DNA of 64,000 nucleotides, taken from an uncultured Acidobacteriota bacterium. GTDB lineage: Bacteria; Acidobacteriota; Thermoanaerobaculia; Multivoradales; UBA5704. This document shows positions 1 to 64,000 of the stretch, piece by piece. Under the pieces are notes generated by a model. The model was not told where the DNA came from. It worked only from the letters and a program-made list of their open reading frames with translations, and did no database searches. The stretch spans positions 958,397 to 1,022,396 of the forward strand of contig CAVWNC010000004.1 in NCBI GenBank assembly GCA_963756455.1. Reading direction: 5' to 3'. The translations under genes were made by a program, and so were the position numbers. How positions within the stretch are numbered: the first letter of the stretch is position 1; every line of letters begins with the position of its first letter.

Positions 1-22478
<22,478 letters not shown>

Positions 22479-22646
22479 GATCTCGGCCTGGAGCAATTGC
22501 TCAATTTTTATTTCAGCTCCTCCCATTCAGCAGCTCGCCTCCTGTTGCGCCAACCTTATGATACGAATTTGGTTTGTTGTCGGTTTTCTTCTCAGCTGGA
22601 TGATAGGATTACGGCCTGCTGGACCTGCGTTTTCCTGGAGGACACC

Positions 22647-25062
22647 CATGGAGTCGCTCTTCTCCGACATCCGGTTCGGCCTGCGCGGCCTCAAGAGTTC
22701 CCCGTCCACCACCGCCGTCGCTCTCCTCGCCCTCGCCCTGGGAATCGGCGCCAACACCGCCATCTTCAGCGTCGTCAATGGCACTCTGCTCACTCCCCTG
22801 CCCTACCCGGAACCCGAGCGGCTAGTGGTCGTCGCCGCCACCAATCCGCGGTCGGGCCTCCCGCGTTTCAGCCTCTCGCCCCCTGATTTCGACGACTTCC
22901 ATCGCCAGAGCCGGAGCTTTGCGGGCTTGGCCGCCATGACCATGGGGAGCCTCAACCTGACCGGCCGCGGCGAGCCTGAGGTGCTCGACGTGGGGCGGGT
23001 GTCGGCCGACTTCTTCCCCCTGATCGGCCTCCGCCCGCTCCTCGGGCGCGCTTTCCGGCCGGACGAGGACACCCCGGCCTCGCGCCACGTCGTCCTCCTC
23101 TCGCACGGCCTCTGGCAGCGACGGTTCGGGGCGGATCCGAAGGCCGTGGGCCAGAGCCTCCGACTGGACGACGAGAGCTACACGGTGGTGGGGGTGGCGC
23201 CATCCGGCTTCGACTTCCCGCGCAAGCGCGACCTCTGGGTGCCCCTGGCGCTCGAGCCGGCCCAGGCGAAGCGCGGCGCCCACTCGCTTACTTGCGTCGG
23301 GCGGTTGCGCCCGGGTGTCTCGGTGGAGGCGGCGCAGAGCGAGATGAGCGGTATCGCCGCTCGACTGGAGGCGCAATACCCGGACAGCAACCAGGGCTGG
23401 GGAATTGAGGTCTTGCCGCTCCAGCAGGTCTGGGTCGAAAAGATCCGCCCCGCCCTCCTCATCCTCCTCTGGGTGGTGGCGGCGGTCCTCCTGATCGCCT
23501 GCCTGAACGTCGCCAACCTCCTCCTCGCCCGGCTGGCCGCCCGCGGGCGAGAGATCTCGATCCGCACCGCCCTCGGGGCCGGCCGCGGACGCCTCGTCCG
23601 CCAATTGCTGACTGAGAGCATGCTCCTCTCTCTCTTGGGCGGAGCCCTGGGGCTCCTCCTCGCCTCCTGGGGGACACGGGCGCTCCTCGCCTTGAACCCC
23701 GCCGCCCTCCCGCGCGCCGAGGCCATCGGCCTGGACTTACGGGTGCTCGTCTTCACACTCCTGCTCTCGGTCGCCGCCGGGCTCTTCTTCGGCCTGTTCC
23801 CTGCCCTCCACCCCCCCGGGGCGAGCCTTCACGAGGCGCTCAAGGAAGGGGGACGGGCCACGGCGGGCGGCCGCGGCAGCCGTTTCGCCCGCCAATTCCT
23901 CGCCCTGGTCGAAGTGGCGCTCGCTCTCGTGCTCCTGGTCATGGCCGGGGTCCTCCTGCGCAGTTTCTCGCGCCTCGCCGCCGCCGACCCCGGCTTCCGG
24001 CCCGGCGGCGTGCTGACCCTCGACCTCTCTCCTTCGAAGACCCGGTACCCGGACCCGGGCCGGCTCTCCCTGTTCTATCGCGAGCTGCTCGGCCGGGTGT
24101 CGGCGCTCCCCGGTGTCGGGCGGGCGGCGACCCTTTCCCCGCTGCCCCTCGCCGGCAAGACTTTCTTCCGCGGCTTCGCCGTCTTCGGGCGGCCGGTCTC
24201 GCGGTCCAAGCCGGAGAGCGCCACGGTGCGCCGGGCCTCGCCGGAGCTCTTCCGCGTTCTCCGCGTCCCCCTGCTTCGGGGGCGGGTCTTCGAAGAGCGG
24301 GACACGGTGGCCGCGCCCAAAGTGGCGATCGTCAACGCCCAGCTGGCGGGGGCGATGTGGCCGCACGCCGACCCGCTCGGCCAACGTCTGACCTTCGACG
24401 ATCCGGACCTGGCGGGAGCGACCTGGATGACCGTCATCGGAGTGGTGGGAAACGTGCAGCAGCAGGCCCTCTCCGACGATCCGGCCTTCGAGATCTACCA
24501 GCCGCAGCTCCAAGAGCCGGCGGTCGAGACCACCCTGGTCGTGCGTTCGGTGAGAGATCCGTCGGCCCTCGCCGCGCCAATCCGCCGGACGGTCCTCGGG
24601 CTCGACCCAGACCTGCCGGTCTATCACGTGCGCACCCTCTCCTCGGTGGTCGACGACTCGCTCGCCCAGCACCGGCTGAGCACGGCGCTCCTCGGCCTCT
24701 TCGCCGCCCTCGCCCTAGTGCTGGCGGCGGTCGGGGTCTATGGGGTGATCAGCTACTCGGTCGCGCAGCGCACGCATGAGATGGGGATCCGCATGGCACT
24801 GGGGGCGCAACGCCAAGACGTGCTGCGCCTGGTGATCCGGCAGGGGATGGGCCTGGTGGGAACCGGTCTTCTCCTCGGGCTTGCCGGCGCCTTCTTCGCC
24901 ACCCGGGTGCTCGCCGGGCTGCTCTACGGCGTCACCACGACCGACCCCGCGACTTTCGTATCCGTCCCCGGTCTCCTCGCGCTGGTGGCGCTCCTGGCCA
25001 ACTATCTGCCCGCCCGCCGCGCCATGCAGGTCGACCCCCAAGAGGCATTGCGGCAGGAGTAG
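22647..25062 (+). CDS. FtsX/MacB-type 'duplicated orphan permease' (ADOP family), about 805 aa
   Basis: Translation MESLFSDIRFGLRGLKSSPSTTAVALLALALGIGANTAIFSVVNGTLLTPLPYPEPERLVVV... has the typical ADOP N-terminus plus two FtsX-like membrane halves. GGAGG lies 8 nt upstream of ATG 22647. The track's earlier start at 22456 would overlap the NRPS start and is rejected. Confidence 0.8.
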
Positions 25063-25119
25063 GAGATGAGATTTACTCCGCAGATCGAATAGAATCTGCT
25101 TGACAAAGCGGGAGTCACC

Positions 25120-27579
25120 ATGGACCTCTTCCGACAGGATCTCCGCCAAGCCCTGCGGCAGCTGGCGAAAAACCCGGGCTTCGCCCTGATCGCCGTCCTC
25201 ACCCTGGCGCTCGCCCTCGGCGCCAACACGGCGATCTGGAGCGCCGTCGATGGCCTGCTGCTCCGGCCCCTGCCGTTTCCCGAACCCGACCGCCTAGTCC
25301 AGTTGATGCGTCGCTCTCCGCAGGCGACTTCGTCGGACGTCGCCCTCCCCCGGTTCCTCTACTGGCGTAACCACGCTCCGAGCTTCGTCCACCTCGCCAC
25401 CTATGACGAGACAGGCTCGGGATTCAACCTCGCGGGAAACGGCCTTCCCGAGCGCCTCGTGGGCTCGCGGGTGAGCCGCGACTTTCTGAGCGTCCTCGGC
25501 ACCCGTCCGGTCCTCGGGCGCGACTTCCTACCCGAGGAGGACCGTCCCGGCGCCCGGCACGTCGTCCTGCTCTCCCACGGGTTGTGGACCCGGCGCTTCG
25601 GCGCCGACCTCGGTGTCCTCGGCCGCGAGCTGCGGTTGAACGACGAGACCTACACCGTCATCGGCGTGATGCCGGCCGGCTTTCACCTCCCAGCCAAGGC
25701 GGAGCTCTGGACGCCTCTCCAGATCGACCCCGCCAGCCGTGAGAAGGCCAACTACCTGGGGGTGACGGGACGTCTTCGGCGTGGGATCAGTCTCCGCGCG
25801 GCGCGCGCGGAGCTGGCGGTCGTCGACCGCCAGTTCTGCGCCGCCTTCCCGGACCTGGTCTTCAACGCCTGGAAGGGGACCGCCGTCGCCCCGCTCCAGG
25901 AGCACCTTTACGGCCAGCTCCGGACGGCCCTCCTGATCCTCCAGGCGGCCGTCTTCTCGGTCCTTCTGATCGCCTGCGTCAACCTCGCCAACCTTCAATT
26001 GGCCCGCGCCGCGGCACGCCGGCGGGAGATCGCCATCCGCAATGTCCTCGGGGCCGGCGCGGGACGGATCGTGCGCCAGCTGTTGACCGAGAGCCTGCTC
26101 CTCGCGCTCGTCGGCGGCGCCGTCGGCCTGCTCGTCGCGATGATGGCGCTGCCACTCCTTCTCTCCCTCTCGCCCACCCAGGTCGATCTCCTGACGCCGC
26201 TTCGGATCGACGGCAGCGCCCTCGCTTTCACTGCCGGCCTGGCGCTCCTCGCCGGCCTGCTCTTCGGTCTCGCTCCCGCCGTCAGCGCCGCCCGCTTCGA
26301 CCCCCATACCGCGATCCAGGAGAGCGGCAACCGCGCAACCGGGAGCCGCCGCGGCATGCACGTCCGCCGGCTGCTGATGGTGGCCGAGGTAGCCCTGTCG
26401 GTCATCCTCCTTACCGCCGCGGGACTTCTGGTCAAGAGCTTTTCCGGCCTGCTCGGAACCTCTCCGGGATTCGCGCCCGACCACGTGCTGACGGCCACGC
26501 TCTCGCTTCCCGCGGGGCGCTACGGCACGCCCGACGCTCTCGACCGCTTCGACCGCCAGGTGCTCGCCGGGCTCATGGCGATCCCGGCGGTGACCCAGGC
26601 GGCCTTCGCCACCAACCTGCCGCTCGTGGGCGGGCCGCACCTGCCGTTCGCGATCGAGGGGCGCTATCGCAGCAAGGAGAGCGACGAGGGAACCGGTCTC
26701 GCCGAGTACCGGGCGGTGACCGCCGACTACTTTACCGCCCTGCGCATCCCGCTCGTCGCCGGCCGCAGATTCACCGCCACAGATCGCTTGGGCGCTCCCG
26801 GCGTGGCGCTGGTCAACGAAGCCGCGGTCCGCCGCTTTTGGCCTCACGGGGACGCGCTCGGCGCCCGCATCACCTGCGGCCAGCCGTACATGCCCGAGAT
26901 CGCCGACCTGGCGCCGCGAACGATCGTCGGCGTGATCCAGGACGTGCACGAGCTGGGGGTGAACAAAGAGGCGCCGGCGATCGTCTACCTGCCGGTCGCC
27001 CAGATGGCCCCCTCCCTCACCGCCATGCTCACCGCCTTCCAGCCGATCAACCTCGTCGTGCGCACGGCGGGAAAACCGCGCGGGCTCGCTGGCGCCCTCA
27101 ACCGGGCCGTCTGGGCGGTCGATCCCGAGCAACCGGTCACCGATGTGCAATGGATGGACGAGCTGCTCTTCGGCTCGCTGGGCCTCCAACGCTTCGGCGC
27201 CCTCCTTCTGGGCATCCTGTCGCTCATCGCCCTCCTCCTCGCGGCGATAGGAATCTTCGGTGTCCTTTCTTACCTGGTCGAGCAGCGCACCCGCGAGGTC
27301 GGTGTGCGCATGGCCCTCGGCGCCACCAGCGCCGGGGTCCGGCGGATGCTGGTGGGCCAGGGTATGGCCGCCGTTTTCGCCGGGGTGGTTCTCGGCCTGC
27401 TCGGCGCTCTCGCCCTCACCCGGCTCCTCTCCGGCCTGCTCGTCGGTGTCAGCATCTACGACCCCGCTGCCTTCGCCCTGGCCTCGCTGCTCCTCCTCGG
27501 CGTGGCCCTCCTCGCGTGCGGCCTGCCTGCGTACCGGGCGAGCCGAGTCGACCCCGTCGTGGCGCTGCAGCGAGATTGA
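25120..27579 (+). CDS. Second ADOP-family FtsX-type permease, 819 aa; tandem paralog
   Basis: [62 protein letters not shown]... has the same architecture as the upstream gene. No ABC ATPase gene lies adjacent. Confidence 0.8.
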
Positions 27580-27596
27580 GGGAGCCGGGCTCCCTC
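27578..27596. terminator. GC-rich hairpin shared by two convergent genes
   Basis: gagggagcc-g-ggctccctc is a perfect 9-nt inverted repeat. It overlaps the TGA of the plus-strand permease (27577-27579) and the TGA of the minus-strand hydrolase (27595-27597). There is no T-tract. Confidence 0.4.
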
Positions 27597-28956
27597 AGTG
27601 CCCCACGATCCACTCCAGGAGCGGCTGCCAGAAGAGGCGAGGGGCATCGGTCGCATTCCAGATGTCGACGTGGCCGATGTCGAACGTCGGCTGGTCCGGC
27701 GGCAGGAGCCGGACGACGTGGAGGGTCACGTCCCGGCTACCGAGAAGGGTCGTCGAGTAGATCCCAAGATCCCCCACACCGCCAGCGGCACCCAGATAGA
27801 GGACAGGGACGGTGATCTCGGACAGATGGTCGTCCCAGGGGACGTCCTGCTGGTCGCAGGTGAGCGTGTCGCCATCCCTCCCGATCTGGAGGGGCGCATA
27901 GGGCGAGGCCCCTTCCTGGAAATGGAACCAAGCGGCCTCGGGAGTGTAGGAGAGGCCGGTGGGGAAACCTTGGGAGTCGAAAGTGCCACCCACGAAGTGG
28001 TAGAAAGGAGTGAACGATTGCCCCGCCGGGATCAGGGCATAGGTCGCCGAGCCGAACATAAGAGCAGCCTGGCGGTTATTGAAGCCGGGGAGGATCGGAA
28101 CGAAGGTCGGGCCGGTCGGATTGGTCAAGGCGAGATCGCCGAAGAGGTTGATGCCTCCCACCGCACCCTGGTAGGTCCCGGCATCGAGGAGAGCCTGGTT
28201 GGCGGCGACCCGCACGCAAGCGGCCTGGCGGATCATCGGGTCGTCGCTCTTCACGAAGATGTCGACCGGGACAAAACCATTCACCTGACGTAGAGAGCTC
28301 GGGACCTGGGTCTCGGCGTTCAGGTAGGCATAGCCGACCTGTCCACCACGGCTCCAGGCGAGAAGATCCATCTTGCCGAGCCCGTTACCTGTGGCCAGGC
28401 GGACCGAGCGAGCGACCGCGAGGGCAATACCGACGTCGCGTGCGTCGCGCTCGAGGCCCCAGCCCTTGAAGAAGGTGAAGTCCGTCGTCGCCGCCGGCAC
28501 CAGCGTCCAGCCCTGGTCGATCCCCCAGACGTCGATCCCGTGCTCGGCGAGGAAGACCGGGGCGGCGTGCTCGGGGGAGGCCCCGGGAACCGCGAGGTTG
28601 GCGAGAAAGGCGGAATCGAAATCCCAGGTGCCGCCATGGACGAAGAGGATGGCCTGCCGAGCGCGGGCAGGGACGGAGGGTGCCGACTCCCGGACCACCC
28701 GGTGGAGGCCGATCAGGTCGTGTTCGCCGGCGCCGGTCCTCACCTGAAAGCTGTACTCGACAACGTTGCCGGTGATCACCCGCCGGGTCACAGCGGAGGC
28801 GGCGCAACCCCCGGGGACGATGTCGGCAGCGAGCCCTGCAGCCGAGCAGCCGCGGGCCACGACCTGGCGGGTCAACCCAGACCTCTGTACCGAGGCATCC
28901 GCCAGGGTGGGAAGGGACAGGGTACAAGCAAGAAGTAAGTACATGGACTTCCTCAT
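27595..28956 (-). CDS. Secreted alpha/beta-hydrolase (esterase/lipase-like)
   Basis: Start ATG 28954-28956 is preceded by a GAAGGAG RBS. Signal peptide MRKSMYLLLACTLSLPTLADA. LFVHGGTWDF motif and nucleophile-elbow-like LLAWSRGGQVGY (GxSxG). The track ORF begins 14 codons further upstream at an alternative start. Confidence 0.65.
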   Translation of the reverse strand: MRKSMYLLLACTLSLPTLADASVQRSGLTRQVVARGCSAAGLAADIVPGGCAASAVTRRVITGNVVEYSFQVRTGAGEHDLIGLHRVVRESAPSVPARARQAILFVHGGTWDFDSAFLANLAVPGASPEHAAPVFLAEHGIDVWGIDQGWTLVPAATTDFTFFKGWGLERDARDVGIALAVARSVRLATGNGLGKMDLLAWSRGGQVGYAYLNAETQVPSSLRQVNGFVPVDIFVKSDDPMIRQAACVRVAANQALLDAGTYQGAVGGINLFGDLALTNPTGPTFVPILPGFNNRQAALMFGSATYALIPAGQSFTPFYHFVGGTFDSQGFPTGLSYTPEAAWFHFQEGASPYAPLQIGRDGDTLTCDQQDVPWDDHLSEITVPVLYLGAAGGVGDLGIYSTTLLGSRDVTLHVVRLLPPDQPTFDIGHVDIWNATDAPRLFWQPLLEWIVGH

Positions 28957-29665
28957 CGGTTCTCCTTCTCTTCGTTTGAGACCGAGCTGACGCCCCACGC
29001 GACATTCGCGCTGGAATCAGCACAGTCAGGTGATGGATCTCTTGTCACGTCCTGCCCTTCGTTCCCACTGCCTGATTCCACGAGAAGGTCAGCTCGGTTC
29101 GACCCTCGCCAGATTTGCTCTAATCTTCTTTTTTACTATCTATCGTAAGTATAGAACACTGCCTGCGCCATCGGCCACCTTCCCATGCATTTTCGCGGGC
29201 CGCGAACCTCGCCCGGCCCTCCCAACGCCGAATTGTCGAGCTGTAGCCGGTGCGGACCCTGCAACGCTTGGTCGTCGCGCGCAAGCGTTCGTCCACGTGT
29301 CGCAAGCCTGGATAGCGACGCGTAACGCTGGCGCGTTGATAGACTGGAAGCCGTTTCGGACCAGAGAGTTCCCTGCTGAAGGGGCCGCGTCGCGACGGAG
29401 CCGCCGTCCCACGTCTTCCTCAGCCACAACCGACGCTTCGGGATTCGCGTCCACCAGGCCGGGGAGCACCCGGCGAAGCTTCGCGATTCCTGGCCCCCGG
29501 TAAAGTTTCTCGGAAGCGTGAGCGCCTTTATTTAAGGATAGCCCCTTATCGGCGAGTCCAGCCAGCGGGTACGATGTTCCGACGAGGCCAATTTCTGTCG
29601 GCGTACGTGAAGGTAGCCTGCGGCGAACTGGCGCTGGCCGCGCTGCCTACCCCAAAAAACGACCA

Positions 29666-30707
29666 TTAAGGCCGAAAGTGTTCCCGGGGCGACCGCCAAG
29701 GTCCGACCAGGAGATCGTGCGTCCCCTTTTCGACTTGCGCGGGGAAATCGGGGTAGTCGCAGCGGATCTCCTCGGCGACGCAGTTCAAAGTGGAAGCAAG
29801 CCGCCGATCGTGCTGGTCGATGCTTGCGAGTTGCCGGCGGATGCGCCGCCAGCTGATCCGAGATGGAGTCACAGCCGACCAGCATCGGTAGAGGAGGTAA
29901 GACGCACCGTCCCAGAAGAGGGGACGGTTGTGAAACCTGCGCATCAGACGGAGAGAGAGGCAGTACCACAGGGCTATTGCGCAGGTAGTCATGGAACGCT
30001 GGGTCGAGGACGATTCCGTACCGCTTCAGGTCGACGGGGAGAAACGAGAGCTGGGAGCGGTTCTCCGTGGCCAGCAGTCGCCGGGCCTCGGCTCCGTCCC
30101 TCGATGTATAGGCCCTCTGGATCGGCCTCATGTTGAAACGGGCCGTGCCGGTTGGGGTCCGCAGGAGCAAGGTCATCGAGAGGCTGAGGAGACGCTGCAG
30201 GCGCTCCTCGAAGCGCCGGTACTGCACCCCGGAACGGGCGAGTTGAAAGGCTTCAAAGAAGTCGGTCAGGCTGGCGAAGTTGACGAAGCCGGTGTCGTAG
30301 GTAAGGGTGGTGATCCAGGCGAGAAGGGCGCGGTCGGCGCCGAAGGGGATGGGAACGTCCGGCTCCGTCGTCGAGAAGTAGACGGTCAGGTGGGTGTCAG
30401 AGCCGAGTTGGGCTTCGCGGGGGATTGTCGTCAGCGGGCTACGTTTGTAGGGGAAGCCGCAGAAGACCAGAGCCTTGGCGGCGAGGAGGAGGGAGTTGGG
30501 GTCGTCGGGCCGATCGAGAGCAGGCGGGAGGGAACTCTGAACGGATGGGATCGAATCGTGCAGGCGAGTCGCGCCCTCGACGGTGGGTAGGTTCAGCGTC
30601 CCGAGGATGTCCGAGAGGGACGCCGGAGCGCCTGTCCTGCAACTGCTCGGTCCACAGTCGAACCGGGGCTCGCGGGACCTCCCCGTGGCTTTCTGGAGGC
30701 GGCTCAT
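29666..30707 (-). pseudogene. Replication-initiator-like (RepA/RPA-like) paralog, copy 1, frameshifted
   Basis: ORF 29532..30707 matches copy 2 through ...NSPVVLPL, then diverges into an off-frame tail. The conserved C-terminus (RLMRRFHNRPLFWDGASYLLYRCW...) reappears in a different frame as ORF 29666..29992. A 4-nt length difference sits at about 29955-29975 (ggagagagaggcagtacc vs ggagaggcaggacc in copy 2). GAGGAGGG RBS lies before ATG 30707. Confidence 0.6.
29672..30600. repeat. Direct repeat copy 1 (about 930 bp, about 90-95% identical to 32495-33430)
   Basis: Near-identical nucleotide runs, e.g. 29681 ttcccggggcgaccgccaaggtccgaccaggagatc vs 32501 ttcccggggcggccgccaaggtccgaccaggagatc. The encoded protein cores are near-identical over about 230 aa. 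Confidence 0.8.
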
Positions 30708-30716
30708 TGGCCCTCC

Positions 30717-31633
30717 TCACGCGATACGCCATCCTGCCGGCAGAGACTCCAACCCATAGAGCGGATTTGGTTTAGCTGGGCCAGCAGGGTGAAGAGCGAT
30801 TTCGAACTCGTCCCCGTTGGGGATACCTTCTGTTGCACCGGGAGCTCGCCGCTCCAGGCCCGGACCTCGGGGCTCTCCGGGCCGCGGTGGAACGCTCCCT
30901 CGAACGGCACGCCGACCTCGAGAGATTCGGCATCCGACTCGAAGCGCGTCTTCATGCCCTGCATCGTGAGCACTCCCGCCTCTCGACCCGTCTCGGCGAT
31001 CCCGAGAGGCGCTCCCCTCGGCTTCGAAGAGCGTCGACGGACCTCCCGGGGCGCCCACGGCAAGTCGCTCGCGAGGTCTCACGGAGCCGCAGTCCGAGCC
31101 TCCTCGCCTGCACGCTATCGAGAGACGGGCCCAGACCCTGGAGCCTCTCTACCTCCGGGCTCGCATCGGCATCGCCGAATCTCGGTCTCCTGGAGCGGCA
31201 CTTCCTCGCGAGGCCCTCCACCGAAACTCTCGACCACTACACCGTTCTCCTGCGGGATCGCGAGCGTCTCGCTGTGGCGTGTTGGCGGCTCCAGTCGACC
31301 GAGGCCACGCTCCAGGAGCAGCTCCGAGGACTTTCGACGCTCGACGGGAGGCCACACCGAGTCTCCCAAGCCGATATCGATCTGCAGCTTCAGGCGCGCA
31401 GCGGCACAACAAGCGGGCAACATCACGCGCACACCTGCATATTCATCTTCCACCCGGATCGCCTCGATCTGGATCGAGGCGGGATCGAACACCACGGCAT
31501 CGGGCTCGATCTCCGCGGAGCAGATCGTCTCGATGTCCTTCCGAATCGCATCGAAGGAGCCGTCTCCCTTGCGCAGAAGATCCAGATCCCTCGTCGCCCG
31601 ATAGGGCTGATCGGACCACGCCCGAAGGAGCAT
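30717..31633 (-). pseudogene. abiEii: AbiEii/AbiGii-family nucleotidyltransferase toxin-like gene, apparently truncated or frameshifted
   Basis: ORF 31115..31633 begins MLLRAWSDQPYRATRDLDLLRKGDGS..., which contains an NTase-fold G/S...DxD-like motif. It seems to lack the usual 30-40 N-terminal residues and stops after 172 aa. The downstream sequence continues only in other frames (ORFs 30717..31082 and 30704..31063). A 165-nt gap separates it from abiEi. Confidence 0.4.
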
Positions 31634-31798
31634 GGCACCCTTGAGAACAAAGCGTTCTCATGCGCGGATACCCCGAGTCGATGGAGAAATCTCTCGAAAC
31701 AGAAACTCGTGAGGAGCCTTTGGAAGTCGTCTCCGGTCTGCCGGACTTGATTGAGGAGGAGTGCCGAGACGGAGGCCGGCAGGTTTCGCTTCTCCCCT

Positions 31799-32407
31799 TC
31801 ATTGAATCGCGTCCAGGTAGGGCTGCAGCACCCGCGTCACCCGGCAGATCTGGGCGAAGCGGGCGAGGTCCGTGCCTCCGCCGCGGTGGTGACGACTGAA
31901 GTCGCGGAGGGCTTCGACGGCCACGTCGATGCCGATCTTATGGCGGTACTTGAAGCAGTCGGCGACCGTTTTGGCCGCCGAGTACACGCGGACATCGACC
32001 CCTTCGATCCGGTGTGTCTCAATGCCTTCGGTGAGAGCGGCTCCGGAGAAACGGGTGACTCGAAGGCGCGGATAGTCGAGCCGAGGCTTGCGGGCCTTTT
32101 CGGGCAGGGAGACCCAGACCTCGGCCGGAAGCTGGGTCGTCAGATCGTGGAACCGCAGTGCGGTGAGCAGGCAGATCACCCCGTTCGGGACCCGCTTTGC
32201 AACCTGGACGAGCGCGTGTTCGGTGGTGTGGGGGTGATCGCTGGCAGCATAGATCCCCCGAGCCTGACGCTCCACCTCGCCCTTGCGGACAAGCTGGTAC
32301 AGCCGCTGGCGCGGGATGTTGCGCGCCTCAAGGTCGGCCGCGCGCACCACCCCGAGTCGGTGGATTACTTGGAGCGCCCGGCGTTGGTCAACCGTCAGCA
32401 TGACCAC
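31799..32407 (-). CDS. abiEi: AbiEi-family antitoxin / transcriptional regulator (type IV TA system)
   Basis: MLTVDQRRALQVIHRLGVVRAADLEARNIPRQRLYQLVRKGEVERQARGIYAASDHP... gives an N-terminal wHTH. The C-terminal domain (...ICLLTALRFHDLTTQLPAEVWVSLPEKAR...RVTRFSG...) is typical of AbiEi/COG5340 proteins. The gene lies upstream of the NTase-like ORF on the same strand. Confidence 0.6.
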   Translation of the reverse strand: MVMLTVDQRRALQVIHRLGVVRAADLEARNIPRQRLYQLVRKGEVERQARGIYAASDHPHTTEHALVQVAKRVPNGVICLLTALRFHDLTTQLPAEVWVSLPEKARKPRLDYPRLRVTRFSGAALTEGIETHRIEGVDVRVYSAAKTVADCFKYRHKIGIDVAVEALRDFSRHHRGGGTDLARFAQICRVTRVLQPYLDAIQ

Positions 32408-32491
32408 AAGAATACAATTTGTCGGGAGTTGTACACAAGTCCCGACGTTTTGGGTGATACCTGGGCTGCGAGGAGTACCGAAAACCGCTCC

Positions 32492-33538
32492 TCACGGCCG
32501 GAGGTGTTCCCGGGGCGGCCGCCAAGGTCCGACCAGGAGATCATGGGTGCCCTTCTCGACTTGTGCGGGAAAGTCCGGGTAGTCGCTCCGAATCTCCTCG
32601 GCGACGCAGTTCAAGGTGGAAGCAAGCCGCCGATCGTGCTGATCAATGCTCGCGAGCTGCCGGCGGATACGCCGCCAGCTGATCCGGGACGGGGTCACGG
32701 CCGACCAGCACCGGTAGAGGAGGTACGACGCGCCGTCCCAAAAGAGAGGGCGGTTGTGGAACCTGCGCATCAGACGGAGAGGCAGGACCACAGGGCTGTT
32801 GCGCAGGTAGTCATGGAACGCCGGGTCGAGAACGATTCCGTACCGCTGCAGGTCGACAGGGAGAAAGGATAGCTGGGAACGGTTCTCCGTGGCCAGCATT
32901 CGCCGGGCCTCAGCTCCATCCCTCGGTGTATAGGCCCTCTGGATCGGCCTCATGTTAAGACGGGCCGTGCCGGTCGGGGTCCGCAGGAGCAAGGTCATCG
33001 AGAGGCTGAGGAGACGCTGCAGGCGCTCCTCGAAGCGTCGGTACTGCACTCCGGAACGGGCGAGTTGGAAGGCCTCGAAGAAATCGGTCAGGCTGGCGAA
33101 GTTGACGAAGCCGGTATCGTAGGTGAGGGTGGTGATCCATGCGAGCAGGGCTCGATCGGCACCGAAGGGGATGGGGACGTCCGGCTCCGTCGTCGAGAAG
33201 TAGACGGTCAGGTGGGTGTCGGAGCCGAGTTGGGCCTCGCGGGGGATCGTCGTCAGCGGGCTACGTTTGTAGGGGAAGCCGCAGAAGACGAGCGCTTTGG
33301 CGGCGAGGAGAAGGGAGTTGGGCTCCTCGGGACGGTCTGCCAGGACCGCCAGAGAGGCTGGAACGGATGGAGAAGCGGATAAGGACGAAAGGTCTGCGGC
33401 GGTCTGCTGGCCTGCCCCCTCCGCAATTGGTAGGTCGATGGTGCCGAGGATGTCCGAGAGGGACGCCGGGGAGCCTGGCCTACGGCCGTCGAGCCGCGGT
33501 TTGGCGGCTCTTTTCGTGGGAGTTTGGTGGCCGTTCAT
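32492..33538 (-). CDS. Replication-initiator-like (RepA/RPA-like) protein, copy 2, intact (349 aa from ATG 33538)
   Basis: GGGAGG RBS lies 5 nt before ATG 33536-33538. The conserved core FSTTEPDVPIPFGADRALLAWITTLTYDTGFVNFASLTDFFEAFQLARSGVQYRRFEERLQRLLSLSMTL loosely resembles the FSxSTKP / SGG-Y-LE-AL-RL-GTS pattern of plasmid 'replication initiator protein A' families. The family assignment comes from memory of the motif pattern and not from a search. Confidence 0.45.
   Translation of the reverse strand: MNGHQTPTKRAAKPRLDGRRPGSPASLSDILGTIDLPIAEGAGQQTAADLSSLSASPSVPASLAVLADRPEEPNSLLLAAKALVFCGFPYKRSPLTTIPREAQLGSDTHLTVYFSTTEPDVPIPFGADRALLAWITTLTYDTGFVNFASLTDFFEAFQLARSGVQYRRFEERLQRLLSLSMTLLLRTPTGTARLNMRPIQRAYTPRDGAEARRMLATENRSQLSFLPVDLQRYGIVLDPAFHDYLRNSPVVLPLRLMRRFHNRPLFWDGASYLLYRCWSAVTPSRISWRRIRRQLASIDQHDRRLASTLNCVAEEIRSDYPDFPAQVEKGTHDLLVGPWRPPREHLRP
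32495..33430. repeat. Direct repeat copy 2
   Basis: See copy 1. Both are in the same orientation and flank the abiE pair. Confidence 0.8.
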
Positions 33539-33572
33539 CGGGCCTCCCGGCGAGCATGCAGGCTGAGAATCC

Positions 33573-33591
33573 GCGGCGAAAGCGTGTACAA
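33573..33591. promoter_or_regulatory. Palindrome GTGTAC-N7-GTACAC in the promoter region of repA-like copy 2
   Basis: Perfect 6-bp inverted repeat 35-55 nt upstream of start codon 33538 on the coding strand. Two cttcgccc direct repeats lie nearby at 33601-33629. This is a possible operator or iteron. No equivalent is seen upstream of copy 1. Confidence 0.3.
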
Positions 33592-33694
33592 TTTCGGTAC
33601 ACTGCCGCCCAATCTTCGCCCATTTCTGGCAAACTTCGCCCTCCCTCCTTTGAGGCATAAGCCAATAAAAATCAATGGGTTATGGTGTTGTGAA

Positions 33695-33766
33695 GGGTTG
33701 TGGCGAATTGGCCTTGACAGACTTTTAATCCGCGGGTCCAGAGTTCGAGTCTCTGACGGCCCACCA
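33695..33766 (+). other. tRNA-like 3' fragment (T-arm, acceptor 3' strand, discriminator, CCA). A full cloverleaf could not be folded.
   Basis: ...cgcgggtc CAGAG TTCGAGT CTCTG ACGGCCC A CCA gives a perfect 5-bp T-stem, a TTCGAGT loop, a 7-nt acceptor 3' strand and a templated CCA. Upstream gggttgt (33695-33701) can pair with the acceptor using 2 G-U pairs. The 35 nt in between are too short for D and anticodon arms. The fragment sits in a GC-poor region at the right flank of the island. Confidence 0.35.
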
Positions 33767-34077
33767 TTTAGAATCAATCCGTTAGGGGTCACCGCGGAAC
33801 CCCTCTCGCCCCATTTCGTACGCTTTTCGTACAGATGGCATCTTGCGCGTCTGCTGGCAGTTTCTCGATTTCTGCCATGGCTTGCTCAAGCAATACGGTC
33901 ATGTCGGATGTCTTCTAAACGTCCATTCTATCTCGCTTAGGCCGAGGCTCCGACGACGTTGCGGAAGCCGGCCACAGCCCGGAGCCCTTTCACAGTGCGG
34001 CAACGAAAGGTACAGGTGCTGTTAGGTGCCATGTTGAGAGGGATACTGGCTCGAGAAACGGGAGAGGAGACGGTGCC

Positions 34078-34524
34078 ATGCCGACGACGGACCGACCGCT
34101 CGCAGCCGAGGAGGTGATCCGGATCCTGGAGCTCGTGCCCCATCCGGAAGGGGGCTTCTACCGCGAGACCTTCCGCGACCGACCGCAGGAGGGCGGGCGG
34201 GGAGCCTCGACCGCCATTTACTACCTGCTCCGGGCCGGGGAGATTTCCTCCTGGCATCGGGTGACCGATGCCGCCGAGATCTGGCACCAATACGCCGGGG
34301 GAGCCCTGGATCTCACCCTCTCGGCCGACGGCCGGGAGACCTCGGTCCACCGCCTCGGCACCGATCTGGGAGCAGGCGAGCGCCCGCAGGTCACGATCCC
34401 GGCCGGCGTCTGGCAGACCGCCCGGTGTCTCGGCGACTGGACCCTCGTGGGCTGCACGGTCGCCCCTGCCTTCGAATTCAGAAGTTTCGAGATGGCTCCG
34501 GCCGGCTGGGCCCCCGCCGAATAG
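34078..34524 (+). CDS. Cupin-fold protein, DUF985-like
   Basis: MPTTDRPLAAEEVIRILELVPHPEGGFYRETFRD...IYYLL...SSWHRV... matches the DUF985/cupin signature (LxPHPEGGxYRET). A GGAGAGGAG RBS lies upstream. Confidence 0.7.
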   Translation: MPTTDRPLAAEEVIRILELVPHPEGGFYRETFRDRPQEGGRGASTAIYYLLRAGEISSWHRVTDAAEIWHQYAGGALDLTLSADGRETSVHRLGTDLGAGERPQVTIPAGVWQTARCLGDWTLVGCTVAPAFEFRSFEMAPAGWAPAE

Positions 34525-34767
34525 GGAGAACCGGGCCCCTAGGAGCGCGAGGTGCGCTCTGACTTAGGTGGACGGTACAGAAGCGGCTCGACCTTAAGCG
34601 GCCTCCTCTTCGCCTGACCTGTGGCCGACGTGTACTCGCTGGACGCGGTAGCCTGGCTCACCCTCGTCCGCGGCAATGGACGGCCTCATTCTAAATCGTG
34701 CACGTCTGCTTACGAATTTCACGCTTCTGGATTCAAACTGTAGGCTCCTCTTCTAGAGAGGGGAGGG

Positions 34768-34795
34768 GTGAGAGCGGGGAGGTCCCTGCTCTCAC
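34768..34795 (-). terminator. Hairpin 10 nt downstream of the lanA stop
   Basis: gtgagagc-ggggaggtccct-gctctcac gives an 8-bp perfect stem and a 12-nt loop. There is no U-tract. Confidence 0.4.
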
Positions 34796-34804
34796 CTTGA
34801 GGTC

Positions 34805-35017
34805 TTAGGGACAGACGGCCGGCGGGCAGGGGCTGCAGATGGAGGTGCGAGTGCTGCAGGCACCGATGGTCAGGGCGCCGTTTACGCCCTTCAGCTGGTC
34901 GCCGGTGACGTCGATCGACGCCGCCGGATGGGCCGGCAGGGCGGCGCGCTCGGCGTCGCTCAGGCTGAGGTAATAGTCGAGATCACGGAAGGCGCGCGAC
35001 ACATGGAGCTTCTTCAT
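34805..35017 (-). CDS. lanA: Class II lanthipeptide precursor peptide candidate (70 aa)
   Basis: MKKLHVSRAFRDLDYYLSLSDAERAALPAHPAASIDVTGDQLKGVNGALTIGACSTRTSICSPCPPAVCP. It has an acidic, helix-prone leader ending ...QLKGVNGA. The C-terminal 23 residues carry 4 Cys and 6 Ser/Thr. A GGAGAG RBS precedes the start. ATG 35015-35017 overlaps the LanM TGA 35014-35016 (ATGA). Confidence 0.7.
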   Translation of the reverse strand: MKKLHVSRAFRDLDYYLSLSDAERAALPAHPAASIDVTGDQLKGVNGALTIGACSTRTSICSPCPPAVCP

Positions 35018-38000
35018 CGTTCTCTCCTGCTGCGAGCCGGCGCGAGGGAATCCCACGCCGGAGGCCTAAGGCTGGGCGGCGGCTCCAGGCGGAGCACCGA
35101 GGGCACACGGCCCGGAGCGGCGAGGCGCAGCAGGCCGTAGCCGACGCCCGCCAGGCCGACCATCAGGCCCGGCGGCTCGGCGGCGATGGGCAGGCCGAGC
35201 CGCCAACCGCGTTCGCCACGTTCTCCACGATCGCCACATTCTCCGATATCGGCCAGGATGCCGCCGGCGAGACGGCCGGCACGCGCCGCGAGCGCCGGAT
35301 CGTCCAGGATCGCGGCGGCATGTTGCACCACTTCGAGATTGCCGATATCGCCATGGCACAGGCAGTGGCCGCGGCCGAAGCCACCGGCGAGGGTCGTGGC
35401 GACGGCGGTCGCCGCGTCCTCGCGCAGCTCGCTGTCGGCATGGCGCAGGCCGTCGAGGCGGGAGAGGGCGATGCCTGGAGCGCCGTGGCACCAGGCGTTG
35501 AGGTAACGCGCCCCTCCGCCTGCGGCCTCGCCGCCGGCCCGGAGGTCGGGCCAGTTGCGGGCGGTTGGCGAGTAGAGCGAGCGTTCGTAGGCGACCGCCG
35601 CCAGGGCGGTGGCATGGTAGCGCGGCTCGCCGCCGCACGCCTCGGCGAGCTGCCAAAGCGCCCACGAGATGCCGGCGGCGCCGTGGGAGAAGCCGGCGAG
35701 CGGCGGCCCCGGTGCCACCACCGACGCCCAGCCGAGCCCCTGCGGCATGGCGACCGCCCGCGCGAGCAGGCGCTCGCCGCAACGCACCGCTAGATCGAGG
35801 AGGCGCGGCGACGGTCGCAGGCGGTGCAGGCCGAGCAGGCAGACCAGGCAGCCGGCGACGCCGCCGACCAGGTCGCAGTGCTCGTCCGCGTCGATCGCCG
35901 GGCCGAGGGAGTGGGCGATGCGCTCGGCTTCGTCGAGCAGGGCATCGTCCTGCCACAGCGCCCCTAAATGGGTGAGGGCGAAAATCGCGCCGCCCCAGCC
36001 GGAATAGGCGCCGACGGCAGTCAGCAGTTGGGAGCCGGCGGCCACCTGGCTGCGCAGGGTGACGGTCGCGGCCCGCGCCAGGGCGGTGAGCTGCGGTTCG
36101 CCGGCGATCTCTCCCAGGAAGGCGAGGAAGAGGGCGATCCCTGGCACGCCGAGGTGGAGGTCGGCGCCGGCGGGGACGACCCGCCAGCGGCGGCTGTCCT
36201 GCGGCAGGTCGGGGCCGAACCAGGTGGCCGCCGCGCCGCTCTGGAAAGCGAGCGCCGTCAGGCTGCGCCCCACCGCCATCGCCGCCTCCAGCAGCTCCGC
36301 CGCGCTGGGCGGACCCGAGGTCTCCTGCAACTCGTACTCCGGCGACGGCGCGGGCCGGCCGGTCGCCGCCAGGAGGGCGCTCCGCGCCAGCCACGTCTGG
36401 CGTTCGATCTCCGCCTCGTCGAAGCTGTCGAGACGCGCCGCGACCCGCGCCATGCCGCTTTCGTCCAGGAAGTCCGCGATGCGCTCGCCGTCGCTCGCCA
36501 GCAGGTCGCGCGATCCCGGCCAGGTGGTGAAGAACGGAATGTCGCCGCCTCGCAGGTCGCGATGCTCGGCCGGTACCAGGCGCTCGAAGGCGGGCCGCTC
36601 CGGAACCACCGTCCAAAGCAGGTCGAGCAGGCGCTCCCGTTCCAGCGCATCGCCCAGCACGTAAGGATGTTGGGCGTCGTTGTAGAGGGCGGCGTAGGCG
36701 GCGGTCTGGCGCAGCAGCACGCGCACCGGGGCCGTGGCGAACGGGGCGAGCGGCCCGGCCGGCGCGGCGAGCTCGGCGCGGTGCGCCGCCAGCAGCCGCG
36801 CCATGCGGACGAATCCCTCGATCAACGCCTCGATGTAGCCGGCGAGCGGTACCGCGGCATCGTTCAGGGTCGGCTGGTGCTCGCCTCCCACTGGCATTTC
36901 GGTCTGCCGCTTGAGGAAGCGCATACGGTCGGTACCGGTGTCGGCCAGGCCGAGCACGGTCTGCGGCACCAGCTGGCCGGCGGTGGCGGTCAGGCCGCTC
37001 AAGTCGATGCCGGCGCCACCGCCGGCTTCACCGCCCCAGCCTTCATCGGGAAGGAAGCCGACGCGCATCACCGTGTCGGGCAGCTCGGCCGCCGCCGCGG
37101 TGCCGCCGAAACGCTGGTCGAGGGGATGGAACAGCGCCTCCAGGTCGAGCAGCATGGGATGCTCGCCCACCGCCATCAGGTTCTCGTGGTGCATATCGGT
37201 GGCCGAGAGCACGAACAGGAGCGCCAGAAAGCCGCCCTGGCGCTGATAGAAGCGCTCCACCTCCGCCGCGCTGGCGCAGGGGGCCGGCGCCACGGCCTCC
37301 ACCCAGCCGTGGTCCCCGCAGTCGACCACCTTCAGCTGCCTGAAGGCGGGGGTGAAGCCGCGCTCCACGCACCAGCCCAGCAGCTCCTGGAAAGCCGCCT
37401 CGACAGCCATCGGCCGCGGCTTGTAGATGAGCTGCAGCCCCGAGGCGAAGCGCAAGCGCGCCACCGAGCGGCCGCCGCGGTGCGCGTCGCCCAGCCCACT
37501 CGCGATCTCCACCACCTCCCCAGGCTCGCCCGCCGGAGAGAAGGCGGCGCGCCAACGGTCGTCCGCCGCCGCCAGGTGGCCGCAGATCTCCAGGCCGAAG
37601 TCGGCCCAGCGGCCTGCCGTCTCGACCACTTGGCGGGCGAGCACCGGATAGCGGTGCAGGATCTCCAGGGCGCCGGCCGGCTGACGCAGGTATGCAATGA
37701 AGCTGTGGAAACGCTCCTCGGGGGTGGCGCCGGCGAGCCTGCCGTCGAGGCCGGCGAGATGCAGCTCGAGCACGAGGGTGCGTCCGAGCAGCAGCTGGAT
37801 ATGCGAGGTGAGACCGCGACTCAGCATGGCGGCGACCGCCGCGGGCGTGAAACGCGGCGTTGCCGAAGCGGGCGAAGCGGCGGCCAGCGCCTCGAGACCG
37901 GCGAGCAGGCGTGAGAAGGCGCGGTCCAGCACCGGCCGCGCAGCCTCCAGGAAGGGCGCCTGACCGCTCGCCGCCAGCACCTCCGGCGGCAGCGGGAAAC

Positions 38001-38343
38001 GTTCCGGCGGCGGCGCTCCGGCGTAGGCCGCCGCCAGCTCCTGCAACCAAGGCGGCGAGGCATTGAGGGCGGTGAGGGCGGCGGCCAGCTCGGCGGGGGC
38101 CTCGCCGAGGAGGCTGCGCAGGCGCGCCGGGGTCACCCCTTCGACGGCCAGACGGCGGGCGAAGAAACCGTCGGCAGCGAACGGCTCCTGGGCGCGCCAG
38201 CGCGCGAACCGCCGCCCGGCGCGCTGCCGCGCCGCCGCGGCGCGCGGCGGGGGCAGCGTGCGGTGGCAGGCGGCGCGTTCGGCCAGCCCGAGCGCCGCGA
38301 GCCAGTTCGGCGATGCGAGGAGCGCTGCGACGTCGGGGGCCAC
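35014..38343 (-). CDS. lanM: Class II lanthipeptide synthetase LanM (N-terminal dehydratase plus C-terminal LanC-like cyclase)
   Basis: LanM signatures LQLIYKPRPMAVE and SATDMHHENLMAVGEHPMLLDLEALF. Cyclase zinc-ligand motifs NAWCHGAPGIALS and HCLCHGDIGNLEV. The track ORF runs to 38397 (MRCARLSHRG...). An internal GTG at 38341-38343 lies 3 nt downstream of a perfect GGAAGGAGG and is the more likely start. Confidence 0.85.
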   Translation of the reverse strand: MAPDVAALLASPNWLAALGLAERAACHRTLPPPRAAAARQRAGRRFARWRAQEPFAADGFFARRLAVEGVTPARLRSLLGEAPAELAAALTALNASPPWLQELAAAYAGAPPPERFPLPPEVLAASGQAPFLEAARPVLDRAFSRLLAGLEALAAASPASATPRFTPAAVAAMLSRGLTSHIQLLLGRTLVLELHLAGLDGRLAGATPEERFHSFIAYLRQPAGALEILHRYPVLARQVVETAGRWADFGLEICGHLAAADDRWRAAFSPAGEPGEVVEIASGLGDAHRGGRSVARLRFASGLQLIYKPRPMAVEAAFQELLGWCVERGFTPAFRQLKVVDCGDHGWVEAVAPAPCASAAEVERFYQRQGGFLALLFVLSATDMHHENLMAVGEHPMLLDLEALFHPLDQRFGGTAAAAELPDTVMRVGFLPDEGWGGEAGGGAGIDLSGLTATAGQLVPQTVLGLADTGTDRMRFLKRQTEMPVGGEHQPTLNDAAVPLAGYIEALIEGFVRMARLLAAHRAELAAPAGPLAPFATAPVRVLLRQTAAYAALYNDAQHPYVLGDALERERLLDLLWTVVPERPAFERLVPAEHRDLRGGDIPFFTTWPGSRDLLASDGERIADFLDESGMARVAARLDSFDEAEIERQTWLARSALLAATGRPAPSPEYELQETSGPPSAAELLEAAMAVGRSLTALAFQSGAAATWFGPDLPQDSRRWRVVPAGADLHLGVPGIALFLAFLGEIAGEPQLTALARAATVTLRSQVAAGSQLLTAVGAYSGWGGAIFALTHLGALWQDDALLDEAERIAHSLGPAIDADEHCDLVGGVAGCLVCLLGLHRLRPSPRLLDLAVRCGERLLARAVAMPQGLGWASVVAPGPPLAGFSHGAAGISWALWQLAEACGGEPRYHATALAAVAYERSLYSPTARNWPDLRAGGEAAGGGARYLNAWCHGAPGIALSRLDGLRHADSELREDAATAVATTLAGGFGRGHCLCHGDIGNLEVVQHAAAILDDPALAARAGRLAGGILADIGECGDRGERGERGWRLGLPIAAEPPGLMVGLAGVGYGLLRLAAPGRVPSVLRLEPPPSLRPPAWDSLAPARSRRER

Positions 38344-38523
38344 GATCCTCCTTCCCAAGGGGAATGTGCCGCGGTGGGACAGCCGGGCACATCGCATACT
38401 CTGTTAATTGAAGATTATTTTCAATAGAGCCATTGCAGGATATCGGGAGCTGAGGACGCCGATCGGCAGCCCGCGGCCACAGACCCTCCGATCCTGCCAT
38501 ACTGTGGTCCAAGGGGGCACTCT

Positions 38524-39036
38524 ATGAAGATCCAAACGCTCACGGCCGCGGCTGTCCGGTTCTTCGCGCTGTATCTCCTTCTGTCCGCCATCAACCTCGC
38601 CTCGGAGCTCGCCGTTTCGTTCGGGCTTCCGGAGGAGCTCCGTGGAGGCGGCATGCTGTACATTCTGTCGCTCGAGCTGGTGATCTCGCTGGTCGTCGTC
38701 TGGTTTCTCCTGGCCCGCACAGAGGTGGTGACCGGCTGGATCCTCCGCAGCCCGGCTTCAGGCGAGGAAGAGGCCGCCTTCACGACCGGCGATCTCTCCA
38801 TGCTCGCCTTTTTTGTCGCGGGTCTGATCTTTCTGATCTCCGGGCTCGAAACTCTCCTCCTCCAACTCTCCGGCTGGTTCTTTGCGTCCATCTTTCACCA
38901 CCCTGGGGTTCCCATCCGTGGCCAGGAGGGGGAACGGCTGGCGAGACTGAGCGGCTCCGTGGTCGAGGTGATCGCGGGCATCTGGCTCCTGCTCCGGGCC
39001 CGGAAGCCGGGAAAGGTGTCTGAGGCTGCCCTTTAG
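38524..39036 (+). CDS. Small integral membrane protein (4 predicted TM helices), unknown function
   Basis: MKIQTLTAAAVRFFALYLLLSAINLASEL...LYILSLELVISLVVVWFLLA...LAFFVAGLIFLISGL...VIAGIWLLL. An AAGGGGG RBS lies upstream. It is divergent from lanM across a 180-nt spacer. Confidence 0.55.
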   Translation: MKIQTLTAAAVRFFALYLLLSAINLASELAVSFGLPEELRGGGMLYILSLELVISLVVVWFLLARTEVVTGWILRSPASGEEEAAFTTGDLSMLAFFVAGLIFLISGLETLLLQLSGWFFASIFHHPGVPIRGQEGERLARLSGSVVEVIAGIWLLLRARKPGKVSEAAL

Positions 39037-39180
39037 CGAGCTCTTGTCCGAGGTTCTGAAAGGACCGTCGCCCCCTACAGGTCAGGCGCAGCCGTCCGAC
39101 GTGCTTCCTCGTCGGTCGGCTGCGGGCCTGCTTCTCCTGGGCGGAGGAGCGTCGCGGTAAAGTCGGGGCTTGGGACAGCC

Positions 39181-39951
39181 TCAATTGTCGAGCTTGAGCC
39201 CTCCCGGGCTCGTGGCCTGTTCGGCCCCGACCAGCTTGCCGTCCTCGAAGCGCAGATTGTTGGGAAGGCCGGTCTTCTCTCCCGCGGAGAAGGTCCAGAA
39301 GCCGATCTTCGCCCCGCGGTCCTGGCGCATGGACCAGGTCTCAACTTTCTTGCCCTTCTCCTCGCTCTCCTTGACGCTCTCGGGGCTGCCGGTCACGTAG
39401 AAGACCTGGCGTTTGGTCATGCCGTTCATCAGCTTGCGGTCGGCGATCGCCTTCTTGACGTCGGCCGACCAGTCGGCGTGCTCCTCCTGCAGGGGGACGT
39501 GCGAGAACGCCTGGTCGATCGCCTTCTTGAAATCGTCCAAGGTCAGGATGTTGACCAGCTTGATGACGGTGTCGTTGCCGTCCGACTTCCCCACTCCGGC
39601 CACCTCGAGCTCGGCGGCGTTCTCCTCGTCGTAGTACTTGATGCTGTCGAACTTGACGGAATCGTTGGGACCCACCCCCCAGTAAATGCTCTGGGCGTGG
39701 AACGGACCGGCCGAGAGGCCCTCCCCGCTCTGGGTGTTGCTCCCCGTGGGCGAGACCTCGACCAGGGGGAACTTGTAGGTCCCGAAGGGGTGTCTTCCCA
39801 GGCCGCAGGGGGCATCGATCCGGAAGTAGAGGGTCCCCTCCAGCAGCTTCTTCGCCGCCTTCTTGTCTTCTTTGGAAATGGCGGCCGAAGAGATCCCGGC
39901 GATAAACAGCAACACCAACGCCCACAGCGCTGCTTTCTGTTTCATGATCAT
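39181..39951 (-). CDS. Secreted Lys-rich hypothetical protein
   Basis: GGAG-N-ATGATCATGAAA start. Signal peptide MKQKAALWALVLLFIAGISSAA. Codon usage is distinctly less GC-rich than the neighbours. Confidence 0.55.
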   Translation of the reverse strand: MIMKQKAALWALVLLFIAGISSAAISKEDKKAAKKLLEGTLYFRIDAPCGLGRHPFGTYKFPLVEVSPTGSNTQSGEGLSAGPFHAQSIYWGVGPNDSVKFDSIKYYDEENAAELEVAGVGKSDGNDTVIKLVNILTLDDFKKAIDQAFSHVPLQEEHADWSADVKKAIADRKLMNGMTKRQVFYVTGSPESVKESEEKGKKVETWSMRQDRGAKIGFWTFSAGEKTGLPNNLRFEDGKLVGAEQATSPGGLKLDN

Positions 39952-40185
39952 CTCCTTAAATTGGGATGCGTTTCCCCACACGTTATCATCCAGCGCAGTG
40001 CTTGAGCAAGAAAAGTCGTGCAAAGAAGAAGCGAGCTCGTGCGAAGGCACAGGTAAAACCGGCTCTCCTGCTCTCGTTCAAGCTGTAGAGTTCTGTTCTG
40101 GATTTGACACAGAGAAGGGTTCTCTGGACTCGAGGGTATGCCATTCCACTGCAGCGGGAAACGGCACCCGGGGGCCGGCTCCCCT

Positions 40186-41670
40186 CTAGAAGGAAACGCC
40201 CTTGAGGGGGGAGGTCGGCCGATACTGGAGGTAGAGTGCCAGAAGAGCCGAGAGCGACAACTGGTCGAGCTGGTTCCTCCGAGCTTCGACGTCGAGCTTC
40301 TGGTTCAGCATGAATTCGGACAGGATGATGCCCTGCGTGAGAGCCGGCCGCGGATCGAGGATCGCCTCGGCGCCAAATTCCATCGAGATCAGTGCGAGGC
40401 GCCGCAGCTCCTGCTCGAGCGGGCCTCCACGCAGTGGACCGTTGCGACGGACGAGCCGTTCGAGCCCTCCTTCCGGTGAGCTGTAGCCCGCGAGCTCGCG
40501 GGCCTCCTTCCCGGACTCGCCTCCGACGATCTCCGCGGCGTCCTGGTCGAAGTCGAAGACGTCGTCCCAGATCGTTCGCCGCTCATTGTGGATGAACTGA
40601 TCCGTGCCGAGCACGCGATAGAGCTGTCGGGGCGGCACGATGAGCCGGCCCTCGGAGTGGGCGCGGTAGAGCACATACCACTGGAGCCGGTGGGTATGAG
40701 GGCCATGATCGAAGGGAGTGCCGACGTCGAAAATCTGATACATCCCGCGGAGGATCTCCCGGAACCCGTCGCGGCTGAGAAGATCTCGCACCTCCTGGCG
40801 AGGATGGAAGCCTTCCACCTCCTCCGCCTCGCTCAGGGCTCGGTCCAGGCTGATCTTCTGCTCTACCATGTGGGTTTGAAGCTCGCGCAGCTTCGTCTCG
40901 ACATAGCGGCGGTCCATCAGGATCGCCTTGGCATCGGCGATCTGATCGATCAGCACCCTGGGAACCCGGGGATAGCGCCGCTCAAGCCGCGAGGAGATGC
41001 CGCTCGCCCGAGAATCACGCTCCCGCCCGATCGCGCCGCCCTTGCCTCGCACCTGGGACGGCGCCGGCAGCCGCGTTCCCCATCGGCGTTCGTAGTCCTT
41101 CTCCGCCCGACTCCGCTCCGCCTCCGCCTCCTCGACCGCTTCCCAGTCGACCTGCCAGAGATAGGAGATCGAGTGAGATTTGGGAGGCTCGTAAGGCCGC
41201 CGCGGAGGCTCGCCGCCGCCACCGCTCGCCGCCAGGCCTCCGAACCCCTGCCAGGGATGGATCGGGTTGGCGACCAGAACGGCTCGCTGGGCGACCGTTC
41301 CGGACGGCCGCACCGCTTGAGGAGGGATACGCGCTGTATGGGGTGCAGGAGTGACCCGCGGGGCGAAAGAAGGCTGCGCGGCTGGGGGTGGCCGGAGTGC
41401 TCTTCTTCCGCTTGGCGCCGCCGACGCGGCCGATGCGGGATGGACGGGAGGTCCGGCATGCAGGCTCTTCCCGGGAGCCGGCGGAGCGGGAGCCGGGCGG
41501 GTGAGAGCGGCGGCCACGTGAGGCGCCAGGGGCCGCCCTCCCGCGACCCCCATCCGCTGCGGCTGGGCAGGCGCCGGCGCGGGGTTCCGGGCTGGAACGG
41601 CGCGATGAACCGCGAGCGCCGCCGCGACGTGCGGCGCGGTTCCCGGAAGAGATCTGCCCCTGGGGATCAT
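40186..41670 (-). CDS. Hypothetical protein. Pro/Ala-rich N-terminal third, then a conserved-looking C-terminal domain of unknown function. The true start is uncertain.
   Basis: The C-terminal two thirds read like a globular protein (e.g. ...YVETKLRELQTHMVEQKISLDRALSEAEEVEGFHPRQEVRDLLSRDGFREILRGMYQIFDVGTPFDHGPHTHRLQWYVLYRAHSEGRLIVPPRQLYRVLGTDQFIHNERRTIWDDVFDFD...). The N-terminal 170 aa are low-complexity. It is divergent from the ABC1 kinase gene. Confidence 0.4.
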   Translation of the reverse strand: MIPRGRSLPGTAPHVAAALAVHRAVPARNPAPAPAQPQRMGVAGGRPLAPHVAAALTRPAPAPPAPGKSLHAGPPVHPASAASAAPSGRRALRPPPAAQPSFAPRVTPAPHTARIPPQAVRPSGTVAQRAVLVANPIHPWQGFGGLAASGGGGEPPRRPYEPPKSHSISYLWQVDWEAVEEAEAERSRAEKDYERRWGTRLPAPSQVRGKGGAIGRERDSRASGISSRLERRYPRVPRVLIDQIADAKAILMDRRYVETKLRELQTHMVEQKISLDRALSEAEEVEGFHPRQEVRDLLSRDGFREILRGMYQIFDVGTPFDHGPHTHRLQWYVLYRAHSEGRLIVPPRQLYRVLGTDQFIHNERRTIWDDVFDFDQDAAEIVGGESGKEARELAGYSSPEGGLERLVRRNGPLRGGPLEQELRRLALISMEFGAEAILDPRPALTQGIILSEFMLNQKLDVEARRNQLDQLSLSALLALYLQYRPTSPLKGVSF

Positions 41671-41757
41671 GGGCCTAAAAATACCATGTGTCGTTGGGCT
41701 GCTCCGCTCGGCGGCAGGACCGGCACGGCATCCAGGCCTCGGCTATACTCCGCGGCG

Positions 41758-43410
41758 ATGCGGCGAGCCCTGCTCGATCTCTACCGGGCGTGCCTCCTGG
41801 GCCTCTACGGCGCCCGTTGGGGAGCGATCTACCTCGCGCACCTGCCGCGATGGCCGCGATGGCCGCGACATTCGCCGCACCGGCTCACCGCCAGCTACTG
41901 TCTCCGCCGCCTCATTGAGGACATGGGGGTGACCTTCGTCAAGCTGGGGCAGTTCCTCGCCATCCGCTACGACCTGCTCCCGGCCGCGGTCTGCCGCGAG
42001 CTGTCGAACCTCCTCAACGAGGTGCCGCCCTTGGGCTTCGAGGCGGTGCGCGCGGTCGTCGAGGCGGAGCTCGGCCGGCCGCTCGGCGAGCTCTTTGCGA
42101 GCTTCGAGCCGACGCCCCTGGGTTCGGCCTCGATCGCCCAGGTCCACCGGGCGCGAGCCCACGACGGCCATCTCCTCGCGATCAAGGTCCAGCGGCCTGG
42201 GGCGGAGACCGTCCTCCGTTCCGACATCAGGAACCTCCTCCGCTTGTCCTGGCTCGCCGACCGTTTCCACCTCCTGGGCAGCCTCTCGATGACCGAGAGC
42301 GTCCGCGAGGTGGCGGACTTCACCCTCCGCGAGATCGACTTCCTCAACGAGGGGAGGACCGCCGAGCGGGTGCGCCGGGAGGCCCCACCGTTCGTGCACG
42401 TGCCGGAGATCCGCTGGGACCTGACCACCCGCCGGGTTCTCGCCATGGAGCTCGTCGAGGGCAAAAGCCTCCTCGCGGTCTGCGAGCGCGCCGAGGCCGG
42501 CGATCCCGACGCCTTCTCGCACCTGCTCCCGGGCGTCGATCCGCAGCGGGTGATGGCGGACCTCGCCCGGGCCTGCCTCGACCAGCTCTTCACGACCGGC
42601 GTCTTCCACGGCGACCCGCATCCCGCCAACATCATCGTCGGCGGAGACGGCCGCATCGCCTTCGTAGATTTCGGCATCTTCGGCGAGCTGCCGAAGCGCC
42701 ATGCGGAGCGCCTCGCGGCCCTCCTCGGCAGCCTCGCCGCGGGACGCCTGGAGGCGGCTTACCGGTGCTACATGGCGCTCGCCACGCCCACCGAGGAGAC
42801 CGACCTCCCCCGCTTCCGGCGCGAGATGCTGGCGCTCCTCGGCGCCTGGTACGGCGCCGTCCGAACGGCTTCGTCAGGCTCGGCGGGCGCCGCGGAGCGG
42901 CTCGCTGCGCACTATCAGATGGAGGTCTTCCAGCTCATGCGCCGGCACCGGCTGCGGACGGAGCCTGACCAACTCCTCTTCTGGCGCACTCTCACCATTC
43001 TCGATGCCACCGCCTACCGCTTGCCCGTCGAGTTCGACCTCCTGGCCGCCATGAACGAGTTCTTCCGGGCGCGGCAGCAGCAGCCCGCGGAGCGCGCCGC
43101 CCGCCGCCTCGCCGACCCCGAGAGGGTTCTGGGGCTCGCGGATCTCCTCGTCCATGCCGCCCATGCCGCCGATGCCATTCATGCCGGCGGACGCGGGGAG
43201 CGTCCCCTCCGGGTCGTACGACGTCCCCGCCTTCCCAGCGCTGGCGCTCTCGCGGTCAAGCCGATCGTCCTCGTCCTGCTCGCGATCTCCACGGCCCTCC
43301 TCGCCCTGGGCCCCGCGGGCGGCGCGCTCGGACGATTCCTGGCGGCTGCGGTCGCGGCCTCCTGCGCCGGGGCCGCGGTCTTCTGGAGCGGGGAGAGGCG
43401 GCGACTGTGA
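41758..43410 (+). CDS. ABC1/UbiB-family atypical protein kinase
   Basis: FVKLGQFLAIRYDLLP, LGSASIAQVHRA, LAIKVQRPG, HGDPHPANI and FVDFGIFG are all ABC1/ADCK signatures. The track ORF (from 40588) is real only from ATG 41758. The upstream part is antisense to the minus-strand gene. Confidence 0.8.
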   Translation: MRRALLDLYRACLLGLYGARWGAIYLAHLPRWPRWPRHSPHRLTASYCLRRLIEDMGVTFVKLGQFLAIRYDLLPAAVCRELSNLLNEVPPLGFEAVRAVVEAELGRPLGELFASFEPTPLGSASIAQVHRARAHDGHLLAIKVQRPGAETVLRSDIRNLLRLSWLADRFHLLGSLSMTESVREVADFTLREIDFLNEGRTAERVRREAPPFVHVPEIRWDLTTRRVLAMELVEGKSLLAVCERAEAGDPDAFSHLLPGVDPQRVMADLARACLDQLFTTGVFHGDPHPANIIVGGDGRIAFVDFGIFGELPKRHAERLAALLGSLAAGRLEAAYRCYMALATPTEETDLPRFRREMLALLGAWYGAVRTASSGSAGAAERLAAHYQMEVFQLMRRHRLRTEPDQLLFWRTLTILDATAYRLPVEFDLLAAMNEFFRARQQQPAERAARRLADPERVLGLADLLVHAAHAADAIHAGGRGERPLRVVRRPRLPSAGALAVKPIVLVLLAISTALLALGPAGGALGRFLAAAVAASCAGAAVFWSGERRRL

Positions 43411-45023
43411 GCCCACCGCCATCCCCACCGACGGCCGCCGAGACTGCCCGGACCGGCGGCACCGGAGCCAGGCCGGCCTTCCCGGCGCTCTTCCGGCGGT
43501 CGCTCGAACGGCTCGGCCCCATCTTCGTCAAGATCGGCCAGTTCCTCGCCCTCCGGCCGGACCTCGTCCCGCGCGAGCTCTGCCTGGAGCTCCTGGACCT
43601 CGTCGACCGGGTTCCGCCCTCGGCGGACGAGTCTCCCGCGGAGGTCTTCGCGCAGGACTTCGGCCGGAGCCTCGAAGCGGCCTTCTCGGCGTTCGATCTA
43701 CGGCCGGTGGCGGCGGCATCCCTCGCCCAGGTCTACCAGGCGGAGACCTGGGACGGCCAGCAGGTGGCGGTCAAGATCCTCCGTCACGGCATCCACGAAC
43801 GGGTGCGGAGGGACCTCGCCCGCGCCCGCCGGCTCGCCCCGCTGGTCGATCTCGTCCGTCTCGTCCCGGGGGTATCGCTCCGCGAGGCGCAGCGGGAGAT
43901 CTCGCGCTGGATGCTCGTCCAGCTCGATCTCTTAACGGAGCTCAGAAACCTCCAGCGGATGGGAGCGCTCCTCGCGAGCGACCCCCACGTGCGGGTGCCG
44001 CGGGCCCTCCCCCAGCTTTCGAGCGGCCGCATCCTCACCATGGAGTTCCTCCCGGGCGTCCTCCTGAGCGATCTCCTGCGCCTGGTCAGGAGCGGCTCGC
44101 CCGGCGCGCCCGACGCAATCGCCGCTCTGGGCTTCGACCGCGACGTCCTGGCCGAGAACCTCCTCGGAACCTGCCTCGACCAGGTCTTTCGGCACGAAGT
44201 GTTCCTCGCCGACCTCCACCCGGGCAACCTCATCGCCCTGCCGGGCAACGTCATCGGCCTTGTCGACCTCAGCCTCGTCGAGACGCTCGAGATCGAGCTG
44301 CGGCCGGGCGTCCGCCGCTTCGCCGCCGCCGCCTATGGGGACGACCCGGAGGGCATGGTCCGCGAGCTCCTGGAGCTCCTCGTCCCAGGGGAGGGCGCGG
44401 ACCCGGAGGCGCTGCGGAACGATTTCCTCGCCGAGCACCACCGCTTTACCCGACTCCGCGATCTCGCGGGAGAGCCGGTGGAGGACGAGTCTCCCCTCGC
44501 CCACTCGATGATCAGCGTGCTGCGCGCCGCCCGGCGTCACGGTATGACGATCCCGCCGGGCCTCCTGACGCTCTACTCCTCGCTCCTCACCGCGGAGACC
44601 GTGGCGCGGCAGTTGGGCTCGCGGGCGAGCCTCGCCTCGGTGGGCAAGGAGTTCTTCAGGCGCCTGCGGATCGAGCGTCTTCGAGCGCAGCTCCAGCCGG
44701 AACGGATCGAAGCCGCCCTCCTCCCCGTCCTCGAAGCCCTGGACGAGCCGCCCGAGCGCTTCCTCCACCTCCTCCAGAGCCTCGCCGAAGGCAGCTTCGT
44801 CCTCAACGTCGAGAGCACCGACTCGCCGGCCAACCGCCGCGGCGCCAACCAGCGGACCCGGCTCCTCACCCTGGCGATCCTCTGGGTCGGCCTCGCCATC
44901 CTGCTGGCCTCCGGGCGCGACACCCTGGTGGCCGGACGGATCCCCCTTTCCTCTCTTCTCTGGGTCGCCTCCGGAGCCACTTTCCTATGGCTGATCGTCC
45001 TCTGGCGCAAGCTCCCCCGCTAA
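43407..45023 (+). CDS. Second ABC1/UbiB-family kinase with C-terminal TM helices
   Basis: FVKIGQFLALRPDLVP, AAASLAQVYQA, VAVKILRHG, DLHPGNLI, LVDLSL. C-terminal hydrophobic segments LLTLAILWVGLAILLA and LLWVASGATFLWLIVLW. The GTG start overlaps the upstream TGA (GTGA at 43407-43410). Confidence 0.8.
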   Translation: MSPPPSPPTAAETARTGGTGARPAFPALFRRSLERLGPIFVKIGQFLALRPDLVPRELCLELLDLVDRVPPSADESPAEVFAQDFGRSLEAAFSAFDLRPVAAASLAQVYQAETWDGQQVAVKILRHGIHERVRRDLARARRLAPLVDLVRLVPGVSLREAQREISRWMLVQLDLLTELRNLQRMGALLASDPHVRVPRALPQLSSGRILTMEFLPGVLLSDLLRLVRSGSPGAPDAIAALGFDRDVLAENLLGTCLDQVFRHEVFLADLHPGNLIALPGNVIGLVDLSLVETLEIELRPGVRRFAAAAYGDDPEGMVRELLELLVPGEGADPEALRNDFLAEHHRFTRLRDLAGEPVEDESPLAHSMISVLRAARRHGMTIPPGLLTLYSSLLTAETVARQLGSRASLASVGKEFFRRLRIERLRAQLQPERIEAALLPVLEALDEPPERFLHLLQSLAEGSFVLNVESTDSPANRRGANQRTRLLTLAILWVGLAILLASGRDTLVAGRIPLSSLLWVASGATFLWLIVLWRKLPR

Positions 45024-45045
45024 TACCTAGCGCCGCAGAAGGTGG

Positions 45046-46306
45046 AGTGAGGCTTTCCCCCGAGGACGCCATGTTCTGGCGTTTCCACGGTCCGGTCACG
45101 CCGCAGACGATCGCCCTCGTGACCTTCCTCGACGGCGTTCCGGACCTCGATCGCCTGAGAGAGCTCTTCGCGCGGACGATCGTCGCCTATCCGCGCATGC
45201 GGAGCGTCGTTCGGCCGGGCGTCCGGCCAGGAGAGCCGCCGACCCTCGTGCCGCTCCCGAAGATCGACCTCCGCCAGCACGTCGAGGCCCTCACCCTGCC
45301 TGAGACGGCCGGCCGCGCCGACCTTGAAGCGGAGCTCGCCCGCCGCTTCTCGACGCCGCTCCCCATGGACCGGCCGCTCTGGCACCTCCTCCTCGTCGCG
45401 CTCCCGGTGTCGGGAGCCCCGGCGGCGATCCTTTGGCGGATTCACCACCTGGTGGCCGACGGCGTCACGGCCCTCGCCTTCGCGCACGAGATCCTCGGCG
45501 GCGCCGACGAGCGCCGCGGCTCGCCGCCGCCGCCCGCGCTGCCGGCCTCCCGGCCGCGGCCGCGGCTCCTCGCCCTCCTGCGCAGCCTGCGCGCCTGGGG
45601 CCGGCTCGACCGCGGGCCCAGCCCGCTCAACGGGGAGAGCTCGCCGGAACGCCGGTTGACCCCCGTCGACTTGGACCGCGCGACGCTCCGCCGGCTGATG
45701 CGCCGCTTCGACGCCAGCTCACTTGAAGTCCTGCTCAACGTCCTCACCTCCGCCCTGCGGCGCTACCACGAGCATCATGGCGCGCCGGTCGACCGCGACC
45801 TCACCGTCGTGATCCCGTACGCCGATCAACCGCCGTCGCGCGCCCGCTCCCAGGGGAACTTCTTCGGCTCGCGGTTCGTCCGCCTGCCCTTGGGAGAGCC
45901 CGACCCGGGCCGCCGCTTCGACGCTCTCCGGCGCGCCGTCCGGGAGGCGGGAGAGAACGGGGTGGACGAGCTGCTGCGTTTCGTCAGCGGCAAGTTCCAC
46001 CGCCTGCCCCGTGGCTTCCAGCGCGACCACCTGTGGGACTTCGCCCTGCGCTGCAACGCCGCCTGCACCGTGCTGCCCAGCCGGCTGGGCAAGGCGCGGC
46101 TCGACGGGCACGCGATCAGCGCCCACTATGCCGGCGCCGCCCTCCCCTTCTCGCACGGCGCCGCCTTCACCTTCCTCGCAACCGAGAACGCCCTCCGCGG
46201 GATGATCGTCTCCGATCCGGCGATCGTGCCGGACCCCGAAAATCTGCGCGACTTCCTTCTCGCGGGAGTGGAGGAGCTCGCTACTCGGCAGGCTCGCGGG
46301 GCGTGA
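45046..46306 (+). CDS. WS/DGAT-family acyltransferase (wax ester synthase / diacylglycerol acyltransferase-like)
   Basis: MRLSPEDAMFWRFHG (N-terminal LSPxD..F motif) and the catalytic HHLVADGVTA (HHxxxDG). It is the real 3' portion of track ORF 43154..46306. The GTG start at 45046 follows a GGTGGA RBS. Confidence 0.65.
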
Positions 46307-47585
46307 TTCCCTGCCGGTCGGCCTCGCCGGCGATCCGGCGGATGTATTCGGCCTGCCAGCGGAGCCCCCCGTCGCTGGCGACCGCCGGGGTCTGCCGGAA
46401 GGCTTGCGCTTCGTAGGCGGGGACGGCGGGGATCTCCAGGTCGGCGAGCGGCCGGCGCTCCCGCCGCCGGGCGAGCGCCGCCTCGACGCTCGGCCGCAGC
46501 ACCTGGGCCTTGAGCCGCTCCCGCTCGGCCTCCTGGGCCTGGAGCTCCGGCATCACCGTGCGGGCGAAGAGGCCGAGAGACTCACAGAGATGGTCGTGCC
46601 GGGTCTTTCCTACCGGCTGCAGGAGGACCACCTGGTCGACCCCGGCTTCGGCGAAGCCGAGCAGATAGTCGCGCAGCTGCCGCGGTGTGCCGATGCCGAG
46701 CTGGCGTCCGGGGAGGGCCGGCCGCACCTTCTGGAACTCTTCCCAGAGGTCGCTCCGGCCCGGCACGTGGGTGCCGTGGCCGTAGTAGTACGAGAGGGCG
46801 AACTGGAAGAACTGGAAGCCCTCGATGGCGCGCTCGCGCGCGACGCCCTCGTCCTCGTGGCAGAAAAAGGGGGTCACCATCGCTACGTTGGGGTTGACCG
46901 CGTAGCCGATCGGCGAGCACTCGCGGCGGAAGATCGTGTAGTACTCCTCGGTCCAGCGCTTCGCCTCGTCGGGGTCGATGAAGGCGAAGGACAGCGCTCC
47001 CAGGCCCAGCCGGGCGGCGAGCCGGATGGATTCGCGCCGCGTGCATGCCATCCAGAGGGGCGGGTGCGGCTTCTGGAGCGGCTTGGGGACGACGTTGCGG
47101 CAGGGCATCGAGACGTGCCGGCCGGCCGCGCCGCCGTAGGGCTCCATCACCATCATGTCGGTGATCTGCTCCAGCGCCTCGCGCCACATCTCGTGGCGCT
47201 CCTGCCGGTCGATGCCGAAGGCTTCGAGCTCGACCCGCGAGGCGGATTCGCCGGTCCCGAATTCGACCCTGCCGTTCGACACCAGGTCGAGCGTCGCGAT
47301 GCGCTCGGCGGCCCGGGCCGGGTGGTTGTAGCGGGGCGGCATCAGCATGACCCCGTGGCCGAGGCGGATCGTCCGGGTGCGCTGGGAGGCGGCGGCCAGG
47401 AACACCTCCGGCGCCGACGAGTGCGAGTACTCCTCGAGGAAGTGGTGCTCGGCGAGCCAGACGTGGTCGATGCCGAGGCGGTCGGCGAGCTCGATCAGGT
47501 CGAGCGCCTCGGTGAACAGGCGATGCTCGCCGCCTGCGCTCCACGGCCTTGGCAGTTGGTGCTCGCAGAAGAGCCCGAGCTTCAT
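46281..47585 (-). CDS. Luciferase-like (LLM-class) flavin-dependent oxidoreductase
   Basis: MKLGLFCEHQLPRPW...IDHVWLAEHHFLEEYSHSSAPEVFLAAASQRTRTIRLGHGV... is typical of LLM monooxygenases. Start ATG 47583-47585 overlaps the PKS-B TGA 47582-47584 (ATGA). Confidence 0.8.
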   Translation of the reverse strand: MKLGLFCEHQLPRPWSAGGEHRLFTEALDLIELADRLGIDHVWLAEHHFLEEYSHSSAPEVFLAAASQRTRTIRLGHGVMLMPPRYNHPARAAERIATLDLVSNGRVEFGTGESASRVELEAFGIDRQERHEMWREALEQITDMMVMEPYGGAAGRHVSMPCRNVVPKPLQKPHPPLWMACTRRESIRLAARLGLGALSFAFIDPDEAKRWTEEYYTIFRRECSPIGYAVNPNVAMVTPFFCHEDEGVARERAIEGFQFFQFALSYYYGHGTHVPGRSDLWEEFQKVRPALPGRQLGIGTPRQLRDYLLGFAEAGVDQVVLLQPVGKTRHDHLCESLGLFARTVMPELQAQEAERERLKAQVLRPSVEAALARRRERRPLADLEIPAVPAYEAQAFRQTPAVASDGGLRWQAEYIRRIAGEADRQGITPREPAE

Positions 47586-50500
47586 TCGACGCTCCCGACG
47601 CTCCCCGAAGCCAGGCCGGCCCGGGGACCGAGGTGGAAGGAGAGCGAGCTCTCGCCGCGATCGATCCGCACGGTCGTCTCTTCAACCAGCGTCGGCCGTA
47701 AGACGGTGGGCGCGGACCCGAGGCCGCCCAAAACGCGGATCTCGACCCGGCTCTCCCCCACCGCAGGACCGCGGTGCGCAGGGATGGTGTAGCGGCCGAT
47801 GTGGATGGGCCCCGAGGCGAGCGGCATCCTCGTCGGATCGCGCGTCAGGTCACGCGTCGGATCGATGGGGAGGAAGGTGATCGTCCCGAAGTCCACGGGC
47901 TTGCCGTCGACGGTGACCTCGCCTTCGACCGCGGCGCGCTCGACGTCGGCGAGGAAGCCCGAGGCACGCAGCCAGTCGTGGAGCCGCTCCTTCCAGGCGG
48001 CGAGCACCGGATCGCCGGCGGCGAGGCCGGCGCCGTGGGCGCCCCAGGGGAAGACATGGAGCTCGGCCGGCACCCGGGCGCGGCGCAGGGCGCCGAAGAA
48101 AGCGAGGCTGTGCTCGACCGCCACCGCCCCGTCCTCGCCGGTGTGGAAGAGGAAGGTCGGCGGCGTGCGCTCGTCGACATGGCGGTCGGCCGACAGGGCG
48201 TCGAGAAGCGCCGGATCCGGATCGTCGCCTAGGAGGCTCCGCCGGGTGACCACGCTGAGCCACTCCATGAGGCTGATCACCGGGTAGGCGAGGACGAGGA
48301 AGTCGGGCCGGCAGCCGTACCGCTCGACGGGGTCCCCGGCGGCCGCATCCCCGTCGTCGTGGCGGGTGGCGAGCGTCGCCGCGAGGTGCCCGCCGGCCGA
48401 AAAGCCCATCACTCCCACTCGGCGGGGCGAGACTCCGAGGTCGGCCGCCCGGCTGCGGACGTAGCGCACGGCGCGCCGCACATCCTCGAAGGGTGCTGGG
48501 TGGCGATAGCGCGGCGCCAGCCGATAGCCGAGGACCACGGCCGTCACCCCGAGCGTCTGGAGCCACTCGGCGACCTGGTGCCCTTCGGTGTCCATGGCGT
48601 GGGCCGAGTATCCCCCACCGGGGCAGACGACGATCGCGGTGCCCGTCGCAAGCTCCGACGCCGGAGTGTAGATGCGGAGGGTCGGCCGGTCCTCCGGCTC
48701 CGAGCCGAGGCTCCCCGGGGCACCCTCGGGCCAGAGGAGGAGGGGGACCGGGCCAATGCCGCCCTGCGTCCCGTCCACCGGCACTCGCGGCAATGGCGGC
48801 TCCGAAGCCTCCAGCTGGCGCTGCCAGAAAGCGCCGCCGGGGCCGGCCGCAACGGCGGCCGGGGTGGCAACCGGAGCGGCAGCCTGGGCGGAGGGCGGCG
48901 AGCCGAGACGGCCGGCGACGTAGGCGGCGAGCGATGCGACGCTCCGGTGGTCGAGGAAAGCCGTCGAGGCGAGCGAGAGCCCCAGAGCCGCCTCCAGCCG
49001 GCGGGTGAGCTCCGTCGCCACCATCGAGTCCATCCCGAGCTCCAGGAAGTCCTGCCGCGGCGCGGGCGGCTCGGGGAGGGCGAGGGCGGCCTGGACCTCA
49101 CGCTCGATCCGGGAGCGGATGAAGGCGAGGCGCTCCTCGGGCGTCGACCCGACCGCGGCCGGGCTCGCCTCCGGAGGCTCCTGCCGCCCGCTCCCGGTCC
49201 CTATCCAATGCCGGCGCCGTTCGAAGGGGTAGGTCGGAAGCTCGACCCGGCGCCGCCGCCAGGGCCGATCCCAGGCTGCGAAGTCGGGGGCGAACCCTTC
49301 CACGAAGAGCCGGGCGACGGCCTGGGCGATCTGCCGATCCGCATCGCCCTCAACATCGCCCTCGTTCAAGCCGGCGATCCGAACCATCCCTTCAGGGAGC
49401 GCGCCGTCCCCGGCGGCGGTCTCGGGACCGACGGTCAGGAGGACGCCACAGCCCGCCTCGATCAGGTCGTCTCCGGAGAGCGCCAGTCGCGCCGGCCCGG
49501 AGGCCCGCTCGCTCCAGGCGGCAAGCTCCGCGACCGACGGCCCCTGGGGGAACTGGGCGACGAGCCGGAATGCTTCCTCGGTGGCGAGCGCCCCCGCCGC
49601 CACCGCCGCCGCGTACTCCCCCACGCCGTCTCCCAGGACGACGTCGGGCTCGAACCCCCAGCTCCGCCAGAGGTCGGCCAGGGCCAGCTCCAGGGCGAGG
49701 AGGGCAGGCCCCGCCGCGAGCGGCGGGCCGCCCGCGAGTTGCTCACAACGCTCCATCTGCTCCTGGAAGACCGGCTGCGATCGGCGGAGCCCCCGGCCGG
49801 CGGCCGCGGGCGAGCCCGCCGCCTCTTGAAGCCCGGGAAAGAGCCAGGCACACCGCGGCCGCGCCGCCCGGCTGCTGCCGAGGGAGAGGCCGGGAACGAT
49901 CTCGCCCCGCGCGAGGCCATGGAGGAGCGCCCCGGCCTCGGCCGCCGACGCCGCGACCACGGCGGCCCGGTGCTCCAGGTGGCTGCGCCCGGTCCCGGCG
50001 GTGAAGGAGACGTCCGGGAGCGAGGCTTCCGGGTGCTCCAGAGGCTCCAGAAGCCGGCGCGCGTAGCGCTCGGCCAGCTCCACCAGGGCCGGCCGGCTCT
50101 TGGCGGAGAGGACCAGGAGGTGGTGGGTCCGCTCCGCGGCCGGTTCCGCCGCTTCTTCCGGCGGGGGCGGGGCGGTCACGACGACGTGGGCGTTGGTGCC
50201 GCTGAAGCCGAAGGCGCTCACCGCCGCGATCCTCTCCTTCCGGGGCCACGGCGCGGCCTCGGCGAGCACCGAGAGGGGGAGGCGCTCCCAGTCGACGTGC
50301 GGGCTCGGGGTCTCGAAGTGCAGGTGCTTCGGGAGCCGCCCCCGCGAGAGGGCGAGCACGACCTTGATCAGCCCGGCGACCCCGGCGGCGGCTTCAAGGT
50401 GGCCGATGTTGGTCTTGACCGACCCCACGAGAAGCGGCCGGCCGGCCTCCCGTCCCTCACCGAAGACCGCCCCGGCCGCCCGTAGCTCGATGGGATCGCC

Positions 50501-53500
50501 CAGGCTCGTGCCGGTGCCGTGGGCCTCCAGGTAATCGACCGCCGCCGGCTCGACGCCGGCCTGTGCCAGGGCCTCGCGGAGGACCCGCTCCTGGGCCGGG
50601 CCGTTGGGCACTGTGAGGCCGCTCGCGGCGCCGTCGTGGTTGACCGCCGAGCCGGGGAGGAGGGCCAGCACGCGGTCGCCGTCGCGCCGGGCGTCGGCCA
50701 GGCGTTTCAGGACGACGACGCCGCAGCCCTCGCCTCGGACGTAGCCGTTGGCGCGGGCGTCGAAGGTCCGGCACCGCCCGTCGGGCGACAGCATGCCGGT
50801 CTTCGACATGTGGATCATGCCGCTCGGGCTGAGGATCGCGTTGACGCCGCCGGCGAGGGCGAGATCGCAGCGGCCGGAGCGCAGGTGGTCGCAGGCCAGG
50901 CTGACCGCCACGAGCGACGAGCTGCAGGCGGTGTCGATCGCCTGGTTCGGTCCCTGGAGCCCCAGGACGTGGCTGATCCGGCCGACCCCGGTGCTGTGCG
51001 CCGTGCCGGTGGCGAAATAGGTGTCCCCCAGGCCATCGCCGCGGGCGAGGAGCTCGCCGTAGTCGCTCGTGCTCAACCCCATGAAAACGCCCGTGCGGCT
51101 GTCCACCAGGCTCGCCGGGGCGATGCCGGCGTGCTCCAGGGCCTCCCAGCTGACTTCGAGGAGCCAACGATGCTGGGGGTCGAGGCTCGCCGCCTCGCGC
51201 GGGCTGATGCCGAAAAACGCCGCATCGAAGCGGTCGGCCTCGCCCAGGAACCCGCCGTCCCGGGTGTACATCTTCCCCGGCGCTTGCGGGTCGGGGTCAT
51301 AGAACGCCTCGCGGTCCCAGCGCTCGGGCGGCACCGGCCCGACGGCGTCCGTCCCGGTCTCCAAGAGCCGCCAGAAGGCGTCGAGGTCGGGTGCCTGGGG
51401 GAAGCGGCAGGCCATGCCGACGAGGGCCACGGGCTCAGCGGTCTCCGTCCCTGCCGACACCGCCGGCCGTGGACTGGACGGACGGACGACCGTCTCCTCT
51501 CCCGCCTCCCCGAGCTGGCCGAGGAGGTGGTCGGCGAGACGATGGACGCTCGGGTAGTCGAAAGCGAGGGTTGAGGGCGGCGGCGGGGCGAGTGCGAGGT
51601 CGCGCTGGACGCGGTTGCGCAGCTCGACCGCCATCAGCGAGTCCATGCCGAGGTCGAAGAAGCCGGCCTCCCCATCCGGCGGGGAGGCGAGCTGCAAGAC
51701 CTCGACGACCTGGCGCTCCAGGTAAGCGCGTAGCTCGTCCTGGCGTCCCTTGGGGGAGACGGCGCGCAAGCGGGCGAGCGACGCGGCTTCGCGGTTCGGG
51801 CGGGTCGGGAGCGCCGGAGGAGGCGGCAGGAGATCCTCGACCAGCGAGGCCGACCGCGCTCCTGCTCGGGCGGCGAAGCGCCGCCAGTCGACCGCCGCCA
51901 CCAGGGCCTGGGGTGGACCGCCGGCGAGCAGGCGGCCGAGAGCGCCGAGGGCCTCGCCGGCCGCGAGGAGCTCGCCGCCCTGGGCACGATAGGCACCGGC
52001 GGCCTGAGGGTGGGAGGCCGCCATCCCTCCGATGCCGGCGATGTCCCAGAGCCCCCAATCGACCGCGAGCGCCGGCAGGCCGAGCCCGCGGCGGTGGTGC
52101 GCGAGAGCATCGAGAAAGGCGTTGGCGGCGGCGTAGTTGGCCTGCCCCGGCGCTCCCAGGACCGACACCGCCGACGAGTAGAGGACGAAGAAGTCGAGCG
52201 GATCTTCCCGCGTCAGAAGGTGGAGAGCCCAGGCGCCGCGGAGCTTGGGCACCAGGACGGCGTCGAAACGCTCGGCGCTCTGCTGGGCGAGGACGCCGTC
52301 GTCGAGGGTGCCGGCGGCGTGGACGACGCCGTGGAGGGGCGCCGACCGCCGCAGCTCGGCGAGGATCTCCGCCAGCCTCGCCTCGTCGGCCACGTCGCCC
52401 AGGAAGCAGCGGACGGCGCAGCCGCCGGCGCGGAGGGCGTCGAGCCTCGCCTCAACCGCGGGGCCGGCCGGCCGGCGCGCCAGGAGAGCGAGGCTCCGCG
52501 CTCCTGCCGCGGCCAGCCACTCGGCCGTCCGGAGGCCCAGCGCCCCGAGCCCGCCGGCGATCAGGTAGGTGCCGTCGGTGCGGAATGCGAAGCGCTCCTC
52601 CCCCTGGGGCATCGGGAGCCGGACGAGCCGGGGCACGTAGCGGTTGCCGCCGCGAAGGACGACCTCCTCCTCAGGGCCGGGGGCAAGGAGCTCCGCAATC
52701 AGGAGATCGACCTCTTCCGCTCCCAGCGGGTCCGCAGTGAGGTCGATCCGCGCGCACCGCGCCGCCGGCCGTTCGAGGGCGATCACCCGCCCGAGCCCCC
52801 AGACGGGCGCCTGGGCCGGGTGGACCGGAGCCTCGCCGTTCCCTTCTCCATTCCCGATATCCTGCACGCCGCGGGTCAGAAGCCAGAGGGGGACGCTCCG
52901 CCACTCCGCCGCCCCCTCGACTGCCCGCGCGAGATGGAGGACGCTCCGGCAGCCCCGCTCCTGGGCGGCGAGGAGCCCGTCGCCGGAGAGCTCGCCCTCG
53001 GGCGTCTCCGCCCAGAGGTGGAGGATGCCGCGGCAGGGCCGGCCGAGCGCCCGGGCCTCTTCCCGCACCTCGTCCAGGAGGCGGGCGTAGCCGGCCTCGT
53101 CCGCGGGGGGGATCGCCGTCTCGCGCGGGCCGGTCCGCGCGTAGGACTCCCCGGGGAGGGCTACGAAGCACACCTCGCCCACGGCCCCAAGCCGGGCGGC
53201 GAGATCGCGCCCCAGGGAGCCGCCGTCGGCAAAGAGGAGCCAGGAGCCCTCCTCCCCGGGGCCCGCCGCCAACAGTGCCGGCTCCGCCGTCTCCGGCCGT
53301 GGGCGAGGCCGCCATTCCAGCCCGTAGAGCGGCAGGCTGTCCTGCCGCTCCGCGTAGGGGACGAGGTTTTCGAGTTGGGCGCGGTTCGCGCGATCGAGCT
53401 CCGCCCAGCGGCTCGCGGGCTCCTTCCTGGCGGTCAAGAGGACGTAGCGCGCGAGGCCCCTCTCCAGCATCCGCCCGAGCTGGTGGTAGGAACGGGCCGA

Positions 53501-56500
53501 CGCGGCGACGTTCCGGTCGACCTCCCGGGCCCCATCGGCGACCTCCGTCGCGTTGCGCTCGAAGTCCTCGTCATGGAGAAAGTTGGCGATCTCCCGGCTG
53601 ATGTCGATCGACTCGGTCAGCCGGAGACGGTGGGTCGAAAGGAGCTGCACCCACTCTTCGCAGGTCGAGAAGAAGGACGAGGTCTCCTCGTGTTCGATGC
53701 CGGTGTCCGAGGTCGAGAGGAAGTCGGCAAGGACGAGGAGGCCGCCGTCGTCCAGATGCCGCTCGATGTTCGCGAAGAGGCGTGCCTTCTCGCGGATGTG
53801 GTGGGCCACCTCGAAGCCGAAGACGAGCTGGTAGCGGGCGGGAAAATCGTCCTCCGCGCTGTTCCGGTGGAAGATCTCGACCCTGGAGGCGAGCCCTTCC
53901 TCGGCCAGCCGGCGGCGACCGAAGGCCGCCTGCTCCCCTGAGAGGGTATAGCCGTGGAGCCGGAGGTGGGAGTGGGCCTGGGCGAGGAGGACGAGGTCGC
54001 TCCCCATCCCGCAGCCGAAGTCCAGGGCGCTCGCGATCTCGGCGAAGGGGACCTTCGCGAAGAGCGCCCGGCGCATCTCCTGCTGCGCCCGGCGCACCAG
54101 GGCGGCCTGCTCCGGATAGCGCTCCGGCTGGCCCATCGCCCGCACCCAGGAGAACCCCGGGACGCGCTGCGGCAGCGGCCCGAAGGTCAGGAAGGGGGCC
54201 TCCGTCCGCCCTTCGAGCCCGCGGAGGAGGGCATCGTAGTAGTCGGCGACGACGGTCCCCGGAGTGGCGTCAGAGCTTCCGGAGCCGCCGGGCGTACCAG
54301 AGGGGACGCGGACCCAGACGCGACGCCGCGCGAAGGGATAGGTGGGGAGGGTGAGCTTGCGGCGCGGCCAGGGCCGGTCCCAGGCGGCGAAGTCGGGGGT
54401 GACGCCGCGGACGTAGAGCCTCGCCACGGCCTCGGCGAGCTGGCGTCCCTCGCTCCGCTCCCGGCGCAGGGAGGGGACCAGCTCCGGCCGCGGCACCGAC
54501 TCCGGCCAGGCGCGGCCGGCCATGCCTGTGAGCACCGCCTGCGGACCGACTTCGAGGAGCACCCCGACGCCTTCCGCGGCGAGGGTGCGGACGCTCTCCC
54601 CGAACTGCACGGGCTCCCGGGCGTGCCGCCGCCAATAGAGAGCTTCCAGAACCTGGCCGGCCGCCGGTGGCCGGCCGGTCAAGTTGGTCACCAGGAGCCG
54701 CTGGGCGGGGCGGAAGTCGACGACGCTCGCAGCGGCTTCGAAAGCGTCGAGGACCGGCTCGACGAGGACGGAGTGGAAGGCGTGAGAGGTGGCCAAGACC
54801 TTGCCGCGCACGCCGCGCTCCGCGAGCCGCGCCACGAGAGCCAGGAGCCTCGCCTGCGGACCGCTCACCACGACGTGGGCGCCGTTGTCGGCGGCCAAGG
54901 CCAGCCCCTCCTCTCGCGCCAGCTCCCGCTCGATCGTCCCGACGTCAGTGAAGAGAGAGGCCATGCCGCCGCCGGCCGGCAGGCTTCCCATGAGCTCGGC
55001 GCGCCGGGCGATCAACGCTAGCCCCTCTTCGAGGGTGAAGACGCCGGCGACGACCGCCGCCGCGTACTCCCCGACGCTGTGGCCCAGGACCACGTCCGGC
55101 TCGACGCCCCAGCTCCGCCAGAGCTCGGCCAGGGCCACCTCGACGGCGAAGAGCGCCGGTTGGGTGTAGCGGGTGTCGTCCAGGAGAGCCGGGGCGCCAT
55201 TGCCTCCCGCCGCGGCGAAGAGCACGTCGAGGAGCGGGCGGTCGAGCTTCCCCCGGAGCCCCTGGGCACAGCGCTCAAGGATATCCCGGAAGACCGGCTG
55301 GGTGCGGTGGAGCTCGCGGGCCATCCCCGGGTACTGGCTGCCCTGTCCGGGGAAGAGCCAGGCGACCTTGGGCCGGCCGCGGACCTGGCCGCGGAAGAGA
55401 CCGGGAGCGCCCTCGCCCACCCGCAGCTGGCCGAGGAGCTCCCGCGCCTCGGCCGCCGAGCCGGCGACGAGGGCCGCCCGCTCTTCCAGGGGGTGGCGCC
55501 CCACCCCGAGGGTGTAGGCGACGTCCGCCAAGTCGGCGGTAGGATGCTCGGCGAGCCAGGCGAGCTGGCGGCCTGCCAGCGCGGGGAGGGCGGCGGCGGC
55601 GCGTCCCGAGAGGGTCCACACGTGCTCGCCGCGCTCGGCCGGTGCGGCGGGCGTTATCGGAGCCTGCGACGGTATCGGAGCTTCGGCCAGCACCACGTGG
55701 GCGTTGGTGCCGGCGAAGCTGAAGGCGCTCACCCCGGCGATCCGCGGACCCGCGGGCCAGGGGACGGGCTCGGCCGCGACCCGCAGCGGCAGCCGCTCCC
55801 AGGGGATGTGGGGATTCGGGCGGACGAAGTGGAGCTGCCGAGGGATGACGGGCTTCTGGAGCGCGAGGACGACCTTGATCAGCCCGGCGATCCCGGCCGC
55901 CGCTTCGAGGTGGCCCAAGTTGGTCTTGACCGCCCCGACGTAGAGCGGCCGGCCAGGCTCCCGGCCGGAGCCGAAGGCGGCGCCGGCGGCTTCCATCTCG
56001 ATCGGATCGCCCAGGCTCGTCCCCGTGCCGTGGGCTTCCAGGTAGGCGACGTCTTTGGGCTCGACCCCGCTCCGCTTCAGAGCCTCGCGGATCACCCGTT
56101 CCTGGGCGCGGCCGTTGGGCACCGTGAGGCCGCTGCTCGCCCCATCCTGGTTGACGGCGCTGCCCCGGACCACCGCGAGCACCGGGTCGCCGTCTCGCTG
56201 CGCGTCCGCCAGGCGCTTGAGGACGACCGCGCCGCACCCTTCGCTCCGCGCATAGCCGTCGGCCGCGGCGTCAAAGGACTTGCAGCGGCCGTCCGGGGCG
56301 AGCATCCGGGCCTTCGAGAAGTTGATCATGGCGAGCGGGGTGAGGACGGCGTTGACGCCGCCCGCGAGCGCCAGGTCGCACTCCCGGGAGAGCAGGCTCC
56401 GGCAGGCGAGGTGCACCGCCACGAGCGACGAGCTGCAGGCGGTATCGATGGCCATATTGGGTCCTTCGAGGCCGAGGAGGTAGCTGATCCGGCCCACCGC

Positions 56501-57091
56501 CGCGCTGTGCGAGATCCCGGTGCCCAGGTAGGCGTCGACCGCCGCCTCCCCCTGCGCGGCGAGGAGCTGGCCGTAGTCGCTGGTGCTCAATCCCATGAAG
56601 ACGCCGGTGCGGCTGCCGAGCCGCGCTCCCGGCGCCTGGCCGGCGGCCTCCAGGGCCTCCCAGCTGATCTCCAGGAGGAGACGGTGCTGGGGATCGAGGC
56701 TTACCGCCTCGCGGGGCGAGATGCCGAAGAACTCAGGGTCGAAGAGATCCATGCGGTCGAGGAAGCCGCCGTAGCGGGTACAGATCTTCCCCGGCGCCTC
56801 GGGATCGGGATCGTAGTAGGCGTCGACGTCCCAGCGGTCCGGCGGCACCTCCCGGATGCCGTCGCGGCCGTCTTCCAGGAGCGCCCAGAAGGACGCGGGA
56901 TCGTCGCAGCCGCCGGGGAAGCGGCAGGCGACGCCGACGATCGCCACCGGCTCGCTGCGCTCCCCGTCGACGGCCGTTTCGAGCTCCCGCACCCGGGCCT
57001 GGAGCTTCTGGATGGCGCGCACGGCGTTGCGCAGCTGGTCCGCGGCGGGGCTTTTGGTGTCAGGCGTGCTGTCGGTCGTGGTGTCGGTCAT
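47582..57091 (-). CDS. Type I PKS 'PKS-B' (about 3170 aa): N-terminal docking, KS, AT(malonyl), cMT, KR, ACP, KS, AT-like(Ser->Gly), ACP, alpha/beta-hydrolase domain, C-terminal tail
   Basis: The true start MTDTTTDST... (ATG 57089-57091) overlaps the PKS-A TGA. The track's upstream 244 codons are an off-gene extension. KS1: EPVAIVGVACRFPGG, DTACSSSLVAVHLA, HGTGT. AT1: GHSVGEYAA with HAFH (malonyl-type). cMT: LDFGCGMGSD. KR: GTYLIAGGLGALG, GQANYAAAN. ACP: LGMDSL. KS2: EPVALVGMACRFP, DTACSSSLVAVSLAC, NIGHLEAAAG. AT-like 2: FPGLQEAAGS and GDGVGEY in place of GQGSQ/GHSxG. ACP2: LGMDSMVATEL. Esterase-like domain and tail: see the separate feature. Confidence 0.9.
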   Translation of the reverse strand: MTDTTTDSTPDTKSPAADQLRNAVRAIQKLQARVRELETAVDGERSEPVAIVGVACRFPGGCDDPASFWALLEDGRDGIREVPPDRWDVDAYYDPDPEAPGKICTRYGGFLDRMDLFDPEFFGISPREAVSLDPQHRLLLEISWEALEAAGQAPGARLGSRTGVFMGLSTSDYGQLLAAQGEAAVDAYLGTGISHSAAVGRISYLLGLEGPNMAIDTACSSSLVAVHLACRSLLSRECDLALAGGVNAVLTPLAMINFSKARMLAPDGRCKSFDAAADGYARSEGCGAVVLKRLADAQRDGDPVLAVVRGSAVNQDGASSGLTVPNGRAQERVIREALKRSGVEPKDVAYLEAHGTGTSLGDPIEMEAAGAAFGSGREPGRPLYVGAVKTNLGHLEAAAGIAGLIKVVLALQKPVIPRQLHFVRPNPHIPWERLPLRVAAEPVPWPAGPRIAGVSAFSFAGTNAHVVLAEAPIPSQAPITPAAPAERGEHVWTLSGRAAAALPALAGRQLAWLAEHPTADLADVAYTLGVGRHPLEERAALVAGSAAEARELLGQLRVGEGAPGLFRGQVRGRPKVAWLFPGQGSQYPGMARELHRTQPVFRDILERCAQGLRGKLDRPLLDVLFAAAGGNGAPALLDDTRYTQPALFAVEVALAELWRSWGVEPDVVLGHSVGEYAAAVVAGVFTLEEGLALIARRAELMGSLPAGGGMASLFTDVGTIERELAREEGLALAADNGAHVVVSGPQARLLALVARLAERGVRGKVLATSHAFHSVLVEPVLDAFEAAASVVDFRPAQRLLVTNLTGRPPAAGQVLEALYWRRHAREPVQFGESVRTLAAEGVGVLLEVGPQAVLTGMAGRAWPESVPRPELVPSLRRERSEGRQLAEAVARLYVRGVTPDFAAWDRPWPRRKLTLPTYPFARRRVWVRVPSGTPGGSGSSDATPGTVVADYYDALLRGLEGRTEAPFLTFGPLPQRVPGFSWVRAMGQPERYPEQAALVRRAQQEMRRALFAKVPFAEIASALDFGCGMGSDLVLLAQAHSHLRLHGYTLSGEQAAFGRRRLAEEGLASRVEIFHRNSAEDDFPARYQLVFGFEVAHHIREKARLFANIERHLDDGGLLVLADFLSTSDTGIEHEETSSFFSTCEEWVQLLSTHRLRLTESIDISREIANFLHDEDFERNATEVADGAREVDRNVAASARSYHQLGRMLERGLARYVLLTARKEPASRWAELDRANRAQLENLVPYAERQDSLPLYGLEWRPRPRPETAEPALLAAGPGEEGSWLLFADGGSLGRDLAARLGAVGEVCFVALPGESYARTGPRETAIPPADEAGYARLLDEVREEARALGRPCRGILHLWAETPEGELSGDGLLAAQERGCRSVLHLARAVEGAAEWRSVPLWLLTRGVQDIGNGEGNGEAPVHPAQAPVWGLGRVIALERPAARCARIDLTADPLGAEEVDLLIAELLAPGPEEEVVLRGGNRYVPRLVRLPMPQGEERFAFRTDGTYLIAGGLGALGLRTAEWLAAAGARSLALLARRPAGPAVEARLDALRAGGCAVRCFLGDVADEARLAEILAELRRSAPLHGVVHAAGTLDDGVLAQQSAERFDAVLVPKLRGAWALHLLTREDPLDFFVLYSSAVSVLGAPGQANYAAANAFLDALAHHRRGLGLPALAVDWGLWDIAGIGGMAASHPQAAGAYRAQGGELLAAGEALGALGRLLAGGPPQALVAAVDWRRFAARAGARSASLVEDLLPPPPALPTRPNREAASLARLRAVSPKGRQDELRAYLERQVVEVLQLASPPDGEAGFFDLGMDSLMAVELRNRVQRDLALAPPPPSTLAFDYPSVHRLADHLLGQLGEAGEETVVRPSSPRPAVSAGTETAEPVALVGMACRFPQAPDLDAFWRLLETGTDAVGPVPPERWDREAFYDPDPQAPGKMYTRDGGFLGEADRFDAAFFGISPREAASLDPQHRWLLEVSWEALEHAGIAPASLVDSRTGVFMGLSTSDYGELLARGDGLGDTYFATGTAHSTGVGRISHVLGLQGPNQAIDTACSSSLVAVSLACDHLRSGRCDLALAGGVNAILSPSGMIHMSKTGMLSPDGRCRTFDARANGYVRGEGCGVVVLKRLADARRDGDRVLALLPGSAVNHDGAASGLTVPNGPAQERVLREALAQAGVEPAAVDYLEAHGTGTSLGDPIELRAAGAVFGEGREAGRPLLVGSVKTNIGHLEAAAGVAGLIKVVLALSRGRLPKHLHFETPSPHVDWERLPLSVLAEAAPWPRKERIAAVSAFGFSGTNAHVVVTAPPPPEEAAEPAAERTHHLLVLSAKSRPALVELAERYARRLLEPLEHPEASLPDVSFTAGTGRSHLEHRAAVVAASAAEAGALLHGLARGEIVPGLSLGSSRAARPRCAWLFPGLQEAAGSPAAAGRGLRRSQPVFQEQMERCEQLAGGPPLAAGPALLALELALADLWRSWGFEPDVVLGDGVGEYAAAVAAGALATEEAFRLVAQFPQGPSVAELAAWSERASGPARLALSGDDLIEAGCGVLLTVGPETAAGDGALPEGMVRIAGLNEGDVEGDADRQIAQAVARLFVEGFAPDFAAWDRPWRRRRVELPTYPFERRRHWIGTGSGRQEPPEASPAAVGSTPEERLAFIRSRIEREVQAALALPEPPAPRQDFLELGMDSMVATELTRRLEAALGLSLASTAFLDHRSVASLAAYVAGRLGSPPSAQAAAPVATPAAVAAGPGGAFWQRQLEASEPPLPRVPVDGTQGGIGPVPLLLWPEGAPGSLGSEPEDRPTLRIYTPASELATGTAIVVCPGGGYSAHAMDTEGHQVAEWLQTLGVTAVVLGYRLAPRYRHPAPFEDVRRAVRYVRSRAADLGVSPRRVGVMGFSAGGHLAATLATRHDDGDAAAGDPVERYGCRPDFLVLAYPVISLMEWLSVVTRRSLLGDDPDPALLDALSADRHVDERTPPTFLFHTGEDGAVAVEHSLAFFGALRRARVPAELHVFPWGAHGAGLAAGDPVLAAWKERLHDWLRASGFLADVERAAVEGEVTVDGKPVDFGTITFLPIDPTRDLTRDPTRMPLASGPIHIGRYTIPAHRGPAVGESRVEIRVLGGLGSAPTVLRPTLVEETTVRIDRGESSLSFHLGPRAGLASGSVGSVE
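48023..48690 (-). other. Terminal alpha/beta-hydrolase (esterase/lipase 'fold-3'-like) domain of PKS-B, followed by a 146-aa C-terminal region of unknown function (47585-48022)
   Basis: TLRIYTP...AIVVCPGGGYS (HGGG-type oxyanion motif, here PGGG), GFSAGGHLAA (GxSxG nucleophile), FLFHTGEDG and HVFPWGAHG (likely acid and His). No GxSxG...GxH canonical PKS TE pattern is present. The tail reads ...VTVDGKPVDFGTITFLPIDPTRDLTRDPTRMPLASGPIHIGRYTIPAHRGPAVGESRVEIRVLGG... Confidence 0.6.
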
Positions 57092-60000
57092 GGTTGGAGA
57101 TCGTCCGGCGAGAGGATCGCGGCGAGCTGGCGGCTCAGGAGGTCCGACAGCTGATCGGCGGAAAGCTCGTCGAGCCCGTCGCTCTCGGACGCCGCGGACG
57201 CCTGGGGGACGGCCTCCGGCACCGACGGCGCGGCGAAACGGGCGGCGGGGATCCCGTCCGGCGCCTCGGGCGCGGCAAGCTCGGGAGTCGAGGGCCGGTC
57301 GTCGAGGCGCTCGACCAGGTGGGCGGCGAGGGCGCGGACGCTCGGGTGGTCGAAAAGCGCCGTCGGCGAGAGCGCGCTCCCCAGCCGGAGCTCCTGGTTG
57401 ATGCGGTTGCGCAGCTCGACCACCATCAGCGAATCCATGCCGAGATCGAAGAGCCCGGCGTCCGGGGCGACCGGCGAGGGGAGGCCGAGGACCCGCATGA
57501 CCTCCTGGCCGAGGTACTCCATCAACAGGGAGAGACGCGCCTCCTCCGGGGCACGCTCCAGCCGGCGGCGGAGCCCCGAGCGCGCCGGCGTGCCGGGGCT
57601 CGCGGATGGGGCGGTCAGGACTTCGGCGAGGAAGGGCGGCACTCCCCTGCCGCCGAGCCTGTCCGCGAAGCGCCGCCAGTCGATCGGCAGGACGCCCACT
57701 TGGGAGCGGCCGCTCGCCAGGGCGCGACCGAGCGCCAGAAGCCCCTGCTCCGGCGCGATCCAGTCGAGACCGAGATCTGAAACCCGCGACTCCGCCCGGA
57801 CGGCGGCGCCGATCCCCGACCACGCTCCCCAGTTGATGCTTAAAGCCGGCAGGCCAGAGGCCCGGCGGTGGCGGGCCAGGAGGTCGAGGAAGGTGTTCGC
57901 CGCCGCGTGGTTCGCCTGCCCGCGATTGCCGAGGAGCGCGGCGGTACTGGAGAAAAGGACGAAGTGGTCGAGCGGGCGACCGGCGGTCAGCCGGTGGAGG
58001 TGCCAGGCCCCCTGCACCTTGGCGGCCAGAACCTCCTCGAAGCGCTGCCAGGTCTGGTTCAGGAGCGCGCCGTCCCGGAGGACTCCGGCCAGATGGAAGA
58101 CGCCGGCGAGCGGCCTGCTGTCCCGCGTCGCGCGCTCCAGCCAGCGGCGCACGTCAGACTCCTGCGAGACGTCTCCGGTGATCACCTCGATATCGATGGT
58201 GCCGGCGGTGTTGGCACCGAGCCGGCGCAGATCGTCCAGGGCCGCTTCGGCCTTGGGGCCGGGCGGCCGGCGGCCGGCAAGGAGCAGGTGACGCGCCCCC
58301 TGGGAGGCGAGCCAGCGGGCGACCGCCAGGCCGAGCCCGCCGAGGCCGCCGGTGAGGAGGAATGTCCCTTCGGGAGAGAAGGCGGGCGGCGCGGGCTCCC
58401 CCAACTCGCACCGCACGAGGCGGGGCACCCGCCAACGTCCGCCCCGCCGGGCGAGCTGGTCCTCACCCTCCGGCCGCAGGAGCTCCGCCGTCAGCGCGTC
58501 CAGAGCTCCCGAGGAGTCCTCGGCAGGGTCGCCGAGCCCCACCGCCTCGAAGTCCACCCGCCGGCAGGCGAGCTCCGGGTGCTCCAGGGCGAGCACCTTG
58601 GCGAGCCCCCAGATCGGCGCCTGGGCGAGGGAGTCGCAGGCCTCCTTAGCCGTCACCTGCGCTCCCCGGGTCACCACCCAGAGCCCTCCCTGGGCCAGCG
58701 CATCCCGACGCGCCAGGGCTACGGCGAGCGCCAGGAGGCTGCCGCAGCCGTGCCGGACATCGGAACTCAGAGTGTCAGCCGACTCGGTAAGGGTCTCGGC
58801 GGTCGGCGCCGCGTCGAGGCTCCACAGGTGGACGACCCCGCGGAGCGGCGGCGCCCCGGCGAACGCCTCGGCGAGGAGGCGCTCCCAGTCCCGCGCGTCC
58901 TCTCCGGGGAGACGGTAGCGATCCTCGCCGGTCCGCGCGTACCCCTTCCCCGGCTCGACGAGCGGCTCGACGAGAATGCAGCGCTGGCCGCGGCGGGCGA
59001 GTCGCTCTGCCAGGGCCGCCCCCACGGACGTCCGGTCCGCCGCGATCAGCCAGGAGCCGGCCGGCTCGGCCGGAGGCCGCCACTCCGGAGCGGCCCGCGC
59101 CACGAGGATCGCCTGGCTGTCCACCCCGGCGGGGGCGATCGCCACCGGTTCCCAATAGCCGGAGGCTTCGAAGGCGCGCGACCACCCCGCGGCGGAGAGG
59201 AGCGGATAGTCCGTCCGCAGCCCGTCGGCGAAACGCCACCAGCCCTCGAGAAGACCGAAGGTGAGATCGAGCCACCCCTGGGGACGGAGGCCCTCGACCA
59301 GAAGCAGCAGCCCGCCCGGCGCGAGCAGCCGGCGCACATGCTCGAGAGCCGCCCCGAGGTCGCGGGTGGCGTGGAGCACGTTGGCGGCGAGGACGAGGTC
59401 GAACGGCCCGGTCTCCCCCTGCTCGGAGGGCGGGCGTTCGAGGTCGAAGGTCCGATAGCGCACGAAGCCGTAGCCGGCGAAGCGCTGCCGCGCGGCGTCG
59501 AAGAAACCGGCCGAGACGTCGGTGTAGAGGTAGTCCACCCGCCCGGCGGGGAGGAGGGGGAGGATCGCCGCGGTCGTGGCGCCGGTGCCGGCGCCGACCT
59601 CCAGGACCCTCAGTCGCCGGCCGGCCGGGAGATCCCGCAAGGCGGCGGTCACGGTCTCCCCGGCCAAGCGGTTGAAGAGCCGAGGGCCGGCGGCCTCGCG
59701 GTAGAGATCCTCGACGCCCGGGCCGTCCGGGGGGAAAAGGAGGGCCAAGGGGTCGGACCGGCCGGTAAGGACGGACGCGAGATCGGCGCCGCAGCGGCCG
59801 AGGAGCGCCAGCTCGACCCGCGCCTCGGGGTAGCTCGCGGCGAGCTCTGCGCGCCGCCGCTCCGGGTCGACCGGCTCCGGGGCTCGCGCGACCTTCCATC
59901 CGTCGGCACGGGCGGCGGCGGGGGCGAGCCAGCCGGCCTCGCCCAGGATGGCGAGGAGGCGCCCCAGGAGCTTGCGATGCGCCGGAGCGATGCCCAGGCG

Positions 60001-63000
60001 AGAAGCCAGCTCCCCGGCCGTGAGCTCCCCGCCCGCGACCGACGCCCAGCCCAGAAGGTCGAGGGCACGCCAGGCGTACTCCTGGGCCAGGCGTTCGAGC
60101 CCGTCGGCGAGCGCCCGGGTGCGCGGGCCGACGCCCTCTTCTTCGGCCAAGGCCTCGGCCGTGGCCAGGAGGGTGGTCGCCAGGTCGCCCGGCGCGGGCC
60201 AGAAGTCGGCCGGCGCGTCCCGTTCTTCGAGATCCCGCCAGACCACCTCGTACATCCATTCGGCGAGAGCGTCGGGCCGCGCCGCGAGGAGGGTCCGGCG
60301 GCTGGCGCGCCGCGCCACGTAGCCGTCGATCCGCCCGCGGAGCCGGCCGTCCTCGCCCAGGAGCCGGAGGTCGGCGGTCAGGGTCTCGGCCTCCCTTCCG
60401 CCCTCCCGCAGCCGGACATGGCAGTAGAAGAGGGCCGGCACCGGCCCGTCGATCTCGATCTCCTGCCAGGCGAACGGCACGTAGGCCCCGGGCTCCCGCA
60501 ACCCAGAGCCGGCAGGCCCGGCGAGCTGAAGACAGGCATCGAGCACCGCGGGATGGATGGGGAAGTCCCCGCGTTCGAGCCCCGGGGGGACGCGGATCTC
60601 CCCCAGCGCCTCGCCCGGCCCCCGCCAGAGCCGGCCCACCCCCTGGAATCGCGGTCCCAGCTCGATGCCCGCGGCGGCGAAGACCGCGTAATCCATCGGC
60701 TCCTCGGACAGCCGGCCGCGAAGCTCGGCGAGGGTCGAGCCGCCGGGATCCGGTGACGCCTGCGGCGCGAGCGCCTCGCGGCGCCCCTCGATGTGGAGCA
60801 TCCAGGCACCGCCCGAGCCATCCAGGGGCCGACTGAAGATCTGGAACGCCCCCCCACCCTCCGCCTCCGGCTTGAGCACCAGCTGGAGCTCCCGCGCCGA
60901 CTCCGGATCGTCGAGTTGGAGCGCGCGCTGGATCAGGCCCTGCGACAGCCGGCACGGGCCGTGGACCGACGCCAGGACCATCGCCAGATGGCTCGCCGCC
61001 GGCACCACAACTGTGCCGAACACCCGGTGGTCGGAGAGCCAGGGCTGCCGGCGGCAGCTCACCTCCTGCGTATAGACCTCCTCCCCCGAGGCCAGATCCT
61101 GCCGCGTCCCCAGGAGCGGATGGGACGGCCCGCTCCCCACCGGCCGGCCCGGACGCCCAGGCTCCAGCCAGTAACGCTGGCGCTGGAAGGGATAGGTCGG
61201 CAGCCGCTCCCGGCGCCGTGGCCAAGGGTGGTCCCACGCCGCGAAGTCGAGAGTCCGGCCGTGGACGTGGAGGATCGCCGCCGCCGCTGCAAGCTGACCG
61301 TCTTCTTCAGCATCGCGGCAAAGCGAAGCCGCGAGGATCGGCGCCGGAACCGCCTCCGGCCAGCTCGCGGCCACCCTCATAGAAAGCACCGGATGGGGTC
61401 CCACCTCCAGGAGCAGCCCGACTCCCAGACGCGCCAAAGTCTCGACGCCCGAGCCCAGCGCCTCCCCCGTCTGGCTCCACACCGACATCCGTTCGACCTC
61501 AGGCCTCCCCGCCACTCCCGCCAATACCCCTTCCTCGAACGGCGTCACCCCCGCCACCACCGCCGCTGTGATCTCCCCCACTCCCTGCCCCGCTACCACT
61601 TCCGGTTCCTGCCCGAACGACCGCCAGAGCGCCGCCAACCCCAGCTCCACCGCCAGGAGCGCTGGACCCGCGGACCGCGCTTCGTCATCGAGGAGAGATT
61701 CCACGCCCAGCAGGCGGCTGCAACGCTCCACCACCTCGCGGAAGACCGGCTGGCTTGAGTAGAGCTCCCGGCCCATCCCCACGTACCCGCTTCCTTCACC
61801 CGGAAACAGCCAGGCCACCTTCGGCTGGGAACGGGAGCTCCCCCGGAACAGGCCTACCGCCGATTCCCCTCGCTCCAGGCAGCCCAGGAGCTCAACGGCC
61901 TCCAACGCCGTGCTCGCCACCAAACCCGCCCGCTCCTCCAGGTGGTTGCGCCCCACGCCCGCCGTATACGCCACGTCCCCCAGATCCGCCTCCGGATGGC
62001 TCAAAAGCCACGAACGATATCTCCCAGCGAGCGCCAACAACGCCTCCGGCTGGCGAGCTGACAGGACCAGGAGGTGAGCCCCCCGCGCCCCGCCCGCGCT
62101 CTCCCAACGGCGGGACGGCGGAGCCTCCTCCACGACCACGTGCGCGTTTGTGCCGCTGAACGCGAACGAGCTCACCCCGGCGACCTTCCGCCCCGCTGGC
62201 CACGGCGTCGCCTCGGACGACACCCGCACCGAGATCTCCTCCCAAGCCATCCGCGGCGACGGCTGACGGAAGTGCAGGTGCGCGGGAATGAGATCCCCCT
62301 CCATCGACAGCACCACTTTGATCAAGCCCGCGATCCCCGCTGCCGTCTCCAGGTGACCCATGTTCGTCTTGACCGAGCCCACGAGGAGCGGCGACCGCCG
62401 CGCCCGACCCGCCCCGAACACCGCCTCCAGGGATCGGATCTCGATCGGATCACCGAGTGCCGTCCCCGTCCCGTGCGCCTCCACATACGAAACCGCCTCC
62501 GGCTCCACCCCGCCCTGCGCCAAAGCCTCCCGGATCACCCGCTCCTGCGACGGACCGTTCGGCACCGTCAAGCCGCTGCTCCGACCGTCCTGGTTGACCG
62601 CCGAGCCGCGGATCAAACCCCAGATCCGGTCCCCGTCCCGCTCGGCGTCGCTCTGACGCTTGAGCACCACGATCCCGCAACCCTCCCCCCGCACGTAGCC
62701 GTCCGCCGCGGCGTCGAACGCCTTGCACCGGCCGTCCGGCGCCATCATCCGCGCTTTTGAGAAGTACACCGTCAGGTCCGGGCTGAGGATCGCGTTGACG
62801 CCACCGGCGAGCGCCACCTCGCAGTCCCCCGAAAGCAGCGCCCGGCAAGCCTGGTTGAGCGCCACCAGAGACGCGCTGCAAGCCGTGTCCACCGCCATGC
62901 ACGGACCCTGGAGGCCGTAGACGAAGCTCAGCCGACCCACCGCCGCGCTCAGCGCGTTGCCCGTCCCCAGGTACTGATCGATCGCCTCGACTCCCTGGGA

Positions 63001-64000
63001 GGAGATGAGACGTCCGTAGTCGGTCGTCGCCATCCCCATGTAGACGCCGGTCCGGGTGCCGAACAGGCGTTGCGGCGGGATGCCGGCGTTTTCGAGCGCT
63101 TCCCAGGTCACCTCCAGGAGCAGCCGCTGCTGCGGGTCGAGGGTCACCGCTTCGCGCGGAGAGATGCTGAAGAACTGCGGGTCGAAGCGGTCGATCCCCT
63201 CCAGGAAGCCGCCGAACCGCGTCGTCATCTTCCCCGGCGCCTCGGGGTCCGGATCGTAGAACGACTCGATGTCCCAGCGCTCCGCCGGCACCTCGCGGAT
63301 CGCGTCCACCCCGTCGCGCAGCAGCCGCCAGTAGCTCTCCACGTCCGGAGCGCCCGGCAGCCGGCAACCCAGACCCACGATCGCCACCGGCTCGTCCAGA
63401 GAGCCCCGGCGCGGCTCACGCGCCAGGGCAGGCTTCGCCGCGAGCCCCAGCAGACGCTCGCTCAAGTGCCCCGCGAGGCTCGTCACCGTCGGATAGTCGA
63501 ACGCCACCGTCGACGCCAGCCGGTACGACGTCCCGAGCTGCGCTTGCAGGCGGTTGACCAGCTCGACCGACAGCATTGAGTCCATCCCCAGGTTGAAGAA
63601 ACCCTCTTCCGGGTCCGGCGGCCCGGGAAGCGCCAGCACCGCCTGCACCTCGCGCTTCAGGTGCTCGGCCATCGCGCCCCGCCGGCCCTCCGGCGAGAGC
63701 GCCGTGAGACGCGCCAGGAGATCCGAGCCGCCCGCTCCCGGCGCACACAGCTCCTGGAGAAGCGACGGAGGCACCGACGACTGATCCCCGTACCGGCGCC
63801 AGTCCGCGCGCAGCACCGCCCCCTGGGCCACCCCGCCGACCACCAGACGTTCGAGCGCGGCGTGCGCCTCCTCCGTCTCCAAGAGGCCCAACCCGCGCGA
63901 CCGCAGGCGCGTCTCCAGGGAACGCTCCGACACCATCCCTCCCGCCGACCACGGCCCCCAGTTGACGCTCGTCGCGGCGAGCCCCTGCCGGCGACGCTCC
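57088..64000 (-). CDS. Type I PKS 'PKS-A', partial (5' end beyond right edge). Visible: ...KR C-terminus, ACP, KS, AT-like(Ser->Gly), DH, cMT, KR(Tyr->His), ACP, C-terminal docking
   Basis: There is no in-frame stop between 63937 and 64000 (minus strand reads ...ATSVNWGPWSAGGM, a KR C-terminal motif), so the gene continues off-window. ACP: FFNLGMDSMLSVEL. KS: EPVAIVGLGCRLPG, DTACSASLVAL, EAHGTGTALGDPIE, KTNMGHLETAAG. AT-like: FPGEGSGYVGMG and GQGVGEI. DH: HRVFGTVVVPAASHLAM. cMT: LEVGAGTGATT. KR: GTFLLTGGLGGLG and GQANHAAAN (cac at 57907-57909, minus strand). ACP: LGMDSLMVVEL. The docking helix DELSADQLSDLLSRQLAAIL ends at TGA 57088-57090. Confidence 0.85.
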   Translation of the reverse strand, partial: ERRRQGLAATSVNWGPWSAGGMVSERSLETRLRSRGLGLLETEEAHAALERLVVGGVAQGAVLRADWRRYGDQSSVPPSLLQELCAPGAGGSDLLARLTALSPEGRRGAMAEHLKREVQAVLALPGPPDPEEGFFNLGMDSMLSVELVNRLQAQLGTSYRLASTVAFDYPTVTSLAGHLSERLLGLAAKPALAREPRRGSLDEPVAIVGLGCRLPGAPDVESYWRLLRDGVDAIREVPAERWDIESFYDPDPEAPGKMTTRFGGFLEGIDRFDPQFFSISPREAVTLDPQQRLLLEVTWEALENAGIPPQRLFGTRTGVYMGMATTDYGRLISSQGVEAIDQYLGTGNALSAAVGRLSFVYGLQGPCMAVDTACSASLVALNQACRALLSGDCEVALAGGVNAILSPDLTVYFSKARMMAPDGRCKAFDAAADGYVRGEGCGIVVLKRQSDAERDGDRIWGLIRGSAVNQDGRSSGLTVPNGPSQERVIREALAQGGVEPEAVSYVEAHGTGTALGDPIEIRSLEAVFGAGRARRSPLLVGSVKTNMGHLETAAGIAGLIKVVLSMEGDLIPAHLHFRQPSPRMAWEEISVRVSSEATPWPAGRKVAGVSSFAFSGTNAHVVVEEAPPSRRWESAGGARGAHLLVLSARQPEALLALAGRYRSWLLSHPEADLGDVAYTAGVGRNHLEERAGLVASTALEAVELLGCLERGESAVGLFRGSSRSQPKVAWLFPGEGSGYVGMGRELYSSQPVFREVVERCSRLLGVESLLDDEARSAGPALLAVELGLAALWRSFGQEPEVVAGQGVGEITAAVVAGVTPFEEGVLAGVAGRPEVERMSVWSQTGEALGSGVETLARLGVGLLLEVGPHPVLSMRVAASWPEAVPAPILAASLCRDAEEDGQLAAAAAILHVHGRTLDFAAWDHPWPRRRERLPTYPFQRQRYWLEPGRPGRPVGSGPSHPLLGTRQDLASGEEVYTQEVSCRRQPWLSDHRVFGTVVVPAASHLAMVLASVHGPCRLSQGLIQRALQLDDPESARELQLVLKPEAEGGGAFQIFSRPLDGSGGAWMLHIEGRREALAPQASPDPGGSTLAELRGRLSEEPMDYAVFAAAGIELGPRFQGVGRLWRGPGEALGEIRVPPGLERGDFPIHPAVLDACLQLAGPAGSGLREPGAYVPFAWQEIEIDGPVPALFYCHVRLREGGREAETLTADLRLLGEDGRLRGRIDGYVARRASRRTLLAARPDALAEWMYEVVWRDLEERDAPADFWPAPGDLATTLLATAEALAEEEGVGPRTRALADGLERLAQEYAWRALDLLGWASVAGGELTAGELASRLGIAPAHRKLLGRLLAILGEAGWLAPAAARADGWKVARAPEPVDPERRRAELAASYPEARVELALLGRCGADLASVLTGRSDPLALLFPPDGPGVEDLYREAAGPRLFNRLAGETVTAALRDLPAGRRLRVLEVGAGTGATTAAILPLLPAGRVDYLYTDVSAGFFDAARQRFAGYGFVRYRTFDLERPPSEQGETGPFDLVLAANVLHATRDLGAALEHVRRLLAPGGLLLLVEGLRPQGWLDLTFGLLEGWWRFADGLRTDYPLLSAAGWSRAFEASGYWEPVAIAPAGVDSQAILVARAAPEWRPPAEPAGSWLIAADRTSVGAALAERLARRGQRCILVEPLVEPGKGYARTGEDRYRLPGEDARDWERLLAEAFAGAPPLRGVVHLWSLDAAPTAETLTESADTLSSDVRHGCGSLLALAVALARRDALAQGGLWVVTRGAQVTAKEACDSLAQAPIWGLAKVLALEHPELACRRVDFEAVGLGDPAEDSSGALDALTAELLRPEGEDQLARRGGRWRVPRLVRCELGEPAPPAFSPEGTFLLTGGLGGLGLAVARWLASQGARHLLLAGRRPPGPKAEAALDDLRRLGANTAGTIDIEVITGDVSQESDVRRWLERATRDSRPLAGVFHLAGVLRDGALLNQTWQRFEEVLAAKVQGAWHLHRLTAGRPLDHFVLFSSTAALLGNRGQANHAAANTFLDLLARHRRASGLPALSINWGAWSGIGAAVRAESRVSDLGLDWIAPEQGLLALGRALASGRSQVGVLPIDWRRFADRLGGRGVPPFLAEVLTAPSASPGTPARSGLRRRLERAPEEARLSLLMEYLGQEVMRVLGLPSPVAPDAGLFDLGMDSLMVVELRNRINQELRLGSALSPTALFDHPSVRALAAHLVERLDDRPSTPELAAPEAPDGIPAARFAAPSVPEAVPQASAASESDGLDELSADQLSDLLSRQLAAILSPDDLQP

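Follow-up and report, generated by a model that had tools for sequence, protein, structure and literature searches.

A probable relic of tRNA-Lys-integrating, plasmid-like elements with RepA-type replication genes in an uncultured member of the Thermoanaerobaculia

The region at 28999-34080 of the 64-kb stretch of DNA analysed in this study (the window), which comes from an uncultured bacterium of the Acidobacteriota, class Thermoanaerobaculia, is likely to be an immobile relic of plasmid-like elements that integrated at the 3' end of tRNA-Lys(UUU), and two such elements were probably accreted in tandem. As a genomic island it is of a common type, but its replication-protein family is uncatalogued, present in multiple copies, and mostly located near biosynthetic genes of the antibiotic type. 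With this interpretation the low-GC gap between the biosynthetic clusters is accounted for as mobile-element debris, and the tRNA-Lys att core provides one firm junction in the window. An earlier reading made from the letters of the DNA alone (the sequence-only reading) had proposed a plasmid- or ICE-derived island in decay; the plasmid derivation and the decay were supported, while the ICE was not, as no transfer genes were seen. This work also defines a RepA subfamily without Pfam or NCBIfam coverage and the tRNA-Lys attachment site associated with it, from a class that has been little studied and is for the most part uncultured. This could aid the annotation of Thermoanaerobaculia genomes and, if the replicon works, might provide a basis for developing genetic tools for the Acidobacteriota.

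The att core, on the plus strand at 33722-33766, is the 3' part of a tRNA-Lys(UUU) that starts at the anticodon loop and continues over the T-arm and acceptor to CCA; all of its 45 nt are identical to the corresponding part of canonical 76-nt tRNA-Lys(UUU) genes on 34 metagenome contigs. The two bases 5' of the core (GA) are also common to tRNA-Lys genes, so that the shared piece measures 45-47 nt, and a 32-mer taken from it had matches in none of 100 shuffled sequences. The sequence-only reading had recognized a tRNA-like T-arm, acceptor and CCA segment here; the piece is indeed part of a real tRNA-Lys, but it reaches further in the 5' direction than was described. The 5' half of the tRNA is replaced by a non-tRNA arm with GTTGTGG repeats, both in the window and at the related loci L003, L004, L008, L009, L036, L041, and L055. 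In other elements, arms with TGTTGG repeats join this core, again at that position in the anticodon loop, and one of these elements, L028, adjoins remnants of the integrase family that is linked to rep, the replication gene discussed below. A bona fide, classical tRNA-Lys att junction, with element DNA on the 5' side of the tRNA piece, is thus supported. A decayed whole tRNA, as a full-length Rfam match at 33695-33763 would have it (25.8 bits, below the threshold of 29), was rejected because the 5' half of that match is conserved element arm, which is found in loci without an ARAGORN tRNA, and because genuine genes read GGGCCGTTAGCTCAGTTGGTAGAGCAGCGGA at this place. An ARAGORN call of tRNA-Gly at 4358-4453 was likewise discarded as the att partner, because it falls inside a giant NRPS gene (a scan for stop-free frames gave 3-22526 of the window as one ORF).

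The second half of the expected pair of junctions was not recovered. No further copy of the 32-mer was present in the window at up to 3 mismatches, and no intact tRNA-Lys was found in the window, including the 33.7 kb to the left of the core. None of the contigs in any collection carried both an intact tRNA-Lys and the fragment, and neither a complete element nor an empty site in a relative was seen; no locus joins tRNA-Lys to the cupin gene that, together with a lanthipeptide cluster, lies to the right of the tRNA piece in the window. Directly after the core, the segment at 33767-33825 (plus strand) contains a spacer and a hairpin (stem 33784-33789 / 33799-33804) that resemble what follows genuine tRNA-Lys genes, and it is common to L003, L004, L008, L010, and L055. 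This segment is either the native terminator of the tRNA or the other arm of attP, and the latter could speak against the relic interpretation, as this outer flank of about 60 nt would then not be native chromosome. It is therefore conceivable, albeit quite improbable, that the tRNA-Lys piece and the flanks on its two sides together form an intact attP and that the DNA to the right, with the cupin gene and the lanthipeptide cluster, also belongs to an element, either because a plasmid entered in some other way, such as by homologous recombination via rep or NRPS sequence, or because the site is the joint of a head-to-tail tandem. The outer flank of about 60 nt is common to loci of 4 genomes that have different genes on its far side; moreover, 25 kb apart on one contig, L004a and L008 share about 115 nt of it, and the partner att site was found nowhere, all of which would agree with an intact attP. 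However, genuine tRNA-Lys genes elsewhere are followed by a similar spacer and hairpin (TT.AAA.CAA..ACTTAG, then a stem), which fits a native terminator, and the outer flank differs in L009 and L005.

Two paralogous rep genes, both on the minus strand, lie in the region. Copy 2 (32492-33538) is an intact gene for a RepA-like two-winged-helix initiator homologue of 348 aa, with a GGAGG ribosome-binding site before its ATG. Copy 1 (29666-30707) is a RepA-like pseudogene, split into ORFs 29532-30707 and 29666-29992 by a 4-nt insertion (CTCT) at about 29956-29959 that shifts its frame, and a terminator-like hairpin with a T-run (29660-29674, minus strand) immediately follows its stop codon. The two copies are 90-95% identical across about 840 nt, whereas their first ~300 nt, upstream regions included, are unrelated. 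The upstream region of copy 2, which includes the element-side att arm (33539-33721), is conserved in L003, L004, L008, L009, L010, and L005, and has the repeat GTTGTG twice, at 33687-33692 and, 10 nt on, at 33697-33702, as well as the inverted repeat GTGTAC..GTACAC. No iteron array was found beside rep; the repeats near it are short ones in two copies only, namely GTTGTG and, in some relatives, TGTACCGAA. On the 5' side of copy 1 is an 85-nt conserved junction sequence, the B segment (30742-30828), with a hairpin and a palindrome of the GAGTTCGAA type, which also precedes rep copies in L004, L007, L010, L011, and L015. The B segment was considered as a tRNA or tmRNA fragment, and this was rejected for want of any Rfam match even with 241 nt at E = 10; its nature is unexplained. 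The earlier description of same-orientation paralogues, one of them frameshifted, was accurate. They had been called duplicated, but the unit containing copy 1 was most likely accreted in tandem and not duplicated locally, because its 5' junction and the N-terminus of its product differ, and the accretion of two related elements is thus probably the better description.

The assignment of the rep products to plasmid replication initiators comes from remote methods. The paralogues had no match in Pfam even at E = 10 and none in NCBIfam or PHROGs, and a sequence-profile search of the PDB with a rep paralogue returned noise only. The AF2 model of the protein, with a mean pLDDT of 73.7 and values of about 80-95 for most core positions (residues ~70-345), is predicted to fold into two tandem winged-helix domains (WH1-WH2) like those of the RctB core, pi, and RepE, and the best Foldseek matches were to RctB domains 2-3 (E 1.7e-6). 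A tblastn search found "replication protein RepA" on three plasmids of Granulicella tundricola (E 5e-19), one of which, pACIX905, carries its repA gene in a parA-x-repA module. In profile-profile comparison with hhalign, rep aligned with the pACIX905 RepA at 99.9% probability (E 2e-34) and with the RepA of Ralstonia pRMAN01 at 97.6%; the latter protein matches PF04796 at 6e-37, and its gene adjoins parA and parB. Among distant relatives of rep, RepA_C was matched in 14 of 50 and RPA in 13 of 50, and the tie of rep to these Pfam families, as judged from sequence, is transitive only, through such relatives. Taken together, the fold, the profile-profile comparison, and the relatives matching RepA_C/RPA support the paralogues as true homologues of plasmid RepA initiators, in line with the earlier RepA-like call, rather than as an unrelated conserved chromosomal family. 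The homology to the RepA of G. tundricola MP5ACTX9 (WP_013573289.1, pACIX905) extends over about 260 residues, although the identity is only 27-29%, and the window genes, unlike that plasmid gene, are chromosomal, multi-copy, and without parA/parB partners. Similarly, the RepA_C (PF04796) and RPA (PF10134) initiators share the two-winged-helix fold with the window protein, as RctB, pi, and RepE do, but the latter falls below every Pfam and NCBIfam threshold. No earlier description turned up in the literature searched.

The sequence-only reading had noted that no recombinase was present. This holds for the window, where tblastn with the integrase of the family found none, and no integrase or transposase domain was detected by Pfam in either of the rep copies, in abiEi, in the fragment of abiEii, or in six further ORFs of the region. 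In the relatives L002, L005, and L018, however, a divergent tyrosine-recombinase-like gene encoding 400-445 aa lies directly upstream of rep. Its product matches Phage_int_SAM_3 (3.5e-7), Phage_int_M and, weakly, Phage_integrase (1.4e-3), these matches being mostly under the Pfam cut-offs, and the R / HxxR / H / Y motifs can be read from its sequence; in L002, another 3' fragment of a tRNA or tmRNA precedes the integrase gene. A comparable arrangement is known from the integrative plasmids of Actinobacteria, the AICE-type elements such as pSAM2 and SLP1, in which a tyrosine integrase gene stands beside the one for replication, the elements attach to the 3' portion of a tRNA gene, which runs from the anticodon loop to the end of that gene, and they can pile up and decay in the chromosome. 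The family studied here differs from them in its initiator, which is of the RepA_C/RPA two-winged-helix type instead of the RepSA/RepAM type, and in its host phylum; furthermore, neither an FtsK-like transfer gene nor an excisionase was seen, and excision and replication are inferred, as no complete element has been captured.

In a complete element, the divergent tyrosine integrase would act on attP and on the ~47 nt at the 3' end of the tRNA, recombining the two at the anticodon loop, and the excised circle would be replicated by the adjacent RepA-type two-winged-helix initiator, while cargo such as an AbiE toxin-antitoxin pair may stabilize the element or defend the host. What survives in the window is the distal junction only, made up of the element arm, the 3' core of the tRNA, and the tRNA-like downstream flank, behind which follow rep copy 2, abiEi/abiEii, and then the second unit with the B segment and rep copy 1. 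The array should no longer be able to excise, since it has lost the integrase and, along with the whole tRNA, the att site at its proximal end, and its toxin gene and rep copy 1 are broken. Of this picture, the homologies, the att junction, the decay of the genes, and the linkage of integrase and rep in relatives have been shown, whereas integration, activity in excision and replication, and a history of tandem accretion are inferences. Tyrosine integrases that target tRNA genes and AbiE pairs are also common on prophages and ICEs, and on these grounds a remnant of a prophage or ICE, instead of a plasmid-type element, might be considered; this is very improbable, as the rep protein was unmatched in 50,697 phage records, IMG/VR, and PHROGs, and no capsid, terminase, relaxase, or type IV secretion genes were found in the region or in the conserved neighbourhood of the related loci. 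The att core was likewise absent from the phage records and IMG/VR.

Between the two rep copies lie the AbiE genes, on the minus strand. The abiEi antitoxin/transcriptional regulator gene (31799-32407) is full length, at 202 aa, and its product matches the PADLOC AbiEi profile over positions 4-197 of 198 (2.4e-80) and Pfam AbiEi_4 (5e-10), by which the N-terminal winged helix-turn-helix is recognized. The abiEii toxin gene (31115-31798) is a pseudogene in which ~50 codons at the N-terminus are out of frame with the middle third; the latter is in ORF 31115-31633, which covers only positions 58-161 of 299 of the PADLOC abiEii profile and 21-127 of 238 of the Pfam one; no C-terminal half could be recognized. 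The order of abiEi upstream of abiEii on one strand is that of the AbiE type IV toxin-antitoxin/abortive-infection system, but with its toxin gene frameshifted and the C-terminal half missing, the window pair is not a working system, and the truncation of the toxin that had been noted earlier was thus confirmed. The gene content of the region is not shared by its relatives: abiE was absent from all 20 related loci, and it is therefore cargo, outside the conserved module.

The number of rep loci varies: one MAG has at least 7 and another 3, while the host genome carries at least 4 copies, and tandem and frameshifted copies are common in related MAGs. It might be argued that the host has domesticated the RepA-like genes and keeps their products as chromosomal DNA-binding proteins, for example as regulators or organizers of the neighbouring biosynthetic clusters or as plasmid-incompatibility "immunity" loci, and that the att piece is an old scar of no import. 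We regard this as unlikely. In its favour, the intact rep copies without an integrase, within-genome paralogues included, have dN/dS values of 0.09-0.28, which indicates purifying selection and is more easily reconciled with a protein that is still being used than with mere debris; NRPS/PKS genes lie within 10 kb of 11 of the 15 rep loci of the close family, as against none of 34 genuine tRNA-Lys loci; and the same att-rep junction has been stably kept in at least 4 genomes. Against it, about half of the rep copies are frameshifted or truncated (including window copy 1, L003, L004b/c, L008, L010, and L011), their copy number and position differ among genomes, and their nearest characterized relatives are plasmid replication genes. 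Purifying selection would be expected equally for the genes of recently active selfish elements, and the adjacency may be partly background, given the great abundance of NRPS in these genomes. Under the relic interpretation, both the purifying selection without an integrase and the proximity to NRPS/PKS are unexplained. As a tentative and rather doubtful suggestion, the att-rep modules may be end-markers of lineage-specific, tRNA-Lys-integrating, RepA-encoding elements that carry or seed NRPS/PKS and lanthipeptide clusters in Thermoanaerobaculia, or else integrase-less RepA proteins may have been co-opted as cluster-tied DNA-binding factors; if they are end-markers, the window would be part of a biosynthetic-island array built by repeated integration. 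The recurrent proximity of rep modules to NRPS/PKS is a lead on how clusters move and not a demonstration of it.

The base composition of the region is in keeping with the AT-richer flanks reported earlier. The GC content of 28999-34080 is 0.630, compared with 0.711 on its left side and 0.721 on its right side in the window, and falls to 0.609 in the left flank (28999-29530) and to 0.545 in the right flank (33600-34080). Left of rep copy 1, the DNA at 28999-29659 is richer in AT (GC 0.61) and contains no convincing gene, its ORF 29030-29503 matching nothing in Pfam; neither an att site nor any resemblance to a related locus was found there. The boundary of the island on this side, at 28999, is given by the GC content and a gene end only, and is not established. 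Further low-GC patches occur at 38.4-41 kb, and low GC is thus not unique to 28999-34080, although the lowest GC value of any 500 nt in the window falls within the right flank.

The region at 28999-34080 is a decayed genomic island, as the sequence-only reading had proposed, and this is borne out by a tRNA-Lys junction, by RepA homology and by broken genes; as an object it is of an ordinary kind. The low GC content noted in that reading is real, since the island as a whole (0.630) is compositionally distinct from the DNA to its left (0.711) and right (0.721); the values are 0.609 for 28999-29530 and 0.545 for 33600-34080, within which falls the 500-nt window with the lowest GC in the 64 kb. 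The two same-strand rep paralogues were confirmed, one of them frameshifted: copy 2 (32492-33538, minus strand) is intact, encodes 348 aa and has a GGAGG ribosome-binding site in front, and copy 1 (29666-30707, minus strand) is broken by a 4-nt CTCT insertion near 29956-29959. They are 90-95% identical across about 840 nt, while their upstream regions and first ~300 nt are unrelated. The proposed AbiE pair with a broken toxin gene was also recovered, with abiEi (31799-32407, between the rep copies) being full length (PADLOC, 2.4e-80, positions 4-197 of the 198 in the profile; Pfam AbiEi_4) and abiEii being a pseudogene, whose in-frame ORF (31115-31633) covers only profile positions 58-161 of 299, whose N-terminus is in a different reading frame, and whose C-terminal half was not detectable when searched for. 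A Pfam scan of ORFs in the region and tblastn with the family integrase found no recombinase in the island or the window, as had been stated.

The RepA-like protein had no match in Pfam (E = 10), NCBIfam, PHROGs or PADLOC, and a word-indexed search returned only 46 relatives, all hypothetical, one of which was named as Thermoanaerobaculia. Nevertheless, the label was right, as judged from the fold, from profile-profile comparison with plasmid RepA, and from distant relatives that match RepA_C or RPA. An AlphaFold model based on the family alignment (mean pLDDT 73.7, confident core at residues ~70-345) predicts a two-winged-helix fold, as in iteron-type initiators; no iterons were demonstrated. 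In PLSDB, tblastn picked out genes annotated as 'replication protein RepA' (E down to 5e-19, 27-29% identity) that are carried by three plasmids of Granulicella tundricola, and these acidobacterial plasmid RepA genes are the closest characterised relatives; that of pACIX905 is part of a parA-x-repA module. Profile-profile comparison gave 99.9% probability (E 2e-34) for the pACIX905 RepA and 97.6% (E 2.7e-12) for a Ralstonia RepA, which itself matches Pfam RepA_C at 6e-37. Furthermore, an exhaustive profile search yielded 930 cluster representatives, and among 50 distant ones tested, 14 matched RepA_C and 13 matched RPA. On this evidence, the protein is a member of an uncatalogued branch of the RepA_C/RPA superfamily, but it does not itself reach the Pfam thresholds.

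At the right end, the tRNA piece (33722-33766, plus strand) was not called as a tRNA by ARAGORN, and a full-length Rfam tRNA match at 33695-33763 was sub-threshold (25.8 bits vs a gathering score of 29). A decayed whole tRNA, which this match might suggest, was rejected, because the apparent 7/7 acceptor pairing behind it is the GTTGTG repeat. Exact copies of these 45 nt were located on 45 metagenome contigs, and on 34 of these the copy is the 3' portion, spanning the anticodon loop CTTTTAA through CCA, of a canonical tRNA-Lys(UUU) gene of 76 nt. The 5' half of those genuine genes is GGGCCGTTAGCTCAGTTGGTAGAGCAGCGGA, and in the window ...GGTGTTGTGAAGGGTTGTGGCGAATTGGCCTTGACAGA stands in its place. 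This arm, in which two GTTGTGG-type repeats are spaced by about 10-11 nt, is also found in the loci L003, L004, L008, L009, L036, L041, and L055. The window junction thus carries the signature of a putative tyrosine-integrase att junction, with the predicted crossover at the anticodon loop. On other contigs, a different arm with TGTTGG repeats (~11-nt spacing; L028, L034, L037, L042, L043, L058, and L061) meets this tRNA core at an identical point, which suggests that several element types use this att site; L028 adjoins remnants of the family integrase, and L037 has NRPS genes nearby. The CCA is followed by about 60 nt consisting of a spacer and a hairpin (stem 33784-33789/33799-33804). This outer flank is similar to the sequence after genuine tRNA-Lys genes and is favoured to be the native tRNA terminator; it is also common to L003, L004, L008, L010, and L055, with ~115 nt shared by L004a and L008, 25 kb apart on one contig, and it could instead be the other arm of attP. 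By geometry, the element, rep genes included, would lie on the 5' (left) side of the tRNA piece. Neither an intact tRNA-Lys nor another copy of the att core lies within the window. On the left side, positions 3-22526 are one stop-free NRPS ORF (minus strand, at least 7508 aa, six A-domain and PCP motif sets) that runs past the left window end.

In three related loci, L002, L005, and L018, rep directly follows a gene for a tyrosine-integrase-like protein of 400-445 aa; in L002 the stop codon of this gene and the start of rep overlap. The protein matches Phage_int_SAM_3 (3.5e-7, above cut-off in L018), Phage_int_M and, weakly, the Phage_integrase catalytic domain (1.4e-3), and the R, HxxR, H, and Y motifs are seen in its sequence. 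The most complete relative is L002 (1583-5457), in which a piece from the 3' end of a further tRNA or tmRNA precedes the integrase, giving the order att fragment-int-rep, and a second rep paralogue follows, after which TauD, OTCase, and aminotransferase genes are found. Rep copy 1 of the island has, instead of the tRNA-Lys junction, an 85-nt B segment (30742-30828) on its 5' side. This segment is also located 5' of rep copies in L004 (14706-14783), L007 (3621-3694), L010 (9866-9952), L011 (5907-5985), and L015 (9578-9655), and in two of these five the last ~60 integrase codons come next. It matched no Rfam family and has a hairpin, replaced by a different one in L007; its inner part is similar to the arm on the element side of the tRNA-Lys junction.

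The rep gene is multi-copy, with at least seven loci in the MAG SMAG_U10817, three in MFD01213.bin.1.234, and four or more copies in the genome of the host. At least two of these host copies are outside the window on the same 3.64-Mb contig: P0195, an intact 342-aa rep with a third kind of N-terminus, and P0044, a degraded, frameshifted chimera of rep and abiEi, which indicates that the rep-abiE unit is present at least twice. Tandem copies occur in L002, L004, L005, and L010, and roughly one copy in two carries a frameshift or a truncation. The conserved DNA unit of ~1.33 kb starts ~60 nt past the CCA of the tRNA and ends precisely at the stop codon of rep; abiE is absent from every other related locus searched and is therefore variable cargo. 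Distant family members (L013, L016, L017, and L020; 33-38% identity) have a different neighbourhood, with a large DUF11-repeat surface protein 5' of rep, in one case with an IPTL-CTERM sorting signal.

The region is most simply explained as the remains of plasmid-like integrative elements targeting tRNA-Lys(UUU). The att junction would form one unit together with rep copy 2 and the AbiE genes, and rep copy 1 with its B segment would form another. This other unit was more likely acquired by tandem accretion than by local duplication, because it has a different 5' end. Because the integrase and the proximal att site, along with the toxin and one of the rep genes, are lost or broken, the array would be fixed in place; past integration, excision, and replication are suggested by homology and anatomy. 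A complete element was not captured in any collection searched, and an empty site was not found. pSAM2 and SLP1 are integrative plasmids or AICE-type elements of Actinobacteria. They resemble this family in having int beside rep and an att made up of the tRNA from its anticodon loop to its 3' end, but differ in Rep type and phylum, and the island is without any transfer gene; by analogy, such AICEs may be regarded as the closest functional counterparts. There was no phage signal in PHROGs, phage records, or IMG/VR, and no earlier description turned up in literature searches. The gain is modest: a RepA subfamily is defined, together with its att site and a recurrent site beside biosynthetic clusters.

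Intact rep copies, including integrase-less within-genome paralogues, have dN/dS values of 0.09-0.28, which are compatible with recent selfish activity but with domestication as well. NRPS/PKS genes were within the fetched flanks of 11 of 15 close-family rep loci, 3 of 11 tRNA-Lys-fragment loci, and none of 34 genuine tRNA-Lys loci, but these genomes are very NRPS-rich and control loci were often short, so that the association is a lead rather than a result.

Within the giant NRPS ORF, long plus-strand ORFs are silent in Pfam and probably spurious, and the 96-nt tRNA-Gly(GCC) called by ARAGORN (4358-4453, plus strand) is almost certainly a false positive. Between this gene and the island are two tandem MacB_PCD/FtsX permeases (22456-27579, plus strand; 819-868 aa), similar to those adjoining rep in L003, L005, L006, L007, L008, L010, and L055, and a secreted 467-aa protein with no family match (27595-28998, minus strand). 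Immediately right of the island is a class II lanthipeptide pair (34805-38397, minus strand), a precursor of the mersacidin/lichenicidin family (TIGR03898, 1.3e-11) and a LanM with DUF4135 and LANC_like domains, and a Cupin_5 gene (34078-34524) separates it from the att junction. The stretch at 43154-63936 encodes a luciferase-like monooxygenase and a separate WS/DGAT-domain protein of 1050 aa, and contains two more megasynthase ORFs (47582-57823 and 57088-63936, minus strand), and the window is thus mostly biosynthetic DNA.

What the first reader, a model, noticed from the sequence alone, without database searches (positions are those of the whole stretch)
34768..38343. Minimal class II lanthipeptide locus with lanA downstream of lanM and translationally coupled to it (ATGA)
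Unambiguous LanM (LIYKPR, TDMHHEN, CHG zinc ligands) is followed by a 70-aa precursor whose ATG overlaps the synthetase stop. The precursor core ALTIGACSTRTSICSPCPPAVCP is Pro-rich with 4 Cys and 6 Ser/Thr, giving up to 4 thioether rings. The leader ends in ...KGVNGA and has no classical GG. No LanT peptidase-transporter, LanP, immunity or regulator genes lie within 10 kb on either side. The only candidates are an unknown divergent 4-TM protein and the ADOP permeases 10 kb away. Gene order, coupling and the absence of dedicated export and processing genes are all atypical.
Basis: partly seen in the sequence, partly recalled or inferred. Interest (0 to 1): 0.7.

Follow-up and report, generated by a model that had tools for sequence, protein, structure and literature searches.

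The report
Two-gene lanthipeptide operon, exporter encoded elsewhere
This is a real but fairly ordinary class II lanthipeptide operon (synthetase gene followed by its precursor gene) from an Acidobacteria-like genome. Its leader carries a standard double-glycine-type cleavage signal, so the missing protease-exporter is most likely encoded elsewhere in the genome.

Summary
lanM (35014-38343, minus strand) is a full-length LanM (TIGR03897, 853 bits). A 70-aa lanA (34805-35017) starts in an ATGA overlap with the lanM stop.

- **Leader:** it is not atypical. It matches the mersacidin/lichenicidin leader model (TIGR03898, 44.8 bits against a cutoff of 23.5). It ends in G-A with hydrophobic residues at -4, -7 and -12, which is the recognition signature of C39 peptidase-ABC exporters (PCATs).
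- **Gene order:** lanM then lanA is the rule in this clade (18 of 18 informative loci, LanM identity 41-88%), always with unrelated flanks.
- **ATGA overlap:** it occurs only in the window and its nearest relative. Elsewhere lanM stops 48-96 nt earlier.
- **Exporter:** the 64-kb window has no PCAT. The most distant relative has PCAT plus HlyD genes 6 kb away, and another has a HlyD gene next to lanA.
- **Paralogues:** the source contig (3.64 Mb) appears to carry two more LanM paralogues and a second lanA.

New here: a conserved 10-bp RNA hairpin with compensatory changes lies just upstream of the lanA ribosome-binding site.

Verdict: a new member of a known kind, of moderate interest.

The parts
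35014..38343 (-). lanM, class II lanthipeptide synthetase (1109 aa from GTG 38343; the ORF stays open up to an ATG at 38397). The last ~17 codons are a lineage-specific extension that reads through the hairpin and the lanA ribosome-binding site.
   Evidence: TIGR03897 853 bits, DUF4135 + LANC_like. Closest solved structure is LicM2, 6ST5, E = 2e-107. Start and AAGGAGG site (38347-38353). Identical 1109-aa protein P0284.
35037..35061 (-). Conserved RNA hairpin CCGGCGUGGG-AUUCC-CUCGCGCCGG, 8 nt 5' of the lanA ribosome-binding site. It lies inside the lanM coding tail here and is intergenic in most relatives.
   Evidence: 16 distinct loci: 91.3% of cells paired against 33-48% with partners slid. 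5 of 10 pairs change on both sides. Covariation 0.333 against 0.197 shuffled, 0/500. 13 G.U cells on the sense strand against 6 A.C. Found only at this junction. No Rfam family.
35024..35028 (-). lanA ribosome-binding site AGGAG
   Evidence: Read. AGGAG lies 10-13 nt before the ATG in 18 of the 20 loci examined; L022 has GGAG and L026 has no recognisable site.
34874..35017 (-). lanA leader (aa 1-48), ending ...V(-12)TGDQL(-7)KGV(-4)NGA. The ATG (35015-35017) overlaps the lanM TGA (35014-35016).
   Evidence: TIGR03898 44.8 bits (cutoff 23.5), aa 8-48 matching model positions 4-44 of 44. L42 and G47 are invariant; V37 and V45 are nearly invariant.
34805..34873 (-). lanA core LTIGACSTRTSICSPCPPAVCP plus stop. 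The family motif is [ST]-x-x-C-[ST]-P-C-P-x-x-x-C-x at the C-terminus.
   Evidence: C61, S62, P63, C64, P65 and C69 are invariant in alignment A1. The same motif appears in further representatives and loci.
34767..34796 (-). Terminator-like GC-rich hairpin GGUGAGAGC-(12 nt)-GCUCUCACC, 8 nt after the lanA stop. It marks the end of the two-gene operon.
   Evidence: A hairpin is predicted downstream of the lanA stop in all 19 loci folded; z-scores range from -1.1 to -5.8 and are below -2 in 14, with the window at -4.8. Weak Rfam miRNA-like hits here only reflect the hairpin.

Best explanation
This is a self-contained two-gene operon, lanM then lanA, bounded by a terminator-like hairpin. It makes a class II lanthipeptide in an Acidobacteria-like diderm bacterium.

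**Proposed pathway**
- LanM binds the conserved leader (RAxRDxDYYLSLSxAERAxLPxHPA).
- LanM phosphorylates and eliminates Ser/Thr in the 22-residue core.
- Its zinc-dependent LanC-like domain then adds the four Cys to the dehydro residues, giving up to four thioether rings. These probably include a conserved [S/T]-x-x-C ring and rings built on the invariant C-[S/T]-P-C-P-x3-C tail.
- The leader is removed after Gly-Ala, and the peptide is exported by a C39-peptidase ABC transporter (PCAT) working with HlyD-type adaptors.
- In this genome the PCAT is encoded away from the operon. It may serve several paralogous lanM-lanA cassettes.

**Expression.** lanA follows lanM on one transcript. Here the lanM stop overlaps the lanA start (ATGA), so ribosomes finishing LanM can reinitiate on lanA. 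A conserved RNA hairpin just 5' of the lanA ribosome-binding site, together with the 3' hairpin, most likely yields or protects a stable lanA-only mRNA segment. That would raise precursor over enzyme despite the inverted gene order.

**Shown:** gene identities, family membership, conservation of order, the hairpin and its covariation, and the PCAT recognition signature.

**Inferred:** chemistry on this substrate, ring pattern, PCAT in trans, hairpin function and bioactivity.
For: - **LanM:** full-length match with catalytic and zinc motifs.
- **lanA leader:** above the TIGR03898 cutoff. G-A with conserved hydrophobic -4, -7 and -12 matches the PCAT rule in PMC10885120.
- **Selection:** lanA is conserved, with pN/pS below 1.
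- **Adjacency:** lanM then lanA on one strand in 18 of 18 loci with enough upstream sequence, always with unrelated flanks. The P0010 locus shows the same order.
- **Operon end:** hairpin after lanA in all loci.
- **Exporter:** a PCAT with an intact C39 Cys motif, flanked by two HlyD genes, lies 6 kb from lanA in L013. A HlyD homologue abuts lanA in L026.
- **Paralogues:** two further LanM paralogues (P0311 55%, P0314 56%) and a second lanA (P0007, 59%) are recorded on a contig of the same length, 3,639,412 bp, as the window's own LanM and LanA.
- **Intercistronic hairpin:** supported by covariation.
Against: - No PCAT was found for this genome. The window has none, the source contig could not be retrieved, and no PCAT on that contig is among the best 120 of 2573 PCAT hits (inconclusive).
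- No product has been characterised for this core family (no literature hit for CSPCPP), so ring pattern and activity are guesses.
- The invariant C-terminal part of the core has three Cys but only two well-conserved Ser/Thr. One Cys may therefore use a variable upstream Ser/Thr, form a disulfide or stay free.
- The hairpin's role is untested. It carries no U-tract and does not mask the ribosome-binding site.
Confidence: 0.75

Rival explanations
1. The leader is removed by a general or unrelated protease, and export or immunity is handled by other membrane proteins, for example the ADOP/MacB-type permeases 7-12 kb away or the divergent 4-TM protein. This is what the first reader suggested. No PCAT is involved.
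For: There is no PCAT in the 64-kb window. About one-third of lanthipeptide clusters lack a nearby protease gene (PMC8960859). ADOP permeases also lie within 10 kb of lanA in L007 and L008.
Against: The leader keeps the complete PCAT recognition signature (G-A, -4, -7, -12) as its most conserved C-terminal feature. PCAT plus HlyD genes lie close to lanA in L013, and a HlyD gene abuts lanA in L026. The 4-TM protein has no homologue in any other locus. ADOP genes are a large paralogous family without an ATPase partner here, and are absent from most loci.
Confidence: 0.15
2. The pair is an orphan remnant of a once larger lantibiotic cluster and no longer makes a product.
For: It lies next to a lower-GC stretch (62-65%) with a duplicated, partly frameshifted gene and an AbiEi-like ORF. 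There are no accessory genes.
Against: Both ORFs are intact with strong ribosome-binding sites. The same bare two-gene unit persists across LanM identities of 41-88% in unrelated contexts. lanA is under purifying selection. All LanM motifs are retained. A structured intercistronic element is maintained by compensatory changes.
Confidence: 0.05
3. The conserved inverted repeat before lanA is not an mRNA-stability or processing element. It could instead be a U-tract-less attenuator or terminator that limits read-through from lanM, or a DNA operator for a dimeric regulator.
For: It is a GC-rich perfect stem placed directly after the ancestral lanM stop. The loop's 5' G-A-U is invariant, which suggests sequence-specific recognition.
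Against: There is no U-tract, and only 8-22 nt remain between the stem and the ribosome-binding site. lanA therefore has no room for its own promoter downstream and must be read through the hairpin. Attenuation would lower precursor relative to enzyme, which is the wrong direction. Compensatory changes and sense-strand G.U pairs (13 against 6 A.C) fit RNA better than a fixed operator sequence. In the window the element is translated as part of lanM.
Confidence: 0.3

Closest known systems
Mersacidin / lichenicidin-alpha / haloduracin-alpha type precursors (NCBIfam TIGR03898) with their LanM enzymes; closest solved enzyme is LicM2 (PDB 6ST5)
   Same: The leader belongs to the same model, above cutoff. 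The leader ends in a GG/GA site. A single bifunctional LanM has a CHG zinc site. LicM2 is the best solved-structure match, E = 2e-107.
   Different: The core has no mersacidin-like C-T-x-T-x-E-C lipid II ring and no Glu (comparison from my own knowledge of those peptides). There is no partner beta-peptide or second lanA in the window. No LanT, LanP, LanFEG or regulator lies in cis. lanA follows lanM. The host is a high-GC diderm, not a Firmicute.
PCAT-processed double-glycine leader peptides (LahT/LahA, ComA/ComC, MfuT in Myxococcus fulvus)
   Same: G-A at -2/-1 and hydrophobic residues at -4, -7 and -12. In relatives L013 and L026 PCAT and/or HlyD genes are nearby, as expected for export across two membranes.
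   Different: The transporter is not linked to the operon in the window or in most relatives. Cleavage has not been tested.
Prochlorosin system (ProcM with scattered ProcA genes and an unlinked transporter)
   Same: Biosynthetic, processing and export genes are dispersed. Several related precursors with similar leaders and different cores occur in one genome.
   Different: Each lanA here has its own adjacent lanM, and there are at least three LanM paralogues, rather than one promiscuous enzyme. The leader is TIGR03898-type, not Nif11/NHLP. The zinc site is CHG rather than CCG (ProcM feature from my own knowledge).

Membership tests
Class II lanthipeptide synthetase LanM (TIGR03897) | Full-length match to the LanM model above the curated cutoff | tested here: met
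   853.1 bits against a cutoff of 304, model positions 4-932 of 932
Class II lanthipeptide synthetase LanM (TIGR03897) | N-terminal dehydratase domain (DUF4135) plus C-terminal LanC-like cyclase domain in one polypeptide | tested here: met
   PF13575 aa 250-625 and PF05147 aa 743-1102
Class II lanthipeptide synthetase LanM (TIGR03897) | Kinase-like catalytic motifs and Cys/Cys/His zinc ligands | tested here: met
   LIYKPR, TDMHHEN, SHGAAG, WCHGAPG and CLCHG read in the translation and aligned to LicM2
Class II lanthipeptide synthetase LanM (TIGR03897) | Dehydrates and cyclises its precursor | not testable with these tools
   Needs co-expression and mass spectrometry
Mersacidin/lichenicidin family type 2 lantibiotic precursor (TIGR03898) | Leader matches the family model above cutoff and ends in GG/GA | tested here: met
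   44.8 bits against a cutoff of 23.5; aa 8-48 match model positions 4-44 of 44, ending at G47-A48. JGI names the homologues the same way.
Mersacidin/lichenicidin family type 2 lantibiotic precursor (TIGR03898) | Mersacidin-like lipid II-binding core ring with a conserved Glu (C-T-x-T-x-E-C) | tested here: not met
   The core LTIGACSTRTSICSPCPPAVCP has no Glu, and its conserved motif is different. The reference motif is from my own knowledge.
Two-peptide lantibiotic (alpha + beta) | A second, different lanA and a second lanM in the same cluster | tested here: not met
   A profile search of all ORFs of at least 25 aa finds one lanA per locus in the window and the loci then held, L001-L017. The P0010 locus has a second 69-aa gene of unknown relation.
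PCAT (C39 peptidase-ABC) substrates | GG/GA/GS at -2/-1 with hydrophobic residues at -4, -7 and -12 | tested here: met
   G47-A48, V45, L42, V37. G47 and L42 are invariant; V45 and V37 are nearly invariant. The rule is from PMC10885120.
PCAT (C39 peptidase-ABC) substrates | A cognate PCAT encoded in the cluster | tested here: not met
   None in the 64-kb window or within 10 kb in most relatives. Present 6 kb away in L013, and a HlyD gene abuts lanA in L026.
PCAT (C39 peptidase-ABC) substrates | A PCAT somewhere in the same genome | tested here: inconclusive
   The source contig is not retrievable. No hit with that contig length is among the best 120 of 2573 PCAT homologues.
Prochlorosin-type system | Nif11/NHLP leader and one promiscuous LanM serving many precursors | tested here: not met
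   The only NCBIfam hit is TIGR03898. Each lanA has its own lanM. At least three LanM paralogues sit on the contig.

The most novel reading that the evidence does not exclude
Acidobacteria, and a few Myxococcota, carry a family of portable lanM-lanA cassettes. Several occur per genome, each with its own synthetase and a distinct core ending in C-[S/T]-P-C-P-x3-C. All would be served by one unlinked PCAT/HlyD exporter. In these cassettes a conserved intercistronic RNA hairpin, not gene order, would set the precursor-to-enzyme ratio, and the Pro-rich tail would fold into a ring topology not yet seen in lanthipeptides.
Probability: 0.25. Interest if true: 0.55.

Novelty: new member of a known kind. 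Interest (0 to 1): 0.35.

Why it matters
This locus is a compact, ready-to-express two-gene unit for an uncharacterised lanthipeptide core family from a phylum with almost no characterised RiPPs. The leader analysis tells an experimenter how to release the core: a C39 domain such as LahT150 or the L013-type PCAT, cutting after Gly-Ala. It also shows that 'missing transporter' calls in genome mining can be settled from the leader sequence alone. The covarying hairpin between lanM and lanA is a small, testable lead on how operons with the enzyme gene first still over-produce the substrate peptide. None of this overturns current understanding of lanthipeptide biosynthesis.

Tried and rejected
1. 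**Anti-SD model.** The sequence 5' of the hairpin looked as if it paired with the lanA ribosome-binding site in several MFE folds. The site's pairing probability is 0.57, against 0.55 for shuffled upstream sequence, so I rejected it.
2. **uORF in the hairpin loop.** 11 of 16 loci have AUG in the loop. Reading the frames in alignment A4, 7 end in the ATGA and 4 run in frame into lanA. Others have AUU or AUC, and no ribosome-binding site precedes it. It is not a conserved ORF. The invariant loop G-A-U stays unexplained.
3. **Bacteroidales 'relatives' (L014-L017).** These are pattern artefacts in low-GC DNA that match only ICSPCPP.
4. **Synteny.** No neighbouring window gene recurs beside lanM-lanA elsewhere, except ADOP permeases in L007 and L008.
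5. **Rfam.** It has no family for either hairpin.
6. **Promoter scan.** It found no sigma-70 consensus site. A TTGAAA-N17-GAGTAT candidate, partly shared with L001, is only a guess.
7. **Paralogous loci.** I could not fetch them from the source contig (P0007, P0311, P0314).
8. **PCAT on the source contig.** Looking for it through contig length was inconclusive.
9. **Literature.** Searches found nothing on this core motif or on Thermoanaerobaculia lanthipeptides of this type.
10. **Gene order in the wider core family.** It is not universal: L030 has lanA and lanM convergent.
Full report
**1. What is there**

The window is about 70% GC. A long ORF lies on the minus strand at 35014..38397.
- It is a full-length class II lanthipeptide synthetase: TIGR03897, 853 bits against a cutoff of 304.
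- It carries DUF4135 (aa 250-625) and LANC_like (aa 743-1102).
- The closest solved structure is LicM2, 6ST5, E = 2e-107.
- The real start is probably the GTG at 38343. It follows AAGGAGG and aligns with the ATG start of the closest relative. This gives the 1109-aa protein that public gene calls also report.

The 70-aa ORF at 34805..35017 begins with an ATG that overlaps the lanM TGA (acgATGAag), with AGGAG 6 nt upstream of the ATG.

**2. The precursor is real and its leader is ordinary**

The peptide scores 44.8 bits on NCBIfam TIGR03898, the mersacidin/lichenicidin family (cutoff 23.5). Residues 8-48 cover the model to its last position, so the leader ends at G47-A48.

Ten homologues at 54-97% identity exist, and JGI names several with the same family name. 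In their alignment L42 and G47 are invariant, and V37 and V45 are nearly invariant. These are positions -7, -2, -12 and -4.

A review of RiPP leader proteases states two rules. C39-peptidase ABC transporters (PCATs) cut after GG, GA or GS, and they recognise hydrophobic residues at -4, -7 and -12 (PMC10885120). The leader carries the complete double-glycine-type signature.

The core is LTIGACSTRTSICSPCPPAVCP. The invariant part of the family is C61-S62-P63-C64-P65...C69, with a Ser/Thr usually three residues before C61.

lanA shows pN/pS of 0.34-0.77 against six relatives.

A profile search of 1.8 billion cluster representatives finds 1675 proteins sharing the leader (E up to 0.001), with very diverse cores. 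The C-[ST]-P-C-P tail defines one subgroup. No paper in the searchable library mentions this core.

**3. Context in the window**

There is no transporter, protease, immunity gene or regulator.
- No ABC ATPase signature occurs anywhere in the 64 kb.
- A PCAT query finds nothing.
- Neighbours are a Cupin_5 protein, unknown ORFs, two ADOP duplicated permeases (TIGR03434, 1003 and 908 bits), two ABC1 kinases, a WS/DGAT-like protein and a luciferase-like monooxygenase.
- Further out lie a giant NRPS ORF (3..22526, at least 7508 codons, running off the window) and PKS genes (47582..63999).
- Only one lanA-like ORF exists in the window.

**4. Related loci**

Exact-protein look-ups and two collection scans produced 18 distinct loci with enough upstream sequence.
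- In all 18, a LanM homologue (41-88% identical) ends just before lanA on the same strand. The P0010 locus has the same order.
- The named genomes are Acidobacteriota or Thermoanaerobaculia MAGs, plus one Archangiaceae MAG.
- The flanking genes differ in every case. No window neighbour recurs except ADOP permeases in L007 and L008.
- Every locus has a hairpin shortly after the lanA stop; its strength varies. In the window it lies at 34767-34796.

The unit is therefore a self-contained two-gene operon, and lanA after lanM is the rule for this clade. It is not universal for the wider core family, because L030 has lanA and lanM convergent.

**5. The ATGA overlap is derived**

The overlap is unambiguous only in the window and L001, whose LanM proteins are 88% identical. 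In L003, L006, L010, L011, L013, L019, L027 and L028, lanM ends at a TGA, TAA or TAG 48-96 nt before the lanA ATG. L007-L009 show the same stop position, but their lanM reading frame is broken (probably assembly indels), so I set them aside.

In the window and L001 that stop is missing. LanM continues for about 17 more codons (...SLRPPAWDSLAPARSRRER) and ends in the ATGA.

Termination-reinitiation coupling is plausible here. It is a lineage-specific feature, not the design of the system.

**6. A conserved RNA hairpin before lanA**

Aligning the junctions revealed an inverted repeat, CCGGCGYGRG-(5 nt)-CYCRCGCCGG, ending 8-22 nt before the lanA ribosome-binding site. In the window it is at 35037-35061.
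- On 16 distinct sequences, 91.3% of cells form standard pairs, against 33-48% when partners are slid.
- Five of ten pairs change on both sides.
- The covariation score is 0.333 against 0.197 for shuffles, 0 of 500. RNAalifold predicts the same stem.
- There are 13 G.U cells on the mRNA strand, against 6 A.C cells that would be G.U on the other strand.
- The more distant L012, L013, L022 and L026 have different hairpins at the same place.
- The motif occurs nowhere else in the window or the loci. It matches no Rfam family.

I tested whether its 5' flank masks the ribosome-binding site. It does not (0.57 against 0.55).

No promoter can fit between the stem and the ribosome-binding site, and there is no U-tract. 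The most economical reading is therefore a stabilising or processing element at the 5' end of a lanA-only RNA, which is bracketed at its 3' end by the terminator hairpin. This would let the precursor outnumber the enzyme even though its gene comes second. It is an inference and is untested.

**7. Where the exporter is**

In L013, the most distant member (LanM 42% identical), a 766-aa protein lies 6 kb downstream of lanA, flanked by two HlyD-family genes. It carries Peptidase_C39, ABC_membrane and ABC_tran domains and an intact Cys motif. In L026 a 61%-identical HlyD homologue lies about 130 nt from lanA.

Close homologues of this PCAT are common in Thermoanaerobaculia and other Acidobacteriota.

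Together with the conserved recognition signature, this supports a PCAT/HlyD exporter that is linked in some lineages and unlinked in the window's lineage. I could not show one in the source genome. The contig is not retrievable with these tools, and the contig-length trick was inconclusive for PCATs.

**8. More cassettes in the same genome**

The window's LanM (P0284) and LanA (P0160) are recorded on a 3,639,412-bp contig (NCBI, ENA). None is in the window.

The genome therefore very likely holds three or more cassettes of this clade. That fits a shared exporter acting in trans.

**9. Comparison and verdict**

In mechanism this is a standard class II lanthipeptide pathway with a double-glycine-type leader.
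- **Membership met:** LanM, the TIGR03898 leader family, and the PCAT-substrate signature.
- **Membership not met:** the mersacidin-like core ring, the two-peptide architecture, and the prochlorosin-type system.

The differences from textbook clusters are organisational:
- the enzyme gene comes first;
- there is a structured intercistronic element;
- there are no accessory genes in cis;
- there are several cassettes per genome.

About one-third of lanthipeptide clusters lack a nearby protease gene (PMC8960859), so that feature alone is not remarkable. Annotation pipelines already name these proteins correctly.

I rate it a new member of a known kind, interest 0.35. The uncharacterised core family and the covarying hairpin are the parts worth following.

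Noticed in passing
window 3..22526 (-): A single stop-free reading frame of at least 7508 codons running off the window start. It is a multi-module NRPS with repeated Condensation / AMP-binding / PP-binding domains. The ORF listing does not show it because it runs off the end.
   Followed up: partly
window 46281..63999 (-): Type I PKS genes at 47582-57823 (KS-AT-MT-KR-ACP ... with a C-terminal alpha/beta hydrolase) and 57088-63999 (KS-AT-DH-MT-KR-ACP, running off the window end), followed on the same strand by a luciferase-like monooxygenase. The lanM-lanA pair therefore sits between an NRPS and a PKS region.
   Followed up: partly
window 29652..30638 and 32478..33481: A direct duplication of about 1 kb (87-93% identical, 2.82 kb apart) inside a lower-GC stretch (62-65%). 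Each copy encodes a ~390-aa protein of no known family, and the first copy is frameshifted. A weak AbiEi-antitoxin-like ORF (31799-32407) lies between them. It is possibly a mobile-element remnant next to the operon.
   Followed up: partly
window 35047..35052 (hairpin loop) and the same column in 15 other loci: The closing G and the first two loop bases (G-A-U) of the intercistronic hairpin are invariant. 11 of 16 loci read AUG there. The frames are inconsistent, so it is not a uORF, and the conservation is unexplained.
   Followed up: partly
source contig outside the window (proteins P0311, P0314, P0007): Two more LanM paralogues and a second lanA of the same clade are recorded on a contig of the same length (3,639,412 bp) as the window's genes. 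Their loci could not be fetched.
   Followed up: partly
protein P0020 (2619 aa, not in the window): The leader profile matches this very long protein in 9 separate stretches. It is either a repeat protein built from leader-like units or a gene-calling artefact across tandem precursors. I did not examine it.
   Followed up: no
P0010 locus (JGI 3300042731, 5.8-kb contig, no DNA held): lanM is followed by lanA and then by a second 69-aa gene on the same strand. It may be a tandem second precursor in that relative.
   Followed up: no
window 22456..27579 (+): Two adjacent ADOP-family duplicated permeases (TIGR03434, 1003 and 908 bits) with no ABC ATPase gene anywhere in the 64 kb.
   Followed up: partly
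window 40588..45023 (+): Two consecutive ABC1 atypical-kinase genes, followed by a WS/DGAT-like acyltransferase region. The stop-free frames are much longer than the domains, so start codons are uncertain.
   Followed up: no

Follow-up and report, generated by a model that had tools for sequence, protein, structure and literature searches.

The mycobacterial PDIM pathway brings together the Pps and Mas PKSs, the acyltransferase PapA5 and an LLM-class phthiodiolone ketoreductase, Rv2951c. LLMs have an established role in polyketide tailoring (PMC10952193, PMC8739492, PMC8093152), and MupA, MsnO8, RslO1 and the Ox domain of PuwE are FMN-dependent oxygenases that work with a separate flavin reductase (PMC8093152, PMC10952193). 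Class 2 docking domains are typical of non-actinobacterial PKSs (PMC9113145), and the stigmatellin modules StiD and StiE of Stigmatella aurantiaca combine an O-methyltransferase and a KR in the order KS-AT-OMT-KR-ACP. We compared with these systems a locus of an uncultured Acidobacteriota bacterium, lying in a stretch of 64,000 nucleotides (the window), for which an earlier note had proposed an operon of two PKS genes and one LLM gene with ATGA stop/start overlaps at both junctions. The genes and junctions concerned are the following.

57088..63999, minus strand: PKS-A, 2303 aa visible, running off the right window edge (Pfam, translation, motifs; GC3 0.88)
57088..57091, minus strand: ATGA overlap of the PKS-A stop and the PKS-B start, also found in the orthologous cluster L095
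47582..57091, minus strand: PKS-B, 3169 aa (Pfam, motifs)
47582..47585, minus strand: ATGA overlap of the PKS-B stop and the LLM start, a junction not kept in L095
46281..47585, minus strand: LLM flavin-dependent oxidoreductase, 434 aa, a TIM barrel with a conserved helical C-terminal extension
45047..46306, plus strand: WS/DGAT-family O-acyltransferase (Pfam PF03007/PF06974, TIGR02946 match)
43407..45023, plus strand: ABC1/UbiB-type atypical kinase b, with a C-terminal membrane segment (PF03109, E 1e-49)
41758..43410, plus strand: ABC1/UbiB-type atypical kinase a, with a C-terminal membrane segment (PF03109, E 3.3e-57)

Both proposed overlaps were borne out. On the minus strand PKS-A ends in CTC CAA CCA TGA, with the ATG of PKS-B at 57091-57089, and PKS-B ends in GTC GAA TGA, with the ATG of the LLM at 47585-47583, leaving zero intergenic space at either junction. 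The ATGA tetranucleotide is common by itself (59 copies on the minus strand of the 64 kb window); judged from the sequence, the two junction copies are nevertheless not a matter of chance, since both coincide with gene ends backed by homology. Indeed, the N-terminus of PKS-B (MTD...) is the same start as in its L095 orthologue, where the same overlap is found, and that of the LLM (MKLGLF...) aligns from its first residue with the family consensus MKFGIF, with a Shine-Dalgarno-like GGGAG 8-12 nt upstream of the start. The PKS-A frame is open as far as the window edge, and the apparent ORF start at 63936 arises because the frame runs off the window. GC3 stays between 0.86 and 0.96 throughout the three frames, and the three-gene unit shows neither promoter-like nor terminator-like signals that exceed background. 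The single operon of the earlier note is thus supported by real overlaps, from which we infer that the three genes are co-transcribed.

The sole orthologous PKS cluster that we found, L095, is colinear with the window at 45-68% identity in PKS-A and 50-59% in PKS-B, with a GC content of 62% against 72%; its PKS genes were called as several split ORFs, probably because of sequencing frameshifts. It keeps the PKS-A/PKS-B overlap together with the docking tail and head, and it allowed us to judge which features of the synthase are conserved. The domains and segments discussed below are these.

61384..61821, minus strand: PKS-A AT remnant, dead and truncated (partial Pfam match, profile positions 2-117 of 319)
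57817..58368, minus strand: PKS-A KR with His replacing the catalytic Tyr (GQANHAAAN, His codon from 57909)
57112..57174, minus strand: PKS-A C-terminal helix LDELSADQLSDLLSRQLAAIL, a putative docking element after a Pro/Ala-rich linker
56969..57046, minus strand: PKS-B N-terminal coiled-coil segment AADQLRNAVRAIQKLQARVRELETAV, a putative docking head
54401..55360, minus strand: PKS-B intact AT, GHSVGE and HAFH, a malonyl-type motif (Pfam profile positions 2-317 of 319)
53348..54277, minus strand: PKS-B O-methyltransferase of the StiD/StiE type, between AT and KR
49421..49855, minus strand: AT remnant of the last PKS-B module, dead and truncated, GDGVGE, sharing the deletions of the PKS-A remnant
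47951..48754, minus strand: PKS-B C-terminal alpha/beta-hydrolase of the BD-FAE/Abhydrolase_3 (acetyl-esterase/lipase) type (Pfam PF20434, E 5.4e-25)
47585..47950, minus strand: beta-rich C-terminal tail, common to free-standing esterases (alignment A1)

The terminal esterase, the two dead AT remnants (three visible modules) and the convergent ABC1-ABC1-WS/DGAT operon are features beyond those of the earlier note. The domain order of PKS-A is KR end, ACP - KS - AT remnant - DH - cMT - KR(Tyr->His) - ACP - C-terminal tail, its visible residues 1-20 being the end of the upstream KR, and that of PKS-B is N-terminal coil - KS - AT(malonyl) - O-MT - KR - ACP - KS - AT remnant - ACP - esterase-type hydrolase - beta-rich tail. 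Catalytic residues are intact in each of the three KS domains (Cys/His/His) and each of the four ACPs (DSL Ser) of the visible PKS. A cis-AT line has KS, AT and ACP intact in each module, but of the three ATs here a single one, in PKS-B, is intact, and it is conserved in L095. The dead ATs carry GQGVGE (PKS-A, in place of GHSxGE) and GDGVGE and each lack about 135 aa; for the PKS-A remnant, alignment with the intact PKS-B AT places the deletions at about 115 aa and 19 aa. In L095 the AT segment of PKS-A is wholly deleted, and the PKS-B remnant is missing from the orthologue (P0243). The locus therefore resembles trans-AT or AT-less PKSs in having two of three modules without a working AT, and an orthologue from which the AT segment is gone altogether. 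It differs from trans-AT PKSs in that one cis-AT is retained and conserved and the cis-AT remnants are still recognisable. No discrete AT gene was seen in the window. The malonyl-type AT would be the single working one of the visible line, and the two remnant-bearing modules would have to be loaded in trans.

The first PKS-B module has the StiD/StiE domain order and qualifies as an O-methylating module of that type: its O-MT matches solved StiE (6ecx) at E 7.9e-77 over 310 residues and StiD (6ecw) at E 1.7e-70, and a beta-methoxy group is therefore expected. The KR of this module keeps the catalytic Tyr and the LDD motif; its GQANYAAAN aligns with the GQANHAAAN of PKS-A, whose His is also found in L095. 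Unlike the stigmatellin PKS, the present one has one working AT for three modules, an upstream cMT/DH/KR(His) module and an esterase-type terminal domain. The predicted chain would carry a C-methyl branch (from the cMT), a beta-methoxy group (from the O-MT/KR module) and a final beta-keto extension.

The earlier note had also matched the tail of PKS-A to the coil of PKS-B, and this docking claim is supported by the sequence comparison. PKS-A aa 2276-2303 do contain the quoted tail, LDELSADQLSDLLSRQLAAIL-SPDDLQP*, and its motif LD[DE]L..D[EQ]LS.LL......ILS is conserved in L095 as SLDDLTYDELSTLLDQRVEHILS, the linker not being conserved. DEBS module 5 (2hg4), Lsd14 and CurL (4mz0) have N-terminal coils to which the N-terminus of PKS-B aligns at E about 1e-3, and the AVRAI..LQ coil of PKS-B is conserved in L095; the PKS-A tail had no significant sequence match among solved structures, solved docking pairs included. 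These co-directional subunits thus appear to carry matching C- and N-terminal docking elements, as in modular type I PKSs. The arrangement recalls class 2 cis-AT docking (CurG/CurH, CurK/CurL, Bamb_5925/5924) in its ACP/KS subunit junction, in its short C-terminal helical tail and N-terminal coiled coil ahead of the KS, and in the presence of CurL among the matches, but the PKS-A tail shows one clear helix only, and class 2 is a candidate assignment. The chain would pass from PKS-A to PKS-B through these two conserved elements.

PKS-B ends in an alpha/beta-hydrolase of another family than the usual thioesterases. The domain matches PF20434 (BD-FAE), PF07859 and PF00326 in Pfam, PaeX/AxeA1-like acetyl-esterase models in NCBIfam and solved structure 6a6o (E 2e-42); its triad is intact (Ser in GFSAGGH, Asp in HTGEDG, His in GAHGAGL), with columns invariant in alignment A1. 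It resembles a canonical PKS thioesterase (PF00975) in its position directly after the last ACP, its fold class and its Ser-Asp-His triad; it differs in belonging to the BD-FAE/Abhydrolase_3 family and in its extra beta-rich tail, and Pfam found no PF00975 match in PKS-B. Its relatives, which come for the most part from Planctomycetes, are about 400 aa long and have signal peptides; the best 120 homologues are all free-standing, and among the best 150 matches in 1.84 billion representative proteins only one other esterase is fused to an ACP, the single exception among relatives that are otherwise free-standing or non-PKS proteins. The fusion and its intact Ser/Asp/His are kept in L095 (P0243), and the esterase of a further locus, L001, carries the VVTRR indel signature of the PKS-fused clade in alignment A1, so that esterase-end loci number three in all (the window, L001 and L095). 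Because of its position, its intact triad and the missing thioesterase, which are the whole basis of this proposal, the fused esterase would most likely serve as the release catalyst in place of a thioesterase.

On the opposite strand, the WS/DGAT gene converges with the LLM gene, their 3' ends overlapping by 26 nt, and ABC1b starts in a GTGA overlap with ABC1a. The acyltransferase has both family domains and the HHxxxDG motif (HHLVADG at nt 45443), at 172.7 bits, under the TIGR02946 cut-off of 309.95; in L001 and L095 it adjoins the esterase end, from which a single gene separates it in the window. It would most likely esterify the product, or take it directly from the ACP like the mycobacterial PapA5. 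The parts list of the window presumably matches that of PDIM, with a PKS for a methyl-branched, methoxylated lipid, an esterifying HHxxxDG acyltransferase and an LLM-class oxidoreductase. PapA5, unlike the window WS/DGAT, is a condensation-like enzyme, and Rv2951c is F420-dependent, whereas the FMN type is favoured for the window LLM. The window is not known to share sequence orthology with the PDIM locus and has no Mmpl/Drr transporters, and the two ABC1 kinases have no known PDIM counterpart.

The LLM belongs to superfamily PF00296 (E 1.4e-51, profile positions 1-314 of 314), and its AlphaFold model is a TIM barrel (pLDDT 84) whose top fold matches are LLM structures. It falls below every cut-off of the NCBIfam LLM subfamilies, among which FMN and F420 types are mixed: the best is MsnO8 (103.8 against 166.95), and the MupA/Atu3671 secondary-metabolite family (TIGR04020) gives 61.9 bits against 244.45. 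FMN-type structures lead by a small margin in sequence (5.5e-27 to 1e-12 against 6e-10 for F420 types) and narrowly in fold (E 3e-19 against 5e-16). The motif GTGES resembles the GTGE of the F420-dependent FGD. The nearest solved relatives by sequence and fold, namely RslO1, 2i7g, LuxA, Enhygromyxa luciferase, MsnO8 and the PuwE Ox domain, are FMN-dependent, and F420-dependent enzymes rank lower (PMC8093152). Sequence and model together thus indicate that the LLM is probably an FMN-type monooxygenase; no flavin reductase gene was found in the window. It shares fold and superfamily with MupA (mupirocin), MsnO8 (mensacarcin), RslO1 (rishirilide) and PuwE Ox, but its identity to them is only 20-26%, about 85 aa are added at its C-terminus, no reductase gene lies nearby, and members of its own family occur widely outside biosynthetic clusters.

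That family is indeed found in 80 genomes of many phyla at 52-65% identity, and the window protein keeps every family-invariant residue. A ketosynthase lies within 10 kb at only 3 of 85 other distinct loci, and the neighbours of the wider family are variable, redox or catabolic genes (SDR, aldehyde oxidase, CoA-transferase, TetR, ADH, P450). The closest clade, at 69-72% identity, has five members on mostly short contigs, and a neighbour-joining tree unites the LLMs of the window, L001 and L002. These nearest relatives head LLM->ABC1 operons and do not trail a PKS. ABC1a follows the LLM in all four close relatives with a readable downstream flank (55-64% identity in L001, L002, L092 and L093), and L001 and L002 also have ABC1b (51-53%) and a weak patatin-like match downstream. 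The LLM/ABC1 unit seems rare, since a scan of metagenomes with ABC1a turned up no close relatives. Since PKS-type genes, the esterase or WS/DGAT lie near the LLM in L001, L002 and L092, a role of the LLM in the same pathway is plausible.

The earlier note went further and made the LLM a built-in tailoring step. Of this claim, a part in the pathway remains plausible; its expectation that the LLM would be co-conserved with the PKS genes in related clusters did not hold in L095 or L001, in part the refutation that the note had itself set out. In L095 PKS-B ends in LSFHL*, 14 residues earlier, and is directly followed by the convergent WS/DGAT gene, with no LLM or ABC1 gene within 7.6 kb downstream of PKS-B; this comparison spans the downstream side, 16.8 kb upstream being unread, and an LLM may yet be encoded at the far end of L095. 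In L001 WS/DGAT comes next after the esterase, with the LLM about 5 kb away on the opposite strand. A dedicated enzyme that co-evolved with PKS-A and PKS-B and oxygenates or reduces the chain, possibly while it is ACP-bound as for MupA and PuwE Ox, is in our view a possible but doubtful explanation. The tight ATGA coupling to PKS-B is what such an enzyme would show and speaks against an add-on. Also in favour of a dedicated enzyme are the GGGAG motif and the uniform GC3 across the junction, the known tailoring role of LLMs, the PKS-type genes near the close clade in L002 and L092, and two independent LLM-PKS pairings in the broad family, one in Lewinella (L080: FAAL->LLM->PKS->NRPS), the other in a Gemmatimonadales MAG (L086). 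However, besides the L095 gap and the low MupA/Atu3671 score, the visible PKS is without the KS0-ACP 'oxidation' module that MupA uses, and the conservation of invariant residues across a family nearly devoid of ketosynthase neighbours argues for a general rather than a product-specific chemistry. Because the family is widespread, its ketosynthase neighbours are few and its close clade is ABC1-linked, we regard the LLM as a cluster-level accessory rather than a proven built-in step.

The ABC1 linkage could also mean that the LLM, together with two ABC1 kinases, a patatin-like lipase and WS/DGAT, makes up a separate lipid-handling unit for neutral-lipid or wax-ester turnover, and that a rearrangement put the LLM behind PKS-B, where it would be co-transcribed without having the polyketide as its substrate. 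The gene order of the close relatives, the separate convergent ABC1-WS/DGAT operon of the window and the variable contexts of the wider family fit this explanation, which we consider unlikely: in L001 the LLM/ABC1 unit again has WS/DGAT and an esterase of the PKS-fused clade beside it, a PKS start or a PPTase directly adjoins that unit in L002, L092 and L001, and all the examples long enough to judge (these same three) have PKS-type genes or a PPTase alongside. It is very improbable that the PKS is a decaying, non-functional relic whose fusions and overlaps are accidents, as the two AT remnants with their Ser->Gly change and large deletions, the KR Tyr->His and the lack of a PF00975 thioesterase might suggest, since 16.9 kb of unbroken frame keep a GC3 of about 0.9, the KS, ACP, DH, MT and esterase motifs are all intact, and the single AT, the KR His, the esterase fusion and the docking motifs are kept in an orthologue only 45-59% identical, which indicates purifying selection.

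Altogether, the reading that we favour, with moderate confidence, builds on the overlaps and the domain content: PKS-A, PKS-B and the LLM would form one transcription unit, the esterase would release the chain, and the LLM would be a lineage-specific accessory of the FMN type acting after release. From the comparison with L095, the LLM looks like a lineage-specific add-on and not a core part of this PKS family. It would have been placed between the end of PKS-B and WS/DGAT in the window lineage, so that PKS-B would read 14 extra codons into the ATG-A of the LLM; the last 15 codons of PKS-B (47585-47629, GPRAGLASGSVGSVE) indeed run past the end of the orthologue to the TGA, 14 residues beyond the L095 stop. 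The LLM would most likely act as an FMN-dependent two-component monooxygenase on a lipid-like polyketide or its ester, through a hydroxylation, an epoxidation or a Baeyer-Villiger-type oxygenation. The captured esterase at the end of the synthase, in the place of a normal release domain, is a more unusual feature than the appended flavoenzyme.

Three long frames follow one another on the minus strand of the window (G+C about 72%), with a GC3 of 0.86-0.96. They encode two polyketide synthases and a luciferase-like flavoenzyme of 434 aa, with domains assigned by Pfam and motifs:

57088-63999, minus strand: PKS-A, frame open as far as the window edge; visible part ...KR / ACP-KS-(AT remnant)-DH-cMT-KR-ACP-tail
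47582-57091, minus strand: PKS-B, long frame; coil-KS-AT-OMT-KR-ACP-KS-(AT remnant)-ACP-hydrolase-tail
46281-47585, minus strand: LLM, long frame

The earlier note had placed ATGA stop/start overlaps at 57088-57091 and 47582-47585, and the minus-strand sequence bears out both positions exactly: the PKS-A/PKS-B junction (57091-57088) reads ...CAA CCA TGA / ATG ACC... and the PKS-B/LLM junction (47585-47582) ...GTC GAA TGA / ATG AAG.... The tetranucleotide alone is uninformative, because 59 copies occur on the minus strand of the window; the overlaps are significant because both fall on gene boundaries backed by homology. PKS-B begins with MTD..., its orthologue having the same start and the same overlap, and the LLM N-terminus (MKLGLF...) aligns with residue 1 of the family consensus (MKFGIF). 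A start of PKS-A at 63936, taken from an ORF list, was ruled out: the reading frame continues as far as the window edge, and its residues 1-20 still belong to the end of a KR. A scan for promoters and terminators (44.5-58.5 kb) gave no signal above shuffled background. The natural reading is that the three genes would be co-transcribed as one transcription unit. Such overlaps in a PKS operon with a flavoenzyme nearby are ordinary, being routine in biosynthetic clusters. Four features are not routine: a terminal domain of acetyl-esterase type, cis-ATs lost in stages, a KR in which a Tyr to His change is conserved, and the company of WS/DGAT (O-acyltransferase) and ABC1/UbiB-type kinase genes.

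These features can be judged against an orthologous cluster on L095, a metagenomic contig of 38.7 kb (62% G+C; ERZ26871208:contig_184976) that was compared downstream of its first 16.8 kb. It is colinear with PKS-A (45-68% identity) and PKS-B (50-59%), O-MT, single AT and esterase included, and an ATGA overlap joins the two PKS genes there too; their split over several called ORFs probably reflects sequencing frameshifts. The PKS-A C-terminal sequence that the earlier note had paired, as a docking helix, with a coiled coil of PKS-B was found at aa 2276-2303. Both the PKS-A tail (SLDDLTYDELSTLLDQRVEHILS in the window vs GLDELSADQLSDLLSRQLAAILS in L095) and the PKS-B head (...AVRAIDTLQ... vs ...AVRAIQKLQ...) are conserved while the linker around them diverges, and the PKS-B N-terminus aligns with the N-terminal coils of DEBS module 5, Lsd14 and CurL (E ~1e-3). 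This conservation and this alignment support the pairing, the docking itself being putative. No docking class, as defined in PMC9113145, was given to the PKS-A tail, because it matched none of the solved docking domains.

By motif reading, the catalytic motifs of every KS, ACP and DH are intact, as are the S-adenosylmethionine-binding motifs of the MTs. In PKS-B the methyltransferase belongs with the O-MTs of stigmatellin StiD/StiE (6ecx, E 7.9e-77), so its module should yield a beta-methoxy group. A word-indexed homologue search with the O-MT/KR-linker region returned two matches only, the better one 44% identical and on a 1.8-kb Vicinamibacteria contig. Only one AT of the visible PKS is predicted to be functional, and its motifs (GHSVGE, HAFH) are of the malonyl type. 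The two others are truncated:

61384-61821, minus strand: dead AT remnant of PKS-A
49421-49855, minus strand: dead AT remnant of PKS-B

They have common deletions of about 115 aa and 19 aa, with identical boundaries, and in both the active-site Ser is replaced by Gly (GQGVGE, GDGVGE). Their counterparts in L095 are wholly deleted (1784-1809 and about 12535-12620), and the intact AT is retained. The window and L095 thus appear to represent two stages of cis-AT loss inside one PKS family, and such an orthologue pair bears on the origin of AT-less (trans-AT-like) modules. In the last KR of PKS-A (57817-58368, minus strand), the catalytic Tyr is changed to His (GQANHAAAN, His codon 57909). The same His is found in L095 (about 4892), in an orthologue about 45-50% identical, and the module has an intact DH as well; as the His is kept in the orthologue, the change is probably meaningful. 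The recurrence of these odd features in L095 argues that they are conserved, not decay.

PKS-B lacks a thioesterase. Its last ACP is followed by an alpha/beta-hydrolase of the BD-FAE/Abhydrolase_3 type (PF20434, E 5.4e-25), to which the models for pectin and xylan acetyl-esterases come closest in NCBIfam, and 6a6o (E 2e-42) among solved structures. The best 120 relatives in a database of 5.8 billion proteins are 50-58% identical and all free-standing, about 400 aa long, many of them from Planctomycetes; their N-termini are signal-peptide-like, and the PKS-B domain starts exactly where their mature part does. In alignment A1 the columns of the Ser, Asp and His do not vary. That the fusion is a chimera of assembly or an artefact of a frameshift was rejected, since GC3 is even across the fusion, the other frames hold no separate start or signal peptide at that point, and the fusion recurs in P0243, an ACP-esterase protein encoded on L095. 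P0243 was exactly the one other ACP-fused hydrolase among the 150 best matches of a HMMER search of 1.84 billion representatives, in which the query (the ACP and the first half of the hydrolase) was chosen to rank fusions first. The esterase of L001, a locus of a close LLM relative (Logan SRR31256909_16695), is cut by the contig end and belongs to the PKS-fused clade, having a one-residue deletion and a VVTRR motif in common with the window and P0243. In the literature, no description of an esterase-type PKS terminus was found. This non-thioesterase domain of an acetyl-esterase family is kept in both of two divergent genomes and is virtually never met on other PKSs; it could offer PKS engineering a new part, and chain off-loading a new route.

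The LLM gene was expected from the earlier note to be co-conserved with the PKS genes in related clusters, but its junction with PKS-B is not conserved in L095. The PKS-B orthologue of L095 ends in ...LSFHL-TAA, with a convergent WS/DGAT gene within about 10 nt and then a PPTase gene, and neither an LLM nor an ABC1 homologue was found across the 7.6 kb from the PKS-B end to the contig end. Window PKS-B continues for 14 residues past the orthologue's end (GPRAGLASGSVGSVE), up to the TGA that overlaps the LLM ATG, and LLM is placed exactly between the PKS-B end and the convergent WS/DGAT. In L001 also, WS/DGAT, not LLM, directly follows the esterase. WS/DGAT thus accompanies the esterase end in each of the three loci compared (directly beside it in L001 and L095, one gene off in the window), and by this small number of loci the position of LLM in the window looks derived. 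The 3' ends of LLM (minus strand) and WS/DGAT (plus strand) overlap by 26 nt (46281-46306), which leaves no room for a terminator, so the end of each operon's transcript should be antisense to that of the other. The convergent plus-strand operon (41758-46306) consists of two kinase genes, ABC1a and ABC1b, joined by a GTGA overlap, and WS/DGAT; the closest matches in a metagenome scan with ABC1a were only 26-35% identical. Immediately upstream of ABC1a, in divergent orientation, lies a candidate ORF of 494 aa (40186-41670, minus strand) with a weak DUF5636 match (E 2.6e-8), overlapped by a long plus-strand frame.

LLM is a full-length member of its family and has a conserved helical C-terminal extension. 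The family is very large and strongly conserved: at least 8000 candidates, all of those scored, reached E <= 1e-20, the best 120 listed being 58-72% identical. An exact search for the window's LLM sequence found no identical entry. Homologues at 52-65% identity occur in 80 species-representative genomes (best match in GTDB representatives 65%), from hosts that include Alphaproteobacteria, Myxococcota, Chloroflexota, Methylomirabilota, Poribacteria, Actinomycetota, a haloarchaeon and a Bacteroidota isolate. Relatives in Myxococcota and Vicinamibacteria MAGs, together with the StiE-like O-MT and linkers like those of CurL, suggest that the window comes from a Gram-negative lineage of high GC. 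The protein falls below every NCBIfam subfamily cut-off (61.9 vs 244 bits for the MupA/Atu3671 secondary-metabolite family). We compared 87 LLM loci, of which 85 are distinct after two duplicate pairs are merged, and only three of these 85 (L002, L080 and L086) have a ketosynthase within 10 kb. Even the most frequent neighbour genes (SDRs, molybdenum aldehyde oxidases, CoA-transferases, TetR regulators, alcohol dehydrogenases and P450s) are each shared by 16 of the 87 at most. L080 (Lewinella cohaerens, in the order FAAL, LLM, PKS, NRPS) and L086 (a Gemmatimonadales MAG) form a clade of their own, apart from that of the window. The former (DSM 23179, NZ_KB903598.1, 8280-20269) is an independent recruitment of the same family: its LLM, 55% identical, comes after a fatty-acyl-AMP-ligase-like gene and is followed by a PKS (ACP-KS-AT-DH-KR-ACP) and an NRPS (C-A-T), with P450, KAS III, PPTase and sulfotransferase genes around. 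In L086, LLM precedes KS-AT-KR.

The close clade joins the window to five relatives (L001, L002, L092, L093, L094) at 69-72% identity, and an ABC1 kinase gene lies directly 3' of LLM in all four of those relatives with readable downstream sequence. Upstream of LLM and divergent from it are a PKS start (AprA-like MTs, ACP, KS) in L002, an ACP and a KS in L092, and a PPTase gene in L001. In L001 and L002, a second ABC1 gene and a weak patatin-like phospholipase match (13629-15569 and 7810-8589, respectively) come after LLM and ABC1; these matches, together with a phospholipase-D/cardiolipin-synthase-like gene also present in L001, add to the lipid theme of the neighbourhood. The arrangement differs in each locus. 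Since LLM, ABC1, WS/DGAT, esterase and PKS-type genes recur, the association of LLM with ABC1a/b, WS/DGAT and the PKS::esterase is real at the cluster level, in few loci and mostly short contigs, and variable in its arrangement. No description of this gene set was found in the literature.

We give about an even chance to LLM being an accessory whose coupling to the PKS is specific to the lineage. The earlier note saw in it a dedicated, built-in tailoring enzyme; the cluster-level association stands, but the PKS-B/LLM junction is not conserved in L095 and the family is rarely PKS-linked, and we consider this proposal unlikely. Slightly less likely again, in our view, is an unrelated lipid module that merely shares a transcript with the PKS: the family's varied neighbourhoods are compatible with it, and the PKS-type genes beside LLM in L002 and L092 speak for an association. 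A dead PKS cluster, as the AT remnants might suggest, is very improbable beside the intact catalytic motifs and the features shared with L095.

The earlier note left the cofactor to an FMN/F420 signature, and here FMN-type proteins come first by sequence and by fold, with small margins. Among solved proteins, the nearest to LLM by sequence are RslO1 (5.5e-27), 2i7g and LuxA-type luciferases, F420 enzymes coming later (about 1e-9). The fold ranking of the AlphaFold model (pLDDT 84) has the same order: 2i7g, RslO1, the Enhygromyxa luciferase, LuxA, MsnO8 and the PuwE Ox domain are the first matches, F420-dependent Mer, Adf and FGD appear from rank 19, and a type II Baeyer-Villiger LLM (4uwm) only at rank 33. 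Many of the lineages that have the family are not known to produce F420. An FMN-dependent two-component monooxygenase is thus the favoured prediction, by these small margins. Both RslO1 and MsnO8 depend on FMN and work with separate reductases (PMC8093152). No flavin reductase gene was found within the window.

Other biosynthetic genes share the window. An NRPS frame (3-22526, minus strand) of 7508 uninterrupted aa, with at least seven C-A-T modules, runs past the left window edge and is a separate cluster, 24 kb off the PKS operon. Divergent from it are two tandem MacB-type ABC permeases (MacB_PCD and FtsX; 22456-25062 and 25120-27579, plus strand); a MacB-like gene is also found near the PKS cluster of L095 (16.5-17.4 kb). 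A class II lanthipeptide synthetase LanM (35014-38397, minus strand) combines DUF4135 and LANC_like (E 1.7e-115), and small ORFs near it, e.g. 34805-35065 (minus strand), could encode precursor peptides. Between 28000 and 34000, G+C is 62-65% vs 70-75% elsewhere; this stretch, with an AbiEi-antitoxin-like gene (31799-32491, minus strand) and several ORFs without Pfam match, looks like an acquired island between biosynthetic clusters.

From the overlaps, domain content and conservation pattern, which were observed directly, we infer the pathway as a whole. PKS-A would dock to PKS-B, and all modules would be loaded by the single AT or by an unseen trans-AT. The chain would gain a C-methyl branch, a beta-methoxy group and a final beta-keto unit, and be released by the esterase-type domain. 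WS/DGAT may esterify the released chain, or take it straight from the ACP like PapA5; LLM may then oxygenate the lipid-like product or its ester, and the ABC1 kinases may have a lipid-handling or regulatory role. As speculation only, a beta-keto acid could give a methyl ketone, which LLM would convert by Baeyer-Villiger oxidation to an acetate ester, from which the acetyl-esterase would release an alcohol for WS/DGAT; this fits the parts list.

Tentatively, all of these elements may be linked in a small, undescribed family of polyketide-lipid clusters that combines a captured esterase, the shedding of cis-ATs and lipid tailoring by WS/DGAT and the LLM unit. A secreted-type BD-FAE acetyl-esterase/lipase, stripped of its signal peptide, would have been captured to serve as a new kind of PKS release domain, the assembly line would be shedding its cis-ATs, several modules being served by one AT, the adjacent WS/DGAT would make the product a wax-ester-like neutral lipid, and the mobile LLM/ABC1-kinase/patatin-like unit would be an oxidation and handling module for it. 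The recurring WS/DGAT, two ABC1 kinases and LLM point to a storage or envelope lipid made from the polyketide rather than to an antibiotic of the classical kind. Outside mycobacteria such a role, if confirmed, would be unusual among modular PKSs.

Follow-up and report, generated by a model that had tools for sequence, protein, structure and literature searches.

The window analysed here is a 64,000-nucleotide stretch of DNA from an uncultured Acidobacteriota bacterium, and its minus strand carries two consecutive polyketide synthase (PKS) genes. The upstream gene, PKS-A (57088..63936), encodes the domains ACP-KS-truncated AT-DH-MT-KR-ACP, and its stop codon overlaps the start codon of PKS-B within an ATGA at 57088-57091. 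PKS-B (47582..57091) encodes 3169 amino acids from an ATG at 57089-57091, in the domain order KS-AT (motifs GHSVGE and HAFH)-MT-KR-ACP-KS-AT remnant-ACP-esterase-beta-sandwich. The PKS that bears this esterase ending is a three-module cis-AT PKS without a thioesterase. In its last module, the KS (50315..51442) has the catalytic Cys/His/His (DTACSS, HGTGT and NIGH) and is followed by a degenerate AT remnant (49376..49846), in which GDGVGE (49616-49633) stands in place of the expected GHSxGE and the active-site Ser is lost. The terminal ACP (PP-binding; 48917..49111) contains a GMDSM motif with the phosphopantetheine Ser codon at 49025-49027, and this module of KS, dead AT, and ACP has no KR. 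An Ala/Pro-rich linker of ~55 amino acids (48752..48916) connects the ACP to a BD-FAE-type alpha/beta-hydrolase domain (47954..48751) and a transthyretin-like beta-sandwich of seven strands (47585..47953), after which the gene ends with a stop codon at 47582-47584. When the minus strand from 47582 to 49801 is translated, VCPGGGYS, GFSAGGHLA, HVFPWGAHG, and PIHIGRYTIPAHRGPAVG are all in frame with the preceding ACP. The ACP-esterase junction contains neither a stop nor a frame change, and GC3 in the PKS frame is 0.83-0.98 throughout it.

Several genes surround the esterase end of PKS-B. The stop codon overlaps, in a second ATGA (47582-47585), the ATG of a luciferase-like (LLM) flavin/F420-type oxidoreductase gene (46281..47585, minus strand), whose product has best PDB and NCBIfam matches that are either generic or MsnO8/F420-type and fall below the cut-offs. 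Convergent with the PKS operon, the plus strand encodes a WS/DGAT-family O-acyltransferase (45071..46306) with an HHLVADG motif, and two ABC1 atypical-kinase genes (40588-43410 and 43407-45023, together 40588..45023) lie on the same strand. MacB-type pumps are also encoded nearby.

By profile similarity, the hydrolase is a member of the BD-FAE family (PF20434), with scores of 93.1 bits (E 2.4e-26) for a 405-residue C-terminal fragment and 88.4 bits (E 6e-25) for the full PKS-B ORF against a gathering cut-off of 26.8 bits. It also matches positions 6-112 of 210 of Abhydrolase_3 and positions 44-190 of 213 of Peptidase_S9, and the combination of an Abhydrolase_3 N-terminal half with a Peptidase_S9 C-terminal half has been described as a hallmark of BD-FAE proteins (PMC8165983). 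Homology to the esterase family starts near 48751, ~20 codons upstream of the boundary at 48690 in the original prediction, and takes in LLLWPEG at 48722-48742. The oxyanion GGG is encoded at 48611-48619 and the catalytic triad by codons for the Ser nucleophile (48398-48400), Asp (48131-48133), and His (48035-48037). In an alignment of 89 sequences, S124, D213, and H245 are invariant and G51-G53 are conserved, and all of these residues are kept in the window; a Ser-Asp-His triad with a Gly oxyanion loop is the published description of the family (PMC8165983). The expectation that an esterase-type alpha/beta-hydrolase rather than a thioesterase follows the last ACP is borne out by these residues, and the domain is not a type I thioesterase by the profile criterion. 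PF00975 had no match at E<=0.01 in the whole of PKS-B or in the 405-residue fragment and was absent from every window ORF scanned, while the position of the hydrolase, directly C-terminal to the last ACP after the linker, is that of a type I thioesterase. The likeness to hormone-sensitive lipases that had also been suggested did not hold up. The NCBIfam models for that group (LipP1, GESAG, GTSAG, GCSAG, and HaHSL) scored 26-69 bits against cut-offs of 320-430, and the oxyanion box reads PGGG, compared with HGGG in the hormone-sensitive-lipase family, so membership was rejected. Pectin acetylesterase PaeX (NF041902; 191.7 bits against an equivalog cut-off of 550) and acetylxylan esterase AxeA1 (NF042968; 161.5 bits against 700) are, judged by these scores, related to the PKS-B esterase and not equivalent to it.

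Modelling of the esterase and tail with AlphaFold, a check named in the original prediction, gave a pLDDT of 92 and a pTM of 0.91, indicating one rigid two-domain unit in the predicted structure. The best structural match was 6A6O, an acetyl ester-xyloside hydrolase (44% identity; TM 0.91 normalised to the target). The tail, initially described as 146 unrecognised residues and as a possible extra tailoring domain, comprises ~120-123 residues of folded and terminal sequence (~123 in place of 146). The tail is conserved in all ~400-residue standalone homologues; it is the C-terminal beta-sandwich native to the ancestral two-domain esterase and not an additional fused tailoring domain. One loop of the beta-sandwich carries a 12-residue insertion, DPTR-DLTR-DPTR (47828..47863), which corresponds to three imperfect 12-nt repeats in the DNA and is missing from the homologues aligned. 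Across its final ~390 codons, PKS-B specifies an entire serine esterase of two domains, the BD-FAE-type alpha/beta-hydrolase and the transthyretin-like beta-sandwich that belongs to it.

A search for other PKS-esterase fusions, as the original prediction had proposed, found an orthologue of PKS-B, P0307, encoded on L016, an independently assembled contig of nanopore origin whose organism differs in GC content (0.62 compared with about 0.72 in the window). P0307 has the same ending (KR-ACP-KS-ACP-BD-FAE-tail) and is colinear with PKS-B at 59% identity over 911 residues and then 51% over 603 residues (51-60% overall), and the linkers of the two proteins have an AFWQ motif in common. The segment corresponding to the AT remnant is entirely missing from P0307; the AT of the last module is dead in one protein and absent in the other, which counts against assuming that this module elongates. 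Because the fusion recurs in an independent assembly, it is not the assembly error that had been raised as a possible cause; it is genuine and is conserved in a second organism. Only these two fusions are certain, and a third copy, at locus L007, is cut at its N-terminus by the end of a contig. No PKS-esterase fusion was found in a word-indexed search of 5.8 billion proteins.

The genes around the fusion recur in part. In L016 and L007, the WS/DGAT gene immediately adjoins the esterase; in the window, a single gene separates the two. The esterase homologue of L007 is directly upstream of the WS/DGAT gene in the same orientation. A cassette of ABC1 genes, LLM, and WS/DGAT recurs in L007 and L008; neither LLM nor ABC1 genes are beside the fusion within the 22 kb of L016 that were read. 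At a further locus, L010, a more distant LLM homologue occurs in a catabolic cluster with a BD-FAE/Abhydrolase_3 esterase. PPTase and MacB genes accompany the PKS/esterase/WS/DGAT set in some loci.

Standalone homologues of the esterase, annotated as 'acetyl esterase/lipase', are abundant and have names mostly from Planctomycetes. The esterase and tail align end-to-end with such ~400-residue proteins at 96% coverage and 50-57% identity, and full-length homologues reach E 1e-126. Signal-peptide-like N-termini were present in 110 of 119 standalone homologues by a crude test; in the window this place is occupied by the PKS linker. Neither of the two neighbourhoods of standalone homologues examined is a biosynthetic cluster. 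The PKS-B esterase descends from this large two-domain family, and the N-terminal stretch is gone. Among ~100 columns that are >=95% conserved in the 119 standalone homologues, the window esterase is altered at 10, compared with a mean of 0.95 and a maximum of 4 for the homologues themselves. Eight derived residues (H61T, S131A, H172S/N, G174V, S175T, G215A, N220H, and V247A) are common to the copies linked to a PKS or to the cassette, all at sites where the standalone set is 92-100% conserved. Seven of these occur in all three copies (window, P0307, and L007, the last of which also has the WS/DGAT neighbour), and the eighth occurs in the two copies covering that position, the L007 sequence not covering H61. 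Standalone homologues keep DHEGH, FGHxGS, and VENS where the PKS-linked copies read DTEGH, VVT, and VEHS or VDHS. On these sequence features, the PKS-linked copies form their own BD-FAE subclade, proposed here, and because the substitutions lie near catalytic residues in sequence, they argue that the substrate of the esterase has changed.

The most likely role of the domain, to which we assign about an even chance, is hydrolytic off-loading: this PKS, which has no thioesterase, would belong to a wax-ester pathway similar to the mycobacterial synthesis of PDIM. The esterase would act as the chain-terminating hydrolase of PKS-B, receiving on its catalytic Ser a 3-oxoacyl thioester from the KR-less last module; this thioester would be a 5-hydroxy-4-methyl-3-oxoacyl species, provided that the hydroxyl and methyl groups of module 1 are kept. 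Attack of water on the acyl-enzyme would yield a beta-keto acid that would tend to lose CO2 and become a methyl ketone, and attack of a hydroxyl group would yield a lactone or an ester. The translationally coupled LLM oxidoreductase may then process the released polyketide, the adjacent WS/DGAT acyltransferase may esterify it to a wax-ester-type lipid, and the nearby MacB-type pumps may export this product. Against off-loading, those BD-FAE relatives that have been characterised act on O-acetyl and O-feruloyl sugar esters and not on thioesters (PMC8165983; description of 6A6O). The WS/DGAT enzyme, missed in the original prediction, is an alternative or cooperating off-loader: it might take the chain off the ACP unaided, much as PapA5 does, in which case the esterase would have a different role.

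Two other roles for the esterase seem unlikely to us, and one of them makes it the ester-cleaving partner of the LLM protein acting as a Baeyer-Villiger monooxygenase. Oxygen inserted into 3-oxoacyl-S-ACP or into a released methyl ketone would give R-O-CO-CH2-CO-S-ACP or an acetate ester, and the acetylesterase-type domain would cleave this O-ester, which, like an acetylated sugar, has a small acyl and a large alcohol part, freeing an alcohol for WS/DGAT. OocK and MekA/MekB provide precedents. The overlap of the esterase stop with the LLM start, the O-acetyl esterase ancestry of the domain, the 3-oxo group expected from a last module without a KR, the need of WS/DGAT for an alcohol substrate, and the pairing at L010 all agree with such a partnership; they are set against the lack of an LLM gene within the 22 kb read around the L016 fusion and the lack of diagnostic similarity of the LLM protein to known Baeyer-Villiger LLMs. 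The on-ACP version would regenerate malonyl-ACP, which would make a dead or absent AT in both orthologues tolerable. Taken further, and with a likelihood that we consider low, the KS-(dead AT)-ACP-esterase module and the coupled LLM protein would form a self-regenerating oxidative release device. The KS would make 3-oxoacyl-S-ACP, the LLM insertion would convert it to the ester, and the esterase would release a chain-shortened alcohol for WS/DGAT and leave malonyl-ACP for the next round, so that the AT would be free to decay, as in the window, or to vanish, as in P0307.

The other role that we judge unlikely is that of a tailoring enzyme, fused to the PKS for co-localisation only, that acts on a free intermediate or product, for example by removing an acyl protecting group or remodelling esters made by WS/DGAT. 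The same-orientation order in L007 would fit an esterase/acyltransferase pair, and BD-FAE is described as having a shallow active-site furrow, open to solvent, that can accept bulky esters (PMC8165983), but an ACP-bound chain is favoured by the place of the domain right after the terminal ACP, by the linker conserved between two organisms, and by the absence of any further release domain from this PKS. It is rather improbable that the esterase serves, like a type II thioesterase, as an editing domain that frees the terminal ACP of acetyl or other stalled short acyl groups, with WS/DGAT releasing the product like PapA5. By ancestry it is specific for acetyl and similarly small acyl groups, and WS/DGAT is a conserved neighbour; CylH of cylindrocyclophane biosynthesis is reported to be a C-terminal PKS thioesterase that edits and does not terminate (PMC5707447), and TesA is also discussed as a housekeeping enzyme (PMC3709824). 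Editing hydrolases are, on the other hand, normally discrete PF00975 proteins, and the conserved remodelling near the catalytic residues suggests a new substrate, not retained acetyl specificity.

Beyond the empty word-indexed search, little speaks for a sequencing or assembly error or a recent read-through into a neighbouring esterase gene; this very improbable explanation is effectively refuted by the second assembly, the continuous frame with high GC3, the intact triad, the common substitutions in place of random decay, and the clean replacement of the signal-peptide-like N-terminus by a linker with a conserved motif. A divergent canonical PKS/NRPS type I thioesterase, which would share the alpha/beta-hydrolase superfamily, the Ser/Asp/His triad, and the post-ACP position, has a negligible probability and is refuted by the profile searches, as BD-FAE, Abhydrolase_3, and Peptidase_S9 match strongly where PF00975 does not, and the 60 sequence matches to solved structures shown and the 50 fold matches listed are esterases, lipases, and related hydrolases with no PKS/NRPS thioesterase among them.

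Chain release sets the chemistry of the polyketide end. To our knowledge, the known release domains are few, comprising thioesterase, reductase, condensation-like, and sulfotransferase-thioesterase domains and some others. The PKS-B ending is real and, from its sequence, probably a new kind of chain-termination domain: a modular PKS now ends in a complete carbohydrate-type esterase that has been co-opted together with its accessory beta-sandwich, and at least two organisms retain the arrangement. If the esterase unloads the ACP, it would be a new and compact off-loading unit for engineering and would clearly illustrate how nature can adapt a hydrolase of extracytoplasmic type to assembly-line chemistry.

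Among known systems, the fold, family, triad, Gly-rich oxyanion loop, and split Pfam pattern of the domain are those of BD-FAE and of 6A6O from Caldicellulosiruptor lactoaceticus, but these are free proteins acting on acetylated or feruloylated sugars, whereas the PKS-B copy is fused to an ACP and has no signal-peptide-like N-terminus. The standalone ~400-residue esterases are colinear with it over both domains and, unlike it, mostly have such N-termini. The PF00975 thioesterase domain agrees in superfamily, triad, and position but is of another family, to which the profile searches detected no similarity; the PKS-B domain carries an extra beta-sandwich, and the shallow, open active-site furrow described for BD-FAE (PMC8165983) is a further difference. 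The Archaeoglobus fulgidus lipase (2ZYR; ~460-residue chain) is a weak fold match to the tail (E 0.03) with no sequence relationship to it, an analogy at most. Polyketides or 3-ketoacyl chains can be released in trans by alpha/beta-hydrolases other than thioesterases, among them fungal LovG and the plant DMH/Cer-q and MKS enzymes. In these cases an esterase/lipase-type hydrolase was recruited to cleave a carrier-bound (3-oxo)acyl thioester, as proposed here, but the enzymes are separate proteins from other alpha/beta-hydrolase families, unfused to a synthase and without a beta-sandwich; Cer-q is mentioned in the abstract of PMC5620584. In PDIM biosynthesis, PpsE is released by the alpha/beta-hydrolase TesA, and the ketoreductase Rv2951c, the acyltransferase PapA5, and a transporter complete the logic (PMC3709824). 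That pathway (PpsA-E, TesA, Rv2951c, PapA5, and MmpL7/DrrABC) has the same set of functions as the window: in both, a modular PKS whose last module lacks a KR is accompanied by an alpha/beta-hydrolase for release, an oxidoreductase, an O-acyltransferase of the HHxxxDG type that forms wax-type esters, and an exporter. The hydrolases differ, TesA being a freestanding type II thioesterase where the window has a fused BD-FAE domain, PapA5 is a distant relative of WS/DGAT, if any, and the PKSs are likened by function and not by homology, so that the resemblance is one of logic and not of membership. The conserved PKS/esterase/WS/DGAT set suggests that a wax-ester lipid pathway like that of PDIM, so far uncharacterised, exists outside mycobacteria.

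In PKS-B, a minus-strand polyketide synthase (PKS) gene, an intact serine esterase is fused in frame to the final ACP of a thioesterase-less PKS. This fusion is conserved; a luciferase-like oxidoreductase (LLM) gene shares the operon, and a WS/DGAT O-acyltransferase gene lies beside it. The longest minus-strand ORF of the region spans 47582-57823, and the true start is the ATG at 57089-57091, giving a product of 3169 aa. Its Pfam domain order is KS-AT-MT-KR-ACP-KS-(AT-like)-ACP, followed by BD-FAE (PF20434), the family of carbohydrate acetyl/feruloyl esterases. The upstream gene PKS-A (57088-63936, minus strand) encodes ACP-KS-truncated AT-DH-MT-KR-ACP. An intact AT is present in just one of the three PKS modules, that of PKS-B with GHSVGE (55067-55084) and HAFH; the AT of PKS-A aligns with no more than positions 2-117 of a profile 319 positions long, and the last PKS-B module holds a KS whose catalytic residues are complete, an AT remnant with GDGVGE (Ser lost; 49376-49846, minus strand) and an ACP, without a KR. 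The PKS-B start overlaps the stop of PKS-A (ATGA, 57088-57091), and its TGA stop (47582-47584) overlaps the LLM start (ATGA, 47582-47585); these two overlaps suggest that PKS-A, PKS-B and LLM are translationally coupled. The original prediction had placed esterase-type motifs at the chain-release position of PKS-B, and all of those quoted were found: the minus-strand translation of 47582-49801 contains VCPGGGYS, GFSAGGHLA, HVFPWGAHG and PIHIGRYTIPAHRGPAVG, and the esterase and tail motifs are in frame with the preceding ACP (GMDSM; Ser codon at 49025-49027). Inspection of the sequence and a GC3 scan showed that, where the ACP passes into the hydrolase, the high-GC3 frame does not shift and no stop codon intervenes. 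A frameshift or lost stop at this junction was ruled out, because a stop is absent and GC3 is continuous (0.83-0.98 in the PKS frame over all of 47700-50100).

The BD-FAE profile matched the full ORF at 88 bits and the fragment at 93 bits (E-value 2.4e-26), against a cut-off of 26.8, and was accompanied by Pfam matches to Abhydrolase_3 in the N-terminal half and Peptidase_S9 in the C-terminal half. The thioesterase profile PF00975 matched neither PKS-B nor any other window ORF scanned, in agreement with the earlier view that the domain is not a PKS thioesterase. Its supposed likeness to hormone-sensitive lipases (HSLs) did not hold: NCBIfam HSL models scored 26-69 bits against cut-offs of 320-430, none of which was reached, and the closest NCBIfam models were the carbohydrate acetylesterases PaeX (1.6e-56) and AxeA1 (2e-47). 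A profile of 89 homologues matched the PDB entry 6A6O at an E-value of 1.7e-96, and the AlphaFold model (pLDDT 92, pTM 0.91) superposed best on this same 'acetyl ester-xyloside bifunctional hydrolase' (44% identity, TM 0.91 on the target). The paper defining BD-FAE describes the split Abhydrolase_3/Peptidase_S9 signature together with a Ser-Asp-His triad and an active site that is open and shallow (PMC8165983). By profile, triad and domain signature, the PKS-B hydrolase is a BD-FAE member and lies outside the PF00975 thioesterases, the HSL subfamilies and the PaeX/AxeA1 equivalogs.

Searching with the esterase and tail together returned thousands of proteins of ~395-410 aa, mostly from Planctomycetes by name, which show 50-57% identity over 96% of the query. 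Homology to these standalone esterases begins exactly at ...LLWPxGAPG and extends through the tail; therefore, the tail is not the extra, unrecognised sequence it had been taken for but the native C-terminal domain of a two-domain esterase family, present and colinear in the standalone ~400-aa esterases. A crude test (initial Met, K/R within the first 12 residues and a hydrophobic stretch) recognised signal-peptide-like N-termini in 110 of 119 standalone proteins. In contrast to this family, the PKS-B copy has no such N-terminus, an Ala/Pro-rich linker to the ACP replacing that stretch, and is altered at family-conserved residues. Membership of standalone homologues in biosynthetic clusters was ruled out for both neighborhoods inspected (n = 2). 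The best-scoring match, P0001, is a tandem double esterase without the tail and is irrelevant. In a beta-sandwich loop of the window copy, three imperfect 12-nt tandem units (47828-47863) encode DPTR-DLTR-DPTR, an insert of lower model confidence that is missing from aligned homologues and looks like a slippage insertion.

In a word-indexed search, a tool of limited sensitivity, a query made up of AT remnant, ACP, esterase and tail retrieved no protein that joins PKS and BD-FAE domains. The AT remnant and ACP alone retrieved just four unrelated PKS modules from representative genomes (32-36% identity, different architectures), and a metagenome scan with this region gave no match. Up to this point the fusion looked like a singleton. 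HMMER, run exhaustively against 1.84 billion representatives, then gave P0307, a second PKS-esterase fusion of 1442 aa that is 60% identical to the query across its last 358 residues and has the Pfam order KR-ACP-KS-(KS/AT linker only)-ACP-BD-FAE plus tail. It is carried by contig L016 (ENA ERZ26871208; GC 0.62 versus ~0.72 in the window), preceded upstream by an orthologue of PKS-A and by the KS-AT-MT portion of one of PKS-B, and followed downstream by a convergent WS/DGAT gene, a PPTase gene and a MacB fragment. PKS-B and P0307 are colinear, with 59% identity across the 911 aa that span KR to KS and 51% across 603 aa of ACP, linker (with a common AFWQ motif), esterase and tail; the ~158-aa AT remnant of PKS-B is deleted in P0307. 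Since the P0307 fusion is orthologous to and colinear with that of PKS-B, an assembly error, the caveat attached to the original prediction, is excluded, as is a private accident. On L016, the PKS-B orthologue is called as two genes (1433 and 1442 aa) divided at ~9830; the tblastn match passes through this division without a break, which fits an indel error in this nanopore-derived contig. The L016 WS/DGAT gene is likewise frameshifted at ~14655-14690. Another esterase copy (58% identity) was found on contig L007 (Logan SRR31256909), directly upstream of a co-oriented WS/DGAT gene. LLM-ABC1-ABC1 genes sharing 52-71% identity with their window counterparts lie ~7 kb away, and this copy, a possible third fusion, is cut off by the contig end. 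With two certain instances and one possible instance known, the clade looks rare.

We propose that the PKS-linked copies form a subclade altered at conserved sites. The window copy departs at 10 of about 100 columns that are at least 95% conserved across 119 standalone homologues, compared with an average of 0.95 and a maximum of 4 for the homologues themselves. Eight substitutions are common to the window copy and P0307 and/or L007, at sites where conservation among the standalone proteins is 92-100%: H61T, S131A, H172S/N, G174V, S175T, G215A, N220H and V247A (residue 1 being encoded at 48767-48769). Seven of these occur in all three copies, and H61T in both copies that cover the site; none of 186 homologues checked had two or more of five corresponding motifs. 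Ser124, Asp213, His245 and the GGG loop are retained in the window. By the secondary-structure order of the model, six substituted positions are 2-10 residues from the oxyanion loop, the nucleophile, the Asp or the His, and three others fall in the loop that joins strand 158-161 to helix 173-180. We infer that the substrate site has been remodelled with catalysis preserved, a pattern that points to new function over decay.

The first gene downstream of PKS-B encodes LLM (46281-47585), convergent with the plus-strand WS/DGAT gene (45071-46306; HHLVADG), which was found solely by six-frame reading and beyond which lie two ABC1 kinase genes. No record identical to the LLM protein was found. WS/DGAT accompanies the esterase in all three loci, adjoining it in L016 and L007 and one gene off in the window. 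The closest LLM homologues (69-71%) share the LLM-ABC1-ABC1 arrangement, which recurs in L007 (9017-16952), L008 (3277-7794) and the window (40588-47585) and is accompanied by WS/DGAT in the window and L007, where it precedes WS/DGAT and a PPTase gene is nearby. In L008, a contig with an LLM homologue, PKS parts occur, and genes nearby encode an ACP, AprA-like methyltransferases, a patatin, a discrete thioesterase and a tannase. This set may be an uncharacterised lipid-biosynthesis module; LLM homologues at 62-65% occur in unrelated or catabolic contexts, and the cassette was seen solely at 69% or above. An LLM-rich catabolic cluster on contig L010, with thiolase, enoyl-CoA hydratase and P450 genes, encodes a discrete 296-aa BD-FAE/Abhydrolase_3 esterase (2603-3493), a further co-occurrence of LLM enzymes with a BD-FAE-type esterase.

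At the left of the window, a minus-strand NRPS frame of at least 7508 codons (3-22526) runs past the window end; each 3754-aa half has four Condensation, four AMP-binding and three PP-binding stretches, and the many plus-strand ORFs across it are shadows of its frame. Two consecutive plus-strand MacB_PCD/FtsX permease genes follow (868 and 819 aa; 22456-27579), to which the MacB fragment near the orthologous PKS in L016 is 35-37% identical. A minus-strand class II lanthipeptide synthetase gene, LanM (DUF4135 and LANC_like; 35014-38397), separates the NRPS/MacB genes from the PKS region, and its 3' end is overlapped by a small ORF (34805-35056), a possible precursor gene. GC3 is lower in the stretch from the MacB genes to LanM, which encodes an AbiEi antitoxin-like regulator (31802-32407, minus strand) and a Cupin_5 (DUF985) protein (34078-34524, plus strand). 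Codon composition deviates across 38400-40200, where neither of two ORFs had a Pfam match: one is hydrophobic and 170 aa long, and the other, of 289 aa (39181-40050; GC1 0.56, GC2 0.42), is hydrophobic at its N-terminus.

As the most likely reading, we give about an even chance to the esterase domain unloading the ACP, with the product then processed by LLM and WS/DGAT to a wax-ester-type lipid. The last module would carry a 3-oxoacyl thioester, specifically a 5-hydroxy-4-methyl-3-oxoacyl thioester provided that the products of the module-1 KR and MT are kept. Attack by Ser and hydrolysis would yield a beta-keto acid, which would easily decarboxylate to a methyl ketone; alternatively, attack by the 5-hydroxyl would give a dihydropyranone. 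LLM and WS/DGAT could reduce or oxidise and then esterify the product, and the MacB pumps may export the resulting lipid. An O-ester cleaver paired with a Baeyer-Villiger LLM would employ the ancestral acetylesterase geometry and account for the dispensable AT, but we rank this scheme as an unlikely rival because no LLM was found beside the fusion in the 22 kb of L016 read. That the domain is a tailoring esterase acting on free esters is likewise improbable. Slightly more doubtful is an editing role for the domain, under which off-loading proper would fall to WS/DGAT; an editing C-terminal thioesterase offers a precedent (PMC5707447). An artefact is very improbable given the recurrence in P0307, and a divergent canonical thioesterase, for which PF00975 gave no match, is scarcely credible.

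We class the fused esterase as a putative non-canonical alpha/beta-hydrolase termination domain; in the literature searched, no fusion of a PKS with an HSL, Abhydrolase_3 or 'esterase domain' was described. To a specialist, the capture of an entire carbohydrate-type esterase together with its accessory domain would be surprising and directly testable, its chemistry being putative. In the PDIM pathway of mycobacteria, which is built on the Pps PKSs, TesA releases the chain from PpsE, Rv2951c serves as ketoreductase and PapA5 as acyltransferase, and MmpL7/DrrABC are the transporters (PMC3709824). We claim no membership in that system for the PKS-B locus; what is alike is the logic of that pathway and of the one proposed here.

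Follow-up and report, generated by a model that had tools for sequence, protein, structure and literature searches.

The window, the 64-kb stretch of DNA analysed here, carries on its minus strand the last three modules of a modular polyketide synthase (PKS) of the cis-AT type. A single intact malonyl-type AT lies between two AT-like regions, both of which are vestigial, catalytically dead stubs. The modules that contain these stubs are probably loaded in trans, and the embedded AT between them is put forward, tentatively, as the donor.

Gene Organization

The visible part of PKS-A encodes, as read from its translation and Pfam matches, the tail of a KR and an ACP, followed by KS, AT stub, DH, C-methyltransferase (C-MT), KR, ACP and a C-terminal docking tail; the upstream end of the cluster (beyond position 64000) falls outside the window. 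PKS-B consists of KS, AT, O-methyltransferase (O-MT), KR and ACP in module 1 and KS, AT stub and ACP in module 2, and ends in a BD-FAE esterase and a C-terminal beta domain (Table 1). The stop codon of PKS-A overlaps the start codon of PKS-B as ATGA. Because the ATG of a luciferase-like monooxygenase gene, whose homologues show 60-72% identity, overlaps the PKS-B stop in the same way (ATGA), it is assigned to the same operon as PKS-B. The two PKS ORFs run for >16 kb together without breaks at a GC3 of 0.87-0.88, with Pfam matches for KS, AT, DH, MT, KR and ACP at E values as low as 1e-197. A close orthologue of the whole cluster was not found in the homologue and genome-locus comparisons.

A preliminary description of this locus had quoted eight motifs for positions 50500-61500. 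All eight occur verbatim in the two long minus-strand ORFs and are no chance strings, since they are located within strong Pfam domain matches; however, only GHSVGE, HAFH, LEVGAGTGATT and LDFGCGMGSD fall inside that interval, whereas GQGVGEI, FPGEGSGYVGMG, GDGVGEY and FPGLQEAAGS lie beyond it.

Table 1. Features of the PKS locus, in the direction of transcription (positions in the window).
Feature	Positions	Strand	Details
PKS-A	57088..64000	-	3' part only, gene extends past window end; translation, Pfam, GC3 0.88
KS, PKS-A visible module	62119..63393	-	Cys-His-His intact: DTACSA, EAHGTGT, NMGHLE
AT stub A + post-AT linker (PKS-A)	61165..61827	-	FPGEGSGYVGMG 61806-61771; GQGVGEI 61590-61570 (Ser to Gly, codon GGA); deletion junction ~61518-61477; LPTYPF at 61203; alignments, Pfam, own AT profile, AF2 model, Foldseek
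DH of PKS-A	60280..61134	-	Pfam PKS_DH_N + PS-DH; HRVFGTVVVP 61029-61000, HPAVLDACLQ present
C-methyltransferase of PKS-A, CurJ type	59080..60153	-	LEVGAGTGATT 59604-59572; NVLHAT His ~59388-59359
KR of PKS-A	57790..58389	-	GQANHAAAN 57921-57889
Terminal ACP of PKS-A	57295..57549	-	LGMDSL 57444-57415; docking tail next
PKS-B	47582..57091	-	3169 aa
Intact malonyl-type AT, PKS-B module 1	54311..55375	-	Pfam AT profile positions 2-317 of 319; FPGQGSQ at 55354; DTRYTQ; GHSVGE 55084-55067; Arg of IARRAELM 55012-54986; HAFH 54784-54773
O-methyltransferase of PKS-B module 1, StiD/StiE/CurL type	53342..54211	-	LDFGCGMGSD 54025-53996
KS, PKS-B module 2	50168..51436	-	Cys-His-His intact
AT stub B + post-AT linker (PKS-B module 2)	49202..49861	-	FPGLQEAAGS 49840-49811; GDGVGEY 49633-49613 (Ser to Gly, codon GGC); deletion junction ~49564-49523; LPTYPF at 49240; alignments, Pfam, own AT profile
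ACP, PKS-B module 2	48905..49138	-	LGMDSM 49039-49010
BD-FAE/Abhydrolase_3 esterase + ~100-aa beta domain, fused to ACP (PKS-B)	47585..48745	-	Pfam BD-FAE 88.6 bits; Ser in GFSAGGH 48406-48386; Asp 48145-48122; His 48046-48026
Luciferase-like monooxygenase	46281..47585	-	Pfam Bac_luciferase

Two AT Stubs and One Intact AT

By the AT motif rules listed in PMC11672594, PKS-B module 1 contains the only intact malonyl-type AT (DTRYTQ, GHSVGE, HAFH), as the preliminary description had recognized, and it matches our own AT profile of 349 positions from end to end (positions 1-349, 440 bits). Measured from AWLFPG through LPTYPF..W, this AT and its post-AT linker comprise 353 aa, compared to 219 and 218 aa for stubs A and B. 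The earlier term "AT-sized" thus does not fit the dead regions, which have lost ~135 aa: alignments reveal in both a deletion of ~115 aa that takes out the small subdomain along with the His motif, plus another of ~19 aa closer to the N terminus. In both, as had been noted, Gly replaces the nucleophilic Ser, and the neighbouring His is altered as well (GQG, GDG). With the nucleophile, the His motif and the complete small subdomain gone, the stubs cannot be acylated.

Of the AT large subdomain, the stubs retain the initial third and the final strand-helix, and both flanking linkers are kept as well. Stub A scores 71.7 bits (positions 2-117 of 319) and stub B 51.4 bits (positions 64-116 of 319) against the Pfam AT profile, both above the threshold of 32.7 bits, though solely across the N-terminal third of the profile; in our own profile, stub A covers positions 1-113 and 255-349, and stub B 66-118 and 241-349. 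Both thus align with AT core sequence and amount to more than a linker or docking fold. An AF2 model of linker and stub A (pLDDT 88.7, pTM 0.88) has low confidence only at the deletion junction, and Foldseek superposes it on cis-AT KS-AT didomains, best on CurL (4mz0, TMq 0.84, ~434 aligned columns for 317 residues). Cis-AT PKSs are also the nearest relatives, in agreement with the earlier view that this is no classical trans-AT system. The stubs share 49.5% identity with each other and 56-60% with the intact AT, a divergence as compatible with relaxed constraint as with a maintained scaffold. Most likely, the stubs persist as scaffolding that keeps the KS-linker architecture together.

Modular PKS genes are repetitive and tend to collapse in short-read assemblies, which raises the concern that the Ser-to-Gly changes and the deletions are sequencing or assembly artefacts. 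This is extremely improbable: the three KS-AT regions are merely 68-72% identical in DNA, with a longest common exact run of 29 nt, ~40-45% of the residues retained in each stub are different from those of the intact AT, both deletions are in frame, the His next to the nucleophile position is altered too, and equivalent stubs occur in independent genomes.

Probable Elongation Competence of the Stub Modules

Since their KS, ACP and DH domains and reading frames are intact, both stub modules look elongation-competent, and we infer that they extend the chain. Indeed, the Cys-His-His triad is kept in three of three KS and the Ser of GxDS in all ACPs. The triads are also the reason why one of the two alternatives in the preliminary description, non-extending modules, appears disfavoured. 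In this scenario, a shortened or decaying assembly line would skip, bypass or stall at the stub modules. In its favour, only one visible AT out of three is intact, the divergence between the stubs is as large as that between stub and intact AT, the terminal esterase fusion has no PKS counterpart, and no close orthologue of the cluster turned up that would show conservation. However, all KS keep the HGTGT His, a residue usually missing from KS0 domains that do not elongate (review, PMC7327777), and unless condensation takes place, a complete DH, C-MT and KR set behind a KS would serve no purpose. Unbroken ORFs of >16 kb, strong GC3 bias and coupled start and stop codons likewise argue against decay, as does the fact that similar stub modules persist in numerous cyanobacterial genera with their KS intact. 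The His found at the SDR catalytic Tyr position of the PKS-A KR might be taken as a further sign of decay, but this Tyr is occasionally His (review, PMC7327777), and KRs of the His type are regularly found in C-MT modules and do not indicate decay. Taken as a whole, non-extension is improbable.

Methyltransferases and Terminal Esterase

Both methyltransferases had been described as C-methyltransferases, which holds for PKS-A only. Its enzyme matches the CurJ C-MT structure (5thy; E 5.2e-75, residues 14-387 of the 431-aa query) and Pfam Methyltransf_12 (79.5 bits), in addition to a weak, sub-threshold HTH_51 match. The PKS-B enzyme, in contrast, is a beta-hydroxyl O-MT that matches StiE (6ecx, E 1.5e-76) and StiD (6ecw, E 3e-70) over its full length; hence, only one of the two could make a methyl branch. 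The KS-AT-OMT-KR-ACP layout is also present in Moorena producens 3L (locus L056), and the O-MT module of PKS-B shows at most ~50% identity to any genome locus compared.

In their mature part, free-standing esterases of ~420 aa share 45-51% identity with the esterase segment. None of its 59 matches is a PKS-esterase fusion, and the other PKSs searched did not yield one either. Either the esterase fusion or the His-type KR of PKS-A could signal a rearranged, partly defunct line.

Truncated ATs in Other PKSs

Similar truncated AT stubs without the Ser are found repeatedly in PKSs that are otherwise of the cis-AT type, so that the arrangement described here has precedents. Among 633 complete modules from 265 homologous PKS proteins, the AT is truncated in 17 and entirely missing in 17 others, and the nucleophilic Ser is retained in none of the 12 truncated ATs with a readable motif. 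A metagenome protein (P0025) and Nostoc sp. WHI (P0090) both have a module with the domain order of PKS-A: KS, AT stub, DH, C-MT, KR and ACP. At metagenome locus L001, a PKS-A counterpart, 46% identical over the DH-to-ACP part, lacks an AT altogether, and its 25-kb contig shows no discrete AT. Another protein, P0002, carries two AT stubs and no intact AT.

At ~16 cyanobacterial loci, a KS-AT*-ACP protein (AT*, AT stub) adjoins a KS-AT-OMT-KR-ACP protein. The stub is devoid of the small subdomain, the Ser is kept in some copies and lost in others, and Cys-His-His is present in every KS of these proteins across many genera; in one Moorena counterpart, the AT is intact. On plasmid4 of Calothrix brevissima, the cluster comprises three PKS genes, and no AT gene is annotated within 50 kb around it. 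Likewise, none of the 49 O-MT loci yielded a stand-alone AT ORF within 10 kb of the match.

Probable Loading of the Stub Modules in Trans

The preliminary description overlooked a third option, namely that the intact AT, flanked by the two dead ones, could serve the adjacent ACPs. As judged from domain content, we consider it probable that the stub modules are loaded in trans, and both would then extend the chain with malonyl units. The favoured donor, proposed tentatively, is the sole intact malonyl-AT, in PKS-B module 1; a search of six frames across the 64 kb with our own AT profile found no other AT. The orphan ACP of PKS-B module 2 is on the same polypeptide as this AT, and that of PKS-A must dock beside it for chain hand-over. 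In the putative pathway, PKS-A would introduce an alpha-methyl branch from SAM, PKS-B module 1 a subsequent beta-methoxy group, and PKS-B module 2 a beta-keto unit, followed by hydrolytic release via the fused esterase. We know of no biochemical demonstration of embedded-AT sharing between modules of a modular PKS.

Alternatively, the AT that loads both orphan ACPs might be a free-standing enzyme whose gene lies upstream of the window, in line with the trans-AT option of the preliminary description, or the housekeeping FabD; in the FK228 system, FabD services the AT-less modules. This differs from the favoured explanation solely in the donor, as both assume dead stubs that are loaded in trans. 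Trans-acting ATs are an established solution for AT-less modules (review, PMC11907408), and they complement cis modules with an inactivated AT (PMC7327777). Moreover, sharing of an embedded AT next door cannot work in every case, because some proteins, such as P0002, have only truncated ATs, so that an external donor is needed in at least some systems; here, the upstream part of the cluster lies outside the window. However, no AT ORF was detected in the 64-kb window, the 25-kb L001 contig, the 49 O-MT loci (10 kb) or the 50 kb around the Calothrix cluster, and an external donor is considered somewhat less likely than the embedded AT. If it were true, the enzyme would be a genuine cis/trans hybrid PKS, and the stubs might provide a docking surface, a role that, to our knowledge, has never been demonstrated for AT remnants.

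Comparison With Known Systems

Individual modules and domains have counterparts: PKS-B module 1 has the same KS-AT-OMT-KR-ACP layout as StiD/StiE (stigmatellin) and CurL (curacin), and the PKS-A MT corresponds to that of CurJ (E 5e-75). For the AT stubs, trans-AT PKSs such as those for bacillaene, disorazole and leinamycin are similar in having a KS and KS-AT-linker fold without a working AT and an ACP loaded by an AT from outside the module, and short AT remnants behind the KS have been noted in the leinamycin system. In contrast to these, the present line includes an intact embedded AT, has cis-AT PKSs as nearest relatives, and keeps a large piece of the AT core above the Pfam threshold, with no discrete AT in the window.

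The cyanobacterial KS-AT*-ACP proteins (loci L011-L036, e.g., Calothrix brevissima NIES-22 plasmid4) share the minimal KS, AT stub and ACP module beside an O-MT module with an intact malonyl-type AT (GHSVGE), as well as the deleted small subdomain, the loss of Ser in many copies, the invariably kept KS triad and the lack of a discrete AT nearby. Their deletion is smaller (~60-75 aa), however, the part behind the His motif is retained, GHS is kept in some, the stub module precedes the O-MT module on a separate polypeptide, and their O-MTs are just 44-48% identical to that of the window. Neither a product nor a published description could be linked to this family.

That a dead AT does not preclude elongation is known from engineered systems: Ser-to-Ala AT modules can be complemented by an AT in trans, and AT-null DEBS module 6 still elongates with the disorazole AT or KirCII (review, PMC7327777). 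There, a free-standing AT was added to an engineered point mutant whose own AT is full-length, whereas here the loss is natural and accompanied by a large deletion. The closest precedent is the irumamycin/venturicidin-type PKS of an actinomycete, likewise a cis-AT line in which the AT of the final module lacks the nucleophilic Ser and the preceding module has a malonyl-specific AT. In the last irumamycin module, M12, GHS is changed to GHG and all AT motifs are poorly conserved, with no large deletion described, and the ACP of M12 has been proposed to reach over to the malonyl-AT of the adjacent module (PMC11672594). The irumamycin line has one such module and releases its product by a TE, whereas the PKS described here would use a BD-FAE esterase. 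What differs from this precedent are the large in-frame AT deletions (~135 aa in each stub) and their occurrence in two modules, one on either side of a working AT.

Organization of the PKS Locus

The window has a G+C content of 70–75% over most of its length, and its minus strand between 47.6 and 64 kb is filled by two very long ORFs with a third-position GC of 0.87–0.88. PKS-A, of which the 3′ part is visible, lies upstream of PKS-B, and its reading frame continues past the window end. The stop codon of PKS-A and the start codon of PKS-B overlap (ATGA), as do the stop of PKS-B and the start of a monooxygenase gene, and because of these successive stop/start overlaps the three genes are regarded as one operon. 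The window contains the final three modules of the PKS line.

Positions of features in the window and in homologous loci (window numbering unless a contig or plasmid is named)
Feature	Position	Strand	Description
Giant NRPS	3-22526	minus	one uninterrupted frame, ≥7508 codons; continues past window start
Two tandem MacB-like/FtsX permease genes	22456-27579	plus	868 and 819 aa; divergent from NRPS
AbiEi-antitoxin-like regulator	31799-32491		in lower-G+C stretch
LanM, class II lanthipeptide synthetase	35014-38397	minus	DUF4135 and LANC_like; between NRPS and PKS
Luciferase-like monooxygenase	47585-46281	minus	ATG overlaps PKS-B stop
PKS-B	57091-47582	minus	3169 aa; KS, AT, MT, KR, ACP, KS, AT-like region, ACP, alpha/beta-hydrolase, C-terminal domain
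Esterase segment of PKS-B	47585-48745	minus	BD-FAE/Abhydrolase_3 and beta domain
Stub B	49202-49861	minus	AT-like region of PKS-B module 2
Intact AT	54311-55375	minus	malonyl-type AT of PKS-B module 1
PKS-A, visible part	57088-64000	minus	2303 residues; KR tail, ACP, KS, AT-like region, DH, MT, KR, ACP, docking tail
KR His variant of PKS-A	57889-57921	minus	GQANHAAAN
Stub A	61165-61827	minus	AT-like region of PKS-A
L001	JGI metagenome contig Ga0683615_0003167		monooxygenase; acyl-AMP ligase; two PKS genes; EthD
L001 PKS genes			ACP-KS-DH-cMT-KR-ACP (no AT); KS-AT-ACP-KS-ATstub-ACP-KS-ATstub-DH-ACP
Cyanobacterial KS-AT*-ACP loci			L011-L017, L019, L021-L024, L030, L032, L035, L036; L069
L069	Calothrix brevissima NIES-22 plasmid4, 120211-135950		three PKS genes and APS kinase among plasmid genes

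Two further biosynthetic systems share the window. The giant NRPS gives domain matches to 8 condensation, 7 adenylation and 6 carrier domains, and the neighboring MacB-like/FtsX permeases may serve one of the clusters as exporters. For the lanthipeptide synthetase, no precursor peptide gene was identified. Between about 28000 and 34000, the G+C content falls to 62–65% and several ORFs have no Pfam match; this stretch may be an acquired island that keeps the clusters apart.

Two AT Remnants on Either Side of an Intact Malonyl-AT

The preliminary description had flagged a mixed AT status, with one working AT and two dead AT-like regions. This was correct, and all peptide strings that it quoted are present, but its interval of 50500–61500 is too narrow: the four strings defining the two dead ATs fall outside, at 61806–61570 and 49840–49613 on the minus strand. 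The AT of PKS-B module 1 is borne out as an intact malonyl-type domain by DTRYTQ, GHSVGE and HAFH (rules for malonate-specificity motifs: PMC11672594), and it matches our own AT profile (349 positions, made from 80 full-length ATs) over positions 1–349 with 440 bits. The two dead regions had been called AT-sized, yet they measure 219 and 218 aa versus 353 aa in the intact AT (from AWLFPG to LPTYPF..W).

As had been proposed, stub A and stub B cannot be acyltransferases: the nucleophilic Ser is replaced by Gly, and the His motif and the small subdomain are deleted. By alignment, both stubs have an in-frame deletion close to the N terminus (about 19 aa) and another in mid-domain (about 115 aa), the latter taking out the ferredoxin-like small subdomain together with the catalytic His motif (HAFH/YASH); on the 349-position AT profile, the gap runs from 114/119 to 240/254. 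The nucleophile elbow reads GQGVGE in stub A (codon GGA) and GDGVGE in stub B (GGC) versus GHSVGE in the intact AT (AGC), so that the residue preceding the lost Ser has also changed from His in both. The GQGSQ motif with the oxyanion Gln is GEGSG in stub A and unrecognizable in stub B. In the carboxylate-binding Arg column, which we take to correspond to R117 of E. coli FabD, stub A keeps an Arg (VAGR versus IARR) and stub B has Phe.

What is left nevertheless derives from an AT core and not from linkers alone, as indicated by the profile matches and by the superposition of a structural model on KS-AT didomains. Our AT profile matches stub A at positions 1–113 and 255–349 and stub B at 66–118 and 241–349 (of 349), and Pfam AT (PF00698) recognizes both in the N-terminal third of the model only, with 71.7 and 51.4 bits for stubs A and B (cut-off 32.7). 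Stub A was modeled together with its two flanking linkers (KS-AT and post-AT) in AlphaFold2, with a 20-sequence alignment as input; the model reached a pLDDT of 88.7 and a pTM of 0.88, with low confidence only at the deletion junction, and matches the AT large subdomain. It superposes on cis-AT KS-AT didomains with TMq values of 0.73–0.84 (best CurL 4mz0, 0.84; DEBS M3, M5 and M2, 0.75–0.80). The superpositions take about 434 alignment columns for 317 residues, and therefore carry the signature of a missing insert.

That the stubs are an artefact is very improbable, because the three KS-AT regions are only 68–72% identical at the DNA level and their longest exact shared run is 29 nt. Origin of both stubs from one shared deletion followed by module duplication is conceivable but unsupported, as each stub is at least as similar to the intact AT as to the other stub.

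Competence of the Stub Modules

Non-elongating KS0 domains typically lack the His of the HGTGT motif (PMC7327777); in PKS-A and PKS-B, the KS Cys-His-His residues are kept in all three modules and every ACP has GxDS. The DH of PKS-A has both HxxxGxxxxP and DxxxQ, and no signs of a pseudogene were found in either protein. Set against the loss of both ATs, this makes non-extending or decaying modules a rather improbable explanation.

The KR of PKS-A has His at the catalytic Tyr position of SDR enzymes. Among 263 homologous PKS proteins (PKS-A left out), the KRs of C-methyltransferase (C-MT) modules have 13 His versus 7 Tyr, and those of all other modules 4 His versus 465 Tyr (Fisher p = 1.4e-17); the His-variant homologues include P0003, P0007, P0011, P0014, P0039 and P0041. 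The KR Tyr is sometimes replaced by histidine according to a review (PMC7327777), but no published description of a link to C-MT modules was found. Since the variant is tied to C-MT modules in homologues and the replacement is noted in the review, the idea that it is a sign of decay was rejected.

Methyltransferases

Two C-MTs had been assigned to the visible modules, of which only the one in PKS-A stands. This domain matches CurJ (5thy) with an E-value of 5.2e-75 over residues 14–387 of the 431-aa query and has the NxLH His (NVLHAT), whereas its N-terminal subdomain matches Pfam HTH_51 weakly (22.1 bits, cut-off 50); by sequence, it is a CurJ-type C-MT. The domain in PKS-B module 1 gives full-length matches to StiE (6ecx, E 1.5e-76) and StiD (6ecw, E 3e-70) and no match to CurJ at E ≤ 0.001. 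It lies between AT and KR, and this KS-AT-OMT-KR-ACP layout is that of about 40 recovered O-MT loci, including Moorena producens 3L. Because of these matches and this layout, the assignment as a second C-MT is wrong, and the domain is predicted to be a β-hydroxyl O-MT of the StiD/StiE/CurL type. The visible modules would then give one C-methyl and one O-methyl group instead of two C-methyl branches.

Terminal Esterase and Downstream Genes

After the last ACP of PKS-B, no match to the PF00975 thioesterase was found. The C terminus (~385 residues) consists instead of a BD-FAE/Abhydrolase_3 domain and a β domain of about 100 aa, and shares 45–51% identity with free-standing BD-FAE "acetyl esterase/lipase" proteins (about 420 aa) over their mature part. 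Its Ser-Asp-His triad is conserved, and the ACP and an Ala/Pro-rich linker stand where the free-standing enzymes have a signal-peptide-like N terminus. The latter are apparently secreted, some are fusions with pectate lyase or polygalacturonase domains, and their gene neighborhoods are unrelated; none of the 59 homologues found is fused to a PKS. In this single sequence, the BD-FAE esterase is probably the release domain of PKS-B.

The monooxygenase has homologues with 60–72% identity and is part of a widespread and highly conserved family. Two ABC1 kinase genes lie downstream of its closest homologues (69–71% identity) on each of two metagenome contigs (L067, L068). One of these contigs has a WS/DGAT gene and also a PPTase gene; the other has genes for an AprA-like MT, an ACP and a thioesterase. 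The same two ABC1 kinases and WS/DGAT are encoded at 40.5–46.3 kb of the window, on the strand opposite to the monooxygenase and converging on it. The recurring ABC1/WS/DGAT set hints that the PKS product is a lipid handled by those enzymes. In the window, the plus-strand ORFs 40480–43410, 42969–45023 and 43154–46306 overlap in three frames, so that gene boundaries are tentative here and frameshifts are possible.

Two other ideas about the monooxygenase were dropped. It is only 25% identical to the monooxygenase of L001, a metagenome contig with related PKS genes, and is not considered its orthologue. Capture by deletion of a pre-existing esterase-monooxygenase operon does not agree with free-standing esterase homologues in unrelated contexts or with monooxygenase homologues that have no esterase neighbor.

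AT Remnants in Homologous PKSs

When a profile of the stub pair was searched against 1.84 billion representative proteins, the matches were mostly multi-module PKSs, and several alignments cross the deletion junction uninterrupted. The annotated set of 265 proteins combined PKS-A and PKS-B with 120 PKS-A relatives and 143 proteins retrieved by the stub profile. Their 633 complete modules comprise 599 with a full AT, 17 with a truncated AT and 17 without AT; in the 12 truncated ATs whose motif is readable, the Ser has in every case given way to Gly, Asp or Glu. AT stubs are thus recurrent, at about 3% of the surveyed modules with a further 3% or so lacking any AT, frequencies that are indicative only because relatives of this locus are overrepresented in the sample. 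One deletion pattern is common to the stubs: the small subdomain is lost, and the His motif is lost or kept. An association of stubs with C-MT modules was weak in this biased sample (p = 0.026) and is not claimed.

A metagenome protein (P0025) and one from Nostoc sp. WHI (P0090) share with PKS-A a module composed of KS, AT stub, DH, C-MT, KR and ACP. One L001 protein shares 46% identity with PKS-A over the DH-to-ACP region and has lost its AT completely, about 46 residues standing in place of the stub. The next gene encodes one full AT and two truncated ATs, and no discrete AT was seen on this 25-kb contig. In this compact related cluster, modules without any AT, with a stub and with an intact AT occur together. 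A homology search with PKS-A returned generic PKS matches only (≤54% identity), and a scan of 185,579 species genomes with the O-MT gave no close orthologue (none >52% identity, best about 50%).

The same scan yielded about 16 cyanobacterial loci in which a KS-AT*-ACP protein is encoded directly upstream of KS-AT-OMT-KR-ACP, followed by a protein of about 2250 aa (KS-AT-KR-ACP) and with an APS kinase gene nearby. AT* has lost the small subdomain (60–75 aa); some copies have GHS at the active site, others GYG, GQG, GDG, GQN, GSN, GQD or GDS, and the AT of a Moorena counterpart is intact. Every KS of the family has Cys-His-His. AT decay combined with KS upkeep would be expected if the modules still condense and their malonyl-ACP comes from elsewhere. 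In 49 O-MT loci, no stand-alone AT ORF was detected up to 10 kb from the match, and no AT gene is annotated in 50 kb around the Calothrix brevissima plasmid cluster. How far AT* has decayed varies across the family. In Calothrix and Tolypothrix, the cluster is plasmid-borne. The ~2250-aa protein has, by length alone, room for CurM-like ST-TE domains.

Supply of Malonyl Units and Comparison With Known Systems

A working AT of its own, as expected of each extending module in a cis-AT line, is found in one of the three modules, KS and ACP being intact in all three. The line does not consist of modules without embedded AT either, as a trans-AT system would, given the full AT of PKS-B module 1, and its nearest relatives are cis-AT PKSs. 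We consider it probable that the stubs are dead scaffolds in modules that are loaded in trans. With a working malonyl-AT between two dead ATs, the embedded AT would load both orphan ACPs; it is the most economical donor, because one of these ACPs shares its polypeptide and the other must dock at the adjacent KS. As the specific source of malonyl units, the embedded AT is our leading, if tentative, candidate. Next in rank, and somewhat doubtful, is an external AT or FabD: the cluster extends upstream beyond position 64000, which leaves room for a dedicated trans-AT, but a six-frame search of the 64-kb window found no free-standing AT, or any AT beyond the three regions described.

If the embedded AT is the donor, one malonyl-AT could serve three modules on two polypeptides while the neighboring ATs are whittled down to inert scaffolds. 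We tentatively suggest that the locus might be a natural intermediate, frozen between a cis-AT and an AT-less (trans-AT-like) synthase, that has recruited a secreted-type BD-FAE carbohydrate esterase for chain release. When ATs of a cis-AT line are dead or missing, its product cannot be predicted reliably from sequence, and such cases also bear on the evolution of AT-less (trans-AT) synthases. The AT-less modules of the FK228 PKS are reportedly served by FabD, and AT remnants are said to follow the KS in the leinamycin PKS. Since dead or missing ATs in cis-AT lines are known and recurrent, the stubs are known in kind; the value of this locus lies in its tidy AT0-AT-AT0 geometry and its unusual esterase terminus. 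With stub modules both before and after the one working malonyl-AT, sharing of an embedded AT is directly measurable here. Trans-complementation is established for engineered modules with a Ser-to-Ala AT (PMC7327777). The closest published case found is irumamycin, in which the AT of the last module has GHG in place of GHS and the authors suggest that its ACP reaches a neighboring malonyl-AT (PMC11672594).

Follow-up and report, generated by a model that had tools for sequence, protein, structure and literature searches.

Organisation of the PKS-A and PKS-B locus

The window (the whole stretch of DNA that was analysed, 64 kb in length) has a G+C content of 71% and carries on its minus strand two translationally coupled type I PKS genes, namely, PKS-A and PKS-B. 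Homologues of the ABC1 kinase encoded in the same genome are no more than 52% identical to it, and the few that bear a name come from Acidobacteriota-type MAGs, which gives a weak hint as to taxonomy. The PKS-A frame has a coding-type GC3 of 0.88, and its N-terminal part in the window consists of the tail of an upstream ketoreductase (KR) and an ACP, followed by one full module in the order KS, AT remnant, DH, cMT, KR, ACP and docking tail. PKS-B is arranged as KS-AT-MT-KR-ACP-KS-AT remnant-ACP-BD-FAE/abhydrolase_3 hydrolase. The genes and the domains of the PKS-A module were located as follows:

57088-63999, minus strand: PKS-A, open frame of 2303 aa that runs past the right edge of the window
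47582..57091, minus strand: PKS-B, 3169 aa, with its ATG at 57091 and its stop at 47582
57088-57090, minus strand: stop codon of PKS-A, overlapping the PKS-B ATG at 57091
62269..63393, minus strand: KS of the PKS-A module (Pfam ketoacyl-synt N and C), with Cys at 62878-62880 and both His motifs kept
61504..61812, minus strand: AT remnant of the PKS-A module (Pfam Acyl_transf_1), with GQGVGE at 61573-61590
60292..61122, minus strand: DH of the PKS-A module (Pfam PKS_DH_N and PS-DH), with intact HxxxGxxxxP at 61000-61029 and DxxxQ at 60526-60540
59155..59625, minus strand: cMT of the PKS-A module (Pfam Methyltransf_12/25/23/11)
57775..58962, minus strand: KR of the PKS-A module, complete with structural and catalytic subdomains (Pfam PF08659, E 7.6e-66)
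57316..57516, minus strand: ACP of the PKS-A module (Pfam PP-binding), with Ser at 57430-57432 and a C-terminal docking tail after it

The cMT has the SAM motif LEVGAGTG at 59581-59604 and NVLHAT, with its His, at 59365-59382. These Pfam matches bear out the original prediction in that the KR shares its module with a DH and a cMT.

AT remnant in the PKS-A module

The AT of the PKS-A module matches Pfam Acyl_transf_1 at profile positions 2-117 of 319 only, and approximately the first third of the domain is left. Compared with the intact AT of PKS-B, this domain reads GQGVGE instead of GHSxG, thereby losing the catalytic Ser, and has an internal deletion of approximately 115 aa that includes the small subdomain and the HAFH region. 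This vestigial AT was absent from the original prediction. The last module of PKS-B carries an AT remnant with the same deletion (GDGVGE at 49616-49633), and remnants of the same kind lie at the C-terminus of hundreds of single-module PKSs of approximately 3400 aa in the GTDB loci. This recurrence suggests that the AT was retained as a structural remnant in a module that is loaded in trans, rather than being left by random decay. As the AT remnant of the PKS-A module lacks the Ser, malonylation of the ACP in this module would have to occur in trans; no discrete AT was found among the other genes of the window. A skipped or non-elongating module is a minority possibility.

A histidine in place of the catalytic Tyr in the PKS-A KR

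Two residues distinguish the KR of the PKS-A module from Tyr-type KRs, and they are encoded at the following positions:

57907..57909, minus strand: codon CAC of His2031, which occupies the catalytic-Tyr column of this KR
57805..57807, minus strand: lid residue Ala2065 in W-S-G-I-G-A-A (WSGIGAAV), where Tyr-type KRs usually have Met

His2031 is residue 2031 of the 2303-aa frame and stands in GQANHAAAN, within GNRGQANHAAANTF. The original prediction had placed NHAAAN at the catalytic-Tyr column, and this placement was confirmed by the sequence and by alignments to solved KRs and to the PKS-B KR. In the HMMER alignments to solved KRs, His2031 falls on the Tyr of the Lsd14 KR ('glgnYapgn') and also on that of the MAS (mycocerosic acid synthase) KR ('gqgaYaaan'). 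A three-way alignment equates it with the His of HMWP1 and with the Tyr of the PKS-B KR (GQANYAAAN, codon 52133-52135), a residue that was rightly described as kept in PKS-B. The 200-aa catalytic subdomain of the PKS-A KR contains no Tyr at all; thus, a neighbouring Tyr cannot substitute for His2031, and the possibility that the catalytic Tyr is a different nearby residue falls away.

The other catalytic residues of the KR are kept, namely, Lys1994 (58018-58020), Ser2018 (57946-57948) and Asn2035 (57895-57897), the first two of which had been recognised beforehand. Ser2018 sits 13 residues before His2031, and a spacing of 13 residues between the Ser and the catalytic residue is the SDR rule. 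The NADPH motif TGGLGGLG is located at 58330-58353. Every invariant column of the His-KR family alignment, including K1994, S2018 and N2035, is kept in the PKS-A KR. The domain has the features of a modular type I PKS KR ('complex' SDR), namely, PF08659, a two-subdomain fold, the NADPH motif and Lys/Ser/Asn, with the catalytic Tyr as the exception. It also has the features of a His-type KR, namely, His in G-Q-x-N/A-H-A-x-A, a non-Met lid and a cMT in the module.

The B-type fingerprint, which is associated with D-beta-hydroxy products, comprises an LDD-type motif with a conserved last Asp and the absence of Trp from the position eight residues ahead of the catalytic one. The PKS-A KR has an LRD motif at 58072-58080 and Leu, not Trp, eight residues before His2031, and is by its sequence a B-type KR on both counts.

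The AF2 model of the PKS-A KR, built from 43 sequences, is a confident canonical KR (pLDDT 91.6, pTM 0.93). Foldseek searches with this model gave TM values of approximately 0.78-0.80 to the Lsd14, AmpKR2 and EryKR1 KRs, and 3qp9 was also among the matches. The three PDB alignments inspected contained no solved His-KR structure.

Distribution of His-type KRs

The 120 best relatives in a 5.8-billion-protein database were aligned, and the catalytic column held His in 39 and Tyr in 80; this His fraction is biased upward because the word-based prefilter of the search favours the query's own motif. A less biased sample was obtained by scanning 1.84 billion cluster representatives in full with HMMER; the best 150 proteins were full-length multimodular PKSs. 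These 150 PKSs contained 439 KRs, with Tyr in 405 (92%), His in 22 (5%) and other residues in 12. A GTDB scan (one genome per species) with the patterns Q[AG]NHAAAN and ITGGL[GR]GLGL yielded at least 563 confirmed His-KR loci. The hosts among the GTDB matches listed include Dehalococcoidia/SAR202 (Chloroflexota), Gamma- and Alphaproteobacteria, Acidimicrobiia (Actinomycetota), Acidobacteriota, Latescibacterota, Binatia, cyanobacteria and one Streptomyces.

Over the fetched GTDB loci, the His column is encoded by CAC in 53 cases and by CAT in 32, and the use of both codons indicates that the amino acid itself is being maintained. His2031 is neither a chance nor a private residue, because His recurs with both codons in hundreds of homologues. 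An origin of the His as a frozen single mutation was also considered and rejected, given that CAC and CAT are both used and that Tyr and His flip between KRs that are 96% identical.

The six nearest relatives of the PKS-A KR among those compared all carry His, at 60-68% identity over the catalytic subdomain. In an NJ tree, the PKS-A KR is placed inside an all-His clade of seven, the sister of which is a large clade that comprises 71 His-KRs, 5 Tyr-KRs and 1 KR with Gln. Parsimony on this rough tree gave approximately 28 switches between His and Tyr, a count that is indicative only. No orthologue of the PKS-A KR was found in the 5.8-billion-protein database (top identity 45-51% over the full KR), among the GTDB representative matches listed (top identity 61%) or in metagenome contigs (top identity 37%).

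A 2020 review states that the active-site Tyr of KRs is "sometimes replaced by histidine" and cites Keatinge-Clay 2012 as the primary source of this remark (PMC7327777). A full-text literature search for Tyr-to-His KRs returned nothing beyond this single sentence. As judged from these comparisons, the His variant is a widespread and conserved KR type that crosses phyla and is neither private nor recent, and the PKS-A KR belongs to this known but little-documented variant.

Module context of His-type KRs

The domains in 80 fetched GTDB loci were called by phmmer, using the window's own domains and an ER from a database match as queries. Sixty of the complete His-KRs in these loci lie in KS-AT-DH-cMT-ER-KR-ACP modules, 10 in DH-cMT-KR modules and 2 in DH-ER-KR modules; the remainder occur in cMT-ER, cMT, ER or plain contexts, some of them cut by contig ends. 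DH and ER act only on the product of a KR; hence, the occurrence of His-KRs in conserved reductive loops speaks in favour of their activity.

The KRs L080 and L077, which come from different MAGs, share 95.7% identity and differ at the catalytic column, one having Tyr and the other His; both stand in DH-cMT-KR modules. Since KRs this similar, from the same module type, differ at that column, the comparison suggests that His and Tyr are functionally interchangeable in this scaffold.

Covariation with the lid residue and the cMT

The lid residue is the position after W-G-x-W-x-x-x-G. It is Ala in 35 of 40 His-KRs, whereas Tyr-KRs have Met, Phe or Leu. The less biased sample of 439 KRs gave a lid Met in 256 of approximately 330 parsable Tyr-KRs and in none of the 22 His-KRs, which have Ala (11), Glu (4), Ser (3) or Val (1), the rest being unparsed. 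The Tyr-KR of PKS-B has a Met-type lid.

A module whose KR has His at the catalytic column also tends to contain a cMT. In the less biased sample, modules with a cMT held 13 His-KRs and 4 Tyr-KRs, and modules without a cMT held 9 His-KRs and 401 Tyr-KRs (odds ratio 145, Fisher p 5e-16, from counts that ignore shared ancestry). The KRs of neighbouring modules, which lie outside the selection by the search patterns, show the same tendency, with 10 His and 3 Tyr beside a cMT and 0 His and 9 Tyr elsewhere; the cMT-KR fragments in the database comprise 9 with His and 1 with Tyr. The PKS-B KR follows a different MT yet carries Tyr, and the link between His and cMT is therefore not absolute. Inheritance of the cMT-KR block as one cassette may underlie the association.

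Comparison with known KRs

The PKS-A KR was compared with four groups of known systems. The single-module PKSs of approximately 3400 aa (KS-AT-DH-cMT-ER-KR-ACP-KS-AT remnant), which were found in marine and sponge-type MAGs, share with PKS-A the GQANHAAAN motif, the cMT, the DH and, following a KS, the same kind of AT remnant; their KRs are sister to the PKS-A clade in the NJ tree. Unlike PKS-A, they have an ER, Glu at the lid (WSEIGEA) instead of Ala, and LS or LA in place of LRD, and their KRs are 54-61% identical to the PKS-A KR. Their architecture is probably similar to that of the published 'Sup' sponge PKS.

HMWP1 (irp1), the PKS/NRPS of yersiniabactin in Yersinia and E. coli, also has His at the catalytic-Tyr column (GQSAHALAC), a lid without Met (WGAWGESGRAA), and the NADPH motif, Lys and Ser, and its KR lies in a module with a cMT (KS-AT-cMT-KR-ACP, followed by further domains). 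In E. coli Nissle 1917, irp1 is intact (HMWP1, WP_000369530.1) and its KR contains LYSSAAATLGAPGQSAHALAC, the His of which aligns to His2031. The chromosomal irp1 of E. coli CFT073 carries a frameshift and is a pseudogene; no enterobacterial match was obtained when plasmids were searched by tblastn for a plasmid-borne irp1. The yersiniabactin assembly line has a single KR, that of HMWP1, and purified YbtE, HMWP1, HMWP2 and YbtU have been used to produce yersiniabactin in vitro. HMWP1 differs from PKS-A in having no DH in the module, an intact AT and LAD rather than LRD. It is a distant precedent, because its KR is only 33.5% identical to the PKS-A KR over the catalytic subdomain and has Cys where the PKS-A KR keeps Asn.

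Canonical B1-type KRs (for example, TylKR1 and the PKS-B KR) share with the PKS-A KR the two-subdomain fold, an LDD-type motif, Lys/Ser/Asn, a DH partner, a Gln three residues before the catalytic residue and no Pro after it; they differ in having Tyr and usually a lid Met, whereas the PKS-A KR has His and Ala. C-type KRs (such as PikKR3 and EryKR3) share the common KR fold with the PKS-A KR, and each lacks at least one canonical catalytic feature. C-type KRs are without Asn (C2) or without Ser and Tyr (C1) (PMC7327777). In contrast, the PKS-A KR keeps all but the Tyr, with Asn, Ser and the NADPH motif present, which sets it outside the C type, and its family occurs in reducing modules.

Proposed function of the PKS-A KR and alternative explanations

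On the comparative evidence, the PKS-A KR is probably a catalytically competent, B-type, NADPH-dependent beta-ketoreductase that uses His2031 as the general acid in place of Tyr, a reading for which we have good confidence and in which the close relatives compared are all at most 68% identical. In the proposed mechanism, the imidazolium of His2031 would donate a proton to the beta-keto oxygen and NADPH would give the hydride, with Ser2018, Lys1994 and Asn2035 in their usual roles. The KS, DH, cMT, KR and ACP motifs are intact, and the module is accordingly read as a coherent reductive unit, of which the DH-cMT-KR set is most likely functional. After condensation, the cMT would methylate the alpha carbon, the His-KR would reduce the beta-keto group to give a predicted D-beta-hydroxy intermediate, and the intact DH would dehydrate this intermediate to a putative 2-methyl-2-enoyl thioester, the module product. 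The original prediction had offered an alternative proton donor as one of its readings, and this reading gains comparative support from the conserved His-KRs in reducing modules with DH or ER and from HMWP1 in a reconstituted pathway.

The KR could instead be a reductase-incompetent, C-type domain kept for structure or epimerisation, in which case an alpha-methyl-beta-keto intermediate would be delivered and the DH would be idle. Modules that combine a cMT with an inactive KR are known, for example, those for gem-dimethyl beta-keto units, and the canonical Tyr is indeed missing here. Tyr-to-Phe mutants lose KR activity (PMC7327777). However, C-type KRs typically lose the NADPH site, Asn or Ser, and the PKS-A KR keeps TGGLGGLG, Lys, Ser and Asn in a canonical AF2 model. 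Modules with DH and ER strongly conserve this His motif, HMWP1 carries His and works in the reconstituted yersiniabactin line, and the catalytic motifs of the adjoining DH are intact. A redox-inactive or epimerising KR, which the original prediction had also entertained, is thus considered improbable. The concern that the DH would be left without a substrate rests on the premise that the KR cannot reduce, which the evidence does not support.

A further explanation is that the whole PKS-A module is decaying or skipped, so that the residue at the Tyr column would be without functional meaning. It draws on the AT, which has lost its catalytic Ser (GQGVGE), approximately 115 aa and the small subdomain, and on the lack of a discrete AT among the window's other genes. 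Against it, the 2303-aa frame is open with a GC3 of 0.88, the KS has kept its Cys and His motifs, the motifs of DH, cMT, KR and ACP are likewise intact, and the same AT remnant recurs in the second module of PKS-B and in the single-module PKSs of approximately 3400 aa, leaving decay or skipping only a slim chance. The last explanation is that the CAC codon reflects an error in sequencing or assembly, or else a private TAC-to-CAC mutation of very recent date; a single transition separates the His and Tyr codons. Nevertheless, chance would have to strike the very column that defines the subfamily that the domain already fits. Both the co-varying lid, which is of the His type (Ala2065 instead of Met), and the six nearest relatives, which without exception carry His, speak against a base-call error, and an error or private mutation is on these grounds extremely improbable. 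The suggestion of a recent inactivating mutation fares no better, in view of the all-His relatives at 60-68% identity, the use of both codons in the family and the co-varying lid.

Annotation rules that need the Ser/Tyr/Asn triad would call the PKS-A KR inactive, and with it approximately 5% of all KRs in the sample of related PKSs. If the PKS-A KR reduces by means of His2031, such triad-based calls would mispredict a beta-keto position where a reduced one (here dehydrated) is expected.

The combination of His, a lost lid Met and the link with cMT is strong and apparently little documented, and provides a lead on the coordination of methylation and reduction; this covariation is the only part of the finding that might repay more work. 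It is conceivable, but on balance doubtful, that His-KRs are a mechanistically distinct class that co-evolved with cMTs, in which His and the loss of the lid Met reshaped the active site, and that His is not a neutral substitute for Tyr. If so, the active site would fit alpha-methyl or gem-dimethyl beta-ketoacyl-ACPs, or reduction would wait until methylation is complete; the presence of His in the sequence would then mark the order in which a PKS module methylates and reduces, and the class would include the PKS-A KR, with its DH-cMT-KR module and remnant AT.

Substitutions at the catalytic column of homologous ketoreductases

The ketoreductase (KR) domains of two homologous PKS loci from other genomes (L080, 10001-10540, and L077, 10001-10540) were 95.7% identical and carried Tyr and His, respectively, at the catalytic column, and both belonged to modules of the DH-cMT-KR type. 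Gln occupied this column in the KR of a further homologous locus (L029, 3524), where the Ser motif was also degraded, and this domain is probably a dead copy.

The KR of HMWP1, the yersiniabactin synthetase encoded by irp1, reads GQSAHALAC, in which His stands in place of the Tyr and Cys in place of the Asn. The irp1 region was found in 2266 of 5426 complete Escherichia coli genomes. The copies considered were the following:
L086, 936-10427: irp1 of E. coli Nissle 1917
L085, 34034-43521: irp1 of CFT073, annotated as frameshifted

A His-type KR with the lid WSEIGEA was also present in a single-protein PKS of ~3400 aa, which was detected in dozens of MAGs across a wide range of phyla (loci L003-L076; for example, L008 3254-13675 and L017 3188-13666), many of them seemingly marine or sponge-associated. 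The domain order was KS-AT-DH-cMT-ER-KR-ACP-KS-AT remnant, with a post-AT linker forming the C-terminal end, an architecture that may resemble that of the sponge 'Sup' PKS.

AT remnants and other features of the PKS region

Truncated AT remnants lacking the Ser were located in both PKS-A and PKS-B, and an internal deletion of ~115 aa was common to them:
61504-61812: AT remnant of PKS-A, GQGVGE in place of GHSxG
around 49616-49633: AT remnant of PKS-B module 2, GDGVGE in place of GHSxG
Unless their ACPs are loaded in trans, these two modules do not elongate.

Three further features belong to the PKS region:
63937-63999, minus strand: tail of the KR upstream of the PKS-A module, the rest lying off the window
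47585-48694: BD-FAE/abhydrolase_3-type hydrolase at the C-terminal end of PKS-B
46281-47585, minus strand: luciferase-like monooxygenase gene
The upstream KR has a Met-type lid (WGPWSAGGM) and is therefore probably a Tyr-type domain. PKS-B terminates in the hydrolase, with a GFSAGG motif, instead of a canonical PKS thioesterase, and the ~150 residues that follow had no Pfam match. The monooxygenase gene probably belongs to the PKS-B operon, since its ATG overlaps the PKS-B stop codon (ATGA).

Other genes and base composition of the window

The remaining genes comprised the following:
3-22526, minus strand: multimodular NRPS, a single open frame of >7508 codons running past the left edge (matches: eight condensation, eight AMP-binding and six PP-binding)
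22438-27576, plus strand: two tandem MacB/FtsX-type permease genes
35017-38403, minus strand: class II lanthipeptide synthetase LanM (DUF4135 and LANC_like)
40588-45023, plus strand: two tandem, overlapping ABC1/UbiB-family kinase genes

The G+C content decreased to 60-66% at 28000-34500 and 38500-40500, compared with 71-75% elsewhere, and the ORFs of these stretches did not pass the GC3 filter or were without a Pfam match (27598-29016, 39184-40077). The second ABC1/UbiB-family kinase was the sole protein of the window with a 100% identity match in the public collection.
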